From a virus (lineage: Duplodnaviria; Caudoviricetes), in the IMG/VR virus record IMGVR_UViG_3300047160_009226, positions 96,001-160,000 of that record: a stretch of 64,000 nucleotides of DNA. One strand, written 5' to 3'. A program made the position numbers and the translations under genes. How positions within the stretch are numbered: position 1 is the first letter of the stretch; each line of letters starts with the position of its first letter. The notes under the pieces are model-generated. The model made no database searches. It worked only from the letters and a program-made list of their open reading frames with translations, and had not been told where the DNA came from. This document shows, piece after piece, positions 1 through 64,000 of this stretch.

Positions 1-388
1 CAACACGAGCCATCCAAAATCCACCATTCAATGATCGATAAAGCGAATTCGGAGTCTTTGGTAATATTTCATTACTAATATCAGAATATCCAATTCCCAT
101 CTCGGCCGAAATGACCACTGGCTTCCGATATGACAAAAAAGCATTGACTACTGCTTTAGATCCTTTCTGAAAAACCACGTCGTAACAATCACTTACCACG
201 ATCAATTCATCGTCACTCAAGTTATCAAGTTGCTCTCTCACTAAACGAATCTTATGATTCCACCCTTCCCATTTCTGGCCCATCCCCAATACTCGCGGTT
301 CGATACCATGTCTGGCACAACTAGCAAGATACTGTGGAAATCCTCGTACAGAATCCGTTGCTAAAGTGAAAAAAGTCACTTTCTTCAT
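1..388 (-). CDS. PLOD/LH3-like glycosyltransferase, paralog of 409..1782, truncated by the window edge (not in the ORF track)
   Basis: Manual translation from ATG 388 (AGGA upstream) gives MKKVTFFTLATDSVRGFPQYLASCARHGIEPRVLGMGQKWEGWNHKIRLVREQLDNL..LIVVSDCYDVVFQ..KPVVISAEM..YRSLNGGFWMARV. This is colinear with the N-terminus of 409..1782. Confidence 0.85.
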   Translation of the reverse strand, partial: MKKVTFFTLATDSVRGFPQYLASCARHGIEPRVLGMGQKWEGWNHKIRLVREQLDNLSDDELIVVSDCYDVVFQKGSKAVVNAFLSYRKPVVISAEMGIGYSDISNEILPKTPNSLYRSLNGGFWMARV

Positions 389-408
389 GCATCAATTCCT
401 GAGATAAG

Positions 409-1782
409 CTATTGCTTTTTTAAATAGTCCCTCGAATCCAAGCTCGATTTATCAGTGCCATAATGAATAGCCAGCTCATCGAGCGACTTACGATTACTCA
501 TTAGGACCGTCTCCATCTGATCTACTGTTCGTTTCTTAATCATCCAAATCTCATCACTTACCACAGGAGTTATAGAATGATTCTTAGTGAATCCTAACAC
601 ATCTTGTCTAACAGATTGAAAATTAAACTTATTTCCAAAAATCATTGACTTAGGAAACAACCTATAAATCAAATCTAGCTGCTCCAATACATCCTCACTG
701 GAATAATCGACATCCATATAAATCACATCCGGTATGACCTTGTACTCAGCGACCTTATGTAATCCATCTGTAATATTCATTGATAGAGGTACAACTCGAT
801 CTCGCTCGCTCCACAAATTACAACAAAACTTGTCGTATAGATCATCCTCCCAAGAGTCATTACAAATTAACAGAGCATTTGAATGAGCTAGAAAAAACTT
901 TGTAAAACCTAATCCATCCCCAGAACCTAACTCAAGTATAACAGACGCTTCACCGAGTGACTTACGAAAGACCCTTTCATTCTCTGCACCGAAGTAAGCC
1001 CCATTACTCGATTTCATCCCCGGCATAACAGCAGGCCAGGGATGATCTGCAGCTAGCATATAAGCTTGATGGCGACGATAACTCGGCTCATCCGAAGACA
1101 TCTCACTCTGACTGGGAATTTTGAGTGCCTCATAGACGCCGTTCATATTCCACCAATTCGTTCCATGAATCGCACAAGGAATACTACCGGTATGTTTGTT
1201 AAAAATAACTCCTTTGCTATTACATTGAATGTTGTTCTCAGTGTAATGTGTAGTTGTTGACAAGAGATTTTTATAATCAACGATAGCCTTGTCTCGATTT
1301 ATAGAATACCATTGCTGAAACACACCTTGATCGTTCTCATAAGCACTATCGCTCAGTCTATCTCCATATGCCTCATCAATGATCCTCTTAGCGTCATCAA
1401 CATGAGCAACCCAGACTCCAGAATTAAGTGATCGATAACGCGGAATCGGCGTCTCAGGAAGAATTGTATTTTCATAAGGCCATCCAGAATAAGCCTCAGA
1501 AGAAAACACAAAAGGTTTACCATATGACTTGAAATCATGTACCATCTTTCCTGTCCCTGTTTGAAAAACAACGTCGTAAGAATCTGTGAAAATTACAAGA
1601 TCTCTCCCTTCTAAACAGTTCAACTGTTCTCTCACCCGTTGAATCTTTTGACTAAGCCCCACCCATGGTTGCCCCATCCCTAACACTCGTGGCACAATCC
1701 CATTCCGGATACAACTCGTCAAATACTGTGCGAATCCTCTCTCTGGCTTTGTCGCAAACGTAAAAACGACAACCCGCTCCAT
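409..1782 (-). CDS. PLOD/LH3-type glycosyltransferase fused to a class I SAM methyltransferase-like domain
   Basis: The N-half has VLGMGQPW, FTDSYDVVF (DxD), FVFSSE, LNSG and ENDQ motifs matching the PLOD GT domain. The C-half has VILELGSGDG and PDVIYMD, resembling Methyltransf_24. Confidence 0.75.
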   Translation of the reverse strand: MERVVVFTFATKPERGFAQYLTSCIRNGIVPRVLGMGQPWVGLSQKIQRVREQLNCLEGRDLVIFTDSYDVVFQTGTGKMVHDFKSYGKPFVFSSEAYSGWPYENTILPETPIPRYRSLNSGVWVAHVDDAKRIIDEAYGDRLSDSAYENDQGVFQQWYSINRDKAIVDYKNLLSTTTHYTENNIQCNSKGVIFNKHTGSIPCAIHGTNWWNMNGVYEALKIPSQSEMSSDEPSYRRHQAYMLAADHPWPAVMPGMKSSNGAYFGAENERVFRKSLGEASVILELGSGDGLGFTKFFLAHSNALLICNDSWEDDLYDKFCCNLWSERDRVVPLSMNITDGLHKVAEYKVIPDVIYMDVDYSSEDVLEQLDLIYRLFPKSMIFGNKFNFQSVRQDVLGFTKNHSITPVVSDEIWMIKKRTVDQMETVLMSNRKSLDELAIHYGTDKSSLDSRDYLKKQ

Positions 1783-1785
1783 ACC

Positions 1786-2229
1786 TTAGTTCCTGAGGTA
1801 TGACATCGCCAATTGCCACACTCTCTCGAATCCTAGTCGGTTATCGTTATCAGAGACATCTTGCCACTCTCCTATAGTGCTTCCGTGAATTTGTGCTAGC
1901 CAAGTTCTCTCCTCATCATCAGAATAAAGAGTTCCAATTAAAACCCGTACAGCTTTCTCTTTTTCCTCCATCACGTAGAAGCCCTCGTAGCCGACAAATA
2001 ACTCAGAAAGTTTGAACCGTCGAATCAAATCGGCTATAGAGGAAAGTAGACTTGCATGAAGTTTCTCGACGTCCTCCTCTTCGAATAATGGTCGCATCAC
2101 CTGGATGATCCCGTCTTTTTCAAAAACAACCATCGGAGTTTTCACAGTCCCATGGATTTCAAACAACTTCTCCAAGGATAACTTGCCTATTTCATCAAAA
2201 TAAACTTCACCCACTCTTGTCCTCATCAA
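1786..2229 (-). CDS. hypothetical protein
   Basis: 147-aa ORF abutting its neighbours; no recognised motif. Confidence 0.7.
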   Translation of the reverse strand: MMRTRVGEVYFDEIGKLSLEKLFEIHGTVKTPMVVFEKDGIIQVMRPLFEEEDVEKLHASLLSSIADLIRRFKLSELFVGYEGFYVMEEKEKAVRVLIGTLYSDDEERTWLAQIHGSTIGEWQDVSDNDNRLGFERVWQLAMSYLRN

Positions 2230-2500
2230 AAAAGATTGTCACCGTAGAAAGGGACATATGGAGGTTCATCCAATCGGTTAGCTCATCCACTACATCCTGT
2301 GGGCATTCTGGTGACTTGTAAATTGTTACTCGATCCCATTCTCCCTTTATCAAGAAAGACTTGAGGTGCTTCTGACCCTTGAATTCCTTAACTGTCGCAC
2401 CTTCATGTACGACAGGTCGTTGCTCCCCGATATAAATATCGAGACTATGAACCTCTGGTTCCTGCTCTTCCACGTCGCTCGCAAAAAACATCAATGGCAT
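2207..2500 (-). CDS. hypothetical protein
   Basis: 97-aa ORF downstream of the promoter motif at 2561..2588. Confidence 0.65.
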   Translation of the reverse strand: MPLMFFASDVEEQEPEVHSLDIYIGEQRPVVHEGATVKEFKGQKHLKSFLIKGEWDRVTIYKSPECPQDVVDELTDWMNLHMSLSTVTIFFDEDKSG

Positions 2501-2560
2501 GGTACCCTTCTCATTCTTGATCTAACGCTCCACAATCAAAAAAGGAACTCTCCCCTTTTG

Positions 2561-2588
2561 ACTATACTCTAACCCTAGGGCCATTTTC
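2561..2588 (-). promoter_or_regulatory. putative promoter GAAAAT-N16-TATAGT
   Basis: Minus strand reads gaGAAAATggccctagggttagagTATAGT; it recurs upstream of other genes. Confidence 0.55.
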
Positions 2589-3614
2589 TCCAAAATCCCT
2601 CAGCAAAGTCTCACCGGGATCCAAAAACGGGGCCAACTCCTTCCCAAATAGAGCCTGGAAAGCAAACTCCCGACGCTTCTTCAAAGCCTTGTTGAACTGA
2701 TATGCAGACTCCACCTGTTTGAGTTGAGCCAACTCATCATCAGTAAAGCGATATCTCTTCTCAGTACCATCACTGTACTCAACCAGAGCACCCCAGGTCT
2801 GATCATGAATCCGAGCCACTTGCTCGTGGGCTACTTGGTTCACATTCTTGAACTTCCCAGGGGTTGTCACCAGATGATATGTGTCGTTGATCAGGAGAAC
2901 AGACCCAGAAACCACCTTAGTCCACCGCGGCTTCTTGGCCGGCAAAGGAGGAGTATACCCCACACTCTCCCAAATCTCCTCGATCGATACGGAGCCAGAC
3001 GCAATACCAGGACGCAACATGGAGTCAAAGAACCGCATGGGATACTGGCCGAATGGCTCACCAAACTTGCTGTAGTTCGTGATGATCTGAAGCGATGCAC
3101 TGAACAAAGTGCCGTCCTCAAATGACAAATACAGGTTTCCTTCCCAGTGGCCAGTGGCCCTCTCAAACCCACTGAAACGATCCGTGGCTTTCGAGACCTT
3201 GAAATCATCCTTGCGCTCGACAACCGGACCCAACTTACTCAATGTCCGATTGATAAAAGCCGTAAGGACGTTGTCGGCATTACGCTCGGCGATCTTCTGA
3301 ATGATCTCAGTTGCCTGCTCGTGTCGGTGATATGAAAAGGCCGGGCGGTCTTTCCAAATATATTGAATTCGAACACCGTTCGAGTCCATTACCAGTGACT
3401 CTCGCACGCCTTGAGGCGTACCAAAAGAAGAGTTCCGATAGAACTCCTCCAGAGTCTGATTCGGCTGACGTTTTGCCAGAAAGTGAGCAATCTGATGTTC
3501 AATTCGCCCTGAAAAGAGCGTCACAAACGATCGGCGCTCAGGCTCAATCAGAGCCCGAATCTCGGTCTCAAGCTTCTCGACATTGGCTTTGTTCAGTGTT
3601 GTCGTCTGCATCAC
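2562..3614 (-). CDS. hypothetical protein (350 aa)
   Basis: Long ORF with strong SD (AGGAGG) and an upstream promoter motif; visibly GC-richer than the flanks. Confidence 0.8.
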   Translation of the reverse strand: MMQTTTLNKANVEKLETEIRALIEPERRSFVTLFSGRIEHQIAHFLAKRQPNQTLEEFYRNSSFGTPQGVRESLVMDSNGVRIQYIWKDRPAFSYHRHEQATEIIQKIAERNADNVLTAFINRTLSKLGPVVERKDDFKVSKATDRFSGFERATGHWEGNLYLSFEDGTLFSASLQIITNYSKFGEPFGQYPMRFFDSMLRPGIASGSVSIEEIWESVGYTPPLPAKKPRWTKVVSGSVLLINDTYHLVTTPGKFKNVNQVAHEQVARIHDQTWGALVEYSDGTEKRYRFTDDELAQLKQVESAYQFNKALKKRREFAFQALFGKELAPFLDPGETLLRDFGENGPRVRV

Positions 3615-3632
3615 AAACTTAACCTCCTACTT

Positions 3633-3659
3633 ACTATACTATGTCGTCCTCGATTTTTC
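3633..3659 (-). promoter_or_regulatory. putative promoter GAAAAA-N15-TATAGT
   Basis: Minus strand reads gaGAAAAAtcgaggacgacatagTATAGTaagtAGGAGG. Confidence 0.65.
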
Positions 3660-3687
3660 TCAATGTTTCTCAATTTTCTGGTTAAAA

Positions 3688-3981
3688 TCAGACCGTCGCC
3701 TTCACGATAGCGTCGATCGCTCCGTTCTTGCCGCCCATGTTCATGTCATCGGTAGGCACCAAGCCGTTCCGTGGCTCATAGAAAGCACCGAGGAATCGAG
3801 CCGTTAAACCATGTCCCACCCATGCCTTCCAGGGATGGTAATCGGACTTGGTATTCTTATACTTCTCCAGCATGCCGAGGATCGTCTCTCCACGCTTGAC
3901 CAACAACAGCCTTCTCCGCCTCATACTTGGATTGTGCTCAACCAGTGTCAACCCTTTGTGAATCTTCTGCGTCTTCATCAA
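3688..3981 (-). CDS. hypothetical protein
   Basis: 97-aa ORF with AGGAGG SD and an upstream promoter motif. Confidence 0.75.
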   Translation of the reverse strand: MMKTQKIHKGLTLVEHNPSMRRRRLLLVKRGETILGMLEKYKNTKSDYHPWKAWVGHGLTARFLGAFYEPRNGLVPTDDMNMGGKNGAIDAIVKATV

Positions 3982-3997
3982 TTTGTCCTCCTAACTT

Positions 3998-4025
3998 ACT
4001 ATACTCTAAGAGTTTCAGATTTTTC
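3998..4025 (-). promoter_or_regulatory. putative promoter GAAAAA-N16-TATAGT
   Basis: Minus strand reads gaGAAAAAtctgaaactcttagagTATAGTaagttAGGAGG. Confidence 0.65.
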
Positions 4026-4060
4026 TCCTGTTTTTTAAGAATCATACGATAATAATACAT

Positions 4061-5149
4061 TCAATCCCCTTCTGAATAAACCAGATCCATAGATTTTACA
4101 GGAGCACTCGGTACCGTAACCTGATAATATTTCACAGTCCCTTCCAGAGTTTGCGTTATATACCTAGAATCTATCCTAACTCTCCAAATATCTCTCATTC
4201 CACCGGAGCCTGCCAAGTCAGACGCTAGTCCCAGTGCATGGTCAAAACTGTTCGTTAGAAAAATATTCACAGGAAGAGTTTGAGCATTCTGGTATGTCTC
4301 TCGATCTGCGGCAGGACGAGCTGTGTAAAGAGTGAGTAACTTAGTTTTCTGAGTACTCCCAGGATTCTTTATCTCATTCACCAAACTGAAATAATCACCT
4401 TGTGACTCCAGATCCGTAAAGAAATCCTCGTCTCCAGCATCTAAAACATCATCTACCTCTGGATTTCCCTCTTCTCTCATAAATAGAGAAAATCCAGGTG
4501 GATAACTTGCTCCTGTTTTCAACTCAACTGTCGCATTCTCAGCTGGCTCGAAATTATACCGATCTCGAAGCATATCCGAGTGATTCGGCTCAGCCACGAT
4601 CACTACAGGATATCCATGCCAAGTTGGAATTCGTGAGATGGCAGCTCGAATCAGTTCTTCGATCTTATCCATGTTCTGAGATGTTTGATTCATGATTTCA
4701 TGGAACTTAGCCTCGGCGGTTTCTGGCAAGTATCTTTGAGAAAGATCCATAATGCTTTCTTGGAAGTCCATCAGTGTAGTTACTGACTCACGTACAGCCA
4801 TATAACGATCCCGACTCTCTTCCCCATGCATAAGCCAATCCCAAAGTTTCTGAATCTCACCTCCTAATGCTTGTGGATTTTTAGCTTCAATCCATTTTAT
4901 AATGAAAGGAAGACGTGAATAACCCCGTAGTTCCTGTTTGATTTTCTCAAGCATTTCCAATGATAACTTAAAATTTAAAGCCTTCTCTTTCTTTTCCACC
5001 ATCCAGTCCTTGAGCGACTCCGCTTCTACTTGCATGGCCTTCTGATAACTTTCCAAAGAAACGAAAATTTCCGGAGATCCCGCTCCGGTAATATCTGCGG
5101 CGAGAACTCTCCGGAAATCCTGAGACAATATGATCATACTAATGCTCAC
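4061..5149 (-). CDS. hypothetical protein; helical N-terminus and a possible ADP-ribosyltransferase-like C-terminal domain
   Basis: 362-aa ORF. The C-terminal LTLYTAR...IFLTNSFDHALGLA...IWRVRI spacing is reminiscent of ART folds; weak evidence. Confidence 0.6.
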   Translation of the reverse strand: MSISMIILSQDFRRVLAADITGAGSPEIFVSLESYQKAMQVEAESLKDWMVEKKEKALNFKLSLEMLEKIKQELRGYSRLPFIIKWIEAKNPQALGGEIQKLWDWLMHGEESRDRYMAVRESVTTLMDFQESIMDLSQRYLPETAEAKFHEIMNQTSQNMDKIEELIRAAISRIPTWHGYPVVIVAEPNHSDMLRDRYNFEPAENATVELKTGASYPPGFSLFMREEGNPEVDDVLDAGDEDFFTDLESQGDYFSLVNEIKNPGSTQKTKLLTLYTARPAADRETYQNAQTLPVNIFLTNSFDHALGLASDLAGSGGMRDIWRVRIDSRYITQTLEGTVKYYQVTVPSAPVKSMDLVYSEGD

Positions 5150-6063
5150 GAAAATAAAGCATTAATTGATTTTCTCCCATTGATCCTAACCAAGTTTTCA
5201 GGATCCTTCAAGCCCAAATCCAAAGGATCTGGAGATGCCTGAAGAGTGCGAGGTGTCCTGGATGCACCCCTCATTGTGTTTTCAAAATGTTCATTCAACG
5301 TCTCGGCTGTTTCTTGAATTTCGTACCATGGTAATGCCTGTCTCAGCGTCGCAGTCTGCTGTTCCTGCTCCATGTTGTCCCATTCTTCCCTCTGAGCATC
5401 CGAAAGATACTGAGGAAGAACGCTCCGGATTAGATCTCTAATGTCGGGAGTTTCATAATTACTGTCGTCCCAATCCAGCATCATGGCGAAATCGTCACCG
5501 TTTGACTCATAAATATCCCTGATCGCATTTATCAGACCAGTACGCTTAGCTGACTCTCGTGCCACCCTCCCTTTCGACTTAGGAGCCCCCGGATTGACCA
5601 GGGACGTGGTCCCCACCACCTCAGCCTCTTTCCCCCCGAGCCTCTTGGACACCCCCGTATGCCCCGCCCCATCCCGATCATAGATCGTAACCACATCGGC
5701 AGAACCTTGCTGAGCTAATGCTCCTGCTACCTTCTTCGCAATATGTGAATCTAGGTCAGTACTGATTTCTACCGCAGTAACTTTCCCTGGCAATCGGATA
5801 GTGCGTGACGCCTTTACCGGCATCCTAGCCGATCGTAGCCGGCCTACCATCGCATCAGAAACATCCCAGTCCTGTTTCCCCAGCCCCAAACGCAGGAAAT
5901 CCTGAACCGTTGCCGTAATGCGTATCCCTTCACGATTACCGCCGATTTTCACTCGATCATTGCCTTTCGACCTGGCTTGTACCGTCTTGGCTAGTCCGGT
6001 AAATTCCCACGGTAGAAAGACAGCGAGAATGGGTCTGTTATGCATGATTTCTCTCCTGATCAA
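5146..6063 (-). CDS. hypothetical protein, possibly virion-internal
   Basis: 305-aa ORF with basic Arg/Ser/Ala linkers (KASRT, RVARESAKR, GASRT) between acidic domains. Confidence 0.7.
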   Translation of the reverse strand: MIRREIMHNRPILAVFLPWEFTGLAKTVQARSKGNDRVKIGGNREGIRITATVQDFLRLGLGKQDWDVSDAMVGRLRSARMPVKASRTIRLPGKVTAVEISTDLDSHIAKKVAGALAQQGSADVVTIYDRDGAGHTGVSKRLGGKEAEVVGTTSLVNPGAPKSKGRVARESAKRTGLINAIRDIYESNGDDFAMMLDWDDSNYETPDIRDLIRSVLPQYLSDAQREEWDNMEQEQQTATLRQALPWYEIQETAETLNEHFENTMRGASRTPRTLQASPDPLDLGLKDPENLVRINGRKSINALFS

Positions 6064-7256
6064 AGGCTCAACACATTAACCGTTTTAATCTCTGTCGATT
6101 TACCTTCCTCCTGAGTCTTATATCTAAGCGGATCGCCGATCGGATCAAGTGTTCTAATCCTAAGCATGATATCTTTATCTGATCTCTGATAATATTCCCG
6201 AAGTATACTATTATTAATGTAGTTATTCTGATGTACCTTTTGTGCCGGTTTATGATAGTGATGCAATAAAGTGATTCCAGTCACAGGACTCGTTCGATTC
6301 ACGCGTCCAAGCTTAGTTGCCTTCGCATAAAACGCATTATCTTCCCCACCCCATCCAAAGAACCGCTCGTCCATTCCTCCAATTCTTAGATAAAAATTCT
6401 TTTTAACTAAAAGGGATCCACCAACTGCTTGATTGGTAGTCAACGTTGAAGTCGCTTTAAGGTGACAATCAGGATACTTCTTACTTGATTCCTCATCAAG
6501 ATAAAGTATTTTTGCCCACGGTAACGCTATATCCTTTGTTCCCAATACCTTTATAGATTCTTTTACATAGTGTTTAGGCGTCAATAAATCACAGTCATGA
6601 AACAATATCAAATCATCTGGTGCAATCATAGCCCCACAATTAAATGCCCAACTCTTATTAAACATAAGACTTGAGTAAATAAACAAGTAACTGTCTACCA
6701 GTGGTTCTAACTCACACTGATGTACAGGGATTTTATCCTGTTCGACAATTATAATATAACAATCTATCGTTTGATCTCGAAGACACTTAATGCATTTTTT
6801 CAACCCATCCAATCGATTATCTTCCCGCCCTCTAAAAGCCATTACTACAGAAACTCTGTCATATATAGGAAGTATTTCGGGCTCCTTTTTCTTCTCTGCT
6901 AACTCTAACGGCGGCCCTATTTCCTTAACTTTCGACTCTCTTGACTTCACCACTAACTTAGTTAGTGATTTTTTTTCTTTCACTTTTCCTGCTTCTTCAA
7001 CCACCTTCTGAATAACAACAGGTTCTTTTTCATGGATTTCTGGTTCATGCTCAATGACTAATGACTGCCTCTCCTGAGATCCATCATTTGATTTAATCCT
7101 TTTTGGTAATGTTCTTCTGTAGAAAACAGGTACAGGAACTGAAGATCGATCAACCCTCAAAAAAGGAGCCCATGCCAAATCATCATCTAACAAGTAGACT
7201 TGAGTCGATCGCTCCCGACGAGGAGAAGGAAAATGATATGCTTGCCTTCGCGTCAT
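6060..7256 (-). CDS. GT2/GT7-type glycosyltransferase (galactosyltransferase C-terminal-like) with a Lys/Glu-rich N-terminal extension
   Basis: IIIVEQD, FNKSWAFNCG, FHDCDLL (DxD) and GGMDERFFGWGGEDNAF motifs. Confidence 0.85.
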   Translation of the reverse strand: MTRRQAYHFPSPRRERSTQVYLLDDDLAWAPFLRVDRSSVPVPVFYRRTLPKRIKSNDGSQERQSLVIEHEPEIHEKEPVVIQKVVEEAGKVKEKKSLTKLVVKSRESKVKEIGPPLELAEKKKEPEILPIYDRVSVVMAFRGREDNRLDGLKKCIKCLRDQTIDCYIIIVEQDKIPVHQCELEPLVDSYLFIYSSLMFNKSWAFNCGAMIAPDDLILFHDCDLLTPKHYVKESIKVLGTKDIALPWAKILYLDEESSKKYPDCHLKATSTLTTNQAVGGSLLVKKNFYLRIGGMDERFFGWGGEDNAFYAKATKLGRVNRTSPVTGITLLHHYHKPAQKVHQNNYINNSILREYYQRSDKDIMLRIRTLDPIGDPLRYKTQEEGKSTEIKTVNVLSL

Positions 7257-8245
7257 TTAGGCATCATAGTAAGGATAAATCTAACCCGCTCCTGCCACCC
7301 TTCGCTCTTGCCTCTTCGAATATCCTGATAAACTTCATTGAGACCTTCCATAATTGTTCGAATCAACACAGGAGAGTATTTCTTTTTAGCGATTTTATAA
7401 TCTTCTAATTGATAGCGATTCAACTTAATTTCTGTAGACACTAATGATTCACTCTCCTCTTCTTCCTCCTCATCATCAATATCTGGCTCCTCTTTATGAT
7501 CGTCATCTTCACCTGTCTGATTAATCCAACAGTATATCTTCTTGAAGATTCCATACCAATTGCTAAGCAATAAAATCGGCTCCAGTTGTTCCATCTCTTC
7601 CAGCAAAATAATAATATTACCGTAAGCAATCGCTCTTAAGGTGCTCCGAAGATCATCTCGCTCACCAGCCGCATAAGTGATCTCTTGCTCTGTGATCTTG
7701 CATGACTTAGAAAGAATGCTTAATGTCAGTACAGCGGATTCTACTTCTTCTGAAGACTTAACTCGAACAGATAGCTCCTTAATCATCTCCTGATCTAAAT
7801 GACATCCATTCGTTTTTAATCTCAGATCAACTAACTTAGCACGCTCCTTCACTCTTTTAGGAAATTTGCACTCCACAAACTGAAAGACAGGTCGAGCTAA
7901 CATCCCTTCCCAAGATGGCTCTTCTCCCTGAAAATTAACCGTCATGTAATTCTTACTGGCTGATATTTTAGCCAGGAACGGTTTCCAAAGCTTGTTATTC
8001 TTAAGCTTGCCATTAACTCGAACATCTATGAACCTGGCTCCCATCAAAGAGCCTTCTTCCCAAAGAGCCACAATCGACCTGACATCCTTCACCTCAAACT
8101 GTTCTCGAACATCCCATAAACCAGTCAGTCTCCCCATCTGCTCAACAATAATATCCTTCAGAACCTGATCATCACCAGTAATGAGGGTGAGTTTAGCATT
8201 CTTCTTAGTATCAGTGGAACGTTCAAAAAATTCACGAAATCTCAC
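7253..8245 (-). CDS. holA: DNA polymerase III delta subunit (HolA)-like
   Basis: TLITGDDQVLKDII N-terminus, SLMGARFIDV, a lid/collar-like C-half, size ~330 aa, and adjacency to a HolB-like gene. Confidence 0.55.
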   Translation of the reverse strand: MRFREFFERSTDTKKNAKLTLITGDDQVLKDIIVEQMGRLTGLWDVREQFEVKDVRSIVALWEEGSLMGARFIDVRVNGKLKNNKLWKPFLAKISASKNYMTVNFQGEEPSWEGMLARPVFQFVECKFPKRVKERAKLVDLRLKTNGCHLDQEMIKELSVRVKSSEEVESAVLTLSILSKSCKITEQEITYAAGERDDLRSTLRAIAYGNIIILLEEMEQLEPILLLSNWYGIFKKIYCWINQTGEDDDHKEEPDIDDEEEEEESESLVSTEIKLNRYQLEDYKIAKKKYSPVLIRTIMEGLNEVYQDIRRGKSEGWQERVRFILTMMPK

Positions 8246-8247
8246 AA

Positions 8248-9123
8248 CTAGCCTCTGGTTAGAATAACTTTTGAAATAGCATAAGTCTTAAAAAGTAACG
8301 TAGAAGACAACATTTTATTCATAAAACCACTTTGTGTGGTATTTCTCGCCTCCATTCCTACCAATCCTACTTCTACCCAGAACCGATTTCGATTTAATAC
8401 AGATGCAATCATTTGAATCAGCAAATCCCAGCAGGCAATCTGAGTCGATTCAGATGCTTCCTCCAATCGTGCAGTCCAAATCGCTAGAAAACTTTTTTTA
8501 AAATCTGATCCGATCAATACCGCTGACCAATCTCTATGCCATTCTTGAATCACGAATAGATTAAGATTCTCAGCGACATTCAAGTCTCCACCACACGCTT
8601 TAATTCTTAAATCATTCTCTTCTTTTCCCAGTCTGTTTAACCACCACTTAACTTCACTTTCGTCAGATGGACGAATCTTAAGTTGTAGTGACCTCGACAA
8701 AATAGTTGGTAATACCCTTCTCTCATTAGAAGTAGTAACGATCATTGAAAAATGATCTGGAGGTTCTTCGATAAGCTTAAGTAGAATTGGCATAACCACA
8801 TAATGTGGTCTGTGGATATAAGAAATGATTATAAACCGTCGATCCCAAATCGCAGGACAAGATGTTGCAAACTGTCTTAGATTACGTGCATCTTCAGCAG
8901 TTAGCTCTCTACCATCATATAGAATGAGATCTGGATGGATTCCCTGCCAAACCATCTCCTCAGCTTCTTGTCTTTCCTTGTCTACCGTATATTCCTCCAG
9001 AATCGCCTCGACAGTCCGGACAACTCCTGTCTGCTCAGTTCCACTCAGCAAAAGAACAGGATGTGAAGAAAGGCACTTCCTGATGTGTTCCTTTTCTAAG
9101 TTCTTAAAATATCTAAAATTCAT
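8248..9123 (-). CDS. holB: DNA polymerase III delta-prime (HolB)-like clamp loader subunit
   Basis: LLLSG (degenerate Walker A), HPDL, LLKLIEEPP, IVTTSNERRVLPTILSRS (SRC-like), ACGGDL. Confidence 0.85.
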   Translation of the reverse strand: MNFRYFKNLEKEHIRKCLSSHPVLLLSGTEQTGVVRTVEAILEEYTVDKERQEAEEMVWQGIHPDLILYDGRELTAEDARNLRQFATSCPAIWDRRFIIISYIHRPHYVVMPILLKLIEEPPDHFSMIVTTSNERRVLPTILSRSLQLKIRPSDESEVKWWLNRLGKEENDLRIKACGGDLNVAENLNLFVIQEWHRDWSAVLIGSDFKKSFLAIWTARLEEASESTQIACWDLLIQMIASVLNRNRFWVEVGLVGMEARNTTQSGFMNKMLSSTLLFKTYAISKVILTRG

Positions 9124-9166
9124 ATTAAACCTTTTTGCTTTAATAAAACTTCAATCTATCTAGAAA

Positions 9167-9850
9167 CTAATCTAACACCCCAGAGGCATGGCTCTTGCCA
9201 CCCTTAAACCGAATAGAAGAAACAATAGGATCAATCTTCCTAGCAGGACAATTGTACCACCAACATTGAGGACATTTATTAAGGCGAGGGATCAACTCAA
9301 CTAATCCCCTCTTTTGTTGCATAATATCCTGAGCCCATGAATCGGCCTCTTCCACCTCTTTTGACGTCGGATCAATTGTCTCCTGATCTGGATATCCAGG
9401 ATAGCAGCTAACCACTCTAACTTGACCCACCTCCGTAAAAAATCTGAAAACGTGTTGAACCATCAAAATTTGAAGAAACCTCTCAGCCTCAACTGCCTCC
9501 TCATCTCTGGGATCGTATTTCTTATTGCGAATAACCGTAACAACTCCACCAGTCACACTCGTTGAATCCCAGATCACCTGATGTGCTGTTAACAAGAACT
9601 TCCCAGTAGAAAAAGGAATATGAAGCCAAAAACTCTCTCCGTAAGGAAGTGCCTTGATTCCATTATCAGTACTTTCAATAAACACCCACCTGGAATGAAT
9701 TCCAGTAAAAAGAGCTTCATAGATGCTCTGTAATGGATCATAATCGCGTTCTGGCTTAACTCTATTGGTGTTGTTCTGTTCGTCCATCCACATAAACGGA
9801 CACCAGACTGCATCGAAAACACCCTTATCTGTGATCATGCCATTATGCAT
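9167..9850 (-). CDS. Cas4/AddB-like PD-(D/E)XK-fold protein, catalytic motif apparently degenerate
   Basis: N-terminal WCP plus C-terminal CPQCWWYNC give the 1+3 Cys staple pattern; no clear D..DxK motif. Confidence 0.45.
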   Translation of the reverse strand: MHNGMITDKGVFDAVWCPFMWMDEQNNTNRVKPERDYDPLQSIYEALFTGIHSRWVFIESTDNGIKALPYGESFWLHIPFSTGKFLLTAHQVIWDSTSVTGGVVTVIRNKKYDPRDEEAVEAERFLQILMVQHVFRFFTEVGQVRVVSCYPGYPDQETIDPTSKEVEEADSWAQDIMQQKRGLVELIPRLNKCPQCWWYNCPARKIDPIVSSIRFKGGKSHASGVLD

Positions 9851-9872
9851 GATAAACCTCCGTAGTCTGTGT

Positions 9873-9995
9873 CTACTTGAAAACTAAACTGATCCGTTTG
9901 ATTTTCCCGCTAGGATATCCATCAATGATCTTATTATGAAGAGAAACTAACTCCTGTATATGTGTCTGTATAGAATCTATCCCAGAATACTTCAA
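9873..9995 (-). CDS. possible 40-aa small protein
   Basis: The TTG start overlaps the TGA of the upstream gene (TTGA); translation LKYSGIDSIQTHIQELVSLHNKIIDGYPSGKIKRISLVFK fills the intergenic gap. Confidence 0.3.
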   Translation of the reverse strand: MKYSGIDSIQTHIQELVSLHNKIIDGYPSGKIKRISLVFK

Positions 9996-10669
9996 CCTGC
10001 TTGATCTACAATTGAAACCATAGACTCCCTAAACTGACCACAAACTAGCAAATCATCAAGAGTCTCCATTTCATTCACTATGATATCCAGCCAAATCTTT
10101 GGAGAAAGATGGACAATGACATTTTTACCGCCGTAAGATTGCAGGATACTAGCCTCTAGCGGATCGGACTCAATTGCTACGATTGGCCAATTAGGGTTAT
10201 AGATCTTTCCATAGGTCCTTTCAAAAAGGGTCAGTTTTTCAGTCGCCGGAGAAAAAGTCCCATCAGCTGGAAGCTCACTGTTATTCAATAACAAAGGTGT
10301 TCCTAAGAACACCTGAGCTGTATGCCAGATTTCTGTTTTTCTCAAAATGTTAATAATATGGAAGGTTTGCCTTCTTGGTCTAGTAGTCCACAATGAAAAT
10401 AACCATCCTGCTTCTGCCAGTTTATCCAACGCAGGAATAACAGCCATATAACAGTTATCTTCTGTTACATTTAATTCGGAGCGATATGCTACAATATTTT
10501 CGGGATTATAGTGGGCGTTAGCACACCACCTCTCAAATTTACATCTGGCGTCTTTTCCACGAAAATTCATGGCCTTATCACAGAGTGACTTCGTGCAACA
10601 AGGGTGATGTAACTTGTTCTTCGTACCCAACAATGCATCCACATCTATGATCACAAGCTTGTTGTCCAC
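9992..10669 (-). CDS. HAD-superfamily phosphatase-like protein with a Cys-rich insert
   Basis: VIIDVD motif I, LWTTRP motif II, degenerate motif IV (AIESDP). Confidence 0.55.
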   Translation of the reverse strand: MDNKLVIIDVDALLGTKNKLHHPCCTKSLCDKAMNFRGKDARCKFERWCANAHYNPENIVAYRSELNVTEDNCYMAVIPALDKLAEAGWLFSLWTTRPRRQTFHIINILRKTEIWHTAQVFLGTPLLLNNSELPADGTFSPATEKLTLFERTYGKIYNPNWPIVAIESDPLEASILQSYGGKNVIVHLSPKIWLDIIVNEMETLDDLLVCGQFRESMVSIVDQAG

Positions 10670-10705
10670 TCATATTTCCTTTCTGTGCTCTCTAGTTAAA
10701 AACAA

Positions 10706-12841
10706 TCATGGGGCAAAAATTTCCTGAACTGTTCTCCGCCTGTGTCGCTTCGCCTGTCGCGGATCGAATTTAAAATCACGAAAATCCTTCCCTGTCTTGA
10801 ATTTACTTACATGCTCTCGATACTCCTGATTATACTTTAAAAGTTGTTGTTCATGTCTATGCAACCAGATTTCACACTCCTTAACAATCTGAGGGAACAT
10901 CTGATCGACAATCTTCAACATATCAATCATCTCACTCATTTCTTCTTGAGTGGTCAAATCTGTAGCTGCAAACTGAATCTCCATCATAATAAAATTTGGA
11001 TAATTAATAGATACTTTAACATTAAAAAGATAGGGATTATAAGTTTCTCTCTTCGATGGTGCTGGCTCAAATCCAGGAGAATAACCACCGGTTGATTTTT
11101 GACTGGCAATGATCTTCTTGATCTCATTTTCAACCAACTTCCGAACTTCCACCTCCACTGTTTCAGAGAATTCTTTCACAGAACTAGTCATGTAAGTAGA
11201 AAAAGAATTACTCTGTCCAATATTCGCTTCGGCATAAGCCACCAAATCCCCTTTATCCCAGTTCACCTTGAAATTTTTGAATTGATGGATCTCATTTTCA
11301 ATGTCTACCATGAATTTTCGTACTGGACTTGGAGGAATATGCTCGTTTTCATACAACCAATTCGTAGTAACTTTCTTTATCTGATCATATTTACTGTCAT
11401 AATCTCTAAATACTTCGTTACAAAAAGTGTCATATCCATCAGGATCTCCAGCACATAAATTACACTCAATATTAAAGATAAAATTTACATAATCCCCATA
11501 AATATGGTTTCTGACAGGATCCACGTTAATCTCTCTAAAATAAAAATCTTTATCTGAAAGTGCCTCTCTTAAAGATCCTGCACCAGAACCCATATAAAGT
11601 TCAGAGATCTCACTCCCAAACTGATTCTGAGGGATATATACACGCATGTTACCTGACCAAAAAAACACCACCTCGTCGTCATCTTCCTCCCCATCGTAAT
11701 CAACAGAGCAATATATAAATCGATTGCGCCATGCATCATGTATCTGTCGAATTTCATTACGCCGTCGCTCGTTCTCTGCTTCTTGCCCCTTACCAGGGAC
11801 ACCTGTTGTATTACCTCTATCCAAATGATCTTCAAAAAATCGATTAAATAAGGTACTGTCATCACTATCGGAGTAGTCACCCCCTCTTCTCATAAACTCG
11901 TTCATTCTCCATCGATGTCCACCAGTAGTCTCTGCCTGTGTGATTCTTGCCCAATCTTGTACCTGCTCCTTAAAATCTGAACTCGGATTACCATAGACCT
12001 TTGTTTCTGGAATTGCAAGATCAAAACCGTCTGTTTCGTGAGTAAATCGTCGTAAACGTAATCGACTCAAAGGACGAATACCTGGAACATTCCGATCAGG
12101 ATCTGCAAAAATCTCATTTCTACCAGCGACCTGCTTTGGATTCAAAGACCATAAATCTTTATTCTTTACTAAATAAGCAATAGGTCCGCCATGCTTCATT
12201 TCATTAACACAACTATCCCATTCACCACTTCCAGGAGAGTGACACGACCGAATGTCAGGGTAATCTTCTTCTTCATCTCCTTTAAAGTCACTCATGCGAA
12301 TCACATCAAGAGGATGACGCGATATAATAATGGAATAACCATTCGGATCTCGCTCTCCTTGACTTTGACTCCACCAGTTTAAGTACTTTTTTGAGCCGGG
12401 GAGACGTCCCAGAGCCTTCCCTAAGTTAGTATACTGTACTTTTGATGGCGTACCTGGAGGAGCCTTCTCATGAGGAGGGACAACTTTATAAGCCTCTCCT
12501 TTGACCCAATCGATGCCGTCGAACTTTTTAACGCCCTGAGGATCCGTTAATTCCTCCACTGCCTGCTCTACCTCTTTCTGCATTGGACTTCTTAGAGGAA
12601 TTACAGTTCGATATATATTCTTGCCGAAGATATTCATAAAAGGAATCTTGTAATCAAACTTGCTCATTGCTTGTGAAGCAATATCCTGATCAATTGCTTC
12701 GCGTCGAAATAAATCTCGACTAACTACCAACGTACGTGCAAGACGATTAACTCTGGACACCGAAAGAATCCCTTTTATGAGTTCATTCTCTTCATCATCT
12801 CGATTTTTGATTGTAAGTAAGTTTTTCCATTCACAATCCAT
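10706..12841 (-). CDS. large hypothetical phage protein (711 aa)
   Basis: Long ORF. Conserved-looking core SRHPLDVIRMSDF..SCHSPG..IAYLV..RLRLRRF..AIPE..VYG; no function assigned. Confidence 0.8.
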   Translation of the reverse strand: MDCEWKNLLTIKNRDDEENELIKGILSVSRVNRLARTLVVSRDLFRREAIDQDIASQAMSKFDYKIPFMNIFGKNIYRTVIPLRSPMQKEVEQAVEELTDPQGVKKFDGIDWVKGEAYKVVPPHEKAPPGTPSKVQYTNLGKALGRLPGSKKYLNWWSQSQGERDPNGYSIIISRHPLDVIRMSDFKGDEEEDYPDIRSCHSPGSGEWDSCVNEMKHGGPIAYLVKNKDLWSLNPKQVAGRNEIFADPDRNVPGIRPLSRLRLRRFTHETDGFDLAIPETKVYGNPSSDFKEQVQDWARITQAETTGGHRWRMNEFMRRGGDYSDSDDSTLFNRFFEDHLDRGNTTGVPGKGQEAENERRRNEIRQIHDAWRNRFIYCSVDYDGEEDDDEVVFFWSGNMRVYIPQNQFGSEISELYMGSGAGSLREALSDKDFYFREINVDPVRNHIYGDYVNFIFNIECNLCAGDPDGYDTFCNEVFRDYDSKYDQIKKVTTNWLYENEHIPPSPVRKFMVDIENEIHQFKNFKVNWDKGDLVAYAEANIGQSNSFSTYMTSSVKEFSETVEVEVRKLVENEIKKIIASQKSTGGYSPGFEPAPSKRETYNPYLFNVKVSINYPNFIMMEIQFAATDLTTQEEMSEMIDMLKIVDQMFPQIVKECEIWLHRHEQQLLKYNQEYREHVSKFKTGKDFRDFKFDPRQAKRHRRRTVQEIFAP

Positions 12842-13230
12842 AACCCTGAAAGAAGAACTTTAATCTGATAATTACTCAACTGCTTTTTAATCAATCTTAA
12901 TCCACGATTCCCAATTCTTTCCTTTAAATCTTTATGCCATAGAAAGTATTCCTGATTTACTCTCGTACAAAAATCTTTCTTGTCTCCGTAAACTAATAAA
13001 ATAGTGACTGATGGAAGAATAAAAACTAATCCATAATATAGAAACTCATTCTCTTTAACTCGTGCCAGTTCAGACAGGCTAATCTCTACTAATTTTTCTA
13101 CATCCAAAAAATTACTGATCTTACGACGAGATACTCTTATATATCCGGTGCCAATCTGGACGCTTTTCTTGATAACCGAGAAACTCCCAGGTCCCCGATC
13201 CCGGTCGCATAGTAATGCAGTTCTTGCCAT
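12775..13230 (-). CDS. hypothetical protein; true start probably downstream of 13137
   Basis: Fills the gap between two large genes but overlaps both; start uncertain. Confidence 0.4.
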   Translation of the reverse strand: MARTALLCDRDRGPGSFSVIKKSVQIGTGYIRVSRRKISNFLDVEKLVEISLSELARVKENEFLYYGLVFILPSVTILLVYGDKKDFCTRVNQEYFLWHKDLKERIGNRGLRLIKKQLSNYQIKVLLSGLWIVNGKTYLQSKIEMMKRMNS

Positions 13231-15341
13231 GCCACTCTACTCGCTAACCGAGACTTAACAATCGACTCCTCCCCTATCCCTATACCGACCAATCTCGTCA
13301 AAAACTCACCAGCCGAACCATAATCCCCCCGCCGCATCGCCCTGCGGAAACCCAAGATGAAATGTCTGGCAGCCTGCCGATTTTTCCTGCTAGAAGACAC
13401 CTCAGTAAACTTAAACATGGGGTTATTTTTCATGTCATTCTGAAACTTCTGCATCTGCTCATCATCCGTAAAAGTCATCTTGATTCCCTGGTTACCAGGG
13501 AGAACCTCCGTCCGTCCATATTTCTGAAGACCCTTCACTTGCGTCATTGGATTTTCCAGAGTGATACTGGGATTTGGCGTAAAAGCCTGACTGGGATTCG
13601 TCACTGCCGGACCTGTCGTCTGTTGTCCTACCACATCGGCGGCGTTTCTTTCTTGTTCTCTCTTAAGCTTCTGTTTTCGCTGTACTATCGTTGGACGCAT
13701 CATCTCATCGTCAGTTTCAATGGGAATCGTCGTCGTTCCGCCACTTTGAGCACGTCTCCTACGGCCCCCTGTAGCAACCAAGTCACCTCTCCTGCTTGCC
13801 TTGACCTCGACACCACCCTTCTGCAACACCCGGACGATATCCTTCTTCAAATCCGAATCCTGAGTCAGAATCAATACACGTCCGTTGCCGATGTGGTCCA
13901 CCAGGTCAGGCTCCAGCGCTGAATCCCGTAAAACCTCTCGTACACGGTGGAGAATGGGAGGTATTCCTGGTCGTGGTGCATGGAATGGTGCCACCTCATC
14001 GAAGGATTGGGGAACTTGCCCGATCGACCGATCCAGATCCGGGGTTTCGTTCCGCATCAACGCAAAGACCGATTCGAAACGATCGGGTAGATTCGTATCT
14101 AAAATCAACCCAATTCCCTTCGCTCGCTCCATCGTCTTCCCATCGGGATCGTAAGGATTGCCCTTCACATAGTGAATCACCTGATCCGGGTCTCTGTAAA
14201 CCCGAATGAATGCCCAATCACCGTCGTTCTTCCACATAAGTGGACTTCTTAAACTGTTGGCTTCTTGACCGTCTTCATCCAGGGGTCTAATCCATATGGT
14301 ATTTCTGTTGCGTCGGTCAACAATCCCGCTAAAATCAGGCTTTGAATCTTCTCCACGAGATGCTTGATTTTTGAGAAAAATCTCCACCTCGTCACCCACC
14401 AGAATCGCTTCTCGCAAATCCTCAGTGGGCTCGGGGATCGGTCTTACAAACCTAGTCGGAAGCAACTGATTCGCTTGCCTTCGACTTGAAGTTTGTCTAT
14501 TAAACAAAATGTATTCTGTGCTATCTCGCATCACAACATACTCCCCATCAGGCTTCATGCGCTGTATTGGAACATTCTTGACAATCAGCCCGTCATAACC
14601 TTCATGCAGTAACTTCTTAGTAATCTCATCAGGTCTATGAGTGCCAAACTCTTGTTTCAGTTCAGTAAAATAGGCTTTCTCTCCAAGTGTTAATACATAA
14701 GGATTACTCATTGCGATGTTACCACTGATCACCTCGCTTCCATAAGTCTCTGCGATCTCCGGATTATCTGTCCAGTGCTGACCCACTGCAAACTGACTGG
14801 GAATTCTATTTTTTCTTGCCTTAACAGGATCGATCTCAATCCCTCGATAGAGCGTTCCATTAAAAGATTGACCAGTTTCTACAGCTTCTCTTTTCGACGA
14901 TTCTCTTTTTAAGGACTCACCATTTAATCCCACTTTGGCTTTCTTTAACAGTCTTGCCAAATTTTCACTCATGTTTTTATGAGTAGGCTTTATTTTGCTT
15001 AAATTGCGTGCCTTAATCCAGATATAGTGATCATGCTCATTGTCTGCTAAATCAGGCTCTGGCTTAATATCTCCATTAGCTACAAATCCTAAAAACTGAG
15101 CCGCTTTTCCTGCTTTAGTAGGAAAATCAATGCTAAATGGCATAAGATAAATTTCTAACCCTGTCTCCTCGAATACCTCTCGAACTGCTGCAAGTTCTGG
15201 TCTCTCACCCCCATCGATATGTCCGGCTGGAAACTCCCACTTTCCACCGTTACTCGAATCATCCTTGACACGACGGATCATCAAGAGATTGCTATCCCCA
15301 TCTATCACTGCAACAATACTAACCTTATACTCTTCACTCAT
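13137..15341 (-). CDS. multidomain protein: NUDIX hydrolase + ADP-ribosyltransferase-like (ART-PolyVal-type) + uncharacterised domains
   Basis: Perfect Nudix box GHIDGGERPELAAVREVFEETGL, followed by LYRG..GQHWTDNPEIAETYG..NPYVL..GYDGLIV..EYILFN. Confidence 0.8.
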   Translation of the reverse strand: MSEEYKVSIVAVIDGDSNLLMIRRVKDDSSNGGKWEFPAGHIDGGERPELAAVREVFEETGLEIYLMPFSIDFPTKAGKAAQFLGFVANGDIKPEPDLADNEHDHYIWIKARNLSKIKPTHKNMSENLARLLKKAKVGLNGESLKRESSKREAVETGQSFNGTLYRGIEIDPVKARKNRIPSQFAVGQHWTDNPEIAETYGSEVISGNIAMSNPYVLTLGEKAYFTELKQEFGTHRPDEITKKLLHEGYDGLIVKNVPIQRMKPDGEYVVMRDSTEYILFNRQTSSRRQANQLLPTRFVRPIPEPTEDLREAILVGDEVEIFLKNQASRGEDSKPDFSGIVDRRNRNTIWIRPLDEDGQEANSLRSPLMWKNDGDWAFIRVYRDPDQVIHYVKGNPYDPDGKTMERAKGIGLILDTNLPDRFESVFALMRNETPDLDRSIGQVPQSFDEVAPFHAPRPGIPPILHRVREVLRDSALEPDLVDHIGNGRVLILTQDSDLKKDIVRVLQKGGVEVKASRRGDLVATGGRRRRAQSGGTTTIPIETDDEMMRPTIVQRKQKLKREQERNAADVVGQQTTGPAVTNPSQAFTPNPSITLENPMTQVKGLQKYGRTEVLPGNQGIKMTFTDDEQMQKFQNDMKNNPMFKFTEVSSSRKNRQAARHFILGFRRAMRRGDYGSAGEFLTRLVGIGIGEESIVKSRLASRVAWQELHYYATGIGDLGVSRLSRKASRLAPDI

Positions 15342-15364
15342 TCTAAAACACTCTTTGACGATCT

Positions 15365-15586
15365 TTATGTTCTCTTAGTAAGTACTGATTCAGTTATCGA
15401 TTTGATAAAGTCAAGTTGCCTCTTATCCTCAGCTGCAAGAACATCCAAATTATCTTGAATTGGATTTTCTCTACATGCCTCAACAAGATATAACAAACGA
15501 CTTTGATTGCTCAGACTTAATTGAAGTGCTGCAAGTGATGCTCTCAGTTGATTTGCTCGCTCATCTAAGTTCAATTGTTCTTTCAT
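15365..15586 (-). CDS. hypothetical helical protein
   Basis: 73-aa ORF coupled to its neighbours. Confidence 0.6.
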   Translation of the reverse strand: MKEQLNLDERANQLRASLAALQLSLSNQSRLLYLVEACRENPIQDNLDVLAAEDKRQLDFIKSITESVLTKRT

Positions 15587-17577
15587 CGAGCTGTCTGCTC
15601 TTGTGGTCCATACTGGAAAAAAGCATTCAAGTCTTGAATTAATTCTGTAGAAGTCCTATTTACATGATCTTGTAAGAATTCATCATTTGCTTGAAAAATA
15701 GTTGCAACCTGATTTGCGGAGAGCTTGTCTTTTTTCTCTGATAGATTTAACAGGTCAAATGCTTGTCTCAGCGGCCATGACATATCATCAAGAGAAACTC
15801 CTATTAAGAAATTTCTTGATTTTGGAAGAGATGACGTTCGTCCTCTGAATCTCAATCTTCTCCTCAAATCAAAGAGATTCGAAAGTTCCAAAAACTCTTT
15901 CCGATCTAGATCAACCAGGTTGCTACCTTCCTCATCAATGGAAACCATCTGTGTGCTTTGCTGCATTGCCATGTTATGAAGAATCTCAAAATACTTCGGT
16001 GTTAGTCTCTTGCATTCGATGTATAAATAGTCTGCATGTGCTGGTCCTGATCGCCCAATCTTTGCCCATCCGTCATCAACCAAAATGTCATAAGACTCAA
16101 TGTTTTCATATCCCATATCTTGAAGAGCATCTCTGTTTTTTTCTACACAATCCTTATGATCCCGACCACAAGAAAGTATCTTCCCTTCAGGGGATACAAA
16201 CCACGCTCTATCTTCAACCCAAGCCGGTTGTGAAGACCAGTCCGTCTGTGAAGCCATTCGCTTACTCACGATCACCGGCATTCGTCTTACATCACTAGAC
16301 CTCGACATACTTAAAATATCCGATCGATTATGCCATAGAAATTTATTAACATCCTGCATAGAATCAAAAAATTTAAAATCTTTCCACTGCAACTTATTCG
16401 TCTTACCGTCAACAAATAATACTACAGTTGTATTATCCATTATATTCAAGGAGGAGAGTATTTCCTGAACCTTACTAAAAATAGAGCTAGATAAAAAATA
16501 TGATTCTATACTAACTATATGACCACCATAACCAGGATGGACAAAATAACCAATCTTTGTCCACTTATCACCTACCAAAAGATATGCTATCTCATTTTGA
16601 TCAGCATCTGGATCAATTTCTTGAGCAACTTTGAACAATTCTGGATTAGATCCACAACCATCAGGTCCGTCATGCTCATGACCACAGTTATACACTCTCC
16701 CCTCAGGAGAGATTAACCACGCTCTATCGTCACCGGATGCTTTTCTACTTCCCTGTACTCTCAATTCTTTCATTAACTTCGGAACAGAATCAGCTTGTAA
16801 AAATTCATCTCTTGTTAATTCTGCATATCTATCCCCAATATTTATCAAAACAGCCGCGTTTCCTGTTCCAGAGAATAAACTTTGAGCCTCGTCCAGCCCT
16901 TTCTGACTTAATGACTTTGCATCAACAACAAACTCCTTTCCATAGGATGCGATTCGTACCCAACCAAAGTCTTTCACGAGTTTAGGGTTGTTGGTGCCAA
17001 AAATCTCTGGGTGTTCTTTCACAAACTGATCGTGATCATATCCTGCGTCGTGAACTTCACCATAAGGACTGATCCACCATGACCTCTTATTGGGATATAT
17101 CGCTTTCATCCATTCGGATGCTTGCGACGCCATGACAGATGCTCTAATTCCTGTCTGATCTTTGAATAAGTTTTCAAGCAAGTCTATTTGAGAATCTGCC
17201 CAAATGAAATCATGATGAGAAATATACCCAATCTTATTAAGAGTAGAAATGAAAATCTTGTGTTCGCCACCCAGTGACTTATAGATCTGTTGACAGGCTT
17301 CAAGTTGTGCTCTTGTAATGCTATGACAGTGGACTACATACTCATAACCCAAATACGCAACCCTAATCCAATTCAGAGTCAGAGCTTTATTGATGTCAGC
17401 CCATTCCCCGAAGATCTTAGGATGTTCCTTCAGGAACTTGACGTGATTATGCCCTACATCATAGATTTTTCCCTGCGGATCAACCCACCAGGAACGCTTC
17501 TCAGGATGCTTTTCCTTCATGGCGTCCGATGGACTGGTAGCCAATTTCAAGTAGCTGTAATCCGTAGAGACAATCAT
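15583..17577 (-). CDS. protein with four tandem copies of a ~120-aa domain (R-[SA]-W-x2-[SD]-P-x-G..H..W-x-[RK]-[IV])
   Basis: Repeats begin KRSWWVDPQG, KRSWWISPYG, DRAWLISPEG and DRAWFVSPEG. Confidence 0.85.
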   Translation of the reverse strand: MIVSTDYSYLKLATSPSDAMKEKHPEKRSWWVDPQGKIYDVGHNHVKFLKEHPKIFGEWADINKALTLNWIRVAYLGYEYVVHCHSITRAQLEACQQIYKSLGGEHKIFISTLNKIGYISHHDFIWADSQIDLLENLFKDQTGIRASVMASQASEWMKAIYPNKRSWWISPYGEVHDAGYDHDQFVKEHPEIFGTNNPKLVKDFGWVRIASYGKEFVVDAKSLSQKGLDEAQSLFSGTGNAAVLINIGDRYAELTRDEFLQADSVPKLMKELRVQGSRKASGDDRAWLISPEGRVYNCGHEHDGPDGCGSNPELFKVAQEIDPDADQNEIAYLLVGDKWTKIGYFVHPGYGGHIVSIESYFLSSSIFSKVQEILSSLNIMDNTTVVLFVDGKTNKLQWKDFKFFDSMQDVNKFLWHNRSDILSMSRSSDVRRMPVIVSKRMASQTDWSSQPAWVEDRAWFVSPEGKILSCGRDHKDCVEKNRDALQDMGYENIESYDILVDDGWAKIGRSGPAHADYLYIECKRLTPKYFEILHNMAMQQSTQMVSIDEEGSNLVDLDRKEFLELSNLFDLRRRLRFRGRTSSLPKSRNFLIGVSLDDMSWPLRQAFDLLNLSEKKDKLSANQVATIFQANDEFLQDHVNRTSTELIQDLNAFFQYGPQEQTAR

Positions 17578-19484
17578 CTCTGATAGCTCGTATGCCGATA
17601 GCTTGCCGTCCTATAAGGAACGTTATGATCAATTATTACCTTCATCAGTTCTGTCGAATGTTTAAGGACCAAAGGTGCTCCCTTACCAGCAACACGAGTT
17701 CTGATAACTCGTGCCAATTCCTGCCGATCTATCGAAGAAACCCGACGATTTCCCACGTCCACGCTGACTAATAAAAGAGTACCCAACTTAGCTGCTATTT
17801 TCTCTTTTCTATCTAGATCCTCATCGAAAACACTGACATCTATTTGACCACGACCTTGACACTGACCACAACATCGGTCTCCCCTCTCACCTGTCCCGTG
17901 GCAACAAGCACAGATCTCTCTATGACGCCTCAATCCTGATTTCCGTTTGGACGTCAAATCTCGAGATTTCTCAAACAACCGCTGAACCCGAGGAAGAAGT
18001 CGTATAGCTAATTTTTTTCCAATATCTAAGTAACCAGCAATATCTTTATATGTAATTGATTCCGCCGTCATTCCTTTCTCTTTATATAACCTCACAAAAT
18101 CTTCAAGATCAGAATGAGAATAAGACCTTATATCATCACGATAGCCAGCCGACTTTCTGGAAGCCCCCCATCTCCTCTCAGGAGCCCGTCCAGCAGCTCC
18201 AAAATGAACCTGAAAACAACGATTGGCTTCCTGATTCGTTCTTTCTTTTGGCTCTTCCTCATGTCGTTTCTTTGGATCGCTGATCTTTTGAATCGCTTCA
18301 TAGACCTTACGCCAGTCTATATCAGGAAACTCATCTTCTATGAACTGCTGAACATGATCAGAAGAAATCTCACTGGGAAGCATATCACCTGCAAAATGAT
18401 CCAGGCACTGATCCACAGCTTCTGCGATCTCGTCCTCTACCTCGATCTTACGACTGACCCGACTCCTGCCCTCCCGCTTGTCTTTCATGGTTCTAAGATA
18501 GCGATCCATCGTCGGGTTTTCCCACATATTGATCACAGTATTGAACCAGTCTCCACCTGGAGCTGAGTACTCTTGAATTGTCTCTTTTTCTCGCGTTGCT
18601 GAAACTGGCGACAGATTTCCTCCTTCAAACTCTTCAGAAAGTGGTGTTCCTGACTCTTCAGCGATTTCATTCATCGCATCGTTCCATGCTTCATCCAACT
18701 GACCAGGATCTGGATTCACTCCCTTGCTATCCAAATCCAGAAGCCAAGACTCAAAAACATCGGGATCTTGAAGTTGATCCAGCAGGTCTTCGTCATATAA
18801 GGAGTTTTGAGACTTATATTCCTGTAAAAAATCCCTTGCCATTGTCAAAAGTTCTGAATCTACTTCTCTCTCCTTGGCAACACGACCGGACTCCCTTGCA
18901 CGCCAAGCTTGATCTTGACTGTAATCAATCGGTTCTCCGGGTGTTAACTGAGATTCTTCGTTGAACTCCGATTGAGGCGGTACAGCTTGATCCAATGGTT
19001 TTTGAATGACTGGCATTCCAGTTTGATCCCGTCGCCGTGCTTCCTCCTCTAGAGGTGCCGCCATCTTGGCCAAAGCCCGTGCCGCAACCCCTCTCTCCTG
19101 GGTAGAAACCCACTTGAGCTTCTTGGCTAATCGTAACAGCGACGGAGATCTGTACCGATTGGCATTGAGCCGTGCTGCTTCAGCGAGTTGCAATGCAAAT
19201 CGGCGCGGGTCCATAGGACCTCGACCTCTATGTGCTTTTCTGAATCCAGCACTGGTGGCATGTTCTTTGGTATGTGTCTTCCATTCCTTGATCTTTTCCT
19301 TGATGTCTTCCTCTGACATTTCAGCGTCTTTAGACTTGCTGGAAGCGATCCGAAGATAGAGATCTCCTCCCTGATCTAGCATAGACGCTTCAACAGATTC
19401 AGGATAAGACTCAAACATGGTATCTAAAGATGCTGCTTCAGGGAGTGAGAAAATCTCACTCGCTTCGATTCTACGCCGAGTCAT
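17574..19484 (-). CDS. large hypothetical protein with a DnaJ-type CxxCxGxG zinc-finger pair
   Basis: CACCHGTG and CGQCQGRG motifs near the C-terminus. Likely start is ATG 19484 (MTRRRIEASE); the ORF track extends to 19508. Confidence 0.75.
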   Translation of the reverse strand: MTRRRIEASEIFSLPEAASLDTMFESYPESVEASMLDQGGDLYLRIASSKSKDAEMSEEDIKEKIKEWKTHTKEHATSAGFRKAHRGRGPMDPRRFALQLAEAARLNANRYRSPSLLRLAKKLKWVSTQERGVAARALAKMAAPLEEEARRRDQTGMPVIQKPLDQAVPPQSEFNEESQLTPGEPIDYSQDQAWRARESGRVAKEREVDSELLTMARDFLQEYKSQNSLYDEDLLDQLQDPDVFESWLLDLDSKGVNPDPGQLDEAWNDAMNEIAEESGTPLSEEFEGGNLSPVSATREKETIQEYSAPGGDWFNTVINMWENPTMDRYLRTMKDKREGRSRVSRKIEVEDEIAEAVDQCLDHFAGDMLPSEISSDHVQQFIEDEFPDIDWRKVYEAIQKISDPKKRHEEEPKERTNQEANRCFQVHFGAAGRAPERRWGASRKSAGYRDDIRSYSHSDLEDFVRLYKEKGMTAESITYKDIAGYLDIGKKLAIRLLPRVQRLFEKSRDLTSKRKSGLRRHREICACCHGTGERGDRCCGQCQGRGQIDVSVFDEDLDRKEKIAAKLGTLLLVSVDVGNRRVSSIDRQELARVIRTRVAGKGAPLVLKHSTELMKVIIDHNVPYRTASYRHTSYQR

Positions 19485-19485
19485 G

Positions 19486-19587
19486 TCAGTATCCCTTCCT
19501 CTGATCACAGGAGGTGCAATCAGGTATACCGTCAGGTTTACCGCTTATCACACACTTTTCTCGTTTCTGACAAGTGAAAACTTTCAC
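19486..19587 (-). CDS. possible 33-aa Cys-rich microprotein
   Basis: GTG start; VKVFTCQKREKCVISGKPDGIPDCTSCDQRKGY; its stop is one base from the next ATG (TGA C ATG). Confidence 0.3.
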   Translation of the reverse strand: MKVFTCQKREKCVISGKPDGIPDCTSCDQRKGY

Positions 19588-19717
19588 TTTAACCCTTGAT
19601 CCATTTCATCCCGGACATTCAGCGATACCTAGATAAAGGCCCCGGTAGATGCAAGGAGGATGTATTATTCTCGGGTCCTTACCTCTTCTTAGTATTTGCA
19701 TCATGACTCAACTTCTC

Positions 19718-20650
19718 TCAGTTTTTTGACAGTTCACTTTCTCTTATCCTCCTAAGACGTTGAGCTTCTCTCATCTTCTGTTTAGTCTTTTCACTATATT
19801 TCCTACCAAGTCGAGCCTTTGACATTTTCTGCTTACTCTCTTCACTGTGTTTCTTACCAACATTAGCTTCCCTCATTTTCTGCCGTGTTTCTTCACTAGC
19901 TTTTTTACCTATGTGAGCCTCTGACATGTTCTTTTTATGCTCTTCGCTAAACCTCTTGCCAATATGAGCCTCTGACATCTTCTTTTTACGCTCTTCACTA
20001 AACCTCTTACCAAGTCGGCATGCTGACATTTTCTTCTTATGCTCTTCACTTTGTTGCTTAATACGTTGAGATTCTGATAGATTCCTCCTATGTTCTTCAC
20101 TAAGTTTTTTACCAAGTTGAGCTTCTCTCATTTTCTGTCGTGTTTCTTCACTGACTTTTTTACCTCTATGAGCTTCTCTCATTTTCTGCCGTGTCTTTTC
20201 GTTGGCTTTCATACCTCGATGAGTTTCACTGATTTTTCTCAATGTTTCTTCTGACAAACGTTCTGATGAAGGCTGTATATTGTAACCAAACCGTGAATTC
20301 GCTGCTTTAAATCTCAAAAGGTACTCATCCTCAATAATTTTTAACAAATTCTTTTTATACACATACTCTAGAGTTTCATACACAAACGCTCCGGACCCAT
20401 GCCTATTCCACGCCTCTTGAAGTCGATGAGATTTATGTTTATTCTTAATCAAATCACGTCTATGTTGGCCCCAACGTTTAGAGAGGTTAACAGTACTACC
20501 AATATACATTTTTCCGTTTACCAGACACCGAATCTGGTATATTCCCATCTTAGATTTCTGATCATCATAAAGAGCTAAAATTTGATCCTTGCGATACCGA
20601 ATCTCCTTGGCCATCTCACAAAACAAGGGTCGAGAAACTTGATTAGTCAT
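19718..20650 (-). mobile_element. free-standing GIY-YIG homing endonuclease with NUMOD3 repeats
   Basis: [24 protein letters not shown] catalytic module followed by ten 17-aa SEExxxKM repeats. Confidence 0.9.
19745..20254 (-). repeat. ten degenerate 51-bp NUMOD3 tandem repeats
   Basis: [17 protein letters not shown] through [17 protein letters not shown], counted manually. Confidence 0.85.
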
Positions 20651-20714
20651 CCTATTTTTCCCTTAAATTGTAAATACTTAAAACCAATATCTTCGCCCCT
20701 TCTTATTAGTCTAG

Positions 20715-21464
20715 TCATACTGAAAGCCCCGCAAAAGCTCTGATCGCATTTGTCCAATCAACTGGAAAAGTAATCCATTCTCTAAGGAAACAGTATCTAG
20801 GATCTATAAATGTAATACCTAGATCACCACCTACTGTATAAACGAACTCAAAATTTAATAATGACGGAGGTGGTGGAAGTAATGAAGACGGAGGTGGTGG
20901 AAGTAAAGGAAGCGAACTTGGAGGTTGTAAATCCATGACATAATAGAGAACTTCATTCCACTGGAACGTTTTAACTGTAACTGGAATCTCAGGGACATAA
21001 GAAGTGTTCACTAGATCAATTTTAATTTGTTCTCCCGCATCTGTTGACAGAAGAACGAATTCTACTTCTCCATAAGTATTCCCTTCAGGTGGAGGTACCA
21101 GATCCGCTGATGAATTAATCGGATTCATCATCGCAGTAACAATTGCATCGTAGATCACCTGAGGAATGTAAATTTGAACGTTTAATGGTCCAAAAGGCAT
21201 AAATTCTGGAGAACTCTCCAAGGAAATATAAATTCCATTGATACCATCTGGAGGAACCCACTCTATCAAAATCGTGTGTGGAAAATAAAGTCGAAAAGGA
21301 TGATCAAGGAGTATAGGATTCTGTGTATCTTGTACAAGCTCAAAATAGTATCTGTATTTATTAGGAAACAAAACATTCAAGTACATTGCTTGTGAATGAA
21401 TGACATTCTCTAAAACAACTACTTCATCATACAGATCAATAGTCGGCCAATCTAGATAAGACAT
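20715..21464 (-). CDS. Pro-rich hypothetical protein, likely structural
   Basis: 249-aa ORF with LLPPPPS tracts, next to the tail-fibre block. Confidence 0.7.
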   Translation of the reverse strand: MSYLDWPTIDLYDEVVVLENVIHSQAMYLNVLFPNKYRYYFELVQDTQNPILLDHPFRLYFPHTILIEWVPPDGINGIYISLESSPEFMPFGPLNVQIYIPQVIYDAIVTAMMNPINSSADLVPPPEGNTYGEVEFVLLSTDAGEQIKIDLVNTSYVPEIPVTVKTFQWNEVLYYVMDLQPPSSLPLLPPPPSSLLPPPPSLLNFEFVYTVGGDLGITFIDPRYCFLREWITFPVDWTNAIRAFAGLSV

Positions 21465-21472
21465 ATGCCCCC

Positions 21473-22162
21473 TTAAGTGTATTGCTGTGCCGGAATGTAA
21501 GGCAGCATCTCCAACGGAGGAAGTGGAGTATCTTCATACATAATATAAGACCAAGAATAAAACGTATTAACTTGTGATGGCCACAAAAATCCTGGAGGAT
21601 ACTCAAAACCCGGTGGAAAACTTCCATCTACAAGAACATTGTCATACATCGGTGGAGGAGGTGAAATCGGTATAGAAACTGGTGGAGGAGGTAGAAGTGG
21701 TGGAAAGTCCACGTAAATACTGCCAAGTACAATTCCAGAGACATCAAGACTTAAATGAAACTCTTCTGGTGTTCTGACACCCAGAAATAAGTCACATCCA
21801 GTCTGAGTTGTTCTATATCGCAGAGCATCTGTATTATCTGGAATAGTAATTGACAAATCTATAAAATCTAGGGCATGTGGATTCTTAAGGTTAATTGCTG
21901 ACCAAGTTGCCGGTAATGGAGGAAGCGGTGGAAGCCGAGATGGAATCATCTGAGAAAGAAGGATGTAATCTCGCAGTATCGGATCAAACTCTAGAATCAC
22001 TATGGGATGCTTAGTTCCAGTATGACAAACAGGTTGAAATAAAATTCCTACTCTTGTCAGTCCAGCAAGAGGAAGTTTAGCTAACGGTGAAATACTAGGC
22101 TCAAAATACGCGAAATGGAAATACCCAGATCGCGTAAGAAAAGCACTATAATTTAAGTTCAT
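21473..22162 (-). CDS. Pro-rich hypothetical protein, likely structural
   Basis: 229-aa ORF with PPPP tracts. Confidence 0.7.
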   Translation of the reverse strand: MNLNYSAFLTRSGYFHFAYFEPSISPLAKLPLAGLTRVGILFQPVCHTGTKHPIVILEFDPILRDYILLSQMIPSRLPPLPPLPATWSAINLKNPHALDFIDLSITIPDNTDALRYRTTQTGCDLFLGVRTPEEFHLSLDVSGIVLGSIYVDFPPLLPPPPVSIPISPPPPMYDNVLVDGSFPPGFEYPPGFLWPSQVNTFYSWSYIMYEDTPLPPLEMLPYIPAQQYT

Positions 22163-22165
22163 ATG

Positions 22166-22765
22166 CTACTTCAGTGTGACACTCCGGGTTGTTTCTGTGT
22201 TTGCAGACATCGCCCTAATGGTATTCGGATCATTCACATCCGTAAACTCAGAGGTGCTATGCTCAGTATCCTCTACAAGATTACCAAGATTCACTGCGGC
22301 TAACCCCTGCATGACCTTTTGGAACGTGGTAGTATTAACTACAAAAGATCCATAGAGTTCTTGAACTACCCCTGATGGATCCATGCTGGAAACAGGAATT
22401 TCTGCCGTGCCATCCCATTTCATCAGTTCCATGGCTCCAGTCACTAAATCACCAACAGCCGCTGTTGCCGGAATCTGTGCTTCATAAGCTACCACAGGAT
22501 AATCACCTAATATGGTAATACTCGCAGGAAAGACCGCACTATAAATCCCCGTAGCTGGAGTAGTATCACTTAAGAAAATCGCATAATGACTCCAATTAGA
22601 AGCGTTTACAGCCTCAAATACTTCTAAAGTTGTATTCCAAATTTGACCAGGTAAGTTAAAAATAACGACATAAATACTTAACCCTATGTCGTCAACAATC
22701 TGTATTTCTCCTGCCATTTCTGGACTCCTTTCAAGCATCAGCCCACTCATATACCTGACCGACAA
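22166..22765 (-). CDS. hypothetical beta-rich protein, likely structural
   Basis: 199-aa ORF next to the fibre genes; exact start uncertain. Confidence 0.65.
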   Translation of the reverse strand: MSVRYMSGLMLERSPEMAGEIQIVDDIGLSIYVVIFNLPGQIWNTTLEVFEAVNASNWSHYAIFLSDTTPATGIYSAVFPASITILGDYPVVAYEAQIPATAAVGDLVTGAMELMKWDGTAEIPVSSMDPSGVVQELYGSFVVNTTTFQKVMQGLAAVNLGNLVEDTEHSTSEFTDVNDPNTIRAMSANTETTRSVTLK

Positions 22766-23030
22766 TCAGAGGAGAATACATCACTCCAATGACACTCTTA
22801 ATAAGTGCAAGTTCTTCTGGAGTAAATTCCTGTTTTCCTCCTTCATTAATACGCATAGCTAGCTTATATCGTCGCATCTTCTCTTCCCCTGTAACTTGCT
22901 CCCCATTCACAAGCGCCAAGGCATTGACCACAAAATTCTTGATCGTCGCCGGTCTATCTTCTCCTCTGATCCTATCGACAACCTGCTCGCCGTCAAGGTC
23001 GTGAACAGGGATATCCAGATCCTTAGTCAT
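22731..23030 (-). CDS. small conserved phage protein that typically follows tail fibres (fibre assembly chaperone-like)
   Basis: DLDGEQ..GEEKMRRYKLAMRI..FTPEELALIK..YSPLIVGQ pattern and its position immediately downstream of the fibre genes. Confidence 0.55.
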   Translation of the reverse strand: MTKDLDIPVHDLDGEQVVDRIRGEDRPATIKNFVVNALALVNGEQVTGEEKMRRYKLAMRINEGGKQEFTPEELALIKSVIGVMYSPLIVGQVYEWADA

Positions 23031-23100
23031 ATCGTCACCTCCAAAGGAATATGATGCACGTTATTGACTGCATTAAAGAAGTTCGGTATATCAATCTTCC

Positions 23101-24615
23101 TTAGTCCATTATATATCCGTGTATGTAAGTTCCACTATTATAAATGGTCACTGTTTGTGATACAGTGTATGCATTATATAACCCTTCCACTATAGTGAGC
23201 CAATGCAAGCCAATTTGGAGATTGCTACTAGGAGAATACTTATTCCACATTAAGTCTATTTGTGGAGAATTTATCTGAGATAGAGTGTCATTTGAATAAC
23301 TATTCGCAGTAGCTGCATCCAGTTGAACACCATGATACATTGAAGCACTCTGAGCATTCATGTTAACGATGATACTGCTATCTACTTCTATAAATTGGCC
23401 ACCTCCTATCCCTATATTTCCTGCGCTGCTACCTATTAGGAAGTAAAATCGAGCATTAGCATCATCACCGTTAACTGCACGATATATAATTACACCATTA
23501 GCGACTGTGAAATTCCAACTAGTAGCACCCGTATATTGAAACTTTATCTTCCGAGGTACCTGATTATAAGCATTCCAAAGTAATCGTGCGGTACTTGAAT
23601 CAGTTCCATGTCCAGCCGTACCATATATGTACAAAGTACCCACATAACGCCAATTCTGATTGCCTCCTTGAAAAAGCATACCCGCAGTAGGTCCCATTAG
23701 AGCAGTGGCTCTGGTATTATTGCCACTCCATGCTGTACCAAGACCTAAACTAGCTGTCCCATTCAAGTTATTCTGAATAAACACATCATATACAGTGTTA
23801 AGAGGATAAGATGCTAGACTTAGACTATAACCAGCATTTGGTAGCAAAATATCTTCATAGTCACTGATATTGCTATTCCAAAGTGTAATATGATTGCCAT
23901 TACATGGGAGATAATAAAGAGTAGTTGCAGCAGTAATATCAGATAACGAAACTGGATTAGCGGAATCATAAGTCAGTCTGCCACAAGCACGGGGATTGGC
24001 TATAGTTCCAAATGGGGTTCCATATGGTGTAAAACCGCCTTTAATATTAGCATTCAAATCACGGGCTCTGAAACTTGGATATCCAGCTACCGGTGTCAAG
24101 TCCACCAAACCAGCGACTTGGATAAGTGGAGATGCAAATCCTGTTGGACTAAAAGTAAATGCACTAGTACCACCGAAAACACCGCTATTATTAAACTGTA
24201 TATATGTGTTAGAACCTGCTGATGGAGTACTCGGCAGTGGCTGCCAACTAGAATCGCCTCTCAGAAATGTGTTAATACTAGCTGTACCAGTACCTAAGCG
24301 AGCTGTTGGAACAGTGCCTGATGTAAAATAAGTAGCGTTCAAATTAGTGAGACCAGATCCAGAGCCTACGAAGTTTGTAGCAGAAAGAGTGTTAGTACTG
24401 TTATTAAAAGTAAGACCTGAGTTTCCGGATAGAGCCCCAGCTGAATTATATAGTACCTGACCACTGCTTCCTGGAATAGTTAAACTTGGTACTACCCAAG
24501 TGCCATCTCCTCTTAAATACGTAGAAGTGCTTACAGTACCAGAACCCAGCCTGGCAGTCGGCATTATGCCGGCGGTAATGTTAGAAGCATTTAATGAAGT
24601 GAGGTCAATAGCCAT
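23101..24615 (-). CDS. short tail fibre / receptor-binding protein 3
   Basis: LNASN..TARLGSGT..LRGDxxW repeats and the shared GRLT..YYxP..WNAYNQ tip domain. Likely start is ATG 24615 (MAIDLTSL). Confidence 0.8.
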   Translation of the reverse strand: MAIDLTSLNASNITAGIMPTARLGSGTVSTSTYLRGDGTWVVPSLTIPGSSGQVLYNSAGALSGNSGLTFNNSTNTLSATNFVGSGSGLTNLNATYFTSGTVPTARLGTGTASINTFLRGDSSWQPLPSTPSAGSNTYIQFNNSGVFGGTSAFTFSPTGFASPLIQVAGLVDLTPVAGYPSFRARDLNANIKGGFTPYGTPFGTIANPRACGRLTYDSANPVSLSDITAATTLYYLPCNGNHITLWNSNISDYEDILLPNAGYSLSLASYPLNTVYDVFIQNNLNGTASLGLGTAWSGNNTRATALMGPTAGMLFQGGNQNWRYVGTLYIYGTAGHGTDSSTARLLWNAYNQVPRKIKFQYTGATSWNFTVANGVIIYRAVNGDDANARFYFLIGSSAGNIGIGGGQFIEVDSSIIVNMNAQSASMYHGVQLDAATANSYSNDTLSQINSPQIDLMWNKYSPSSNLQIGLHWLTIVEGLYNAYTVSQTVTIYNSGTYIHGYIMD

Positions 24616-24641
24616 GAATAATATCTCATAATATAGTCTAA

Positions 24642-26174
24642 TCAGCCCATTAACCAACCGATCATCTGAGTGCCGCCAGTGTAGAATGTAACAGTTGCCG
24701 AAGCGCCACTATTATTATAAAATGATTCTGACATGGTAAACCAATGAAGTCCAATTCCAAGATTACCAGGTAATACATACCTATTTTGTAATGTAGATAA
24801 TTGAGTAATGCCGCTAGCCGAAGCAATCTGAGATGCTATATCATTTGAAAAATTATTAACAGTGGCCATATCAAGTGCCACACCAGCGTGAACATTACAA
24901 TTTTGTGTAGGTATGTATGCACACATATAGTTATCCATTACTACAAACTGAACACCATCCATTCCTATATGATTACTATCGCCTCCCATTACGAAATATA
25001 CTCTTGCAGCATTAGTATTATCACCATTGACAGCACGATAAATAATCGTTCCTGAAGTGGGATTAGTATAAGTCCAGGAACCGCCACCTGGATTATAATT
25101 GCTTAAGGACAGCTTCCGAGGGACTTGATTATAAGCATTCCAAAGGCAACGATAGTTCCTAGCATCAGAAATTTGTCCAGCTGCTGTCGTCCAAAACGTG
25201 CCTACATATCTAGCGTTCTGATTTAAGCCGGTGCCCATAAAAGACATACCGGCTGTAGCATACAAATCGACTGCCCTAGCACTACTATTAGTCCACGGAG
25301 TACTCCAGACTAACTGTGCTGTACCATTCAAGTTGTTCTGAATAAACAAATCATACATAAATCCAGACGGAAGAACAGAGATGTTCAAACTATAACCACC
25401 ATCTGGTACCCTGATATTCTCAAAGTCGGCGAGATTACTGTTATATAGTGTAATATAAGCTCCGTTACATGGTATATAATAAATGATACTGGCCGCAGTA
25501 ATATCGGCATTAGAAGCCGCATTATTAGGATCAAGAGTCAATCTACCGCAAGCATAAGGTACAGCCAGTGATCCAAATGGAGTGCCATAATACGTAAATC
25601 CGCCTTTGATATTTGTACCCGTATCCCGATATCTCAAACTAACAGTATTAGATACTGGTTGTGCATCTAAAGTACCCGTTAACTGAACAGTTGGCGGAGT
25701 GGCAGTCGAATTAAATAGAAGATTACTAGTACCACCAAAGACTCCATTATTGTTAAACTGAACTGCATTAACAGGACCAGCTGGTGCAGCCAATGGCGGT
25801 ATCTGCCAGCTACTATCTCCACGTAAAAAGGTGCTTGCACTATCACCAGGTCCCAGGTAAGCTGGTGGAACAATACCAGCAGTCAAATTAGATGCATTAA
25901 GTAATTGAACTGCACTAGCATTACCAGCCAAATTAGTAGCAGTGAGAGTACCAGTAGAAGCAGCAAAAGTAAAATTAGAACTGCCTGCCAATACTCCTCC
26001 AGCGTTATACTGAACCTGAGTATCAACTCCAGCCGATGCAGCAATAATAGCCTGCCAAGTATTATCACCACGCAAGAAAGTAGATGAGCTACCTACATTA
26101 GTTCCTATTCTAGCGGTAGATATAACCCCAGAAATAAAGCTATTTGCATTAGTAGCTGTAAGATCAGTACCCAT
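24642..26174 (-). CDS. short tail fibre / receptor-binding protein 2
   Basis: Same architecture as its neighbours. Confidence 0.8.
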   Translation of the reverse strand: MGTDLTATNANSFISGVISTARIGTNVGSSSTFLRGDNTWQAIIAASAGVDTQVQYNAGGVLAGSSNFTFAASTGTLTATNLAGNASAVQLLNASNLTAGIVPPAYLGPGDSASTFLRGDSSWQIPPLAAPAGPVNAVQFNNNGVFGGTSNLLFNSTATPPTVQLTGTLDAQPVSNTVSLRYRDTGTNIKGGFTYYGTPFGSLAVPYACGRLTLDPNNAASNADITAASIIYYIPCNGAYITLYNSNLADFENIRVPDGGYSLNISVLPSGFMYDLFIQNNLNGTAQLVWSTPWTNSSARAVDLYATAGMSFMGTGLNQNARYVGTFWTTAAGQISDARNYRCLWNAYNQVPRKLSLSNYNPGGGSWTYTNPTSGTIIYRAVNGDNTNAARVYFVMGGDSNHIGMDGVQFVVMDNYMCAYIPTQNCNVHAGVALDMATVNNFSNDIASQIASASGITQLSTLQNRYVLPGNLGIGLHWFTMSESFYNNSGASATVTFYTGGTQMIGWLMG

Positions 26175-26186
26175 TAATCTCCTCCA

Positions 26187-27710
26187 TCAGCACCAAATAA
26201 ATCCTGTTATAGCACACCAGCCATTGCCATACAGAGTAGGTCCAGTCGTAATACCGCTATTATTATATACCCCTTCTGCTAATGTCAACCAATTATATCC
26301 AAGAGCAACCGGCTGAGTAGTCGGACAAAATCTATTCCATATCATAGCCGTGTTAACACTGTTACATTGAGATTGAACCTCATTGGAAAAACCAGTAACA
26401 GTGCCTTGATTCAGCGCAACTCCACCAAAAAAATCTACCCCTGAAGGTGTACCAAATAATTGTGTGCTATCTACCGAAAGCCATGGAATGCCCGCTACGC
26501 CCATATTACTACTCAATAGTCCAATCACAAAATAAAATCTGGCACTCTGGTCGTTATTAACTGCTCGATATACAGTGCTTCCAGTGGCTATAGAGAAAGT
26601 CCAACTACCTGTAGGATAACTATAAAACACCTTTCTAGGAACTTGATTATGGGCATTCCAAAGCAAACGCAAAGCCGGAGTATCTGCACTCTGGGCCGCA
26701 GCCTGTGTCATTATAGTTCCTACATAACGGCTATTTTGGTTGCTGCTATTGAAGAGCATGCCATTGATAGGATTAGTTAAAGCAGGTGCACCTGCTCCAC
26801 GAGTATTCAAATTCGTCCAGGCGGAACTACAGACCAATGCCGCCGTGCCATTCAGATTGTTTAAAATATAACAGTCAAACATGCTGTTAGCAATGGAAGG
26901 TACAGATATACTAAAACCAGCATCGGGAACTCTGATATTCTCAAAATCATTAAGGTTACTATTCCACAATGTAATCTGGTTTCCATTGAAAGGGATATAA
27001 TAAATGGTGGCAGTGCTAGCACCAGAATAACTATTATTCGAAGCCGGATTAGCGGAGTCAAATGTCAGTCTGCCACAGGCACAAGGAGTCGCTAAAGTCC
27101 CATAAGGAGTACCGTATGATGTAAAGCCACCTTTGATAGCGGAACTAGTATCTCTAAATTGAAAACTAGACCCAGATACAGCAGTCAAATCCAAACAACC
27201 ATTATATGCGGCAAGAGGTGGAGTAGCAGTCGAAATAAAGGTGAGATTTAAATTGCCAGCGAAGACTCCAAAATTGTTGTACTGAATTGCTGTATTAGCT
27301 CCCGCTGGTGGAGTAATCGACGGTGTCTGCCAACTTCTATCTCCACGCAGAAAAGCGCTAGTACTGGCTGTACCTGAACCTAATCTGGCAGTAGCCATAG
27401 TGCCAGATGTAATGTTATTTGCATTGAGATTAATAATACCGGCACCTGAACCGGATAGATTGAGAGCTGTGAGAGTATTAGTAGTATAGTTAAAAGTGAA
27501 ATTCGCACTGCCACCCAAGACCCCAGACGAATTGTACTGAACCTGAGTATCGGCACCTGCAGCAGGAGGGATAGGGGCTGTCCAGACACTGGTGCCACAG
27601 AGATATGTTATAGTACTAGTAATGCCAGTGCCCAAATGAGCAGCTGGTACAGTACCTATATTTACATTATTAGCATTAAGATCTTTGAGATCAGTAGAGT
27701 TCAGCGGCAT
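26187..27710 (-). CDS. short tail fibre / receptor-binding protein 1
   Basis: Same architecture as its neighbours. Confidence 0.8.
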   Translation of the reverse strand: MPLNSTDLKDLNANNVNIGTVPAAHLGTGITSTITYLCGTSVWTAPIPPAAGADTQVQYNSSGVLGGSANFTFNYTTNTLTALNLSGSGAGIINLNANNITSGTMATARLGSGTASTSAFLRGDRSWQTPSITPPAGANTAIQYNNFGVFAGNLNLTFISTATPPLAAYNGCLDLTAVSGSSFQFRDTSSAIKGGFTSYGTPYGTLATPCACGRLTFDSANPASNNSYSGASTATIYYIPFNGNQITLWNSNLNDFENIRVPDAGFSISVPSIANSMFDCYILNNLNGTAALVCSSAWTNLNTRGAGAPALTNPINGMLFNSSNQNSRYVGTIMTQAAAQSADTPALRLLWNAHNQVPRKVFYSYPTGSWTFSIATGSTVYRAVNNDQSARFYFVIGLLSSNMGVAGIPWLSVDSTQLFGTPSGVDFFGGVALNQGTVTGFSNEVQSQCNSVNTAMIWNRFCPTTQPVALGYNWLTLAEGVYNNSGITTGPTLYGNGWCAITGFIWC

Positions 27711-27749
27711 AAATTATCCTCTCACTTCCGAGTATGTTATATTATTCAA

Positions 27750-30700
27750 TTACGCCATAATCCAAGCTGAAATACCACCATATGGACTACCATATGCAGT
27801 CAAAGTTTGACTGCTCGCAGTTCCATTCCACAGAGCCTCTAGCAAAGTAAGCCAATGATGTCCAAGAGCTAAGTAACTTGTCATTTTGAAGACTGAAGTC
27901 GTTAGAACAGTAGCATAAACCTGTGGTGTATAATCGCAAGCATTAGTCCAACCACTGGTTTGATCAAGAGATGCACAACCATAAAAATTAACATTAGCAG
28001 CAGAAGTAGCGGATCCTAAATAATATCCATCCGCATAAAGAAACGGATCACCTGGAGAACCTCCATACAAAAAATCAACCCTGGCATTAATATCATTGTT
28101 AATCGGACGCGTAATCGTAGTATTTTGAGTTGCGTTTGTAAGAGTCCAACTAGCTATAGAATATCTGAAATATATTCGCCTACGGACCTGATTATATGCA
28201 TTCCAACAATACCGTCTTACCATCGAGTCTTCTATCTGTCCAGCGGCAGCAGTAGTACGAATAGTGCCAACCCACCTCAAATTCTGATTAGCGCCTGATC
28301 CAGAAAAATACATTCCACTAGAAAAATACAGGGCAGTAGCTCTAGTAGTATCATTAGTCCAAGCAGTTCCAATGACCAGTGTCGGAGTAGTTCCATTATT
28401 ATTCTGGACAAATATATCATAATTGGTATTGGCAGCCAACGAACTAACAGAAACCGATATGCCACTATCAGATATAGTAACATTTTCAAACACATTGCTA
28501 GTGGTGTTATATAGGGTTATTGTGTTGCCAATAAAAGGCAAATAATAAAGCGTTACAACAGCTGTGAAGTCTGCTGTTGATATTGGAGCAGCAGAATTAC
28601 ATGTCAATCTACCCTGTGCTACTGGAGTCGCTAGTGCTCCGAATGGAGCTACTGAAGCAGAATAACTAGTCGTCCCTGCTCTTACAGTAGTTCCAGTGTC
28701 CCTTATCGAAAGAGCACCAGCGGGACCAACCGCAAATCTGAGATTTTCACTGCTATCATGTATCTCAAAGAGATTAGTAGTACCCTGGTTAGTAGAACCT
28801 CTGGTAGAAATCAAGCCGCTTGGTTGCAATCTTAAAAACGGACCAGGGTCCACACTATTAGCACCTAATACCAGTGTGTTACCTGTATTTAATCCGGTGA
28901 TGTCAGGATTAGCCAGGTTACCCTGAGAATGATTAGTCACCATTCCATTAGCAGAAATAGTACCGCCAGTATTCACATTAAAAAGGCTAGTGCCACCAAT
29001 CTGCAGATCCAACAATAACGAATTAGCACCAGAGGCAGTATTAGTCATGTTGACCAATAGTGGAGCAGCAAAATTAGTAGCTGCATTATTAAATGTTCCT
29101 GTGATAGACAACGCTTGTGTAGAAGTAGTAATAGTACCAGTTGACAAAACCAGTGGAACAGGGAGGCGTGCAGACGGAATGGTACCCGATGCAAGATTGC
29201 TGGCGTTCAAACCAGTGAGAGCAGTACCTGATCCAACCAAGTTGCCAACGGTAAGAGTGCTAGTTGCATTATTAAATGTAAAGTTAGCGCTGCCAGCCAA
29301 TATCCCCGCCGAATTATACTGAACCTGAGTATCAGATCCAGCAGGACCAATTTGCTGCATGATCATCTGCCACGAATAATTAAGCTGTACACTAACATCC
29401 TGTCCTGGAATAGTAGATCCAATTTGAATGACATCGATCCGTAACAAAGTTCCGGCTGCTAAGGTACCGGTATCAAATGTCGAAGTAGTACCCGAATTGC
29501 TGCCAGCGGCCATGGTGGGCCGATTAGCCTGATTAGTCGCCCATAGTGAAGTAAAGGTAGTTCCACCATTCGTGGAGTACAAGATATCCAAGATAACACT
29601 AGTACCAGTCGGAGCTGTCTTAGCAGCGATCTTAACGCTCTGCAAAGTACAGGGCCAGTTGATAATCTCCCATGTGGTTTTATCAGTTCCCACTGTAAGT
29701 GGGGTGTTCACACCCAGTGACCAATTGACAGCCTGAGTGGTTGATGCAGCGACTGCTTGCCAGGTATTATCACCACGTAAGTAAGTAGTGTTATTAGCAG
29801 TGCCTGTTCCCAATACTGCAATGGGAACAGTACCCGATCCAAGATTGGATGCGTTAAGAGCGGTCAGTCCAGTAGCGGGGCCGTAAAATCCTCCGGTGCT
29901 TGTAACACCAGACAAAACAGTAGCACCACTATTCTGCCACTGTTGCAAATCAGCTGTCTGAGTGGTAAAAGATCTAACAATCATCTGGACTTTATTACCA
30001 GCACCAATAATTCTTGCACTATCTGTTACATCCAAACCCCAATCGTTGGCACCACCGGGAGCCAGCAATAACGCAGCTGTATTAGAGTTCACTGCACCTG
30101 AGACATTGCCATATAGACCAGTATTTCTGCTAGCTCCAGATCCATAAGAATAAGCATATACTCCATAATTAGTTGAATTAGCAGCGCCATTAGTAGTGCC
30201 ATTAACTCCCATATTCTCTATGATGCTACTATCAGCGTATCCATACACACCGATATTATAGCCACCAGTAGTAGTACATTGACCATGAACAGCATAACAC
30301 CATGCGCTAGGGGCGGTTCCTGTAACATTTCCTTCAACCCCTGTTCCAGATGTGGTAGCAGATACATTGAATTGACCTGCAATATGAGTGTCTGAACCCG
30401 TAACAACTAATGCACTCTGTGCTGCATTCCAGGTGAAATTACCACTCGCAGCAAATCCACCAGTACCATTAGAATATTGAATTTGACCAGCAGCCCCTAC
30501 CGAGCCAACAGCCGTTATTGTCTGCCAAGTACTATCACCACGGAGGAAAGTAGTGTTGTTCGCAGTACCTGATCCGAGTACAGCGGTAGCAACAGTACCA
30601 GAAGTGAGATTAGATGCATTAAGAGCAGTAATAGCCGTGCCAGATCCGGCAAGATTAGTTGCCGTAAGAGTAGTCCCATCAAAAGTCAAACCAGCGGAAC

Positions 30701-33700
30701 TAATAATTGTAGTTGAAGCACCCGAGTACAATACCTGATTAGGAGAACCATTAATAAACGCCTGATTAAAGGCTACACCACCAGGAACTTCGACTCTCCA
30801 GTGCTGTGAAGTTAAATCATACTGAATAAAAAGCCCAGTATTAGGAGTAAGTCGAACCGTTGCCCCACCAGGAATATAAAAGCGATTACCAACCAATGAA
30901 CTAGTACTGTCATGAAGCAGTGTAATATTTGTAGCACCCACATTCCAAATGTTGTGGACTTCGCCATCCTGACCAGCAGCAATCCCCGTAATACTGGCGT
31001 TTGTTGAATAACTCGCCCTCAAAAAGAAAGAAGCTCCAGGAGCCCAGTCATTCACACTATTGGATGGCAAAGTAATACTAACTGCATTAGAAGCCACGCT
31101 CTGAATAGCGAGAACTGTTCCATCAAAGGCCAGAGAAGAAGACTCAGCGAGATTATTACTTACATTAGCATAAAGAACGCGATTTGGTGTAGATCCGGAA
31201 ATCGCACCACCAATCGCCATTCCTCCACCAGTGCCAGTGCCACTCGACGCTGCCGTAATTCTCCCTTGTTGATCTACGGTAATATTGGTATTAGTATAAG
31301 ATCCAGGCGTCACAGCTGTGTTAGCTAAATAGGCAGCAGTGATTGGAGTGCCACTCCAAGTTCCAGATGTAATTGTTCCAACGGTGGTGATATCAGTACC
31401 AACTAATTTAGAAGCGGTAATGGAACCTGCGAGCATTGCATTAGTTACAACTCCAGGAGCGATTGTCGTTGCGATTGTCCCTGATCCAGAACCAGTAATG
31501 TTTCCAGTTAAAGTGAGAGTTTGTGGAGCTGCTGCCATTTGGGTAAAAAGAATTGGTGTCGTACCAATCACAAACGGACCCTGCCCAGTTTCCAACCAAA
31601 GAGTTCCTGCTTGTGTAGTCCCCTCCTCAACGACAGAGTAAGTCCCTTCTGCAACAGTAGTAGAGGAGTTATAATCAGTGGTTCTTGTCAAAATCCAGGC
31701 AACTGTTCCTGATCCTATATTTGTTACAGAATAGATGCCATTTGTGGGTGTGGTGGTCTGGTTCTTGATTAAGACTCTATCATTGGTTACAGCGGTGACA
31801 CCATCTAGAGAAAGAACTGCCAGGGTACCAGAATTTGTAAGAGTCGCTCCAACACCACTAGTGCCATTGTTGTAAGTAGCGGTCAAATTAACAGTCGAAG
31901 CTGAACGACAAGAAGCCTTAGCAGATAATCCAGAAGTGGCACTGTCCACATAGCTCTTATTAGCTACATCAGATCCTCCAACAGGAGTCGGCATTCCAGT
32001 AATAGTGCCACCAGTAATAGCTACGGCGTTAGAATTCTGAGCTGCCATCGATCCAAATGCAGTGCCATTATTATATGAATGAACCGTAGTGGCAAAACTA
32101 TTAATAGGAGTAGTAACATCTCCAGTCATAGCGGCCGTTTCCAGTGTGCTGCCGGAAAAGACGAGTGTAGCTCCCAGCGTTATATCAGTAACATTAGCAG
32201 TAATTGCTGTAGAATTGCCTACCAATGATGAAGCTGCTGATTGCCGAAATAATGTATCGGTGATGCCATTGCCTACTACAGAGATAGTACCGGTAGAACT
32301 AATAGGTCCTCCGGTCAAACCCGCTCCAGTGTTGACCTGAGTGACTGCGCCAGAAGTAAAAGGTTGCCATGTATTATCTCCTCGAAGAAATGTAGTGTTA
32401 GTAGCGGTACCTGATCCAAGTATAGCAGTAGGAACTATGCCTGAAGCGAGATTAGATGCATTAAGAGCAGTGATAGCTGTACCAGATCCAGCGAGGTTCG
32501 TAGCCGTAAAAGTGTGTGTTGTCGCATTGTAAGAAATATTCGCATTATCTTGAGCCAGAGCCAAACTAGAATCCGCATAGAGAATAGAGTTCGCAATGCT
32601 CCCAGTAATCGGTGATCCAATAGAAATAGAAGAAGCTGAACCGGCCGGTGCAGCCCAAGTATTATCTCCACGGAGGAAAGTCGTAGCTCCAGGAGTTCCC
32701 GATGCACCTAGAACTGGAATCGGAACAGTTCCGGAAGCTAAATTAGATGCATTAAGAGCCGTCAGTCCAGTAGCGGGACCGTAAAATCCTCCAGTGCTTG
32801 TAACACCAGATAAAACAGTAGCAGCACTATTATGCCACTGTTGCAAATCGGCAGTCTGTGCTGGTGCCCCTGTGATCGCAAACGTTGTCGTCGGAGAGTC
32901 CAGCGTGAACCACGGTTGTCCGGTCTTGAAGATGATTTCCTTGATCGAACAGTTCGGCCCCCCGAAACTGAGCTGGTTGTTCGCGGCGTTGGCCTGACAC
33001 CCGATCGCGATAGCGGTGGAGGTTGCCGTCGCACCGTAGCCGACCGCCAGACCGAAGACGTCTGCAGTCGCACTTATGCCGAGCGCATGGGCATACGTAT
33101 TGTTGGCTTTCGATTGATTTCCTAACGCTAAACAATACGACGTCACCGCATTGGCGTAGAAGCCAACCGCCATACCCTCTCCGGCTGCCACTGCGTTGTA
33201 CCCGACCGCCGTCCCCTGAGAATCCGCCGTTGCGGAATAACCAACCGCCACCGCATCACTGGCCGTCACGCTGGCACGTGATCCGATCACCACGGAATAA
33301 TTACATGTATCCGGGATCGACGCATAGAAGCCGATCGCCGTATTTTCACCCGTCGCATTCGCACCCGCACCAGCCGAGTACCCGATTGCGATGGACCTCG
33401 ACCCGAGCGTCTTGGCGAGCATTCCGAGCGCCACACTATACTGACCTGTCACTGTTTGACATCCGACAGAAGTCCCGTCTAAGTCCGCAGTCGCAGCTTC
33501 GCCGATTGCAACTCCATAATCACCGGTGACACTCGCCTGATCCCCCAAAGCCACACCATACGTCGTCGCATTGGCACTAATGCCAACCACCGTACTACCA
33601 CTCGACATTGCCCTCGCGCCGTACCCGACCGCCGTCCCCTGAGAATCCGCCGTCGCGGAATAACCAACCGCCACCGCCTGATTACCCGTAGCCGTCACGC

Positions 33701-36700
33701 CGGCACGTGATCCGATCGCCACGGAATAATAACATGTGTCCGGGATCGACGCCACGAATCCAACCGCCGTATTTTCTCCGTTCGCATTCGCACCCGCATT
33801 CGCCCTCGTACCAATGGCAACTGACTGTGGACCGACCGCTGCAGAGCCGGCCCCAAAATGCTCACTGTTGGCCCCGCCGGGTGCTGAAAATCCCGTCGCA
33901 ATCAACGTGGAGCCGTCGAACGTCAGGTTGGCGGATTGTGCCAAGTTGTTACTTGCATCAGAATAAAACACCCGGTTCGCCGTGCTCCCCGCAATCGGGC
34001 CGCCAATGATCGCAGGAGCGACCCACGTATTATCACCACGGAGAAAAGTCGTAGTTCCAGGAGTTCCTGATGTACCTAAAACAGGAATAGGAACAGTGCC
34101 TGAAGCCAAATTGGATGCATTAAGAGTGGTCAGTCCAGTACCGGGACCGTAAAATCCTCCAGAACTATTAACACCGGACAAAACAGTAGCGCTACTATTC
34201 TGCCACTGTTGCAAATCAGCTGTCTGAGTGCTAAAAGCTTTGACTACCATCTGGACTTTATTACCAGCACCCGCAATAATCGCACTATCTATTACCTTCA
34301 AGCCCCAATCGTTGGCACCACCTGGAGCACTCACTGAGGCAGCTATGTTAGTTGTTGCACCTGAAACACCGGCATATAAACCAGTATGGCCATCTCCAGG
34401 TCCAGAAACGACACTATATAATCCGTAATTAGCTGAGCCAGCGACAGGATCAATAGTAGCACGAAGCGCAAAATTCTCTGTGGTGCTACCAGCAGCATAT
34501 GCGGCTACACCGATATTGATGCCGCCAGTCGTAGTACATGAGCCCATAACAGCATAACACCATCCACCAGGAGCAGTCCCTGTAACCTGTCCTAGAACCC
34601 CTGTTCCCGATGTGGTCGCGGCCACGCTAAAATGACCGGCGGTGTAAGTATCACTGCCAGTCACAGTCAATGCATTCTGAGTCGTATTCCAAGTGAAGTT
34701 ACTACTTGCAGCAAATCCACCTGAACCATTAGAATATTGGACTTGACCAGCGGCTCCAGTTGCAATTGTCTGCCAGGTATTATCACCACGAAGGAAAGTC
34801 GTGTTATTCGCAGTACCTGATCCCAGCCTTGCTGTAGCTAAAGTACCGGAAATAATATTCGTGGCATTAGTGGTATCTGTAGTAGCCGAAGGTGCAAAAG
34901 CTACGCCGTTGGTTTTAGTTACAGTTGTGGCAATAGTACCCGATCCACTACCCGTCACGTCACCAGTGAAAGTAATGGTTTGAGGGGCCGCAGCCATCTG
35001 GACGAAAGCAATCGGACTCGTACTTATTGTAATCGGACTGGGTGTGGTTTGCATCCACATTGTACCAGCCTGAGTAGTTCCTTCCTCTACAACAGTGTAT
35101 GTTCCTTCTAGTACCTCTGATGTTTCATCATAATCGGTAGCCCTAGTCAAAACCCATGCTACACTAGCAGATCCGACGTTGGTCACGGTAAAGATGCCGT
35201 TCGCAAAAGTGCTAGTCTCATTCTTCACGAGTACACGATCATTGAGGTTGGCCGTGACCCCATCCATGACCAACGGTGCGAATGTTCCAGTATTGGTAAG
35301 AGTCGAACCAGGACCAGAGCCGACAGGAGTATAAGTGGCGGTCAGGTTAACAGTCGTAGCAAATCGACATGAAGTCCTGGCAGATAGTCCAGAGGTAGCA
35401 CTGTCTACATAACTCTTAGTAGCTACATCAGACCCTCCAACGGGAGTCGATATTCCAGTAATAGTACCGCCAGTAATGGCCACAGTGGTAGAATTCTGAG
35501 CTGCCATTGATCCAAATGCAGTGCCATTATTGTATGAATGAACTATAGTAGCGAAACTATTAGCGGATGTGGTAACATCCCCAGTCATAGCAATCGTTTC
35601 CAATGTACTGCCGGAAAAGGCAAAGGTAGCTCCAGTCAGTACATCAGTAACATTAGCAGTAGCTGCTGTAGGATTGCCTACCAACGATGAAGCTAGTGAT
35701 TGCCGAAACAATACGTTAGTGATGCCATTGCTTGCTACAGAAATAGTACCAGTAGAATTGATAGGGCCTCCACTAAGACCCGTTCCGGTATTGACTTGAG
35801 TAACTGTGCCAGAAGTAAAAGGTTGCCATGTATTATCTCCTCGAAGAAATGTAGTGCTATTCGCAGCACCTGTTCCCAATACTGCAGTGGGAACAGTGCC
35901 CGATCCGAGATTGGATGCATTAAGACTTGTCAGACCTGCACCTGCACCAGCTATGTTCGTAGCTATCAACGTAAAAGTGGTAGGATTATAGTAAAAATGA
36001 GCGTTGTCTTGAGCCAGTGATATACTCGAATCCACATAAAGAATGGATTTAAAAGTACCACCAGTAACTGCGGATCCAATAGAAATAGAAGAAGCTGCAC
36101 CAACAATCTGCCAAGTATTATCACCCCGGAGAAATAGGGTAGAAGAAGGTGCATTAGTTCCCAGTGCAGTAAGAGGAACAATCCCAGAAACAAGAGCCGA
36201 AGCATTGAGATTGGTAAGACCAGCACCGCTGCCCGTAGGAGTGAGATAGTCCATATTAGCAACCGCTATAGATATAACACCAGTAGTGGTCGTGCCTTTC
36301 AAAAGTCCAGTAGTCAGAGAACCAATCGCTTGAGCATTTGGTAAAGAACTGTCAGTAGTTTGAAGAATGTAGGTAGCAGTCGAAGATCCCCCACCACTAC
36401 CACCTTGACTCAAAAAGGACATCTGAATGATGTCATTATTTGCGGGAAGTGCTCCTCCACTATTCGTATAAGATACAGGAAAAGACCACCAAGTCCCATT
36501 ATTAACTGGTGAACCATTTATCACATACTTACCAAATCTAGATGCGTCGCTCTTTTCCTGAATTTCAATGCCATCGCCAATCTGAATCTTAGCGAACATG
36601 GAACTGTTATCAGTATTGTCATCAGATATGGTACTAACGTTAACTGCTGTTGCTGTAGCCCATGCGGTTGTATTAATACCGATCCGTTGACTGACAACCA

Positions 36701-37277
36701 TCGTTGTTGCCGTCGTCCAGTTCCAAGTTTGGAGATAAATCGCATTACCTGGCGGTGGTGCCGGAACCGTCGGATTCAACACCAGCCCCAAGGTACTCAA
36801 AGCAACCGTGACATCCCCTGACGGCTGCGGGACAGCCGGAACCCCGAAGAACCCAATGGCCGCCGTAGAACCCGTCGATTCGAGCCGGAACCCTTCCCGA
36901 TCGACGCCAGTGTAATCACTTACGCGAATAACGACGCGACCCAGACGGGTCGCGTCGTTAGCGTTAGCCCACACTCCATCAATATTGCCAATAGACCGGA
37001 CTACAGATGCAGGTTGACCGTAGAGGAGCAGAAGAGGTGATGTCTGATTGGTAGCCCCGTTAATTTGTACGGAGCCGTGAAAGATAGGATTGACTGACGG
37101 TGCGTAATCCTGATTAGGAACGGCCGTGAGATAAGTCGTTCCGTTACCTTTCACTAATCCATTGATCAGTGATTGCGCAACTTTACTACCAGTACCGACA
37201 AAGAGCATCGCTCCATCGGTCCCGCCCTGGATCGTCGATCCGATGGCAAGCCTTTTGCCGGACGATGTCATGAGCAT
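27750..37277 (-). CDS. giant modular tail fibre (3175 aa) with a YadA-like head segment and the shared tip domain
   Basis: Many LNASNLxSGT..LGxGT..TTFLRGDNTW fibre repeats, two KSYVD..DGVT..DRVLxKN fibre domains, AVAVGY-type left-handed beta-roll repeats, and a C-terminal tip homologous to the three downstream genes. Confidence 0.9.
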   Translation of the reverse strand: MLMTSSGKRLAIGSTIQGGTDGAMLFVGTGSKVAQSLINGLVKGNGTTYLTAVPNQDYAPSVNPIFHGSVQINGATNQTSPLLLLYGQPASVVRSIGNIDGVWANANDATRLGRVVIRVSDYTGVDREGFRLESTGSTAAIGFFGVPAVPQPSGDVTVALSTLGLVLNPTVPAPPPGNAIYLQTWNWTTATTMVVSQRIGINTTAWATATAVNVSTISDDNTDNSSMFAKIQIGDGIEIQEKSDASRFGKYVINGSPVNNGTWWSFPVSYTNSGGALPANNDIIQMSFLSQGGSGGGSSTATYILQTTDSSLPNAQAIGSLTTGLLKGTTTTGVISIAVANMDYLTPTGSGAGLTNLNASALVSGIVPLTALGTNAPSSTLFLRGDNTWQIVGAASSISIGSAVTGGTFKSILYVDSSISLAQDNAHFYYNPTTFTLIATNIAGAGAGLTSLNASNLGSGTVPTAVLGTGAANSTTFLRGDNTWQPFTSGTVTQVNTGTGLSGGPINSTGTISVASNGITNVLFRQSLASSLVGNPTAATANVTDVLTGATFAFSGSTLETIAMTGDVTTSANSFATIVHSYNNGTAFGSMAAQNSTTVAITGGTITGISTPVGGSDVATKSYVDSATSGLSARTSCRFATTVNLTATYTPVGSGPGSTLTNTGTFAPLVMDGVTANLNDRVLVKNETSTFANGIFTVTNVGSASVAWVLTRATDYDETSEVLEGTYTVVEEGTTQAGTMWMQTTPSPITISTSPIAFVQMAAAPQTITFTGDVTGSGSGTIATTVTKTNGVAFAPSATTDTTNATNIISGTLATARLGSGTANNTTFLRGDNTWQTIATGAAGQVQYSNGSGGFAASSNFTWNTTQNALTVTGSDTYTAGHFSVAATTSGTGVLGQVTGTAPGGWCYAVMGSCTTTGGINIGVAAYAAGSTTENFALRATIDPVAGSANYGLYSVVSGPGDGHTGLYAGVSGATTNIAASVSAPGGANDWGLKVIDSAIIAGAGNKVQMVVKAFSTQTADLQQWQNSSATVLSGVNSSGGFYGPGTGLTTLNASNLASGTVPIPVLGTSGTPGTTTFLRGDNTWVAPAIIGGPIAGSTANRVFYSDASNNLAQSANLTFDGSTLIATGFSAPGGANSEHFGAGSAAVGPQSVAIGTRANAGANANGENTAVGFVASIPDTCYYSVAIGSRAGVTATGNQAVAVGYSATADSQGTAVGYGARAMSSGSTVVGISANATTYGVALGDQASVTGDYGVAIGEAATADLDGTSVGCQTVTGQYSVALGMLAKTLGSRSIAIGYSAGAGANATGENTAIGFYASIPDTCNYSVVIGSRASVTASDAVAVGYSATADSQGTAVGYNAVAAGEGMAVGFYANAVTSYCLALGNQSKANNTYAHALGISATADVFGLAVGYGATATSTAIAIGCQANAANNQLSFGGPNCSIKEIIFKTGQPWFTLDSPTTTFAITGAPAQTADLQQWHNSAATVLSGVTSTGGFYGPATGLTALNASNLASGTVPIPVLGASGTPGATTFLRGDNTWAAPAGSASSISIGSPITGSIANSILYADSSLALAQDNANISYNATTHTFTATNLAGSGTAITALNASNLASGIVPTAILGSGTATNTTFLRGDNTWQPFTSGAVTQVNTGAGLTGGPISSTGTISVVGNGITDTLFRQSAASSLVGNSTAITANVTDITLGATLVFSGSTLETAAMTGDVTTPINSFATTVHSYNNGTAFGSMAAQNSNAVAITGGTITGMPTPVGGSDVANKSYVDSATSGLSAKASCRSASTVNLTATYNNGTSGVGATLTNSGTLAVLSLDGVTAVTNDRVLIKNQTTTPTNGIYSVTNIGSGTVAWILTRTTDYNSSTTVAEGTYSVVEEGTTQAGTLWLETGQGPFVIGTTPILFTQMAAAPQTLTLTGNITGSGSGTIATTIAPGVVTNAMLAGSITASKLVGTDITTVGTITSGTWSGTPITAAYLANTAVTPGSYTNTNITVDQQGRITAASSGTGTGGGMAIGGAISGSTPNRVLYANVSNNLAESSSLAFDGTVLAIQSVASNAVSITLPSNSVNDWAPGASFFLRASYSTNASITGIAAGQDGEVHNIWNVGATNITLLHDSTSSLVGNRFYIPGGATVRLTPNTGLFIQYDLTSQHWRVEVPGGVAFNQAFINGSPNQVLYSGASTTIISSAGLTFDGTTLTATNLAGSGTAITALNASNLTSGTVATAVLGSGTANNTTFLRGDSTWQTITAVGSVGAAGQIQYSNGTGGFAASGNFTWNAAQSALVVTGSDTHIAGQFNVSATTSGTGVEGNVTGTAPSAWCYAVHGQCTTTGGYNIGVYGYADSSIIENMGVNGTTNGAANSTNYGVYAYSYGSGASRNTGLYGNVSGAVNSNTAALLLAPGGANDWGLDVTDSARIIGAGNKVQMIVRSFTTQTADLQQWQNSGATVLSGVTSTGGFYGPATGLTALNASNLGSGTVPIAVLGTGTANNTTYLRGDNTWQAVAASTTQAVNWSLGVNTPLTVGTDKTTWEIINWPCTLQSVKIAAKTAPTGTSVILDILYSTNGGTTFTSLWATNQANRPTMAAGSNSGTTSTFDTGTLAAGTLLRIDVIQIGSTIPGQDVSVQLNYSWQMIMQQIGPAGSDTQVQYNSAGILAGSANFTFNNATSTLTVGNLVGSGTALTGLNASNLASGTIPSARLPVPLVLSTGTITTSTQALSITGTFNNAATNFAAPLLVNMTNTASGANSLLLDLQIGGTSLFNVNTGGTISANGMVTNHSQGNLANPDITGLNTGNTLVLGANSVDPGPFLRLQPSGLISTRGSTNQGTTNLFEIHDSSENLRFAVGPAGALSIRDTGTTVRAGTTSYSASVAPFGALATPVAQGRLTCNSAAPISTADFTAVVTLYYLPFIGNTITLYNTTSNVFENVTISDSGISVSVSSLAANTNYDIFVQNNNGTTPTLVIGTAWTNDTTRATALYFSSGMYFSGSGANQNLRWVGTIRTTAAAGQIEDSMVRRYCWNAYNQVRRRIYFRYSIASWTLTNATQNTTITRPINNDINARVDFLYGGSPGDPFLYADGYYLGSATSAANVNFYGCASLDQTSGWTNACDYTPQVYATVLTTSVFKMTSYLALGHHWLTLLEALWNGTASSQTLTAYGSPYGGISAWIMA
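29840..34760 (-). repeat. internal duplication B (~650 bp; approx. 29840..30490 and 34100..34760; partial third copy near 32740..32850)
   Basis: Both copies encode GQxQYSNGxGGFAAS..WCYAVxGxCTTTGG..APGGANDWGL..TADLQQWxNS..GGFYGP; boundaries approximate. Confidence 0.8.
31520..35950 (-). repeat. internal duplication A (~950 bp; approx. 31520..32480 and 34980..35950)
   Basis: Both copies encode WQPFTSG..TVHSYNNGTAFGSMAAQNS..KSYVDSATSGLSA..QMAAAPQT, with long identical nucleotide stretches; boundaries approximate. Confidence 0.8.
33198..33798 (-). repeat. ~175-bp direct repeat in the YadA-like segment (33198..33369 and 33621..33798)
   Basis: gtacccgaccgccgtcccctgagaatccgccgt is shared; both copies encode AGANAxGENTA..SIPDTC..AVAVGYSATADSQGTAVGY. 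Confidence 0.85.
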
Positions 37278-37292
37278 GAGAATGCTCGTCTG

Positions 37293-37745
37293 TTAGGACA
37301 GTACCTTTGCCCTCTTATAATTACCTTGAGGAGCATGCTCTGTAATCACAGCATCTTGGAGGGCTTCCAAATATTGGCTAGCTGTCATTACTCGATATCG
37401 ACTTAGAGATGATGGATTCGCCATCACTGTGCGAGCTGATGCAATCCGTGATGCTTGACGACTCGAAAGCAATGTCTCTGCTTTTTCGCCATTCGACATC
37501 CTCCAGCATCTCATATCACGATTTCGCATAGGAAACACCAGAGGCCCCCGCTCCATCAATTGGGCTTTCTTTTGGGATGTAGTTTTGATGCTATTAATAG
37601 CATCGTACAAATTAATCAAAGCAGCCTGAACAGTGCGATCCAGAGCTGAGTCATCTGGGACATCACCGACGTCCAGCAGATGAGTCAACTCCATACTCGC
37701 AGTATTCAAAGCATCAGTCGCTCTTGCCATCACACTTCGACTCAT
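37293..37745 (-). CDS. hypothetical protein
   Basis: 150-aa ORF; contains an SSRQASRIASAR linker. Confidence 0.7.
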   Translation of the reverse strand: MSRSVMARATDALNTASMELTHLLDVGDVPDDSALDRTVQAALINLYDAINSIKTTSQKKAQLMERGPLVFPMRNRDMRCWRMSNGEKAETLLSSRQASRIASARTVMANPSSLSRYRVMTASQYLEALQDAVITEHAPQGNYKRAKVLS

Positions 37746-37752
37746 ATTATCC

Positions 37753-38598
37753 TTATCCTCTTATCATAGAAAGCCCGAACCGAAATCCATTCCTTGAACC
37801 AAAAATCGATTCCGGATCGACTTTATACTCTCTCATCAACTTTCTAACCAACTCAAGGATTATATACCTTGATTTGGCCACGGCTCCACCAGTCCACTCA
37901 GGTGCACCACCTTCGGGCTCGAGTTGCATGGAGTTCAAAATATTAGCTATATTGTCGTCCGTGTATTTCTTTCCAGTCTCCCTCTGCTTTTTCATCAAAT
38001 CCCACATCTCCACGTATGCGGCACCATTACGATGGTCGGACAACATTTTTGGAACCGCAGCAAATGCCTTCTCTTTCTTGGGATTCTCTTCCTGGAACCT
38101 AAGCACCTCGTAAGGACTCGGCTCGGACGACTGTGGCAGAAACCACTCGCCGATATCGCCTTCCTCACCACTACCTACCCCACGATCGATTGACCAGATC
38201 TTGGGTCGGTTCAGAAACCGCTTTCGCTCGTTGAAAATATTGGCGATCTCTCGACTCAGGTTCATTTTAAAATAACCGTCGAAAGTTTGTGGTGCACTCC
38301 CTGCCGCCACCTGCTTCTGATACCGACGAATATAGTCGTAAACAGAAGGTCGAGTCTTCTTTTTCGGAATGTGTGTAAAAATGTGTTCAATGAAATCGTT
38401 AGCTCTGTCTTCAGCATCCCCAATAGGAAGACCAGTAGCCCTTGCGAGCGTACGAGCAGCGTAAGTGTAAAAGTTAAAGTCTTGCTTTCCCATCGGGAGT
38501 TCATCGAGACCAAGTTCCTCGACTATCTCGGGCATGATCTCCATATGAATCCAACGATTGAGACCTTCACCAGTCCCAGGTCCTGATCCTGCAGCCAT
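37753..38598 (-). CDS. divergent ECF-type sigma-70 family factor
   Basis: Region 2-like DAEDRANDFIEHIF and FDGYFKMNLSREIANIFNERKR; region 4-like YTDDNIANILN..GAVAKSRYIILELVRK. Confidence 0.6.
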   Translation of the reverse strand: MAAGSGPGTGEGLNRWIHMEIMPEIVEELGLDELPMGKQDFNFYTYAARTLARATGLPIGDAEDRANDFIEHIFTHIPKKKTRPSVYDYIRRYQKQVAAGSAPQTFDGYFKMNLSREIANIFNERKRFLNRPKIWSIDRGVGSGEEGDIGEWFLPQSSEPSPYEVLRFQEENPKKEKAFAAVPKMLSDHRNGAAYVEMWDLMKKQRETGKKYTDDNIANILNSMQLEPEGGAPEWTGGAVAKSRYIILELVRKLMREYKVDPESIFGSRNGFRFGLSMIRG

Positions 38599-38644
38599 TG
38601 GTCCACTCCCCCCCAGATCAGTAAAGGCTTCTCTTCCTCACTTT

Positions 38645-38672
38645 ACCATACCCCACGAGTCATGAAATTTTC
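38645..38672 (-). promoter_or_regulatory. putative promoter GAAAAT-N16-TATGGT (variant)
   Basis: Minus strand reads agGAAAATttcatgactcgtggggTATGGT, in the intergenic space upstream of the sigma-like gene. Confidence 0.45.
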
Positions 38673-38775
38673 CTAAAAAATCTCACAACTCGTCGAAATT
38701 CCAAACTGTCTATCGATCCGATCCCTCCATTAAACCATAAATCTCAATCGAATGCAAGCCCGATTCACCGACCAC

Positions 38776-38985
38776 TTAAGTTCCCGAATGCAGAAATGAA
38801 AACCATTTATCACTGATCCTTACTTTTACTTCTTTGTCTTTGTTCTTCATAAGATAATCAATAATTGCGTATGGTCCCAGATCTCCTTCCATCCCAGTAG
38901 TGTCATAAGTCACGCCTTGACCGGAAAGCTCTATTTTACCTCCGACATGAAATATGACTCGCTCAAGAACGATCCCTTTTTTCAT
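38776..38985 (-). CDS. hypothetical protein
   Basis: 69-aa ORF. Confidence 0.55.
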   Translation of the reverse strand: MKKGIVLERVIFHVGGKIELSGQGVTYDTTGMEGDLGPYAIIDYLMKNKDKEVKVRISDKWFSFLHSGT

Positions 38986-39009
38986 CGACCCATCTCATAG
39001 ACCCACACC

Positions 39010-39951
39010 TCACATACTACTATAATCGACGATTGGCGGCGCGAACCCAACCACCGTATTACAAACCATCATCTCCGACTGACCCGTCGACATGGCTTTA
39101 TCCGTAAACCAACCAGCTAACTCGTCTAAAGGACATGTACCCAGTTGTGTAAATCCATGCATTTCTTTAAAATGTGGATCACTTGTTTTCTCACCCCAGC
39201 GCTCCCAGGCCTGTCCAATCCAAGCTAAGTTCTGATCTTTGTCATAATCATAAAGGCTGTAACAATGACCTCCAACCACAGATCCCTTCATCCTGAAAAA
39301 GCCCTTGTCATCAGTTTTCATCATACCATTGGGAATCTTACTCCCCACTGCAAGTGGAAATCCAGCGGACATTAATTCAAGACCATGCTCAAAAGAGTCG
39401 GCGATTGCAAATTCTTCCATTAAGTGATTACTTCCTTTATCTAATACATCCTTCTTTGGCTTCGTTCCAACTTGATGGTTAGATATATCACTAGGACCAC
39501 TAGGATAATATTGTAACTCAACACAACCGCGTTTCTTTGATCCTTTAAATGCTTCGCTAGAAATGAGTCCATCTCCAGAGCCCATGTTGTAGCCACTTTC
39601 AGTGCACTGCCAACGAGCTATGTCATAAGTATAAAGTGGAGAAAGCCGAACTAAAGGTAAAGGCGTTCCGGTTGTTGCCGTCGCTCCTTCAGGTATCCGT
39701 AATCTCGTCATCATTGTTCCACACGTGTTGAACCCAACACAAAAACCGCGATCTCTCTGGCTCAAAAAACTTGCATGATAGAATCTTCGAATATCCGGGG
39801 ACTTCTGCGGACTCTGACCATGGTGAAATCGAGGTGCTAACGGAGTCGTACTAACAATCTGATCCCAAAATTTCATGTTCGCATCAACATCCCAGCCCAA
39901 CGCTCGTACTAAGCCTCCAGGTAATTCATAAAAATGATCTGATTCATCCAT
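39010..39951 (-). CDS. papain-like (C1A) cysteine peptidase
   Basis: SQRDRGFCVGF (Q-x5-C), LSPLYTY, GGHCY (His) and GQAW..WG at the NSWG position. Confidence 0.8.
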   Translation of the reverse strand: MDESDHFYELPGGLVRALGWDVDANMKFWDQIVSTTPLAPRFHHGQSPQKSPDIRRFYHASFLSQRDRGFCVGFNTCGTMMTRLRIPEGATATTGTPLPLVRLSPLYTYDIARWQCTESGYNMGSGDGLISSEAFKGSKKRGCVELQYYPSGPSDISNHQVGTKPKKDVLDKGSNHLMEEFAIADSFEHGLELMSAGFPLAVGSKIPNGMMKTDDKGFFRMKGSVVGGHCYSLYDYDKDQNLAWIGQAWERWGEKTSDPHFKEMHGFTQLGTCPLDELAGWFTDKAMSTGQSEMMVCNTVVGFAPPIVDYSSM

Positions 39952-39953
39952 CT

Positions 39954-40916
39954 CTAACGAGTCCTACTTGAAGAGGCTGGTAGCTTCACCTGATGAAGTG
40001 CTTGAGATATCTCTTTCCAAGCTTGAGTGTGAGCTTCTACCGTCGATGGTAACTTTCCAGAGGCGTTAATCTTACCCAATTGAGTCTTAAGAGGTGTGAA
40101 AAAATAGTGAGAAAAATAATTATAATCACTCCCAAGTGCAGATTTATAGAGATCAGACGTCGCCTGAACAAACTTAGTGGCGTCTGTAAAGCTTGAAGAT
40201 TGTGCAATCATTTTATCGAAAGAATCATATATCAAAGGAATGCGGCTTTGCCACTTATCTTCTGTCGACATTTTATCAAGAATACTCTGAGTATATCCTT
40301 TCATGCCATAAGTATCTTCTTGCTTTGGCTCAGGAGGAGTTGGCACCGGAAGAGGAGGTTCAGGAGTTGGCCCTGGCGGTTTCGGTAGAGGCTCAGGTTT
40401 TGGCTTACTCGGCTCAGTGACATCGATATCAACAAAAGCATAAGACCTAACCGTATTTGCTTTATTGTCATCTGTAGCAAATGCAACAAGTGCAATTCGA
40501 TACTTTCCAGCTTTATCTGGTACTAGTAAACCATAAGCTAATACATGGTTTTTATGATAAAGTTTCGTAACAAATGACTTTGACCCTTCGGGGCTGAAAA
40601 CTATATCAAAATCTGGTTCAATAGAAGATACCGTGCCTGTAAAATCTAGGACTACATATGAATCAGTACTCACACTGGTCGGTGCAGTAATCTTAGCTTT
40701 TGGTTCTTTATCAACAGGTTCTAGATGGGTTATCTCTTGAGTAGTAGAAACAAGAACTTTTAAAGGTGTTGATTCTTGATCAGAAGTAGACGCCGCTTTC
40801 TTTTGACGTGAAGAAGAATCTGTCTTATCTATTTGACTATCTAAAGAGCCACATACTATATAGAGGTATGCACCAAATACAAGTCCAAAACATGTAGTAA
40901 TGGCAAGCCTTCGCAT
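39954..40916 (-). CDS. membrane-anchored protein with an Ig-like domain, a Pro-rich linker and a helical C-terminal domain
   Basis: N-terminal hydrophobic helix after MRR; PKPEPLPKPPGPTPEPPLPVPTPPEP linker. Confidence 0.75.
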   Translation of the reverse strand: MRRLAITTCFGLVFGAYLYIVCGSLDSQIDKTDSSSRQKKAASTSDQESTPLKVLVSTTQEITHLEPVDKEPKAKITAPTSVSTDSYVVLDFTGTVSSIEPDFDIVFSPEGSKSFVTKLYHKNHVLAYGLLVPDKAGKYRIALVAFATDDNKANTVRSYAFVDIDVTEPSKPKPEPLPKPPGPTPEPPLPVPTPPEPKQEDTYGMKGYTQSILDKMSTEDKWQSRIPLIYDSFDKMIAQSSSFTDATKFVQATSDLYKSALGSDYNYFSHYFFTPLKTQLGKINASGKLPSTVEAHTQAWKEISQALHQVKLPASSSRTR

Positions 40917-40936
40917 AAACTATCTCCCACTAAAAT

Positions 40937-41193
40937 TTACTCTACGATGACCCTATCAAGTGGAATTAAACCTGGCTCATTGGTCTCAGGATCAACAACA
41001 CTCACATGTTCTTGTCCTCTGCGTACAAAATTAACTTCTCTCGGATTCCCAGCGTCATCCTTAACTTTAAAAGAAAAACCTTGCTTCTTACCCCTCAGGT
41101 AAGAAAAAACTTTATCAAGTATAGCATCCTTATGAGCGTTCTCTTCAAACCGACGCATAAAAAAGTTCCCAAATAGCAGTTTACATAGCTCAT
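40937..41193 (-). CDS. small protein, either 73 aa from ATG 41158 or ~85 aa from ATG 41193 via a -1 frameshift at T TTT TTA
   Basis: The strong SD AGAGGAG precedes ATG 41193, which is 35 nt upstream of ATG 41158 and out of frame with it. Confidence 0.6.
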
Positions 41194-41220
41194 CGTTTCT
41201 CTCCTCTACTGACTAGCAAA

Positions 41221-42588
41221 CTAAACTCTAATTGAAATAGAACCCCTCTGCACCAGCAAAGCTTTTCTCCTAGTTCCCAATCGCTCGTAAGTTTCTCGCG
41301 TCACATATACCTTAGGCCACGGATATGCGCTAAACCTTATTTCTGCCACTTCAGTCCTCATGTCTGTTCCACAAAAACGACATTCATCCCGTTCAATCAA
41401 GTCCAACTTATGGCAACCGGGACATTTGTAAGTCTTTGCCGCTAAAATCTTGTTCTCCCTTGGAATCTTACTTGAAACCAACCAAAAAGCTCGAAACATG
41501 GATTCCAGTCTCTGTATCCGTGCTGGAATGGAAGGAGGAGCCATTCTCAATGTATGCGCAATCTCCTCGATTTGCAAACCAGCCATCAATAGAGTATAAA
41601 AATCCATCCACGTTCGCCGCTCTTTAATCATGATCGAAGGATCATAATTCGGGTTAGAGAAATCCTTCTGTGTAATAAAATCTCCTGTAAACATATCGAC
41701 ATACTGCGCATGATCCACCGGATCTTGTGTAATATAATCCACTAGTAAATAATTGGGAACCATTGGGCAAATTCCAATGTCATTAAGTTCAGGAGTTGTT
41801 ACCCTACTATTGAAACGTCCTCCTTGAAGATAGAAAACATTCATCTCTACCAATGTTGGAATTTCAATAGTTCCTGGAGGAAGAAGAGTGCATAACTTTT
41901 CAAAATCGCGACGCACAATAGTCCTGATTGGTTTCTGTAATCTCAAATATCTCTCCCAATCTTCCATAACCTCCTGCCTGATGAGATCGTCCTCAAGAAA
42001 CTCATCCTGATTGAGATCGTATAAACAGGATGCAGCTGTTCTGCCGTGTTTATCACGATCGTGTTCTCTGTCTAAAGAAAAAGCACCAGTTGTCACCTTC
42101 TTGCTTCTCCTTGACTTATATGTGTGCACATACCGTTGAATCGGCTTCAACAAAAAGTTGCGCCACGGTGAGACCAGTGGATTATATCTCTCCACCCATC
42201 TTGCCTTCACCCACTTTAGAGACATTTCCTGTACGATATCTTCAACATCATCATTCAACACTCTTGTACTGCGGACCAGTTGACATAACCAATCACGGCC
42301 ATTGCTCGATGAAAAAGCCTGCTCGAATGTTTGACCAGTGAATCCATAATTCTCAATCAACAACCGATATCTATCTCTGTAGAATTCCTCCCATGAGTCA
42401 TATGTTTTATTCAACCTCGCAAGAATGTTAATAGCTTCCTCACTGTAAAGCGAAAAACCATCTATAAAAATTTTCAAAATCTCAGCTTCCTCACCCTCCC
42501 TGGAGCATTCCCTCGCCAATAACTCAAGAATGTTCACACTCTCTGGAGTGAGGATCCACATCTGTGCTTTCTCCCGGTTGGAGTCCAT
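41221..42588 (-). CDS. large divergent sigma-70 family factor with an internal insertion and a C-terminal zinc ribbon
   Basis: DDVEDIVQEMSLKW..YNP..WRNFL (region 2), LLMAGLQIEEIAHTLRM..RIQRL (region 4 HTH), CPGC..CRFC. Confidence 0.65.
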   Translation of the reverse strand: MDSNREKAQMWILTPESVNILELLARECSREGEEAEILKIFIDGFSLYSEEAINILARLNKTYDSWEEFYRDRYRLLIENYGFTGQTFEQAFSSSNGRDWLCQLVRSTRVLNDDVEDIVQEMSLKWVKARWVERYNPLVSPWRNFLLKPIQRYVHTYKSRRSKKVTTGAFSLDREHDRDKHGRTAASCLYDLNQDEFLEDDLIRQEVMEDWERYLRLQKPIRTIVRRDFEKLCTLLPPGTIEIPTLVEMNVFYLQGGRFNSRVTTPELNDIGICPMVPNYLLVDYITQDPVDHAQYVDMFTGDFITQKDFSNPNYDPSIMIKERRTWMDFYTLLMAGLQIEEIAHTLRMAPPSIPARIQRLESMFRAFWLVSSKIPRENKILAAKTYKCPGCHKLDLIERDECRFCGTDMRTEVAEIRFSAYPWPKVYVTRETYERLGTRRKALLVQRGSISIRV

Positions 42589-42750
42589 TCAATCATCAGA
42601 ATAAAAACCTTCTCTCGGTTTCAACGAGAAACCAATCGTAAATGCAAAAAAGCACACAACACAATCTTGATCCTACCCATTACAGATAGTATCAGATTTA
42701 GAATACCAAGGTCTAATTCAATAAATAAGAGAAAGCCGAAGAATAACCAA

Positions 42751-44046
42751 TCACAAAACCTTGACGTTCGATATCCCTTGTACCAATCGACGTAGATGCC
42801 CCTCAGAGACCCGCTCAAGAGACCTTAAAGAATATGCACGATCGCCCATCTTGATCAATAGTGGCACCTTTACTACATTCTGTACATGCGCTGCCTGAAA
42901 GATCGCCAGGTGGAGTCTACCTGCGTCTTCTGCTGTAATCCCTGACACCAAGAGCGTTACATCGTCTCTTTTAGGCGAAGCCTTCTCTGGCTTTGGCAAA
43001 TCCTTTGTTGCTGGATCGAGATCATCAATTCCTGTCAGATTCCCCCAATTATCTCCAATCTCAATATCAACTTTCAGTGGAATATTCCATTTAGGAATGG
43101 TAGGGAGGATTTTCCCTTTAGGAGTAAGCGTCATTTCCCGGCCGATGTCCCGTAAAATTTCATACATTGCTGCGGATTCACGGATCTCAAAGTCCAATTC
43201 ATCATGAACTGTCAACATCATTTTCACGTCATCACATAACTTTTGCTTTGTGAGAAAAGAATCAACACGAGTCATGGCTATCTTCAACAGATCAGCACTC
43301 GATCCCTGAATCGGGCTGTTACATGCCGTTCTGTGACAGAATCCATGACCCATCTTCTTTCCGGCTTTCTTCCCTTTCCCCGTACCTACATTCTCATTGG
43401 CCTTGGCAATCATCGCCTTCATCTCACGTTTACGTCGAAAGAATGTCCAGACATGTCCATGTTCCTTATAATACTCTTCCTGATTCTTTGTCCATTTTTT
43501 ATAAGTCGGAACAGCACCACACCACTTCCTCCATGCAATAACTGCTTCAGCGTATGTTAGTGTTGTCAAATGCCAAAATGTATCAACACCAGAAAGATAT
43601 AGATTTCCGAAGTTGCCCATCTTAGCAATGTCTCGTTGAGCCTTATCCGGTTCGTCAGTTCGGAACATAACACGAGCCATCTCAAAATGTAAATCTCTGT
43701 CCTCCTGAAATGCTTTGACCCAGACAGGCTCACCGGACAGAAGTGCTGCCACTCGAAGCTCGATCCCAGCAAAGTCGATGCATGCCCACTTGAATCCTGG
43801 TCTAGCTATGAATGCTTCTCGAATATTGATCCCAGGGCCGATCTTGATGGTCGTCTCTTCTTTGTCACAAATAGGAAAATACAGACAACCATCACAAGAA
43901 GGACGTACACAGTAATTTGCTTTGTCACGGATATAAAAATACTTCTCCTCCGGATGCTGAAGTTTTTTCTCGGGATCAGGATAGTATGTCAAGAGCTGCT
44001 TGGGAGGCTTGACATCACCAACTTCAAGGGTTTTCTTCTCAGCCAT
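42751..44046 (-). CDS. polA: family A DNA polymerase, C-terminal (catalytic) subunit
   Basis: Motif A IDFAGIELRVAALLSGE, motif B RDIAKMGNFGNLY, NSPIQGSSAD, motif C LTVHDEL; it has its own SD (AGGAG). Confidence 0.92.
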   Translation of the reverse strand: MAEKKTLEVGDVKPPKQLLTYYPDPEKKLQHPEEKYFYIRDKANYCVRPSCDGCLYFPICDKEETTIKIGPGINIREAFIARPGFKWACIDFAGIELRVAALLSGEPVWVKAFQEDRDLHFEMARVMFRTDEPDKAQRDIAKMGNFGNLYLSGVDTFWHLTTLTYAEAVIAWRKWCGAVPTYKKWTKNQEEYYKEHGHVWTFFRRKREMKAMIAKANENVGTGKGKKAGKKMGHGFCHRTACNSPIQGSSADLLKIAMTRVDSFLTKQKLCDDVKMMLTVHDELDFEIRESAAMYEILRDIGREMTLTPKGKILPTIPKWNIPLKVDIEIGDNWGNLTGIDDLDPATKDLPKPEKASPKRDDVTLLVSGITAEDAGRLHLAIFQAAHVQNVVKVPLLIKMGDRAYSLRSLERVSEGHLRRLVQGISNVKVL

Positions 44047-44064
44047 GACCTATCTCCTAGTTAT

Positions 44065-44238
44065 TTACACATTTTTGACCTGATATCCAGGAAGCACTGG
44101 CCCAACAAATCCAGGTGATGATGGGTCATGAAGCCAAAAATATACAATTAGATTGGGATCAAGCAATCCTAATCTAACCATCAACTCAACATCAACCTCT
44201 CTCTGGCCAAACCATTTCATCATTTCTTTTGTTGGCAT
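44065..44238 (-). CDS. 57-aa ORF between the two polA halves
   Basis: Manual translation MPTKEMMKWFGQREVDVELMVRLGLLDPNLIVYFWLHDPSSPGFVGPVLPGYQVKNV; it fills the gap. Confidence 0.45.
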   Translation of the reverse strand: MPTKEMMKWFGQREVDVELMVRLGLLDPNLIVYFWLHDPSSPGFVGPVLPGYQVKNV

Positions 44239-44261
44239 TGTTTTTCAATCATTTACTATAG

Positions 44262-45494
44262 TTATTTATTCGGGTCTTCAATCTTCACCCGCCTAACTTT
44301 AGCCGTCTTATAATCACTGGCGCTGGTAATTGCCTGCGGGTTCATTGGAGTGTACAGACTGTCGCCCTTGTCCACTCCTCCTGATGAAAATCTACCCGTA
44401 GGAGCCCCAATCGAGACGAACCGAAAAACCACCGAAGGACTGTCTTCAGTGGCAGTCAACAAAGGATCAACATAAGTTGTTATTTCCTTCACAATCGATC
44501 GATAAAAAAGAATGTCATCGACAATAGGATGCTCTTTCGCCAAAGGTGTAAGTGCTTTGGCGTTAGTCTCGTAATTCACCTGCTTCTCGTTCTGAGTTCT
44601 CTTCAATGGCACTCCCTTCTCTCTCAGAACCCGAGCCACTTCCTTGTTGGAGTCCAAGTCAAACTCTTCCTTCAAGTCGTCATAAATACCAGAAGAGACG
44701 TCATCGACCCATCGCTCCAGATCCTTATGTGCCTGCTGCAAAAATGCCCGATCAATCGTAATCCGATTCTCTGTCATTCGGCCCAACGTGCCAAGAAGTC
44801 TATGCTCCATATCGGCAATGAATCCTTGCTCTCGATCCACTTCTGGCTTACAAATATCTAAGACTGCCAATGAAAAGACTGGGTCGGCTGCCGCATATAG
44901 TGTAGCTTCTTCAGGATTCGAAAGAGAAAAGTCAATCTCCTTGGATCGCTTCCCTTTCCTAATCCCAGGAACATCATGAATGAGGTTCATCTCCTGCTTA
45001 CAAATCTCTAAGGCCGCATCCTTAAGGTTGAATTGTTTTTTATCAGAGTCGTACAGCCAACGATATACCATAGCATCGTTGAGGCTTTTTAGGGTGGTAT
45101 CACGATATACCCCCTTGTTCCGAAGAATCGTTCCCTCAAACTCCCAGTTATACACAACCACTAGTCTATGTTCAATCTCGTCCAACAACATCTGCCATAC
45201 TTGACTTGGATCCAGGTTCATTTCTGGAAAATTCATATGCTTGATCGGGACATATACCCCCTCCCTTTCTGTGAATGCCAAACAAAAACCGCACACAGAT
45301 TCCCATGTGCGGCTTAAGTCCTTCGTTTCAAAGTCGATCGAGATTCTATTAAATGCGTGCCCTCTCTGAAAGAATTCCCGAAGCTCTGACAAGGTCGTGA
45401 TCTGATACAATCTCCTCTCCGTCATCCACTCTTTCCACAAATGAGACTCCGCGAACGCTTTCTGAGTCTCTAAGGAAAAAGTATCAACTTGCAT
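44262..45494 (-). CDS. polA: family A DNA polymerase, N-terminal subunit (3'-5' exonuclease + thumb)
   Basis: Exo I ISIDFET, Exo II YNWEFE, Exo III YAAAD, FDLDSNKEV (thumb), TGRFSS and NPQAI (NLQNIP equivalent), then a stop. Confidence 0.9.
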   Translation of the reverse strand: MQVDTFSLETQKAFAESHLWKEWMTERRLYQITTLSELREFFQRGHAFNRISIDFETKDLSRTWESVCGFCLAFTEREGVYVPIKHMNFPEMNLDPSQVWQMLLDEIEHRLVVVYNWEFEGTILRNKGVYRDTTLKSLNDAMVYRWLYDSDKKQFNLKDAALEICKQEMNLIHDVPGIRKGKRSKEIDFSLSNPEEATLYAAADPVFSLAVLDICKPEVDREQGFIADMEHRLLGTLGRMTENRITIDRAFLQQAHKDLERWVDDVSSGIYDDLKEEFDLDSNKEVARVLREKGVPLKRTQNEKQVNYETNAKALTPLAKEHPIVDDILFYRSIVKEITTYVDPLLTATEDSPSVVFRFVSIGAPTGRFSSGGVDKGDSLYTPMNPQAITSASDYKTAKVRRVKIEDPNK

Positions 45495-45786
45495 GAGATC
45501 CCTCGATGTATTTTTCTAAAGGACACTTCCGATCCCTGTGATAAACACATTCAATGCAATGAACCGAAGAATCTGGACAGATCGTCAAAGATAATTCAGA
45601 CACATAAAAAATAGATCTACTGTTCTCAGGATTCGAAACCAACTTGGAACCTACACCAATACCTCTCAGACGACATCTTCTCATAACAATTTGATGACAT
45701 AGCGGCCCAAGACATACATTACTAACAATCTGAGCTGTTTTAGTTGAGATCAACTTGAGACAGCGGTGACATTTGATCATAATCAA
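45484..45786 (-). CDS. small Cys-rich (metal-binding?) protein
   Basis: CHRC..CLGPLC and CPDSSVHCIECVYHRDRKC clusters. Confidence 0.55.
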   Translation of the reverse strand: MIMIKCHRCLKLISTKTAQIVSNVCLGPLCHQIVMRRCRLRGIGVGSKLVSNPENSRSIFYVSELSLTICPDSSVHCIECVYHRDRKCPLEKYIEGSHAS

Positions 45787-46204
45787 CGTTCAACTCTCGG
45801 TCTTGTTGAGCCAAGATAATACATCCCACGGGATCAAATCGATCTCTCATTAAGAGTCTCAAAACGCTTTCCAATAAATTACCTTCAACTTTAGCTCGCA
45901 TCAGCAAATCATACTCAGGACTTATGATCTCTGGATGCTTGATATAATCTTCAATCGACTTGATCAATTCGACTCTAGTCTGATTATCTTGAGCTTTCTT
46001 CGTCTTTAAAACCAACAACAACTCCCGAAAAACGGGCTCCTTGAGCATCGCAACCATATCATTGGTCTCCTTCTTTCTACGATGTGGTAAAAATCCATTC
46101 TTAAGAAAGCCCTTCCTATGTAGTTTCTCCATCACTCTTTTAGACATACCGCCACCCTCAAAGAAAAAATCTTCCTTTTTCAATCCATTATAATTAAACA
46201 CCAA
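45740..46204 (-). CDS. hypothetical protein
   Basis: 154-aa ORF. Confidence 0.65.
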   Translation of the reverse strand: MVFNYNGLKKEDFFFEGGGMSKRVMEKLHRKGFLKNGFLPHRRKKETNDMVAMLKEPVFRELLLVLKTKKAQDNQTRVELIKSIEDYIKHPEIISPEYDLLMRAKVEGNLLESVLRLLMRDRFDPVGCIILAQQDRELNVDYDQMSPLSQVDLN

Positions 46205-46214
46205 TCCATTAAAA

Positions 46215-46778
46215 TTAATCCTTCTTTGACAAGTTAAAATTCATTCGCTCTACAAAAGATTGGAGTGCGATTTCTCGATGCTCCTTAGGAAGAGTAGCTA
46301 TAAACACCATAAAATCGTCACATGCCTTCGCCCATTGACGATACTTATCAAACTTGGCAACCCCTCGATGATTGATTAGATGCCGCTCCAAAAACCCCCG
46401 GTAAACCCCTTCTAGAGATGGCCGATACGGCACCTGAGCCCGCCGCAACACCTCCTGAGCCCGATCCCCGTCCACCGGCCAACGAACCAGGATGGCCCCT
46501 GCAGCGGCCTCCCGATCGATGTCCCGCATGGCCGCCCAAACTTGAGTGACCGTATATTGTACTACGCAGTAAAAGCACCAAATCGTTTTATCGTCTTCGT
46601 AAATCCGGGCTGATGGCTTTGCTTCTTGTCCAAGTTTATGAACGGGACATAGAATCTGGAGTGGAACTTTCCAGATGTCATACCCAAGTTCTGTTAATAC
46701 AGCCTTCATCGAAGCAGAATGATCAGCAACAATAATCATTTCCTGAGGTGTCACATGAATCTCTCCATACCGATTCAA
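46215..46778 (-). CDS. stand-alone DnaG-type CHC2 zinc-finger (primase zinc-binding domain) protein
   Basis: ILCPVHKLGQEAKPSARIY..IWCFYC; no TOPRIM domain in the ORF. Confidence 0.75.
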   Translation of the reverse strand: MNRYGEIHVTPQEMIIVADHSASMKAVLTELGYDIWKVPLQILCPVHKLGQEAKPSARIYEDDKTIWCFYCVVQYTVTQVWAAMRDIDREAAAGAILVRWPVDGDRAQEVLRRAQVPYRPSLEGVYRGFLERHLINHRGVAKFDKYRQWAKACDDFMVFIATLPKEHREIALQSFVERMNFNLSKKD

Positions 46779-46993
46779 CCAGGCCGTCTGACCTTGAAAC
46801 CTTCCTCCTTCATCCTGGCCATACCCCTGTTAAGAATCTCAGTCCCTGCCGCCTTGGCCTCATCCATAGTGGAAAAACGGAAATCCGACTGGCAGATTGG
46901 AGTACCATCACCGTCGTGAATCAGTATAGCGAACTTTCCATTTTTCGCGAGAATGGTAGAACAGACCCTCATCTGAGTTTTTCCAGCACCCAT
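46775..46993 (-). CDS. hypothetical protein
   Basis: 72-aa ORF coupled to its neighbours. Confidence 0.6.
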   Translation of the reverse strand: MGAGKTQMRVCSTILAKNGKFAILIHDGDGTPICQSDFRFSTMDEAKAAGTEILNRGMARMKEEGFKVRRPG

Positions 46994-47022
46994 TCATCAG
47001 CCCTCCCTAAATCAAGGTATCA

Positions 47023-47700
47023 TTAAGAATTCGCTTGAGGCAATCGTCTCCACATGCGAGGACTCTCATCGTTGATTCTACTACGACGTGCTAACATGGC
47101 CTGCCAAACACGACGCTCACGCTGGTCCTGTTCGTACTCGGAATATTCACGCCAAACTGTCATGCACTTATCATTATAAAGCTTGCGGAGTCCATGATCT
47201 CGGATCTGTCTGATCCGTTCCCTCGTAAGCTTAAAGATGCGGCCAACCTCCATAAGCGTGTAAGTATCTCCAGTCTCAATACCATACAAGAGTCTAAGAA
47301 TAGTTGCCTCACGTTCCTGAACGAACCTCATCGCCTCGGTAAGTTTAGCCGCAATGGCTTGTCGCTCACTCTGCTCTTCATACTCTGTAAGCCAATAGTG
47401 CTTGTCAATCACATCCTCAGACCAGAGTGGAAAAGCACCGACCACAGGATCACGATGATATGCTTTGCCATATGCTATACTGATCTGCCATAGAGCGTGT
47501 TTAGCACACCAACTAGAAAGTTTGGTACGTTTGATGTTATTCGGATCGTAGGTACGGTAAGCAAAAAGTATACCATACCAAGCCTCCTGAATCAAATCAT
47601 TGATAGAGATAGATTGATAATACGTTGAAGCCTTGGCGCGTTTAGCTGCCCAGATCGCTAAACGACGGTGCTTGATCAAGAACTCCTGTTCAGTTTCCAC
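47023..47700 (-). CDS. RpoD/RpoS-like sigma-70 family factor (regions 2 and 4)
   Basis: DLIQEAWYGILFAYRTYDP..KLSSW; EREATILRLLYGI..TLMEVGRIFKLTRERIRQI..LRKL. Confidence 0.9.
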   Translation of the reverse strand: METEQEFLIKHRRLAIWAAKRAKASTYYQSISINDLIQEAWYGILFAYRTYDPNNIKRTKLSSWCAKHALWQISIAYGKAYHRDPVVGAFPLWSEDVIDKHYWLTEYEEQSERQAIAAKLTEAMRFVQEREATILRLLYGIETGDTYTLMEVGRIFKLTRERIRQIRDHGLRKLYNDKCMTVWREYSEYEQDQRERRVWQAMLARRSRINDESPRMWRRLPQANS

Positions 47701-47715
47701 AGTAAACTTACCCTA

Positions 47716-47982
47716 TCAGACATCCTGGCTCTTGGCGACGAGAGAATCAGGCATCTCAATCCGCAGTACTTCCTTCTTCTCTGGCTCAGCAGGAAAAAGA
47801 ACTGGCTCTACTCCAAGACGCTCGTTTAGAACGACACACATGTTGAGTCGAATGCTAATCGAACCCTCTTTATTCTTCCATGCGGCTCCGACATCCATCC
47901 ATCGTTCTGTTTTCTCATCCTTGATCTTCAACCTGTAGTCTGGCTTCCGGCCCGACATAATCTCTTTCTTCATTCTCATCAT
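47716..47982 (-). CDS. small conserved phage protein (W-x2-VGAAW motif, possibly nucleic-acid binding)
   Basis: KPDYRL..WMDVGAAWKNKEGSISIRLN. Confidence 0.6.
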   Translation of the reverse strand: MMRMKKEIMSGRKPDYRLKIKDEKTERWMDVGAAWKNKEGSISIRLNMCVVLNERLGVEPVLFPAEPEKKEVLRIEMPDSLVAKSQDV

Positions 47983-49415
47983 ACCACCAATAATTGTGAA
48001 AGTAGCGAATCGTCTGCCCTTGCCAATTCACCGACAAACCTGTATTCGGCTGGCATGTAAATAGAAAAGGGATCGATCAAACCAGCATCTCTCATCTTGA
48101 GATTACAGACGACGGCCTCTCTTTTCTGTCTGAGCGGCTGGTCCTGGTAAACAGTGAACAATGCATCGGCCGTCTTTTCCAATTCACTGGTATCAGCGAT
48201 GGCCTCCCTATCATATATACCCTGAGAGTCGGCCGCTTTCTTCTCCCCCACGCGATTTACTTGACAAGGCGTAATCACAGTGATCCCATAACCGTTGTCG
48301 AACTCCAGGGCTAGTTGTTTACACCGGCTAATATTCTCTGCAATACGCTCATTTCGTGAAAGACGGACTCCCTTTGGTGCTGAAAGTATATTAATGTAAT
48401 CGATCATAATCGCATCTAATGGATATTCACGATTAAAGACTTCTGCCTGTTGCTGAATATCCTCGATACTTGTGCGCCCAATTGGATTAAATACCTGAAT
48501 TGATCCATTAGCACTGTTAAGATCTGGAATCACCGTATTCAAGTAGAAGTCTGCGTCTTCCGTAGAAAGAGTGCCAAATTTAATCTGACTGTGTAAAAGT
48601 GGTTTCCTATTAAACTTGGGATCACAAGCATGAGAACAATAAAGCATTCTTAGAACTTTATCTTTACTCATTTCCAAAGAATAGAACAAGATGTTAAATC
48701 CAAGCAGTACTAGATGTCGTGCCCAGTTGATTATAAACGTACTCTTTCCATGCCCAGTCGCACCTGCCAGAATCCAAAGTTCCTTGTTATGTGCTCCTCC
48801 TGTAGCGTCATCTATCGAACTGATATTCGTCGTCATTCCATAAGAAAGTGCCGGATTTCTTGACTTTCGAATATAATCTTCAGTAAGCTCTTTCGCTCCT
48901 AGACGTAAATCCATCGGCATCTGATTCGGATTTAATTTCTGCTTAAGTTTTGTTGCTCCTGTGACAACATAATCAATGGCATCCCTAACGCCCTGCTTAA
49001 GTTCAGTATTGGCTCCTACTCTAGTTTTCACTCCCTCCTTCATAACCTGTGTCGTATCTTGGAGCAACTGAGAAAGTTCAGAGCCAACAAGGTCTCCGAT
49101 AAACCAACCAAATAAGCTCCGATAACTTGCTCCAAAAGTCTGAGTCTCTACTCCTACCTCTTTAATGTAAAGAATTAAATCTGTATTGAGGTCTACCTCG
49201 GCAAATTGAAGCAATGATGAGATAGATGGAGGTCCAGCCAGGTTTGATCTCTCATAAAACTGCTTAACCAAATCAAATGTGCTGCCCTCTACGGCCGAAA
49301 GACTCACGGATTCTATATTAGTATATCGATAATTCTCCAAGGCCTTAATTTCTTCGTCTGGAGTATTTGCGCAAAGTGATCTCAAAACCATCTTCGTCAG
49401 TGTCTTCTTATTCAT
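47979..49415 (-). CDS. dnaB: DnaB-like replicative helicase
   Basis: LAGATGHGKST, FYSLEMS, IMIDYI, QVNR and ELEKTAD motifs. Confidence 0.92.
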   Translation of the reverse strand: MNKKTLTKMVLRSLCANTPDEEIKALENYRYTNIESVSLSAVEGSTFDLVKQFYERSNLAGPPSISSLLQFAEVDLNTDLILYIKEVGVETQTFGASYRSLFGWFIGDLVGSELSQLLQDTTQVMKEGVKTRVGANTELKQGVRDAIDYVVTGATKLKQKLNPNQMPMDLRLGAKELTEDYIRKSRNPALSYGMTTNISSIDDATGGAHNKELWILAGATGHGKSTFIINWARHLVLLGFNILFYSLEMSKDKVLRMLYCSHACDPKFNRKPLLHSQIKFGTLSTEDADFYLNTVIPDLNSANGSIQVFNPIGRTSIEDIQQQAEVFNREYPLDAIMIDYINILSAPKGVRLSRNERIAENISRCKQLALEFDNGYGITVITPCQVNRVGEKKAADSQGIYDREAIADTSELEKTADALFTVYQDQPLRQKREAVVCNLKMRDAGLIDPFSIYMPAEYRFVGELARADDSLLSQLLVV

Positions 49416-50118
49416 AGGATTTCCATCTCAACTTCTCGTCATCTCGTTTGCGCCGTCTCGCTTCCTCTGGATCACCCAAGATTGGTGACGGTGCCTCGAA
49501 CTCGCCTATTCGACCGTTTGCGGGCCTTCCAACATCGTCTGTTGTCATCGGAGTGACTACAGAAACAGGCCCGGCTGTCTCTCCTTCCTCCTCTCCTAGA
49601 AGATCCAGTATGGGAAACATCTGAAGATTCATCAAGGCATCGCCCCATTGAGCTGCCATTGCTTCAAGAGTCTTTGGAATGATCAGCCAAAAATGATTCT
49701 CCGCACGATATCTAGTGAAGAGAGTCTCAACAATTAGTTCATGCAATTTCTTATTATGAGAATCGGTATATCCAAACTGCAAGTAGAACTGCTTGAACAC
49801 AGGGAATCCATCTCGATAGTTGTCGTTGTCAAAGTAATACTGAATCAGAGTAGTGCCGCTGAATACCTTATGTGGTCTTTTATCCAATTCCAACCGTGAC
49901 CGAACAACTCTATTTGCTGTATTATAATGTGCCAGAATGATCAACTGTTTCTCTTTAAGTTTATCTCCAAAAGATGTCAGAGGTAAAGAAACCACACTAG
50001 CAAAAAACTCCATTCGATAATGATCAAGTTCCTGCTCAGTTTCAGGAGTGCGTGCGTAGACTATCTTTTCTTTTCCGTTGACCACGATTTTTTTAGGGAT
50101 GTGAGTAATCTCATCCAT
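49408..50118 (-). CDS. hypothetical protein
   Basis: 236-aa ORF directly upstream of dnaB. Confidence 0.7.
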   Translation of the reverse strand: MDEITHIPKKIVVNGKEKIVYARTPETEQELDHYRMEFFASVVSLPLTSFGDKLKEKQLIILAHYNTANRVVRSRLELDKRPHKVFSGTTLIQYYFDNDNYRDGFPVFKQFYLQFGYTDSHNKKLHELIVETLFTRYRAENHFWLIIPKTLEAMAAQWGDALMNLQMFPILDLLGEEEGETAGPVSVVTPMTTDDVGRPANGRIGEFEAPSPILGDPEEARRRKRDDEKLRWKSYE

Positions 50119-50130
50119 ATACTTGATCTC

Positions 50131-51774
50131 CTACTGGGCGATTCGTAGCTTTCTCATCTTTCTTGCAACTTCTACTGACAAAGATCCAACAAACTCAGCC
50201 ACAGGCTCATTACTACTAAGTAATGTCTCAAACTGAAGTGTCTTCGGTCGAAGAATGCTCTCTACCAACTCATCTACAGAATTCTGCATGAGAAGATGCC
50301 AAACTCCCAAGTATCGGTGCTCCGACCCAAATCTACGGGCTCGACCCACTACCTGTACATACTGCCCAACCGTCCAAGGCATCGAGAAAAAAATAACATG
50401 CTTCGCTCTCTGTAGATTTAATGCTTCTCCTCCCGCATCCGTCATCAACATCAAATTGGATCGGCCCTCCTGAAAATCCAATCTAGCTTGATCTCGATCA
50501 GCCTGTTTCACAGATCCCGTAATCACCACCGGATTTTGATCGGCAAGCGCTGACTTCAAATGCCAAATCGAAGTCGAAAAAGGAGAGTATATAATAACAG
50601 GATCATCTTCAAGCTCATTACTAAGAAGATCTTTTAGCATGGCTAATTTAGTATTCTTTTCTTGGACAGCTTTATACTCCAATCGCTTATTTGTGTCTGT
50701 ATGAAAAACAGATGGAAAGCCATCAACTTCCAGTGGCAAGCTGATATCAATAAAGTGCTCTGGAGTTGATGCGGCAATCTGTGCATGAGCGAGTGCTGAA
50801 TTAGCAGCTATGACATCATTATCATAGTCAGCCAAAAATAAACCACGTTCTGCGTCAGCGTAGACCCTACGATGCAGTGACGACATGGTCTCCCGACGAC
50901 TCACCGTCTGTACCTCAGGACGCTCCAGATCCATCTCTGATTCTGGTGGAGAGAGATAAAGATGAGATACCCTTGCAGCAAAGTCCGGTAGATTCTTATA
51001 GCCCTCGATCGTCTTGATCGTAATGAACCGTCGTCCCCCTCCCTTTCCTGTACGCATGGGAACCTTTTTTAGTCCCTGAATCACATAGGTTCGATTAAAA
51101 AAGATCAAAGACATCGTCCCTGGATTTAACAGGTTCAAGATATGCAATGCATCATGTGCCTTATTCTTAATAAGAGTCGCCGTAAAACCGTGGATTCGTG
51201 GGACAATCTCAGAAAGCTGCTGTGTAATTTTATAAAGCTTGGACTTTGGATTCCTCACACGCTGGCACTCGTCCAAGATCACCCATGTACCCTCCTTCCA
51301 GAGATCCTGCGTCTCCAAAAAGAAGTCCCAGTCCCTCTGATACTGGCTCCAACTGAGACACAACATTGATCCCATACCAATCTTAATCCATTCCTGATAG
51401 TAACGCTCGCGTTCCCGGTTAGGAGCATCTTCGCTCGATGGTACCTCAGTGCACGGAACACCCGGTAGAAATCTGTGGCACTCGTCACACCACTGCGATA
51501 CAGCGGACTTGGTTGTTACAACCAATAACCTGGATGATCTTTGCTCACGAAAAATTCCCCAAGCATTCAGACCACAAATAGTTTTCCCAGATCCTGTCAC
51601 ATGACCTAACACGAACCGTTTCATCACCAATAGATGAGAAACAGCTACTCGCTGATACTTGCGGAGCGGAAACTCGGTATTCCAACTTGAAGGCACTGGC
51701 AGATTGGGATTATCCCTCTGATCCCGGATTTTCTGCAGGGCCTGTTGCGCATCAGAAACTACGATCATTCTCAA
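50131..51774 (-). CDS. SNF2/SF2 helicase
   Basis: TGSGKT, ILDECQ, TAT, AGGEALNLQ and QVVGRARR motifs. Confidence 0.9.
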   Translation of the reverse strand: MRMIVVSDAQQALQKIRDQRDNPNLPVPSSWNTEFPLRKYQRVAVSHLLVMKRFVLGHVTGSGKTICGLNAWGIFREQRSSRLLVVTTKSAVSQWCDECHRFLPGVPCTEVPSSEDAPNRERERYYQEWIKIGMGSMLCLSWSQYQRDWDFFLETQDLWKEGTWVILDECQRVRNPKSKLYKITQQLSEIVPRIHGFTATLIKNKAHDALHILNLLNPGTMSLIFFNRTYVIQGLKKVPMRTGKGGGRRFITIKTIEGYKNLPDFAARVSHLYLSPPESEMDLERPEVQTVSRRETMSSLHRRVYADAERGLFLADYDNDVIAANSALAHAQIAASTPEHFIDISLPLEVDGFPSVFHTDTNKRLEYKAVQEKNTKLAMLKDLLSNELEDDPVIIYSPFSTSIWHLKSALADQNPVVITGSVKQADRDQARLDFQEGRSNLMLMTDAGGEALNLQRAKHVIFFSMPWTVGQYVQVVGRARRFGSEHRYLGVWHLLMQNSVDELVESILRPKTLQFETLLSSNEPVAEFVGSLSVEVARKMRKLRIAQ

Positions 51775-51789
51775 CTCTCGTAGAGAATA

Positions 51790-52296
51790 TTAACTTTGAA
51801 AAAGAGACTTCAAATCTGGAATAATACCCAATAAAGTTCGTGTGTGTTGAGGTATCATGACTTCGTGTGAATCAAAAGCAATCTTAAGTCGATCAGATGA
51901 CCTCATACCACTGAGATTCATTTCCTTGATAACCTTATCAAGCCCATTTGGAATCGGAGTATCATTCCCATGGTTGAGATAAAAGTTTGGAGTGTCAAAC
52001 TCCTGAGAAACACGACCCCTTGGAACTGAATACGGTATCTTTTTGAGAGTCATAATCTGCTCTGAAGAGAGAGACCATTCTTCGCTAAGCTTAGGAACAA
52101 TATAACGACGCCAGAACCAATCATGAACCTTATCCTCGGGATAAAGTTCTTCAGGAAAGACATCAAGATCCCAACCGTTGGAAGTAGGAACCCAATAATA
52201 AGGGCCAGTCATTGGCCGTGCCGACTCCCTTAATGCAGCAAGTCGTTGAGCCAATCGATGAGTACGAGCTACACGGATTAAAGTAGACCTGTTCAT
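51790..52296 (-). CDS. hypothetical phage protein (H..W..PRGRV motif)
   Basis: 168-aa ORF with an Arg/Ala-rich N-terminal leader. Confidence 0.7.
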   Translation of the reverse strand: MNRSTLIRVARTHRLAQRLAALRESARPMTGPYYWVPTSNGWDLDVFPEELYPEDKVHDWFWRRYIVPKLSEEWSLSSEQIMTLKKIPYSVPRGRVSQEFDTPNFYLNHGNDTPIPNGLDKVIKEMNLSGMRSSDRLKIAFDSHEVMIPQHTRTLLGIIPDLKSLFQS

Positions 52297-52398
52297 TTCA
52301 TCTATCTCCCTTTATTACCCATAACTGTCGTAGCCCTTGATACAATCCTTTCTCATGGAATCTCGGAGATCATATTCAGTACTCGCCATAATCAACGA

Positions 52399-52932
52399 TT
52401 ATTCGACAATCATTGATGCCATACGACTATTGTACAGTTCAAGTCCTTTCTTAACCTCGTCTACGGAGAACCTCTTGAGTTCTCCCCCTGACCCTTCCAC
52501 TATAATCGGATATGGACTCACCATCGGACCCTCCTTATGCAACCTTTCCCCGACAATCTGGTACTTCGAACCATTACGCATAATCGTGCGACCCAAATCC
52601 GATGGCGATAGACCGTACTTAGTTGCAATCTCAATGAAATTGTTCTGAATAACGGAGTTCCCTGTCGGTTTAATCACATTCGATTGCGTCACATCTCCTG
52701 ACGCATGCACTTGAGTATAAAAACCATCGGTGCTCAAGGTCTGAACCACAATCCGTGCCTTTTCAGTAACCGAATGCGTGAGACCTGTACTCGCCACAAA
52801 CAAGTCAAACCTGATCGACGTCTCCCATCGGTCCTCGTCCTCATTCAATCCACACTCTATCTCCGTAATCGTCCAACGATTTCCCGTGACACTCAAGAAT
52901 ATGTCACCCACAACAATCGACTTCACAATCAC
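52399..52932 (-). CDS. two-domain hypothetical protein, paralog of 53009..53572
   Basis: Shares VGDxF..RWETS and KYGLxPxDLGR..YxIVG..PI..G with its neighbour. Confidence 0.75.
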   Translation of the reverse strand: MIVKSIVVGDIFLSVTGNRWTITEIECGLNEDEDRWETSIRFDLFVASTGLTHSVTEKARIVVQTLSTDGFYTQVHASGDVTQSNVIKPTGNSVIQNNFIEIATKYGLSPSDLGRTIMRNGSKYQIVGERLHKEGPMVSPYPIIVEGSGGELKRFSVDEVKKGLELYNSRMASMIVE

Positions 52933-52955
52933 GCCATTCCCCCCAAGAAAAAATG

Positions 52956-52995
52956 ATTCACGCCGACCATAGAACTATACCACGTCGGCGTGAAT
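52956..52995. terminator. 12-bp perfect inverted repeat (attcacgccgac-16nt-gtcggcgtgaat) flanked by T/A tracts; terminator- or operator-like
   Basis: Stem arms at 52956..52967 and 52984..52995; CATTTTTT follows on the minus strand. Confidence 0.5.
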
Positions 52996-53000
52996 TTTTC
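52974..53000 (-). promoter_or_regulatory. putative promoter GAAAAA-N15-TATAGT
   Basis: Minus strand reads ggGAAAAAttcacgccgacgtggTATAGT. Confidence 0.6.
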
Positions 53001-53008
53001 CCCTGGAT

Positions 53009-53572
53009 TTACACCAAACCAGCCTTCGCTTTCTCCGCAGTGATCTTATAGACACCACCACGCCTACCCTGAATCAGAATCGGCATCTTCCAGTTACGCG
53101 GTTTAGCACCGACGATCGTATAGTTCTTGGTACGATTCTTGCCAAGACTGATTTTGCGGCCCAGATCCGTCGGAGCCAAGCCGTACTTAGCTGCGTGTTG
53201 ACGGAAGTCGGCTTCCCATTGCCTACGCTTCTGATCAACCGATGGTGTAGAAGGAAGCGGCGCTCCAGCCAGAGGTCCGGTCGTCACAACCGAAGAAGGC
53301 GTTGTTGTTATACCATCTGAGGAAGTCGCTGCCTTCCTCACGCGTACAAAACCGCCTTCTTTCAGTCTCTGTACGAAGTCACGGCCCTTACTCGAGAGCT
53401 GAAGGTTATTTCCAGACCCGTAACTCGAATTCCATGCCACAGACGTCTCCCAACGATTGTCTACCATGCTGAATTCGAACCAGATCTTGACTACCTCCAG
53501 CGTGGTTGCAGAATCAGCACTCACAAATCGATCGCCCACCTCAACCGAAAGAACTGCAAGGATGTCAGCCAT
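53009..53572 (-). CDS. two-domain hypothetical protein, paralog of 52399..52932
   Basis: See neighbour; SD GGAGG; visibly GC-rich. Confidence 0.8.
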   Translation of the reverse strand: MADILAVLSVEVGDRFVSADSATTLEVVKIWFEFSMVDNRWETSVAWNSSYGSGNNLQLSSKGRDFVQRLKEGGFVRVRKAATSSDGITTTPSSVVTTGPLAGAPLPSTPSVDQKRRQWEADFRQHAAKYGLAPTDLGRKISLGKNRTKNYTIVGAKPRNWKMPILIQGRRGGVYKITAEKAKAGLV

Positions 53573-53591
53573 TGATCGTCACCTCCATGTT

Positions 53592-53618
53592 ACTATACTC
53601 GCCCATCCGTGGTTTTTC
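53592..53618 (-). promoter_or_regulatory. putative promoter GAAAAA-N15-TATAGT
   Basis: Minus strand reads gcGAAAAAccacggatgggcgagTATAGTaacatGGAGG. Confidence 0.65.
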
Positions 53619-53627
53619 GCATAAATT

Positions 53628-56000
53628 CTAAAGATCGCATCCTGGACCCGTACAAGCCACTTGAGCGGAGAGTGTTGTCTCGTCTTCTTCCTCGTAGAGT
53701 AAAATTCGTGACCAGTCAATCTCCGTCGGCATGACTTTCGCACGCTGAGTATATTCCTGCTCAGTAATCGTTTGATAAGGGGCCAATGGATAAACTGCGT
53801 TATCAAATGGATAGAACGAAATTCCACCTACAATATCCCAGTTCTCATAGACCCAGTTGCCTGCCTCGATCCACTCATGATCCTTGACACTAACCGTTAT
53901 ACTTGGATTGTGCTCTGTAAAATTGACTTTCCAAGTCTTCCAGTCCTCTAATTGTTCAACGGCTGTCATATCGCCAAGAATAATGGTATTATCAGGGGCT
54001 CTACACGGAAATTCAAACACACACATTCCTGTCTTATCATAATCGAACTGCCATGGAATCTTAGCGTCTTTTAATACCTTAGCAATAGGATTGGTTTCCT
54101 CAAACCGAAGACGTCTGATGTAGAACCTTCCGTGATGCGGTTTAAATCTGGCCGGCTTATCAAAGAATACGCTCGAATCTCCGGACGGTTTTCCACAAGT
54201 AAGAGCCGCTCCAGGCTTAATTCCAATTCTCTGTGCCCAATAAACGTTAGTTTCCTGAACTTTCTTCAAAAGTCTCCGAAGGATCTCTTCTCGTCCCGAT
54301 ACTCCTGGCTTCAAAAGTTTACAATCCATATGCCCAAGAATATCTACCCCGAGTAAAGCCTCATCTTCACAATTAAATTTCCATTCAGAACTAAGATATC
54401 TAAAATTAGTCATGCTTGCCTGAATAGTGCCCCAAATCGTCGCAATCTCAACCTTCTTCTCAATTTCCTCATAAGTATCATCAACTTCAACAATCGCGAT
54501 ACTAAGGTTACAAAATTCTTTATGTCTAAGAATAATTTCACCACATGGATTTGTTCCTAGTACATGTTCACGTGCTCTCCTAACTGGCATCTGATAATTT
54601 AACCCACCACGATTAAAAATCCCACGCTCTCCTGATCCGGATTTCGCCAATGCCATCCATTCGTCCATAAAGTCCACAGAAGTCGGCTTCTCTTCATATG
54701 CCGTTGAGTTATTAGTTTGATTCCTCCAAGGATGGGTGTTAAAAAACTCTCCCTTCTTCGCATCACGCATCAATAGATCATCTTTATCAGATAAAGAAAG
54801 ACCTGATGCCCGTCTCACTCCACCCATCTGACCGATCCGATGCAACATGCATGTCATATCCAAAAGATCAATACTTCGTAAGCGCTTCTTCTGTCTCCTA
54901 AAAACCAAGTCACGGTCAAAATTCAATAAGTCACGCAATGGGAGTGGGCCACTCGCCCGTCCTCCTTTAGTTCTCAAAATAGAACCTGCTGGCCTGATCT
55001 GTGACAAATCAAAATTTACATCAGCTCCATCCATCCAATGGTGAAGGCCAAATTTCAGTGCATCACACCAAGCCTCGGTATCGTCTTCGACCGTATAATC
55101 AACAGGATCGCAATCTCTCTTGGCATGAATTCTCGGCCACTTGTCAACGGCATATTCTTCTTCAACAGAGAATCCAAAACCTACACCTTGCATTAAAAGA
55201 TAAAGATCTTCCGTCATCAATTCAGGACTGTCCATTAAACCAAATGCGCAATTATAAATTCCAGACTGACATCGTTCCAATGCCGGTCCTGCCATTTGAA
55301 TTCCACGCATGCTGCCCGTTGCCTTGTGATGCAACAAGTAGTCATGCATAATTGCCCATGTCTCTTCTGAAACAGATCCAGGTGCAATCTTAGTGATATG
55401 ACTACGATAATAATCTATTACTCGTTTGCAGGATTCAGGCCAGATCTCTCGTCTCTTGGGTGTAAAGTCACGACGAAACCGAGAGAACTTATCAAACGCC
55501 TGAACTTCCTGAAGAAGCCTATTCTTCCCGGTAAATGTATCACATCCCTTCTTAAAAAAGTCTCTCATCTCAGGTGAGATACCTTTAGATTCTTCTCTAA
55601 TACGTCTTCGCTCATCTCTATAGAGAATGTAATGCTTGGCTGCTTCAAATTGCCCAAGTGCCATTAACTGGGCTTCAACAATATCCTGAATCGCTTCTAT
55701 TCCAATTTCTGCCAGGTGGCCGTTCTCACCAAACTGAAGCGCTTTCAATCTCAGAATTGTATCCACTTGATCAGTAACAATCTCAGGAGTCATTCCTCCA
55801 ATTCTTTCTGCCACACTTTCAAAACACATTCCCACGGCTCGAAGAATCTTATTTCTATCATAAGGTACAATATGCCCCTCTCGCTTCACTACTCTCATCA
55901 GATTAGGATCAGCCAAAGTCAATAGAGCAGCGTCTGATTCACTGTGATTCTTGTTGTTTCCGTTAGTGAGCTTGTTCGTAAGAGCAGAAACCAGCGCCAT
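53628..56000 (-). CDS. nrdJ: class II (adenosylcobalamin-dependent) ribonucleotide reductase with an N-terminal ATP cone
   Basis: ATP cone RVVKREG..EAAKHYILYR; YNCAF, GGVRRAS, GTNPCGEI, KPSG and C-terminal ACTGPGC. Likely start is ATG 56000 (AGGAG SD). Confidence 0.92.
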   Translation of the reverse strand: MALVSALTNKLTNGNNKNHSESDAALLTLADPNLMRVVKREGHIVPYDRNKILRAVGMCFESVAERIGGMTPEIVTDQVDTILRLKALQFGENGHLAEIGIEAIQDIVEAQLMALGQFEAAKHYILYRDERRRIREESKGISPEMRDFFKKGCDTFTGKNRLLQEVQAFDKFSRFRRDFTPKRREIWPESCKRVIDYYRSHITKIAPGSVSEETWAIMHDYLLHHKATGSMRGIQMAGPALERCQSGIYNCAFGLMDSPELMTEDLYLLMQGVGFGFSVEEEYAVDKWPRIHAKRDCDPVDYTVEDDTEAWCDALKFGLHHWMDGADVNFDLSQIRPAGSILRTKGGRASGPLPLRDLLNFDRDLVFRRQKKRLRSIDLLDMTCMLHRIGQMGGVRRASGLSLSDKDDLLMRDAKKGEFFNTHPWRNQTNNSTAYEEKPTSVDFMDEWMALAKSGSGERGIFNRGGLNYQMPVRRAREHVLGTNPCGEIILRHKEFCNLSIAIVEVDDTYEEIEKKVEIATIWGTIQASMTNFRYLSSEWKFNCEDEALLGVDILGHMDCKLLKPGVSGREEILRRLLKKVQETNVYWAQRIGIKPGAALTCGKPSGDSSVFFDKPARFKPHHGRFYIRRLRFEETNPIAKVLKDAKIPWQFDYDKTGMCVFEFPCRAPDNTIILGDMTAVEQLEDWKTWKVNFTEHNPSITVSVKDHEWIEAGNWVYENWDIVGGISFYPFDNAVYPLAPYQTITEQEYTQRAKVMPTEIDWSRILLYEEEDETTLSAQVACTGPGCDL

Positions 56001-56004
56001 GAGA

Positions 56005-56568
56005 CTATCTCCTGGTAAACTGTCCATTGATAGATGGTTGATAGGGCACTGGGCCATCGTACCCCCTGTAAAGCCCCTTATATGGAAGGATTTCTCCTTC
56101 AGGCGTGTCATAGCTTATCTGACATATCGGCGTAAATGGAAAAATTACCACTGGAATAATTGAATAGATCTCTAATGTCCAACAACCTTCAAATCCGACG
56201 TCTCCAAAACCTGCTGTAGCGTGTATATGCAAACTCAGACGACCAGTAGAACTTCGTCCATCGAGCATAGGAATCAAATCCGGTGATATTGTATACTCAG
56301 CGGTCGATCCCAGATAGAACCATCCTGGCTTAATGAGAAACCCTTTCTCAGGAGTCATGTAAACAGAGTAATCCGGTTTGTTTATCTGACCCCAAACTAA
56401 AGGCTTTCTCCAAGGAGTAAACCAATATCGTGGTCGATAAACTAACAACCTCGGTCCAATAGACAGGTTATAACTATTCGGATTCACTCTCTCTTCATCA
56501 AAAGGTTTGATGGTTAATCGATTATCAGCGGCTCGCTTAGCGATCTCTTTTCCAGTCAATTTCGACAC
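56005..56568 (-). CDS. dcd: dCTP deaminase
   Basis: VNPNSYNL, GRSSTGRL, AGFGDVGFEG and TLEI motifs. Confidence 0.9.
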   Translation of the reverse strand: MSKLTGKEIAKRAADNRLTIKPFDEERVNPNSYNLSIGPRLLVYRPRYWFTPWRKPLVWGQINKPDYSVYMTPEKGFLIKPGWFYLGSTAEYTISPDLIPMLDGRSSTGRLSLHIHATAGFGDVGFEGCWTLEIYSIIPVVIFPFTPICQISYDTPEGEILPYKGLYRGYDGPVPYQPSINGQFTRR

Positions 56569-56590
56569 AATATTCCTCCCTTTTTTAAAA

Positions 56591-58108
56591 TCACCAGTAA
56601 CTACTAATTGAGAGTGCTTCTATCAAAGATGTTGGATATCCTCCTGGAATCAAAATTGATTTTCCTACAATCGGAGGAGCGATTTGTGGAGTCAAGGACT
56701 CTGGCAAACTTCCCATCCTCCTATATTCATCAAAGTGATCTGAAGGACATTGAATCGTAAAATCTACATGAGGATTTCCAGCACAGAGAGAAACAGTAGC
56801 TGCCGCTGGATATCGATAGGTTAGAGCCGCTGTAATAAAGAAATCGGTTCCCAAAAAAGATGTCATCTTGGGTCTGCCCAGCAATACCTTATTAATCCCT
56901 CGTTCAAGAGCCAATACCGGTCTAGGATGCTTGACTATAAGATACGTATCATTTTCTTCACTAATTTTAGTAGGAACAGGTCTGTATGTTGATGTAAGTT
57001 GATCTGGATCATCTTGCTGATTTCCGACCATCAACCAGCCTTCTGTCTGCATGAGAATCCGTGAACAACGATCCAGTCCCATTAATCGTTCTAAAGCAAG
57101 AACATAAGTATCTAACGTCGATCGCTCACTCGGTCGAAGATAGAGTCCTTGTTTGACATTATAAAGTATACTTGTAAGAGTTTGTGTCGTTTTACTAAAA
57201 GGATACGTTAAATACGGAAAATTTCCAATAAACGAAGCAGGTGGCTCTGTAATCACCGGAGGTGGCAACACAAATAGTGGAGGCCCTGGAGGACCTGGAG
57301 GTGGACTTGGCGGGACATGAGGATCTTGAATCGGCGGAGGAGGAAATGGATCGTAGTTTGCTGGAAATCTAAAAAGATGGGCATCCGTAAATGGTGCAAC
57401 CCAAAATCTAGTAACGTCAATCGGCCCCAATCTCTCTGAGATCTTAGTCATTGGAGGGATGACAAGATCTAACAAATCTGAATCAACAGGACTTTCAGGT
57501 GCTTTCCCATCAAGATACCAGTTTGGAACATTCCTAACAGCTGTATATCTAGGAAATGGTTGTGGTCCTTGATATGAAGGGTCCGCCCAATACTTATAAT
57601 CAATCAAAGAAGGTAGCGGAGGTTTCACCCCTTCGAACAGGGTGGACTTACTCTGCGAAGGTGGAGAAGGAGACGGAGAAGTGGAATAATTAAACAAAGG
57701 CGGGGGTGACCATGCGTTTATCCAATAGTACAATACAAACTTCTTCTCAGTCTCAAAATACTGCAACACAGGATCAACGGCTGACTCTATCAATGTTGCT
57801 GAAAAAGGACCTGATGTAGCACTATCAGAATCTGGCATAAGTGCAACAACTGGAATTAACTTTCCAGTCGGAGCACCATTAAAGGTGGTCGTAAGAAACA
57901 ATGCCTTGATTCCAGCTCCCCAGCCAATCAACCCTAACAAATTTCCATCTGGATTATCTCTGGTGACTCTGACATACGCCTCTGGTGTAGGTGTACCTGC
58001 ACTATACAAAGTAAATGCTGGCTGAAACTCTTCGAAGTTTTCTGCGATGACAGTCATCGCCTCCCCTGTCTCTGTGACCACAGATGAAGATAATCGCATC
58101 ACAGCCAT
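56591..58108 (-). CDS. Pro-rich protein, paralog family member A
   Basis: N-terminal domain ending YYWINAWSP and a SRILMQTEGW motif, both shared with 58354..59871 and 60200..63190. Confidence 0.8.
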   Translation of the reverse strand: MAVMRLSSSVVTETGEAMTVIAENFEEFQPAFTLYSAGTPTPEAYVRVTRDNPDGNLLGLIGWGAGIKALFLTTTFNGAPTGKLIPVVALMPDSDSATSGPFSATLIESAVDPVLQYFETEKKFVLYYWINAWSPPPLFNYSTSPSPSPPSQSKSTLFEGVKPPLPSLIDYKYWADPSYQGPQPFPRYTAVRNVPNWYLDGKAPESPVDSDLLDLVIPPMTKISERLGPIDVTRFWVAPFTDAHLFRFPANYDPFPPPPIQDPHVPPSPPPGPPGPPLFVLPPPVITEPPASFIGNFPYLTYPFSKTTQTLTSILYNVKQGLYLRPSERSTLDTYVLALERLMGLDRCSRILMQTEGWLMVGNQQDDPDQLTSTYRPVPTKISEENDTYLIVKHPRPVLALERGINKVLLGRPKMTSFLGTDFFITAALTYRYPAAATVSLCAGNPHVDFTIQCPSDHFDEYRRMGSLPESLTPQIAPPIVGKSILIPGGYPTSLIEALSISSYW

Positions 58109-58353
58109 TATAATTGCCTCATGTCAACTGGTATGAACCTCTCCGTGACTCCTAATACCACGGCCCTCTGAGAAAAAATGCCCAAAAAAATAAGATCCAT
58201 ACCAATAAAAATAGGAATAGAGTTTCTCTATCCCTAGTACACGACATACCAACAGTCTATGGGCTACACAAACCGAAGTTTTAGACGGATTAGCGAGGAG
58301 GAAAATAAGACAGTGCTTTTTCTAACCAATCTAGATAAAATCATTTTATATTA

Positions 58354-59871
58354 TCAATAAGAAATAAAATCCAAATGAAATTGATATACATCGTAGAACT
58401 CAGCTGCAACATCACAAGGATCTGACATGACCCAATCCACGGCTGCTTCTTGAAATAAGTCCGAAGTCGCACCATCTGTCAAAAATCCATCATCGAGTAT
58501 AGCCGTCCCGATATCGGGATAATCGTTCCAAGGAAACCACACACGATCCGCATTAATAAGAGTCCGATAGTTCGTCGTAACAGGAAAGACACCAACAACT
58601 TGTGGAAAGTTCAATACTACCATTGACACTGTCGTTTCTTCTTCCTGCGTTGGCCACCACGGACCTCGAAATGTCCAATTAGTGCGGGGTAAAGAAAATG
58701 CACAGTCCAAACTAAATTTCAATTCACCATGAGAATTAAAATAAGAAGCGAGAAATTGTTTAGATATCGACTTGAAGATCGCCCCGTCCAATATCCATCC
58801 CTTCGCATACATGAGCACTCGCGTCGAATTCACCAGATTAGCGTGATCAAAATGAGCTTTCAATGCGTTGACAATGATCAAGTGATCTTCCCAATTCGTT
58901 GTCTTTAAAAACTCAACACCCACTCCAGGCAGACAAGCAGGTTCCATCTCACGGGTATATGGATTAGATTCTCCTACAGGAATAAACTCAGGGACATCTC
59001 GTATCGAAGCTTGCCTGATGTGTTCACCCGCTGCTATAATTCCACCCCGCCGTTCCCAGTCATCCCGTGCATCCGAAGGATCCGCCCCAAAGTCCGCAGG
59101 CGGTGGCCCGGGATAATCCATCAGGCCCCTCTTGATTGCGTCCTGAAGCCAACGGGCCCCCGAGGTCATAGGCATCCGTGGATCGCCATTAGCCTTACTC
59201 TCCCCCATAATGATATTAGGTACCCCCTTCACTCCCATGGGGAAATAGTCGAATTGATATCCCTCAGGAATCGGTGCAATCCAGAATGGTTTAGTTTGAT
59301 CAAAAGCTGAAGGATTTGTCTTTGGTACTAAACTTCTCAACCACGTTGGAGATTGTACATCTGGAACACTATGTGCTGCATAAAATGTATTGGGAGGAGC
59401 AGGAAGTTTTCTCGTTAACAACTCAGATGGTGGACCTGGTGGAAGAGACAGTAAAACACTTGGAGTAACTGAAGGAGGAGGTGATAATGATTCATTTGAT
59501 ATATAGTCCGGAGTCCATGCATTCCACCACCACAAACAGTGAACTGTTTTAGTAGTTTCATCAAATCCTACAGAAAGACCAATGGCATTATGAAGTGGAA
59601 AAACTTTAATAGGCCGTGCTCCATAATTTGCATCTTTATACATACAAAGAATCGGCACAGGAAACGACTGAACCTCCTTCTTGGAAAGCAAAGAATAACT
59701 GATCCGACTTCCTATAGGATAGATCTCCTCCTGTATAAGAATACTTCCAGATGATTTCGGTAAGTTCACTTTAAACGCAGGAATACTATACTGAGCTGCC
59801 TCTGTAATGACAGTCAGTGATTCTCCAGAAGGAAGTGTAACTACTGATGGTCTCCGTCCAATAACCGGCAT
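58354..59871 (-). CDS. Pro-rich protein, paralog family member B
   Basis: WWWNAWTP and STRVLMYAKGW. Confidence 0.8.
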   Translation of the reverse strand: MPVIGRRPSVVTLPSGESLTVITEAAQYSIPAFKVNLPKSSGSILIQEEIYPIGSRISYSLLSKKEVQSFPVPILCMYKDANYGARPIKVFPLHNAIGLSVGFDETTKTVHCLWWWNAWTPDYISNESLSPPPSVTPSVLLSLPPGPPSELLTRKLPAPPNTFYAAHSVPDVQSPTWLRSLVPKTNPSAFDQTKPFWIAPIPEGYQFDYFPMGVKGVPNIIMGESKANGDPRMPMTSGARWLQDAIKRGLMDYPGPPPADFGADPSDARDDWERRGGIIAAGEHIRQASIRDVPEFIPVGESNPYTREMEPACLPGVGVEFLKTTNWEDHLIIVNALKAHFDHANLVNSTRVLMYAKGWILDGAIFKSISKQFLASYFNSHGELKFSLDCAFSLPRTNWTFRGPWWPTQEEETTVSMVVLNFPQVVGVFPVTTNYRTLINADRVWFPWNDYPDIGTAILDDGFLTDGATSDLFQEAAVDWVMSDPCDVAAEFYDVYQFHLDFISY

Positions 59872-60101
59872 TTGTCAACAATCTCCTTCCATAATGCTCG
59901 GATCACCCTTACCACACTTTTAGGCATCCAGAACGGAGAGGTCAGTACCGTAAGAACCAACCCGATGATAAAAATCGTATACCTTGTCGTAGGCGATATT
60001 TTCTCTACCACCATCTTCATGTTCTGAATCGTCACAATCGCTGCCAGCGACATGCACACGAATACGTAAATCACCAAAATTTGCAAGATCGATCCCATCA
60101 T
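59841..60101 (-). CDS. small two-TM membrane protein
   Basis: Two hydrophobic segments; upstream promoter variant. Confidence 0.65.
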   Translation of the reverse strand: MMGSILQILVIYVFVCMSLAAIVTIQNMKMVVEKISPTTRYTIFIIGLVLTVLTSPFWMPKSVVRVIRALWKEIVDKCRLLDGDHQ

Positions 60102-60131
60102 TCTCTCCCGAAGTAGAAAATCTCTCTCTAT

Positions 60132-60158
60132 ACTATACCCAGCTTTCGGGAGAAATTC
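60132..60158 (-). promoter_or_regulatory. putative promoter GAATTT-N15-TATAGT (variant)
   Basis: Minus strand reads gaGAATTTctcccgaaagctgggTATAGT. Confidence 0.5.
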
Positions 60159-60199
60159 TCCTTAAATCAAAAATTTTTTTCTCTAAGCTTATCAATGAT

Positions 60200-63190
60200 C
60201 TAGCAAGGCCATAACGGCCTGATTCTTTTTCCAATTGGAATCATTTCATCAATACTTGTCCCCGAAACAGGAGTCGTTGGAATACCAGGTAATGCTGGTG
60301 GTCCAGGATTTACCGGAACCGGATCAAATCGATCCACGATATTCCTAAAGTATGCAACTGGATTTGATCGAAGATAGTCCAAAAAGTAGAAAGACGGAGC
60401 TGATTCCTCAATTCCAAGTCCGATCACCTTAACCGGATTCGTTGTGCCTGGAGTGATAGAAGTAATAATCCCTGGATTAACATTCATCCCTCCAAGATCT
60501 GGTCGTAGCGGATAAGGTACGTTCCCTTGTAAATAGATGTTCTTTCCCTGGATAAATGTCTTGACAACCACTGGAGGATTTAAGATCAAATACGGTCTCA
60601 TAGGAACCTCTGCCTGATACGCTCCTTCAGGAATCCCCTTTTCAGCAGAAGTCGCAATTGGATCAGGCATCCCAGCCACTTGTGTAGTTCCGATCGACAA
60701 GGCCAACCCCCTGAGATCACAAGTCTGATTTACTCCTTTTGGCACTACTTCTGTCACACCAACTTGAAATAACCAGACTCCCATAAAACTACTAAAATTA
60801 TTAGTTGTTAAACCATTAATTGTCATAACTCCAGTGTTGATCTGCATCTCCAACATAATTTGATTTTTATAAGTCGGAACCATTTGATTTGGTGGATCTA
60901 TTGGATTCGGAAAAAGGAATAAATAGTTTCCTGTTTGACCTCCAGTCGCTTCAACTGTTCCCCTCCATTTAGCAATTGATTGATCAGTATTTTGAATAGA
61001 TGGCATACTTGTTCGCGTAATAGTTGCCTTAAACGTCATCGGAACCTTCCGGCTCTCTGAACAAGGTGTAGGCGGCGTACCATCAGGTGTATTATAGTAA
61101 ATATCCTCCATCACAAAAAACAGAACAGTCGCTTCTCCATGCAATCCAGAACTATCCTGAACATGAATTCGAAAAACATAAGTTCCTATTTGTGTAGGTG
61201 TTCCATAAAATAACCCATTGATATCAAATAACATTCCAGGTGGCATTCCCCCACTTCGTGATGCTGGAGGAAAATTAACATTCGGAATTAAATTTCCATA
61301 TATATCAAAAGGATAGGGAGGAGTTGGCTGACCCTCCAAAATCGGTGTACGTGCTGGATCATTAGCACTTGATCTTGTTCTTCTCAGACACCATTGATAA
61401 GGACCAGTTCCTCCGGATACCCTAAACTGATGTCCTACTTCCCCAGGTGTCGAAGCCGCAAATCCCGGTAGAGCCACCCCAAAAGGAAACAAAAGATTGG
61501 AATTTACAATCGTAACCGTATTAGGTCCTTGATATTCGCTATTCACGACTGCCGGAGTCAAATCAGATAGCCCGACTGTCAAGCCGCCAAACTGTTCCAT
61601 AACTACATCATCTACAGGTGGAGTATCTTCAATCAATACTAAATTTTGTACTTGTCCTTTAGCCATCATCAGAACTCGAGTTCCCATTCTACTAGCTTGA
61701 ACTTCTCTTTGATGATAAAGGTGTTGTGTATAAGTATTCATCGAGTCTTGAATAGCAGTGAGGTTGAGTAATCCTCCTTCCTTTTGTACTTGATCAGATG
61801 AAATCAAACCAGGATCATGTGGTAATGCCTTATAAGCATCCGTAAACTGAAATGGATCAGTGTCTTTGCCAGGTGATGCTCCATCTACAGCCAAAAGACT
61901 ATTCTTGTTCGTCCTGTTGTAAATTCCAGCCCAACCACCACCTGGATCTAACGGAGGATCTCCAACGGAATAATCGAAATCGACATTTTCTGTGGTTCGC
62001 TGAAATGCATGTGGTTCGTTGGCATCCAGCGGAAGTGTAAACGTAATAGGAGTCTGCTTATATGTATTATAAAAAGCGTCTATGTTTGATTCCTGCGAGA
62101 TGGAACATTGCAACTTCCCATCTACAGACACCACGTAAATTGATGTAAACCCATCACCAGTAGCACGACTTACTGGAATATACATCTTATCAATGTATAC
62201 ATTAAAGTTGAGTGTTACATTTTGCTCTGTATGAGAGTGCTGGAAATCTATCGTTGCAGAATAAATGATCAAAGAATTAGGTGCGTCTTTGTTAGAAGGA
62301 ACTTGTAAAGTATAAGGGTCATTTTGATCTGCACCGAAAGTCCATACAAAAGGCTGCACTTCAGACCCAATTGCCGCTGTACCTTGCATCCTCACGACAG
62401 CCTTAGGATTTCCATCCCGAAAAGGTCCGTTCGTTGGATCCTCTCCAGCGTCTGGTTGATCTGAACTAGATAAAGGAAGATTCAAGCTTTCCCTGATGCT
62501 GCCAGGTACTTCTCTTCTCGCCAAGACAATCTGCACAAATAAACTCTTCCAAGTCATTCCCTGTTCTGGCTGATTCCCATTCGGATCTACTCCCAAGTTA
62601 ACCGTCAAAGTCCCACTACGTCCAAATATCCCCGTTATCGGGAAATGATTCGGTCCAATCGGTGGTGGAAAAGTCATCACCTGATTCACAGGTTTATTAA
62701 TCGCCTGTAATGTTGTCCCATCTGGATCTTGATAAGTTTTCCAATCACCTCTCGTTAAGGCTGCAGCGGGAACCAAATGAGTCGGAACACAAGAGATCTG
62801 AATAGGTACACTATTCAATGGAGAAAAAAGATTCCACCAGAATAAAACGGTGACCTCTTTTGTTGTAGGAAAATATGTTAGATCTAACCCCTGAGCATCT
62901 CTAAGATAATGAGCTGTTTTCGGATTAGGGCCATCTCTTGCGTTGTTTTCCAGTATAAAAATCGGAGTAACCGTCGGATTAGTCTGAGCTTTATTGCCAA
63001 CCGTTTGAAAGAGCCACCCAAGCCGCTCATTACGTTGAGGAGCCTCACGACATACAATCAATCTCCCACGGCTTCTAGGATCAAGTAACCATGATTGTGC
63101 TCTGACTCTCTGCGCGCATTCAGATAGAACTGCTAATACTTCCCCACTCTCCAAAACAACCATCGCTGGGTTTCTTGCGAAAAGTGGCAT
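60200..63190 (-). CDS. Pro-rich paralog family member C with putative Ig-like (He_PIG-type) domain(s); likely structural
   Basis: LFWWNLFSP, GTRVLMMAKG, and VSGGTGPYQW..MPPGM..GLFYGTPTQIGTYVFRIHVQDS. Confidence 0.8.
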   Translation of the reverse strand: MPLFARNPAMVVLESGEVLAVLSECAQRVRAQSWLLDPRSRGRLIVCREAPQRNERLGWLFQTVGNKAQTNPTVTPIFILENNARDGPNPKTAHYLRDAQGLDLTYFPTTKEVTVLFWWNLFSPLNSVPIQISCVPTHLVPAAALTRGDWKTYQDPDGTTLQAINKPVNQVMTFPPPIGPNHFPITGIFGRSGTLTVNLGVDPNGNQPEQGMTWKSLFVQIVLARREVPGSIRESLNLPLSSSDQPDAGEDPTNGPFRDGNPKAVVRMQGTAAIGSEVQPFVWTFGADQNDPYTLQVPSNKDAPNSLIIYSATIDFQHSHTEQNVTLNFNVYIDKMYIPVSRATGDGFTSIYVVSVDGKLQCSISQESNIDAFYNTYKQTPITFTLPLDANEPHAFQRTTENVDFDYSVGDPPLDPGGGWAGIYNRTNKNSLLAVDGASPGKDTDPFQFTDAYKALPHDPGLISSDQVQKEGGLLNLTAIQDSMNTYTQHLYHQREVQASRMGTRVLMMAKGQVQNLVLIEDTPPVDDVVMEQFGGLTVGLSDLTPAVVNSEYQGPNTVTIVNSNLLFPFGVALPGFAASTPGEVGHQFRVSGGTGPYQWCLRRTRSSANDPARTPILEGQPTPPYPFDIYGNLIPNVNFPPASRSGGMPPGMLFDINGLFYGTPTQIGTYVFRIHVQDSSGLHGEATVLFFVMEDIYYNTPDGTPPTPCSESRKVPMTFKATITRTSMPSIQNTDQSIAKWRGTVEATGGQTGNYLFLFPNPIDPPNQMVPTYKNQIMLEMQINTGVMTINGLTTNNFSSFMGVWLFQVGVTEVVPKGVNQTCDLRGLALSIGTTQVAGMPDPIATSAEKGIPEGAYQAEVPMRPYLILNPPVVVKTFIQGKNIYLQGNVPYPLRPDLGGMNVNPGIITSITPGTTNPVKVIGLGIEESAPSFYFLDYLRSNPVAYFRNIVDRFDPVPVNPGPPALPGIPTTPVSGTSIDEMIPIGKRIRPLWPC

Positions 63191-63194
63191 TCTT

Positions 63195-63446
63195 TTATAC
63201 CTGAAGATTATCCAACTGAATCAATTCAGCATTAATCAGTAAATCATGCCAATTACCACCCTCTTCTGATGGCCTAGTATCTGTCTCCCAATTAGCAAAG
63301 ACTCCATAGACATTAAATCCATTGAAGCAGTGGGCCTGAGCTTCCTCTTCTGTTTTCCATACAGAACCTCCCACCGGCTTTATAGGGCGCATTTGATTCT
63401 CAAAATAACCTTCATATAAAACTTTCTTGCCGACACAATAGATCAT
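63195..63446 (-). CDS. hypothetical protein
   Basis: 83-aa ORF. Confidence 0.65.
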   Translation of the reverse strand: MIYCVGKKVLYEGYFENQMRPIKPVGGSVWKTEEEAQAHCFNGFNVYGVFANWETDTRPSEEGGNWHDLLINAELIQLDNLQV

Positions 63447-63461
63447 ACCTTCAAATCCTTT

Positions 63462-63830
63462 CTATTCAATATCAGAAATTCCCATCTCTTTCATAAACTT
63501 TCTTCCATTCTCACTAAGCTTCAATTTTTTCTTGTCGTCTTCTTCAATAGAAACTATCTTTCTTTCGATACCTTCAAGAATTACATGGAATGCTTTCCAA
63601 ACCACTTTAATTGGACCTAATGAATCAGATGACCAGTCATTGACCCACAGCGTGACTCGATAAAACCTTTGCAACGCTGTAGCATATAGAGGAATCACTT
63701 CTATCTTTGAAAACTTCTGCTTACAAGGATACTTTTTAACAATCTCATCTAGTATCTTTCGTTTACAAGCCTCCGAACACCATGCCATGTCAACCTGATT
63801 CTCAGGTAGGTCAAGTTTCGTGGTACTCAT
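63462..63830 (-). CDS. hypothetical protein
   Basis: 122-aa ORF with a GGGGTG SD. Confidence 0.7.
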   Translation of the reverse strand: MSTTKLDLPENQVDMAWCSEACKRKILDEIVKKYPCKQKFSKIEVIPLYATALQRFYRVTLWVNDWSSDSLGPIKVVWKAFHVILEGIERKIVSIEEDDKKKLKLSENGRKFMKEMGISDIE

Positions 63831-63882
63831 GGCTCACCCCCTATGAGTATCTAGAGAAAAAACCCTTGTTTGAACACCTCCC

Positions 63883-64000
63883 CTATTGACTCGAAAGAAT
63901 TCGAGGTCTCTTCGGATCTCGTGACTGGAGTACGTACAAAACCCTTTTAGCGGGAATATAGTTATTACCATTTGGACCGAAGTAAGCACCAGGACCAGTG
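63883..64000 (-). CDS. 3' end of a gene entering from beyond the window
   Basis: Open frame TGPGAYFGPNGNNYIPAKRVLYVLQSRDPKRPRILSSQ ends at TAG 63883. Confidence 0.4.
   Translation of the reverse strand, partial: TGPGAYFGPNGNNYIPAKRVLYVLQSRDPKRPRILSSQ

Follow-up and report, generated by a model that had tools for sequence, protein, structure and literature searches.

The early promoters of bacteriophage T4 are read by the host sigma-70 and carry a recognizable TTGACA-like −35 element, whereas the middle promoters of SPO1, which gp28 reads, have the form AGGAGA-N17/18-TTTNTTT. ECF-type promoters are defined by AAC in the −35 box and CGT in the −10 box at a fixed spacing, and the promoter of the Bacillus subtilis ECF sigma SigW is TGAAAC-N16-CGTA(TA). 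In phiEco32, middle and late promoters read by gp36 consist of AATGTA centered at −11.5 (PMC12276001), and the T4-type PeSLs place a conserved early promoter, joined to a stem-loop or terminator, before small genes that vary (PMC2839356, PMC4122927). Here, we describe a conserved two-box element, predicted to be a promoter, that lies before accessory and DNA-replication genes of a soil phage and its relatives and combines a normal-looking −10 box with an abnormal −35 box.

The phage is uncultured and has a genome of ~200 kb, of which the window analyzed is a stretch of 64,000 nt (IMG/VR record IMGVR_UViG_3300047160_009226). A sequence-only reading of the window had listed seven copies of GAAAAW-N15/16-TATAGT. 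All seven are present: five are exact (2561, 3633, 3998, 52974, and 53592; the window has no other exact match) and two are variants (38645 and 60132). Shuffling the window 100 times gave a chance expectation of 0.05 exact matches, as against the five seen. All seven copies are indeed on the minus strand, but this only reflects gene orientation because ~95% of the genes lie on that strand. As had been proposed, the copies sit just upstream of start codons, ending 16–60 nt before starts that bear a Shine-Dalgarno sequence. The upstream box, however, is better shifted by 2 bases, away from the −10 box, to read GAGAAA followed by a spacer of 17 bp (21/24 genome copies), which gives a refined consensus of GAGAAA-N17-TATAGT-A with (G/A)G directly before TATAGT.

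GAGAAA-N18-TATAGT at 2561..2590 (−) stops 60 nt short of the ATG at 2500, and the stop codon of the upstream gene falls within its −10 box. GAGAAA-N17-TATAGT at 3633..3661 (−) ends 18 nt before a GTG at 3614 with AGGAGG in the leader, and for GAGAAA-N18-TATAGT at 3998..4027 (−) the distance to the start codon at 3981 is 16 nt. The variant copy GGAAAA-N17-TATGGT at 38645..38673 (−) lies 46 nt from the ATG of the next gene downstream, which encodes a weakly sigma-like 281-aa protein (37753..38598, minus strand), and its TATGGT is also found at the orthologous site in the relative L112. Further along, GGGAAA-N17-TATAGT at 52974..53002 (−) is nested in a hairpin and T-run (about 52935–53005) that resembles a terminator for the preceding gene and retains three compensatory pairs relative to L111. 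GCGAAA-N17-TATAGT at 53592..53620 (−) directly follows the ribonucleotide reductase gene, is separated by 19 nt from the ATG at 53572, and has orthologous copies in L110 and L111. The last copy, the variant GAGAAT-N17-TATAGT at 60132..60160 (−), leaves 30 nt to the ATG at 60101 and contains the palindrome GGAGAA-T-TTCTCC at −35.

Across the whole genome, a scoring matrix with a cut-off of at least 19 returned 24 sites, exactly seven of them in the window, while the next best score was 14.7; controls gave 0 matches on the other strand and 0–1 in shuffles, although the matrix was built from the motif sites themselves and the result is hence partly circular. Searching the genome for GAGAAA-N16-18-TATAGT with at most one mismatch yielded 27 matches on the coding strand and one on the other, and 22 of these 27 are intergenic although intergenic DNA makes up only 6.2% of the genome. 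The most enriched intergenic word is GTATAGT(A). All 24 matrix sites lie on the coding strand, nearly all are intergenic, and none occurs in the structural-gene blocks. They end 16–76 nt before start codons with a ribosome-binding site, except for two or three at long distances for which the gene calls are crude.

The spacer is 17 bp long in 21 of the 24 sites, 18 bp in two, and 16 bp in one. Six positions, G−13, T−12, A−11, T−10, G−8, and T−7, are invariant, so that the G noted before the −10 box of the window copies extends to 24/24 genome copies. The −10 box reads TATAGT in 23 sites and TATGGT in one, and the A that follows it (A−6) is near-invariant. In the −35 box, position 1 is G in 22/24 and position 2 is A in 19/24, giving G-A-G at positions 1–3 and never TT. 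Upstream, an A-tract at about −43 to −40 coincides with the place (near −42) of UP elements, the binding sites of the RNA polymerase alpha subunit, and a conserved pyrimidine-purine aTGg is found 6–7 nt downstream of the −10 box, at the expected place of the start site. Judged by these patterns, the sites are a real class of predicted promoters with the geometry of the sigma-70 family, conserved and positionally constrained. The earlier idea of a regulon read by a non-standard sigma agrees with these observations; the regulon is not small, however, as the seven copies belong to a genome-wide set of 24.

Four relatives also carry the motif, with nine copies in L116 (within 18.9 kb and each in coding-strand orientation), four in L111, two in L110, and one in L112. 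Over 10 orthologous site pairs, identity is 0.98 in the −10 box, 0.85 in the −35 box, and 0.83 in its GAG, compared with 0.64 in the spacer and 0.48 in the flanks, and both boxes are under purifying selection relative to spacer and flanks. Gene content beside the copies varies: a 225-aa sigma present here is absent in L110–L113, and a 256-aa sigma-like gene behind an L116 copy is absent here. The fusion of promoter and stem-loop seen at 52974 is clear at several other genome copies as well, and by a loose criterion a hairpin and T-run lie near 9/24 copies versus 20% of random places. The 5′ stem-loops of the predicted leaders were not more stable than those at random places (mean −6.3 versus −5.3 kcal/mol). 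Searches for further relatives returned no match by megablast of 8 kb against cultured phages and no true relatives in IMG/VR using the terminase, the 69%-identical sigma P0002, alignments of a 455-aa sigma, or a DnaB alignment. Phages L005–L010, found via ribonucleotide reductase, turned out to be unrelated and lack the motif, and Tunturiibacter phage Tunturi_5 was rejected with ~24% terminase identity and 0 motif matches at up to one mismatch. A metagenome scan with weakly discriminating peptide patterns brought up a single locus, which was irrelevant. Four soil DNA runs contained short, low-depth pieces, mostly identical, that offered no usable promoter variation.

No RNA polymerase was detected in the phage genome by Pfam, which points to transcription by the host core enzyme. 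As the sequence-only reading had noted, TTGACA is missing at the usual spacing; canonical TTGACA/TATAAT promoters show no enrichment in the genome, a scan for their consensus does not flag the motif copies, and sites that do contain TTGACA share no common −10 box. The word GATTGA was discarded as a promoter element, being mostly GAT-TGA stop contexts. Strategic places were free of canonical and extended −10 promoters, apart from a single TGTTATAAT at genome position 174650. Among 185,579 bacterial species genomes the strict motif gave 65 single, taxonomically scattered matches against ~70 expected by our own arithmetic, and no clade held an excess, with the strict pattern being of low sensitivity. 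In IMG/VR, 25 single matches were at chance level. From these scans, the motif does not appear to be a cellular consensus. Furthermore, we found no known promoter specificity matching the −35 box GAGAAA, and a literature search for both hexamers together returned nothing relevant. DUF6065, ClpS, and tRNA-Leu carried no usable signal for host identification.

Which protein might read the motif? Three sigma factors had been attributed to the phage, of which the 225-aa protein is solid, the 455-aa protein has profile support, and the 281-aa protein is weak, while a further region-4-like ORF lies outside the window. A motif copy precedes every sigma-like gene examined, namely the operon of the 225-aa and 455-aa genes, the 281-aa gene, and the 256-aa gene of L116. 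The 225-aa RpoD-like sigma (47023..47700, minus strand) is an accessory gene downstream of the copy at 52974 and has a divergent region 2 and a canonical region 4.2 with the −35 helix TRERIRQI. Because relatives keep the motif without this gene at the syntenic site, and given its canonical helix, we rejected it as the dedicated reader. The 455-aa ECF/SigH-like protein (41221..42588, minus strand) is a candidate on the basis of its family profile, which matches solved SigH in the sigma-2 and sigma-4 regions (E = 9e-6). It also has a weak Pfam match to region 2, protein-atlas features resembling viral region-2 clusters, a beta-rich insert, and a C-terminal zinc ribbon. A three-sequence profile of the protein found no match in the PDB, and whole-chain Foldseek of its model (pLDDT 85) found nothing significant. 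The protein is 70% identical in L111 and 60% identical in L112, the two relatives in which its co-occurrence with the motif was checked, and both bear the motif. Its putative recognition helix differs at several positions in L112, whose −35 box is unchanged.

Of these candidates, we tentatively favor the conserved 455-aa phage sigma as the reader. The motif sites are probably the main promoter class of the phage clade, and they head short cassettes of small accessory genes as well as operons for DNA metabolism and replication. Since they are absent from the structural-gene blocks, they probably form an early or middle class. A canonical region 4.2 cannot have its optimum in a −35 box that opens with G-A-G and lacks TT in every copy, and from this box, which housekeeping sigmas do not prefer, together with the near-invariant G−13, G−8, and A−6, we infer a dedicated sigma. 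The 455-aa sigma might be made first from a weak or unrecognized host-type promoter, or by read-through. Several observations count against it. The 455-aa gene belongs to the operon behind the copy at 52974 and has no recognizable host-type promoter of its own in front, and therefore the cascade lacks a first step. In T4 and SPO1, comparable cassettes of small genes are expressed early and read by the host sigma, and the retention of A−11 and T−7 in TATAGT fits a −10 reader of the housekeeping type. The helix differences in L112 count against it as well. The original alternative between a host sigma and a phage sigma has been narrowed by ruling out the 225-aa protein and by grading the three proposed sigma factors.

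A serious rival to the 455-aa sigma, though one we regard as doubtful, is that a host sigma present at infection reads the sites directly, as true early promoters. It would be the primary sigma of an uncharacterized soil host and prefer an unusual −35 sequence, or else a primary sigma for which the strong −10 region and the UP-like A-tract make up for a poor −35 box. No other promoter class was detectable in this phage, which has no polymerase of its own; the motif stands before even the sigma-like genes, and it heads cassettes of small accessory genes while the structural modules lack it. Moreover, TATAGT equals TATAAT at 5/6 positions and the spacer is 17 bp. This has to be set against a GAGAAA box without the TT of TTGACA, in which G1 (22/24) and A2 (19/24) are selected for and not just tolerated, and against the invariance of G−13 and G−8, which carry little weight for housekeeping sigmas. 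Nor does any bacterial clade have an excess of the strict motif, within the low sensitivity of that pattern, and in alignments the helix that reads the −35 box is identical across primary sigmas of distant phyla. It is improbable that these are early promoters read unaided by a soil host's primary sigma that prefers GAGAAA to TTGACA at −35. If it were so, the phage would have been the first to reveal a second lineage-level departure from the near-universal promoter grammar, after that of the Bacteroidota. The housekeeping-like −10 beside a foreign −35, with selection on both boxes, could also arise from sigma appropriation, where the host primary sigma reads the −10 box and region 4 is replaced at GAGAAA by a phage activator or a sigma-4-like module, which might enter the cell together with the DNA. 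MotA and AsiA act in this manner at T4 middle promoters. We give this little credence: while the phage does encode several divergent HTH or sigma-4-like proteins, the upstream box keeps the exact 17-bp spacing of sigma-70, whereas the MotA box of T4 is centered near −30, and the first step is missing just as in the cascade of the 455-aa sigma.

There is likewise only a small chance that the reader is another sigma-like protein of the phage, either an autoregulated 281-aa protein or the region-4-like ORF at genome positions 39635–40318. A motif copy stands directly before the 281-aa gene in three phages (this one, L111, and L112), and a promoter directly before its own gene is the usual arrangement for autoregulated ECF sigmas. 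The sequence-only reading had called this gene sigma-like. In a profile comparison its product matched the sigma-2 region of the 455-aa family weakly (probability 45%, E = 2e-4), but it has no sequence match in Pfam, PHROG, or the PDB, and the protein is only 37% identical between phages that have the same promoter consensus. The ORF at 39635–40318 sits in the virion block, a location that suggests a late role. Finally, the overlap of hairpins with some copies and the variable genes beside them might suit a repeated signal for recombination, packaging, or protein binding that merely resembles a promoter. We consider this very improbable, as the orientation is strictly that of the genes, the copies lie 16–76 nt before starts with a ribosome-binding site, the two boxes are held 17 bp apart by unconserved spacers, and A−11 and T−7 are invariant.

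The 24 genome copies, with one to nine in each close relative examined, allow the predicted transcription units of a jumbo-phage clade that is uncultured to be mapped directly, including the sets of genes that would be turned on jointly and the points at which cassettes start. Matching GAGAAA to its reader would provide either a sigma/promoter pair that is new and orthogonal and could serve as a genetic part or, with lower probability, evidence that some bacterial lineage uses a housekeeping promoter of a non-standard type. The motif also poses the puzzle of how transcription starts in a phage that has neither its own polymerase nor detectable host-type promoters.

Compared with known systems, the class shares with sigma-70/SigA promoters (TTGACA-N17-TATAAT) two hexamers, a 17-bp spacer, a −10 box matching at 5/6 positions with A−11 and T−7, a putative start site 6–7 nt downstream, and a UP-like A-tract. 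It departs from them in a −35 box that matches at only 3/6 positions and lacks TT, in the invariant G−13 and G−8, and in having no TG extended −10. Similar to ECF promoters such as that of SigW, the boxes are stringent, with a GAAA core at −35 and GTATA in the −10 region, and the candidate reader has ECF/SigH-like regions 2 and 4. However, the distance from GAAA to GTA is 2 nt shorter, AAC and CGT are absent from the −35 and −10 boxes, and the candidate, unlike ECF sigmas, is 455 aa long with an insert and a zinc ribbon.

The phage-sigma promoters of SPO1 and phiEco32 provide a further parallel, being clade-specific with a high-information consensus unlike that of the host. Those classes use the host core polymerase with a divergent phage sigma, a role for which the present phage offers a candidate only. 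While the purine-rich GGAGA(AA) at −35 recalls the SPO1 box, the sequences otherwise differ and the −10 box here is TATAAT-like. Early genes of SPO1 and phiEco32 have canonical host promoters, and none are detectable in this phage. The arrangement also resembles the T4 PeSLs in its many copies of one strongly conserved promoter with an A-rich stretch upstream, followed by small variable genes that differ between relatives in apparently plastic regions; several of the copies here are also fused to a stem-loop or terminator. Where the T4 early promoters have their TTGACA-like −35 element, however, this phage has GAGAAA.

The motif GAGAAA-N17-(G/A)G-TATAGT-A occurs 24 times in the full record, a 200,689-bp single IMG/VR virus from soil with an estimated completeness of 91% (the window covers its bases 96001–160000), and a clean gap separates these copies from all other sequence. 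The opposite strand held no match anywhere in the genome, and shuffled sequence gave none or one. In the form GAAAAW-N15/16-TATAGT, in which the sequence-only reading had proposed it, there are exactly five matches in the window (2561, 3633, 3998, 52974 and 53592; 0.05 expected), and the variant copies that it had reported at 38645 and 60132 are indeed present. All seven end 16–60 nt ahead of a start codon, with a purine-rich ribosome-binding site between copy and start. Their shared minus-strand orientation, to which the same reading had drawn attention, holds but is not special: about 95% of the ORF-based gene calls lie on that strand, so the copies simply follow gene direction. When up to one mismatch was allowed in GAGAAA-N16-18-TATAGT, the genome returned 27 coding-strand matches versus one on the other strand. 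Twenty-two of the 27 fall in the intergenic 6.2% of the genome (the DNA left over by our own gene calls), where the most enriched words are GTATAGT and GTATAGTA.

Aligned on the -10 box, the sites give a consensus of an A-tract near -42, GAGAAA(W)(W), a spacer whose last two bases are (G/A)G, TATAGT-A and, slightly further on, aTGg. G-13, T-12, A-11, T-10, G-8 and T-7 are invariant, the first of these being the G already noticed ahead of the -10 box, and A fills positions 4–6 of the -35 box in 23–24 of 24 sites. The upstream box suggested earlier exists but is better read two bases upstream, as GAGAAA with a 17-bp spacer (21/24). Canonical TTGACA-N17-TATAAT is not enriched, in line with the lack of a TTGACA box at the usual spacing noted earlier; it occurs at chance-level frequency on the coding strand and in intergenic DNA, and its best-scoring sites fall within genes. 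Because the -35 test fails, the motif is not a canonical housekeeping promoter; nor does it fit the usual definition of ECF promoters.

Sixteen copies lie in a small-gene accessory region (genome 73.6–100 kb), four in the replication block (134.6–156 kb), three at 186–187 kb and one at 198 kb, and none of the 24 is found in the head/packaging block (terminase and portal) or in the fibre-like and large-protein blocks. Genes in the window are of three kinds: a block serving DNA metabolism and replication (ribonucleotide reductase, dCTP deaminase, SNF2 and DnaB helicases, split family-A polymerase), sigma-like genes, and glycosyltransferases with very large fibre-like proteins. The family-A polymerase (42751–45494, minus) is divided between an exonuclease/N-terminal gene (44262–45494) and a polymerase gene (42751–44046) with a small ORF between them, a split common to relatives. 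Tandem paralogues at 52399–52932 and 53009–53572 (minus; 29% identical, E = 2e-15) each have their own promoter copy, and relatives carry one or two of them. The copy at 38645 would drive a weakly sigma-like 281-aa gene (37753–38598, minus) and a 150-aa gene, after which comes the gene for a 3175-aa protein (27750–37277, minus) that matches the YadA-head repeat and is probably a fibre. A GIY-YIG/NUMOD3 homing-endonuclease gene (19718–20650, minus) lies within the large-protein block.

Metagenomic contigs of related phages, reached through homologues of DnaB (81–90% identical) and a MoxR-like ATPase (77%), carry the motif on the coding strand, with nine copies in 18.9 kb of L116, four in L111, two in L110 and one in L112. 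Over ten orthologous pairs, identity is 0.98 in the -10 box, 0.85 in the -35 box, 0.83 in the GAG before the -10, 0.64 in the spacer remainder and 0.48 in the flanks. L112 keeps the identical TATGGT variant ahead of the 281-aa gene. The more distant L114 and L115 (DnaB about 50% identical) have at most a degenerate copy, which in L114 is GAGAAC-N17-TATCGT, after the reductase gene. Taken together, enrichment, position and conservation make it very likely that the motif is a functional sigma-70-family promoter class, and the chance that the copies are not promoters is slight. The class is real, conserved and clade-specific, with an unusual -35 box.

The relatives also differ in mobile and accessory content, which suggests cassette shuffling beside promoters. 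A 256-aa sigma-like gene missing from this genome stands behind a motif copy at L116:323-1093, and inteins are borne by a 717-aa gene (L112:9900-12053) and a ribonucleotide reductase (L115:2922-7436).

Part of the copies are fused to hairpins, although this was not borne out as a class-wide property of the 24. In copy 52974, base pairing joins the spacer to the leader and the -35 box's A-run to a T-run downstream, giving a putative terminator-like hairpin for the upstream gene; a transcript started at this promoter would not contain the 5' arm and would therefore escape termination. Compared with L111, three pairs are kept via changes on both sides. At 60132 (60101–60160, minus) the spacer TCTCCCGAAAG could base-pair with CTTCGGGAGA in the leader, where the ribosome-binding site lies; speculatively, read-through transcripts would mask that site and promoter-started ones would not.

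Pfam searches turned up no RNA polymerase domain encoded by the phage, and transcription therefore relies on the host core polymerase. The earlier suggestion that an unusual host sigma or one of three phage sigmas reads the motif stands as to specificity, which is likely non-canonical given selection for G and A at the first two -35 positions and the invariant G-13 and G-8, but not as to the 225-aa sigma (47023–47700, minus). The recognition helix of this protein, TRERIRQI, is identical to that of aligned primary sigmas, a helix that contacts TTGACA, and its gene, an accessory one, is missing between the same conserved neighbours in four relatives (L110–L113), of which L110–L112 carry the motif; it is therefore ruled out as reader. 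Several -10-reading aromatic residues are lost from its region 2. Since the phage has no TTGACA-type promoter class, its targets may be host promoters.

The best phage candidate, held tentatively, is the 455-aa protein (41221–42588, minus; 70% identical to L111, 60% to L112). Its family comprises about 25 clusters at 50% identity, with this record as the sole IMG/VR member, and the family profile matches a solved SigH in regions 2 and 4 (E = 9e-6). The layout is completed by an extension at the N terminus, a beta-rich (SH3/Tudor-like) insert separating these regions and a C-terminal CxxC...CxxC zinc ribbon, and the predicted model, a confident one (pLDDT 85), has helical sigma-like parts, the insert and the ribbon. 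We hold back because its own gene sits behind one of the motif copies, no recognisable host-type promoter stands upstream of that gene, and the cassette genes resemble early genes of other phages. Immediately ahead of its start codon is a conserved block, preceded (~42600–42650, minus) by a conserved hairpin with GRAAC in the loop and a stem of TCTCG/CGAGA here versus CTCTC/GAGAG in L111 and L112, which might act as an RNA operator or be a promoter that goes unrecognised. A serious rival, though somewhat less probable than the 455-aa sigma, is that a host sigma reads the sites directly. The strict motif GAGAAAWW-N12-GAGTATAGTA, satisfied by six genome copies, gave 65 matches in 185,579 species genomes versus about 70 expected by our own arithmetic, one per genome and scattered across AT-rich taxa, and 25 single matches in IMG/VR; this consensus is thus not common in cells, though the pattern is too strict to reveal a degenerate host class. 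Sigma appropriation seems improbable, as does reading by another phage sigma-like protein.

A literature search found no described GAGAAA-N17-TATAGT class. Its architecture works like that of the SPO1 middle promoters, which belong to the phage-sigma class. A similar working architecture is found in the gp36 promoters of phiEco32, also of the phage-sigma class (PMC12276001), and in the T4 early promoters and promoter-terminator cassettes (PMC2839356, PMC4122927).

Follow-up and report, generated by a model that had tools for sequence, protein, structure and literature searches.

A Nudix protein from the replication block of an uncultured phage, with a variable slot that holds a divergent ADP-ribosyltransferase-fold cassette

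The 734-residue protein P0001, encoded in a 64,000-nucleotide phage window (the whole stretch of DNA that was analysed), joins a MutT-like Nudix hydrolase domain to a small cassette predicted to have the ADP-ribosyltransferase (ART) fold. In the reading that we consider probable, a constant Nudix domain and core, encoded in a replication block, enclose a slot that is filled here by a captured, divergent ART serving as an accessory activity. With the same degree of confidence, and as part of that reading, we regard the product as one multi-domain enzyme and not as the polyprotein named in the initial annotation. From the N terminus, the order is Nudix domain, linker, ART cassette, linker, conserved core, linker and C-terminal region (Table 1), a collinear architecture common to 18 to 24 homologue clusters. 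Judged from sequence, the fusion appears to combine known parts in a new arrangement, and its domain architecture would be new.

Table 1. Coordinates, in the window, of the 734-residue protein, its parts and its conserved neighbours
Feature	Position	Strand	Description
Whole ORF, P0001	13137..15341	(-)	Open reading frame, 734 aa
Nudix hydrolase domain, compact MutT-like	14967..15323	(-)	Residues 7-125; Pfam PF00293, PHROG 1198
Nudix box	15156..15224	(-)	Residues 40-62; every signature position intact
Arg-rich linker 1, border of the cassette slot	14883..14921	(-)	Residues ~141-153, ...S-S-K-R-E-A...
Predicted ART-fold cassette	14472..14882	(-)	Residues 154-290; predicted model, structure matches, sequence relatives
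Family-specific core	13752..14459	(-)	Residues 295-530; 60 invariant columns
C-terminal region	13140..13751	(-)	Residues 531-734
Two conserved upstream partner genes	15583..19508	(-)	644 aa and 664 aa, co-oriented, short gaps or overlaps
Conserved downstream block	7253..9850	(-)	227-aa protein, clamp-loader delta-prime (PF13177), 330-aa delta-like gene

The N-terminal domain matches the Pfam NUDIX family at 65.9 bits (cutoff 21.1; E=4.7e-18) and its PHROG at E=3.3e-18. Its Nudix box, described as intact from the outset, fits GX5EX7REUXEEXGU exactly (G40-x5-E46-x7-R54-E55-V56-x-E58-E59-x-G61-L62), and R54, E55, E58 and E59 are invariant across the family. The subfamily search proposed in the initial annotation placed the domain closest to compact MutT/NudG/NudI-type NTP pyrophosphohydrolases and not to ADP-ribose pyrophosphatases. 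The family profile finds MutT-related 3grn as its best solved structure (4e-15), together with NudG-type CTPase, MutT and NudI, and the alignments with 3grn, 2rrk (3e-11), 5x1x (6e-11) and 6dt3 (1e-9) cover the full length of the ~130-aa domain. ADP-ribose pyrophosphatases rank below these compact enzymes of MutT/NudG/NudI/RppH type and align only from about their own residue 47, and the N-terminal extension typical of them is absent here. The best NCBIfam match is MutT, below cutoff, and the scores of the MutT 8-oxo-dGTPase equivalogs fall well short (TIGR00586, 45.0 bits versus 97.9; PRK10776, 40.4 versus 148); the ‘MutT’ label carried by homologues in source databases is a generic one. The NudE and NadM-type models are further away still (20.5 bits versus 169 and 23.6 versus 449, respectively). 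An activity on ADP-ribose nevertheless stays compatible with these shortfalls against ADP-ribose pyrophosphatase, NudE and NadM models.

For the second domain, which had been proposed to be ART-like, both structure prediction and sequence comparison point to that fold. The AlphaFold (AF2) model of the cassette has a pLDDT of 91 and six strands in the canonical order, and its best Foldseek matches are diphtheria toxin, PARPs and SAIP, within structure match lists made up almost entirely of ARTs that also include NatT/MbcT and ParT. In an independent all-against-all structure alignment (VIA), the best rows are again mostly ART-fold (SAIP, Z 6.5; NatT, 5.8; MbcT, 5.7; PARP2, 5.4; diphtheria toxin, 5.3; ParT, 5.3; AcrIF11, 4.8), but Z-scores of 5 to 6.5 are middling and can reflect merely a common arrangement of elements, so the case for an ART fold is carried by the uniform match list together with sequence homology. 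A fold search of AFDB Swiss-Prot was weak, with PARP2, MbcT and PARP3 amid low-probability uL22 rows, and a search of the ART profile against the sequences of solved structures gave nothing significant. The neighbours of the cassette in the embedding atlas are ART-PolyVal clusters. Taking model and homology together, residues ~154-290 very probably form a real ART fold.

The more specific match to the ART-PolyVal pattern fared differently at two levels: homology bears it out, but the score of the module against the Pfam model does not. Alone, the cassette reaches 17.1 to 17.4 bits against ART-PolyVal PF18760 (E about 0.01), under the cutoff of 31.2, and its close Y-R-G relatives likewise remain under it. 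Among the 32 relatives of the module found by phmmer, 11 match PF18760 (best E=1.2e-16). One of the proteins compared, P0041, forms a bridge, with a match of 3.3e-12 to the ART module studied here and 35.5 bits to PF18760, above the gathering cutoff, and hhalign relates the Y-R-G clade to the PF18760-positive Y-H-G group with 99.7% probability (E=1.5e-25). These sequence relationships indicate that the cassette is a divergent relative of the ART-PolyVal family. All of the ART-like motifs listed in the initial annotation are present (YRG 165-167, G-Q-H-W-T-D 187-192, A-x-x-Y-G 197-201, N-P-Y 213-215, G-Y-D-G 248-251 and E-Y-I-L-F 276-280), and they are not chance matches because they coincide with conserved columns of the 32-member domain alignment.

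Across about 24 homologue clusters, the Nudix domain, the conserved core and the C-terminus are constant, and the ART slot between them is found in four states: present, absent, replaced by an unrelated cassette, or interrupted. The core tree requires at least 7 slot-state changes among 18 sequences, and the states are mixed even inside a clade of at least 66% identity. Pfam searches of the alternative cassette (P0004:150-300 and P0012:140-285) gave nothing above threshold, and direct DNA repeats on either side of the ART cassette, sought as a trace of recombination, amounted to short chance-level matches only. The ART thus appears to be an optional, swappable insert between Nudix and core, and because the slot varies while Nudix and core do not, the function of the Nudix domain is likely to be independent of the ART.

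This bears directly on the coupled writer and trimmer proposed in the initial annotation, in which the ART modifies a target or frees ADP-ribose from NAD+ and the Nudix domain then cuts the pyrophosphate bond, so that a phosphoribosyl mark is left or products or signals derived from ADP-ribose are destroyed. Both domain calls behind that proposal were right, the two domains do share one polypeptide, and six orthologues of 71-83% identity keep the active-site signatures of both; a genome-wide search also located the sole ART module and the sole Nudix domain of the genome in this ORF. A 2H phosphoesterase, a domain type able to process ADP-ribose-derived phosphates, accompanies the same ART module in two other carriers, P0024 and P0029, and this association favours the coupling idea. 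As an obligate design, however, the proposal does not hold up well: seven homologues (P0007, P0010, P0013-P0016 and P0018) keep Nudix and core without any ART, other members carry an unrelated cassette in its place, the ART of P0009 is interrupted by another insert, and the Nudix profile favours compact NTP-type enzymes, with the low NudE and NadM-type scores given above. We consider the coupled writer and trimmer unlikely. A variant that accepts a hot-swappable effector slot in a replication-associated protein, and has the R-H-D ART and the Nudix domain act sequentially on one substrate, is one to which we give little credence; under it, an ADP-ribosylated protein, nucleic acid or nucleotide, for example, could be trimmed to a phosphoribosyl form beyond the reach of host macrodomain-type erasers.

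The source is an uncultured phage of ~200 kb (record length 200,689 bp). The 734-aa protein has no paralogues in the window or the genome, and a full-length tblastn search against 50,697 phage records returned one weak Nudix match as the only trace of a cultured-phage relative. Its Pfam matches to SBDS_N and phiKZ_IP are short and sub-threshold and were set aside as noise. A 3175-aa ORF had suggested an N4-like phage carrying a virion RNA polymerase; this was ruled out, given the record length and because the ORF is paralogous to three neighbours of ~510 aa, the four proteins being fibre-like with a match to YadA-head repeats.

In five related genomes, the Nudix gene lies within a replication block that extends from a split PolA to the clamp loader, with the head and tail genes elsewhere. 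Homologues of the two upstream partners, the longer of which has internal repeats, directly precede the Nudix gene in the loci L001, L002 and L003; profile searches found no family matches for either, and a sequence search with the 644-aa neighbour against solved structures gave nothing significant. The downstream block, in which the delta-prime gene has a Pfam match at E=8.3e-16, keeps an identical order in L001-L003. This setting, outside the virion block, weakens the earlier suggestion of an injected module, although, in a jumbo phage, a position in the replication block falls short of proving that expression is early or middle. Like the polyvalent proteins described by Iyer et al. 2017, P0001 unites several unrelated effector domains (the Nudix domain, the ART and no fewer than three other modules); the virion-packaging or conjugation context that belongs to the same description is replaced here by replication genes.

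The R-x-A linkers noted in the initial annotation were confirmed in part. The protein contains 11 R-x-A motifs versus 3.7 expected, a count reached in 2 of 5000 shuffles; its enrichment is the highest among ORFs of the window, and the adjacent 664-aa repeat ORF comes second. At three domain borders, linkers predicted to be disordered contain Arg-rich R-R-x-A motifs, and two of these are conserved (residue 288 in 12 of 18 and residue 529 in 14 of 17 homologues); the R-x-A at 151 is kept in only three of the nine homologues that have residues there. However, over half of the excess falls in the C-terminal helices: six of the 11 motifs lie within these Arg/Ala-rich elements, and residues 1-640 hold 5 versus 2.7 expected, which is not significant.

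It is against these data that we weigh a virion-packaged polyvalent effector, which would enter the capsid, be cleaved at the Arg-rich R-x-A linkers by the prohead protease and be ejected into the host with the DNA as Nudix, ART and other fragments. The roughly 3-fold enrichment, the border motifs and the second rank of the neighbouring repeat ORF would suit such processing, and phage ARTs and Nudix enzymes are frequently head-packaged, according to PMC9503650. Moreover, the closest ART modules (50-62% identity) ride on MuF head-protein fusions (P0019, which also bears a separate canonical ART toxin domain, P0024 and P0025) and on LPD-bearing giant polyvalent proteins (LPD38 in P0033), and this association with head-packaged proteins keeps the packaging reading alive. 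It nonetheless seems improbable to us. The conserved replication block of the five genomes has no adjoining portal, MuF, protease or capsid genes, domain profile searches of the 734-aa protein found no MuF, portal, LPD, MPTase or vRNAP fusion domains, and the motif excess is concentrated where helix composition is rich in Arg and Ala. Proteolytic processing itself would be a step beyond what can be read from the sequence.

The predicted active site of the cassette consists of R166 in strand 1, H189 in strand 2, Y200 and D250 at the start of strand 5, with E276 in strand 6. Measured against the H-Y-D active site that PMC5512222 defines for N4-like/Tox-ART-HYD2 ARTs, the strand-5 Asp is retained (D250 directly precedes the model strand 102-113), but the canonical strand-1 His aligns with R166 in hhalign and the strand-2 Tyr is replaced by H189. 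Across the 32 members, position 166 is Arg in 24, His in seven and Gln in one (P0027), position 189 is Tyr in 19, His in eight, Phe in four and Trp in one, and Y200 and D250 are each present in 32/32; in the 21-member Y-R-G clade, R166, Y200, D250 and E276 are all invariant. The strand-2 aromatic position (189) and the second Tyr (200) are 11 residues apart, in agreement with the Y-x10-Y pattern of diphtheria toxin/PARP-type ARTs. Because two of the three canonical residues are substituted (R for H and H for Y), ART activity as such, and transferase as opposed to NADase chemistry, are uncertain. Going by these alignments, the clade would constitute a new R-variant subfamily of the known polyvalent-protein ART family. 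That the cassette instead degrades NAD+ (as a NADase or phosphorylase of the RES/MbcT/NatT kind) or binds NAD/ADPr while being catalytically dead is very doubtful: the RES-type NAD+ degraders NatT and MbcT do stand among its best structural matches, and the loss of both canonical His and Tyr, with even Gln at the strand-1 position of one relative, would fit, but the four residues invariant in the Y-R-G clade argue for a maintained active site, the homology is to H-Y-[EDQ] ARTs that modify macromolecules, and NADase-type ARTs are reported to be under-represented in viruses (PMC9503650).

The core is preceded by a conserved R-R-x-A-N-Q-L-L-P-T-R linker and consists of a small beta-barrel (~300-392), a highly conserved stretch modelled with low confidence (~392-453) and a small alpha/beta unit (~460-525). 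Family profiles, a fold search, the embedding atlas and a profile search of solved structures yielded no match for it. The C-terminal region comprises an R-R-R-R-A linker, a long helix, a small domain and then a confidently modelled, Arg/Ala-rich helical bundle (655-734). For residues 286-734 together, the AF2 model has an overall pLDDT of 62, and a fold assignment was rejected, the only matches being generic ACT/ferredoxin-like and helical-hairpin ones at Z 6-7.5 among 316 chains with Z>=5. The core could serve as a virion-targeting module.

The favoured reading, an accessory ART in a slot of a constant Nudix protein, can then be put as follows. The constant unit would be the N-terminal compact MutT-like Nudix domain with the family-specific C-terminal core, and we infer that it is expressed together with the genes of the replication block and that its substrate is a nucleoside-diphosphate-X compound, of either (d)NTP or RNA 5'-end type. 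A slot bounded by Arg-rich linkers would have been refilled repeatedly in evolution and, in this phage and its closest relatives, would hold a small ART, divergent within the polyvalent-protein (N4-like, H-Y-D) group. Its nearest copies are carried by head proteins with a MuF fusion and by giant polyvalent proteins, and this pool of effectors is therefore the probable source of the captured cassette. We infer that it ADP-ribosylates a host macromolecule using NAD+, as an accessory host-takeover or counter-defence activity similar to T4 ModA/ModB; cooperation with the Nudix domain would be possible and is not required.

Phage ARTs and Nudix enzymes are recognised players in the conflict with bacteria over NAD+ and ADP-ribose, and this locus may show such an effector module taken up by a gene of the replication block, away from virion proteins. 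An Arg-for-His ART subfamily that the Pfam model misses is likely to be under-annotated in metagenomes. Near-identical natural proteins that bear the ART (such as P0001 and P0002), lack a cassette (P0007 and P0010) or have a different one (P0008 and P0012) provide a ready comparison for the contribution of the ART and its cooperation with the Nudix domain. If the two cooperate, the protein would be a compact system that writes and then converts a mark; if they do not, it would clearly exemplify the shuffling of effector modules at linker sites.

Among known systems, the closest to the cassette is ART-PolyVal PF18760 (N4-like ART, Tox-ART-HYD2; Iyer et al. 2017, PMC5512222), which is homologous and shares the strand order, the strand-5 Asp and the motifs G-x-[YH]-[WF]-[TS], x-Y-G, N-P and G-[HY]-D-G-L-I-V. 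The cassette differs from it by Arg for the strand-1 His throughout the close clade, His for the strand-2 Tyr here and an extra invariant strand-6 Glu, and by its host protein, a replication-block Nudix protein and not a virion or conjugation polyvalent protein. Diphtheria toxin and the PARP catalytic domains, both H-Y-E ARTs, are the best Foldseek matches (1tox, E=1.6e-3, probability 1.0) at about 17-20% identity; in contrast to them, the module of about 135 aa lacks translocation or regulatory domains and carries Arg in place of His and Asp in place of Glu. T4 ModA and ModB are produced once infection has begun and stay out of the virion, and with Alt they are NAD+-using ARTs that modify host proteins (PMC5512222 and PMC9503650); the mode of ModA and ModB is the one proposed here, but the T4 enzymes belong to the R-S-E clade, share only the fold and stand alone without a Nudix fusion. 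With MutT/NudG/NudI-type enzymes, the Nudix domain has in common the full-length ~130-aa alignment and the intact box, and it differs in being fused to about 600 further residues and in scoring far under all NCBIfam equivalog cutoffs. PMC5512222, PMC7824862 and PMC9503650 describe phage Nudix proteins as free-standing in most cases or joined to head proteins, and their available portions contain no mention of an ART-Nudix fusion. The nearest parallels in those portions are the system of PMC7824862 (2021) and the head-fused T4 NudE-like Nudix of PMC9503650, which likewise place a partner with ADP-ribose chemistry and a Nudix domain in one jumbo-phage polypeptide; in the protein described here, that partner is a predicted ART, the Nudix domain lies outside the NudE/NadM clade, and not every family member has the pairing.

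The target protein is encoded on a linear viral record of 200,689 bp, estimated to be 91% complete, of which the window spans bases 96001-160000, and it combines a Nudix domain, an ADP-ribosyltransferase (ART) cassette, a core and a C-terminal region. The intact Nudix box reported in the initial annotation is confirmed, with every signature position present (G40, E46, R54-E55-V56, E58-E59 and G61-L62); the domain has a strong Pfam match and also matches PHROG 1198 (3.3e-18), and the catalytic residues are invariant across 14 family members. The closest full-length matches to the family Nudix profile are compact MutT-related, NudG, MutT, RppH-like and NudI enzymes (4e-15 to 1e-9), with ADP-ribose pyrophosphatases ranking lower and aligning only past their N-terminal extension, and none of the NCBIfam equivalog cutoffs is approached. 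G+C content is 0.41 in the Nudix, 0.42 in the ART cassette, 0.51 in the core and 0.49 at the C-terminus, with a window mean of ~0.43.

The proposed ART-PolyVal identity of the second domain falls short on direct scoring, where isolated residues 150-295 stay below the Pfam cutoff (E ~0.01, 17 bits vs 31.2) while nevertheless covering most of the profile, and it holds through homology. Searched exhaustively with phmmer, residues 140-310 retrieved 37 representatives, many within proteins of 1100-2800 residues, and among 32 aligned domain copies Pfam assigns PF18760 to 11 (best E=1.2e-16), DUF3990 to three and the PARP catalytic domain to two; all close relatives with the Y-R-G motif miss the cutoff. 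The groups are bridged by P0041, another carrier of the module, which matches the target module at 3.3e-12 (phmmer) and PF18760 with 35.5 bits, and profile-profile alignment of the Y-R-G clade (n=21) with Y-H-G members (n=7) gives 99.7% probability (E=1.5e-25). Atlas embeddings likewise group the module with ART-PolyVal clusters. An AlphaFold model from the 32-sequence alignment (pLDDT 91, pTM 0.84) retrieves diphtheria toxin as the top PDB match in Foldseek (E=1.6e-3, probability 1.0), followed by PARPs and other diphtheria-like toxins, and in a second, independent structural alignment against 48,161 representative chains nearly all matches are ARTs (Z: SAIP 6.5, NatT 5.8, MbcT 5.7, PARP2 5.4, diphtheria toxin 5.3, ParT 5.3, AcrIF11 4.8). 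These Z values are modest, and the case for an ART fold is made by the uniformity of the match list together with the sequence links; with the Pfam match to the Nudix, the initial reading of both domains in one ORF is thus upheld. The fourth structural match (Z 5.5) is 9k3a_B, a cryo-EM chain of the cyanophage A4 'pre-ejectosome', for which the aligned range is very wide (469-1594), so that the similarity could be scattered; a genuine match would place an ART-like domain within an ejection protein.

Word-indexed and profile searches gave a family of ~24 clusters with similarity to the protein outside its Nudix, in which every full-length member has a Nudix domain, and tblastn against 50,697 phage records found no cultured-phage counterpart of the whole protein. 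In the family alignment the Nudix, core residues 295-530 (60 invariant columns) and the C-terminal region are constant, and the slot between Nudix and core is variable (see table). The alternative cassette, ~130-150 aa without a Pfam match, occupies the same slot (alignment columns ~170-500; residues 150-300 in P0004), and in P0009 the first ~15 and last ~15 ART residues remain around it. On the core tree the slot states require at least seven changes and are intermixed inside a clade of at least 66% identity, from which we infer that the ART is a recently shuffled accessory and that the Nudix is independent of it. One core segment, among the most conserved (many invariant columns, e.g. G-N-P-x-D-x-D and T-P-D), has an AlphaFold pLDDT of less than 50, which could reflect either a role in binding a partner or too shallow an alignment.

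Features of the target protein, its family and the surrounding window
Feature	Position	DNA strand	Detail
Target ORF	13137-15341	-	single open frame, 734 codons
Nudix domain	residues 7-125	-	PF00293, E=4.7e-18, 65.9 bits vs cutoff 21.1
R166	strand 1, canonical His position		R24 / H7 / Q1 of 32
H189	strand 2		Y19 / H8 / F4 / W1 of 32
Y200	11 residues past 189		invariant, 32 members
D250	immediately ahead of strand 5		invariant, 32 members
E276	strand 6		26/32; invariant within Y-R-G clade
Conserved core segment	residues ~392-453 (~13980-14165)	-	
Slot: ART cassette only			P0001 (target), P0002, P0003, P0005, P0006
Slot: empty			P0007, P0010, distant members P0013-P0018
Slot: unrelated cassette without family match			P0008, P0011, P0012
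Slot: ART and other cassette together			P0004
Slot: ART with middle swapped for other cassette			P0009
711-aa ORF	10706-12841	-	no family match
151-aa ORF	12775-13230	-	no family match
664-aa ORF	15583-17577	-	internal repeats
GIY-YIG-type homing endonuclease	19718-20650	-	PHROG 314, E=5.7e-40
3175-aa ORF and three consecutive ~510-aa ORFs	23101-37277	-	paralogues

The gene lies in a replication block, not in a head/tail block: four fibre paralogues and a homing endonuclease are found upstream of it and a clamp-loader delta-prime gene downstream, and the window also encodes RNR, DnaB, helicases and a split PolA. Gene order is shared by four relatives (31-71% identity): first DnaB/PolA, then a few ORFs without annotation, a 644-like gene, the Nudix fusion, a 227-like gene, the delta-prime gene and a delta-like one, with glycosyltransferases after these. 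The homing endonuclease, between the fibre array and the conserved 644/664/Nudix block, marks one of several places where the order departs from the relatives. Within the array the ~510-aa ORFs share 47-49% mutual identity, and the 3175-aa ORF shares internal repeats and its C-terminal ~330 aa with them and has a YadA-head repeat match; this paralogy and the repeat suggest a fibre gene array instead of a virion RNA polymerase, which had been considered for the long ORF. The 664-aa ORF directly upstream of the target gives multiple offset matches to shorter ORFs of one relative's locus (L003), and in relatives its homologues, or fusions of these to the 644-like gene, stand ahead of the Nudix gene. 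On the other side, the 151-aa ORF overlaps the target's 3' end by 94 nt in another frame and probably either starts further downstream or is not a gene, and the position of the 711-aa ORF is held in P0006's genome by a 739-aa MmeI-type methyltransferase gene.

The initial annotation had described a polyprotein with RxA linkers between domains and proposed that Nudix and ART act as a coupled writer and trimmer or as an injected anti-defence module. The linkers stand in part: R-x-A is three-fold enriched (11 vs 3.7 expected; the count is matched in 2 of 5000 shuffles) and Arg-rich R-R-x-A motifs occur at the domain borders 151, 288 and 529, of which 288 and 529 are conserved and fall within low-confidence stretches of a second AlphaFold model, whereas 151 is not conserved. 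Six of the 11 R-x-A sites lie in Arg/Ala-rich terminal helices. Such motifs are compatible with candidate protease sites and equally with plain flexible basic linkers. The 664-aa ORF is the second most R-x-A-enriched of the window (7 vs 1.9 expected). Both the coupled-enzyme and the injected-polyprotein readings are possible but disfavoured, because the ART cassette is facultative, the Nudix is of the NTP type and the synteny is that of a replication block.

The carriers of the nearest module copies (50-62% identity) are the MuF-fused P0019, P0024 and P0025, the LPD38 polyvalent protein P0033 and unannotated giants; P0019 additionally bears a canonical ADPrib_exo_Tox domain. These carriers indicate that the module belongs to a pool of mobile effectors travelling on head-packaged proteins, from which a host protein of another type probably acquired it here. 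A 2H phosphoesterase (2'-5' RNA ligase superfamily) occurs in two unrelated carriers of the R-type module (P0024:604-720 and P0029:1028-1113), a pairing that hints at a recurrent link to the processing of ADP-ribose-derived or RNA-end phosphates.

In the available text of three studies (PMC5512222, PMC7824862, PMC9503650), ARTs are the commonest modifying domain of polyvalent proteins, Nudix domains usually stand alone or are joined to head proteins, and no mention of an ART-Nudix fusion was found. The families themselves are known; what is new is the domain architecture and an active-site variant. The latter emerges when the model strands are mapped onto the 32-member alignment (see table). 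Maintenance of the active-site residues favours an active enzyme, which may act as an ADP-ribose transferase or purely as an NAD+ degrader. In the definition of Iyer et al. 2017 (PMC5512222), the polyvalent-protein ART has a strand-1 His, a strand-2 Tyr and a strand-5 Asp; in contrast to this H-Y-D ART-PolyVal family, the target module is an R-[Y/H]-D variant.
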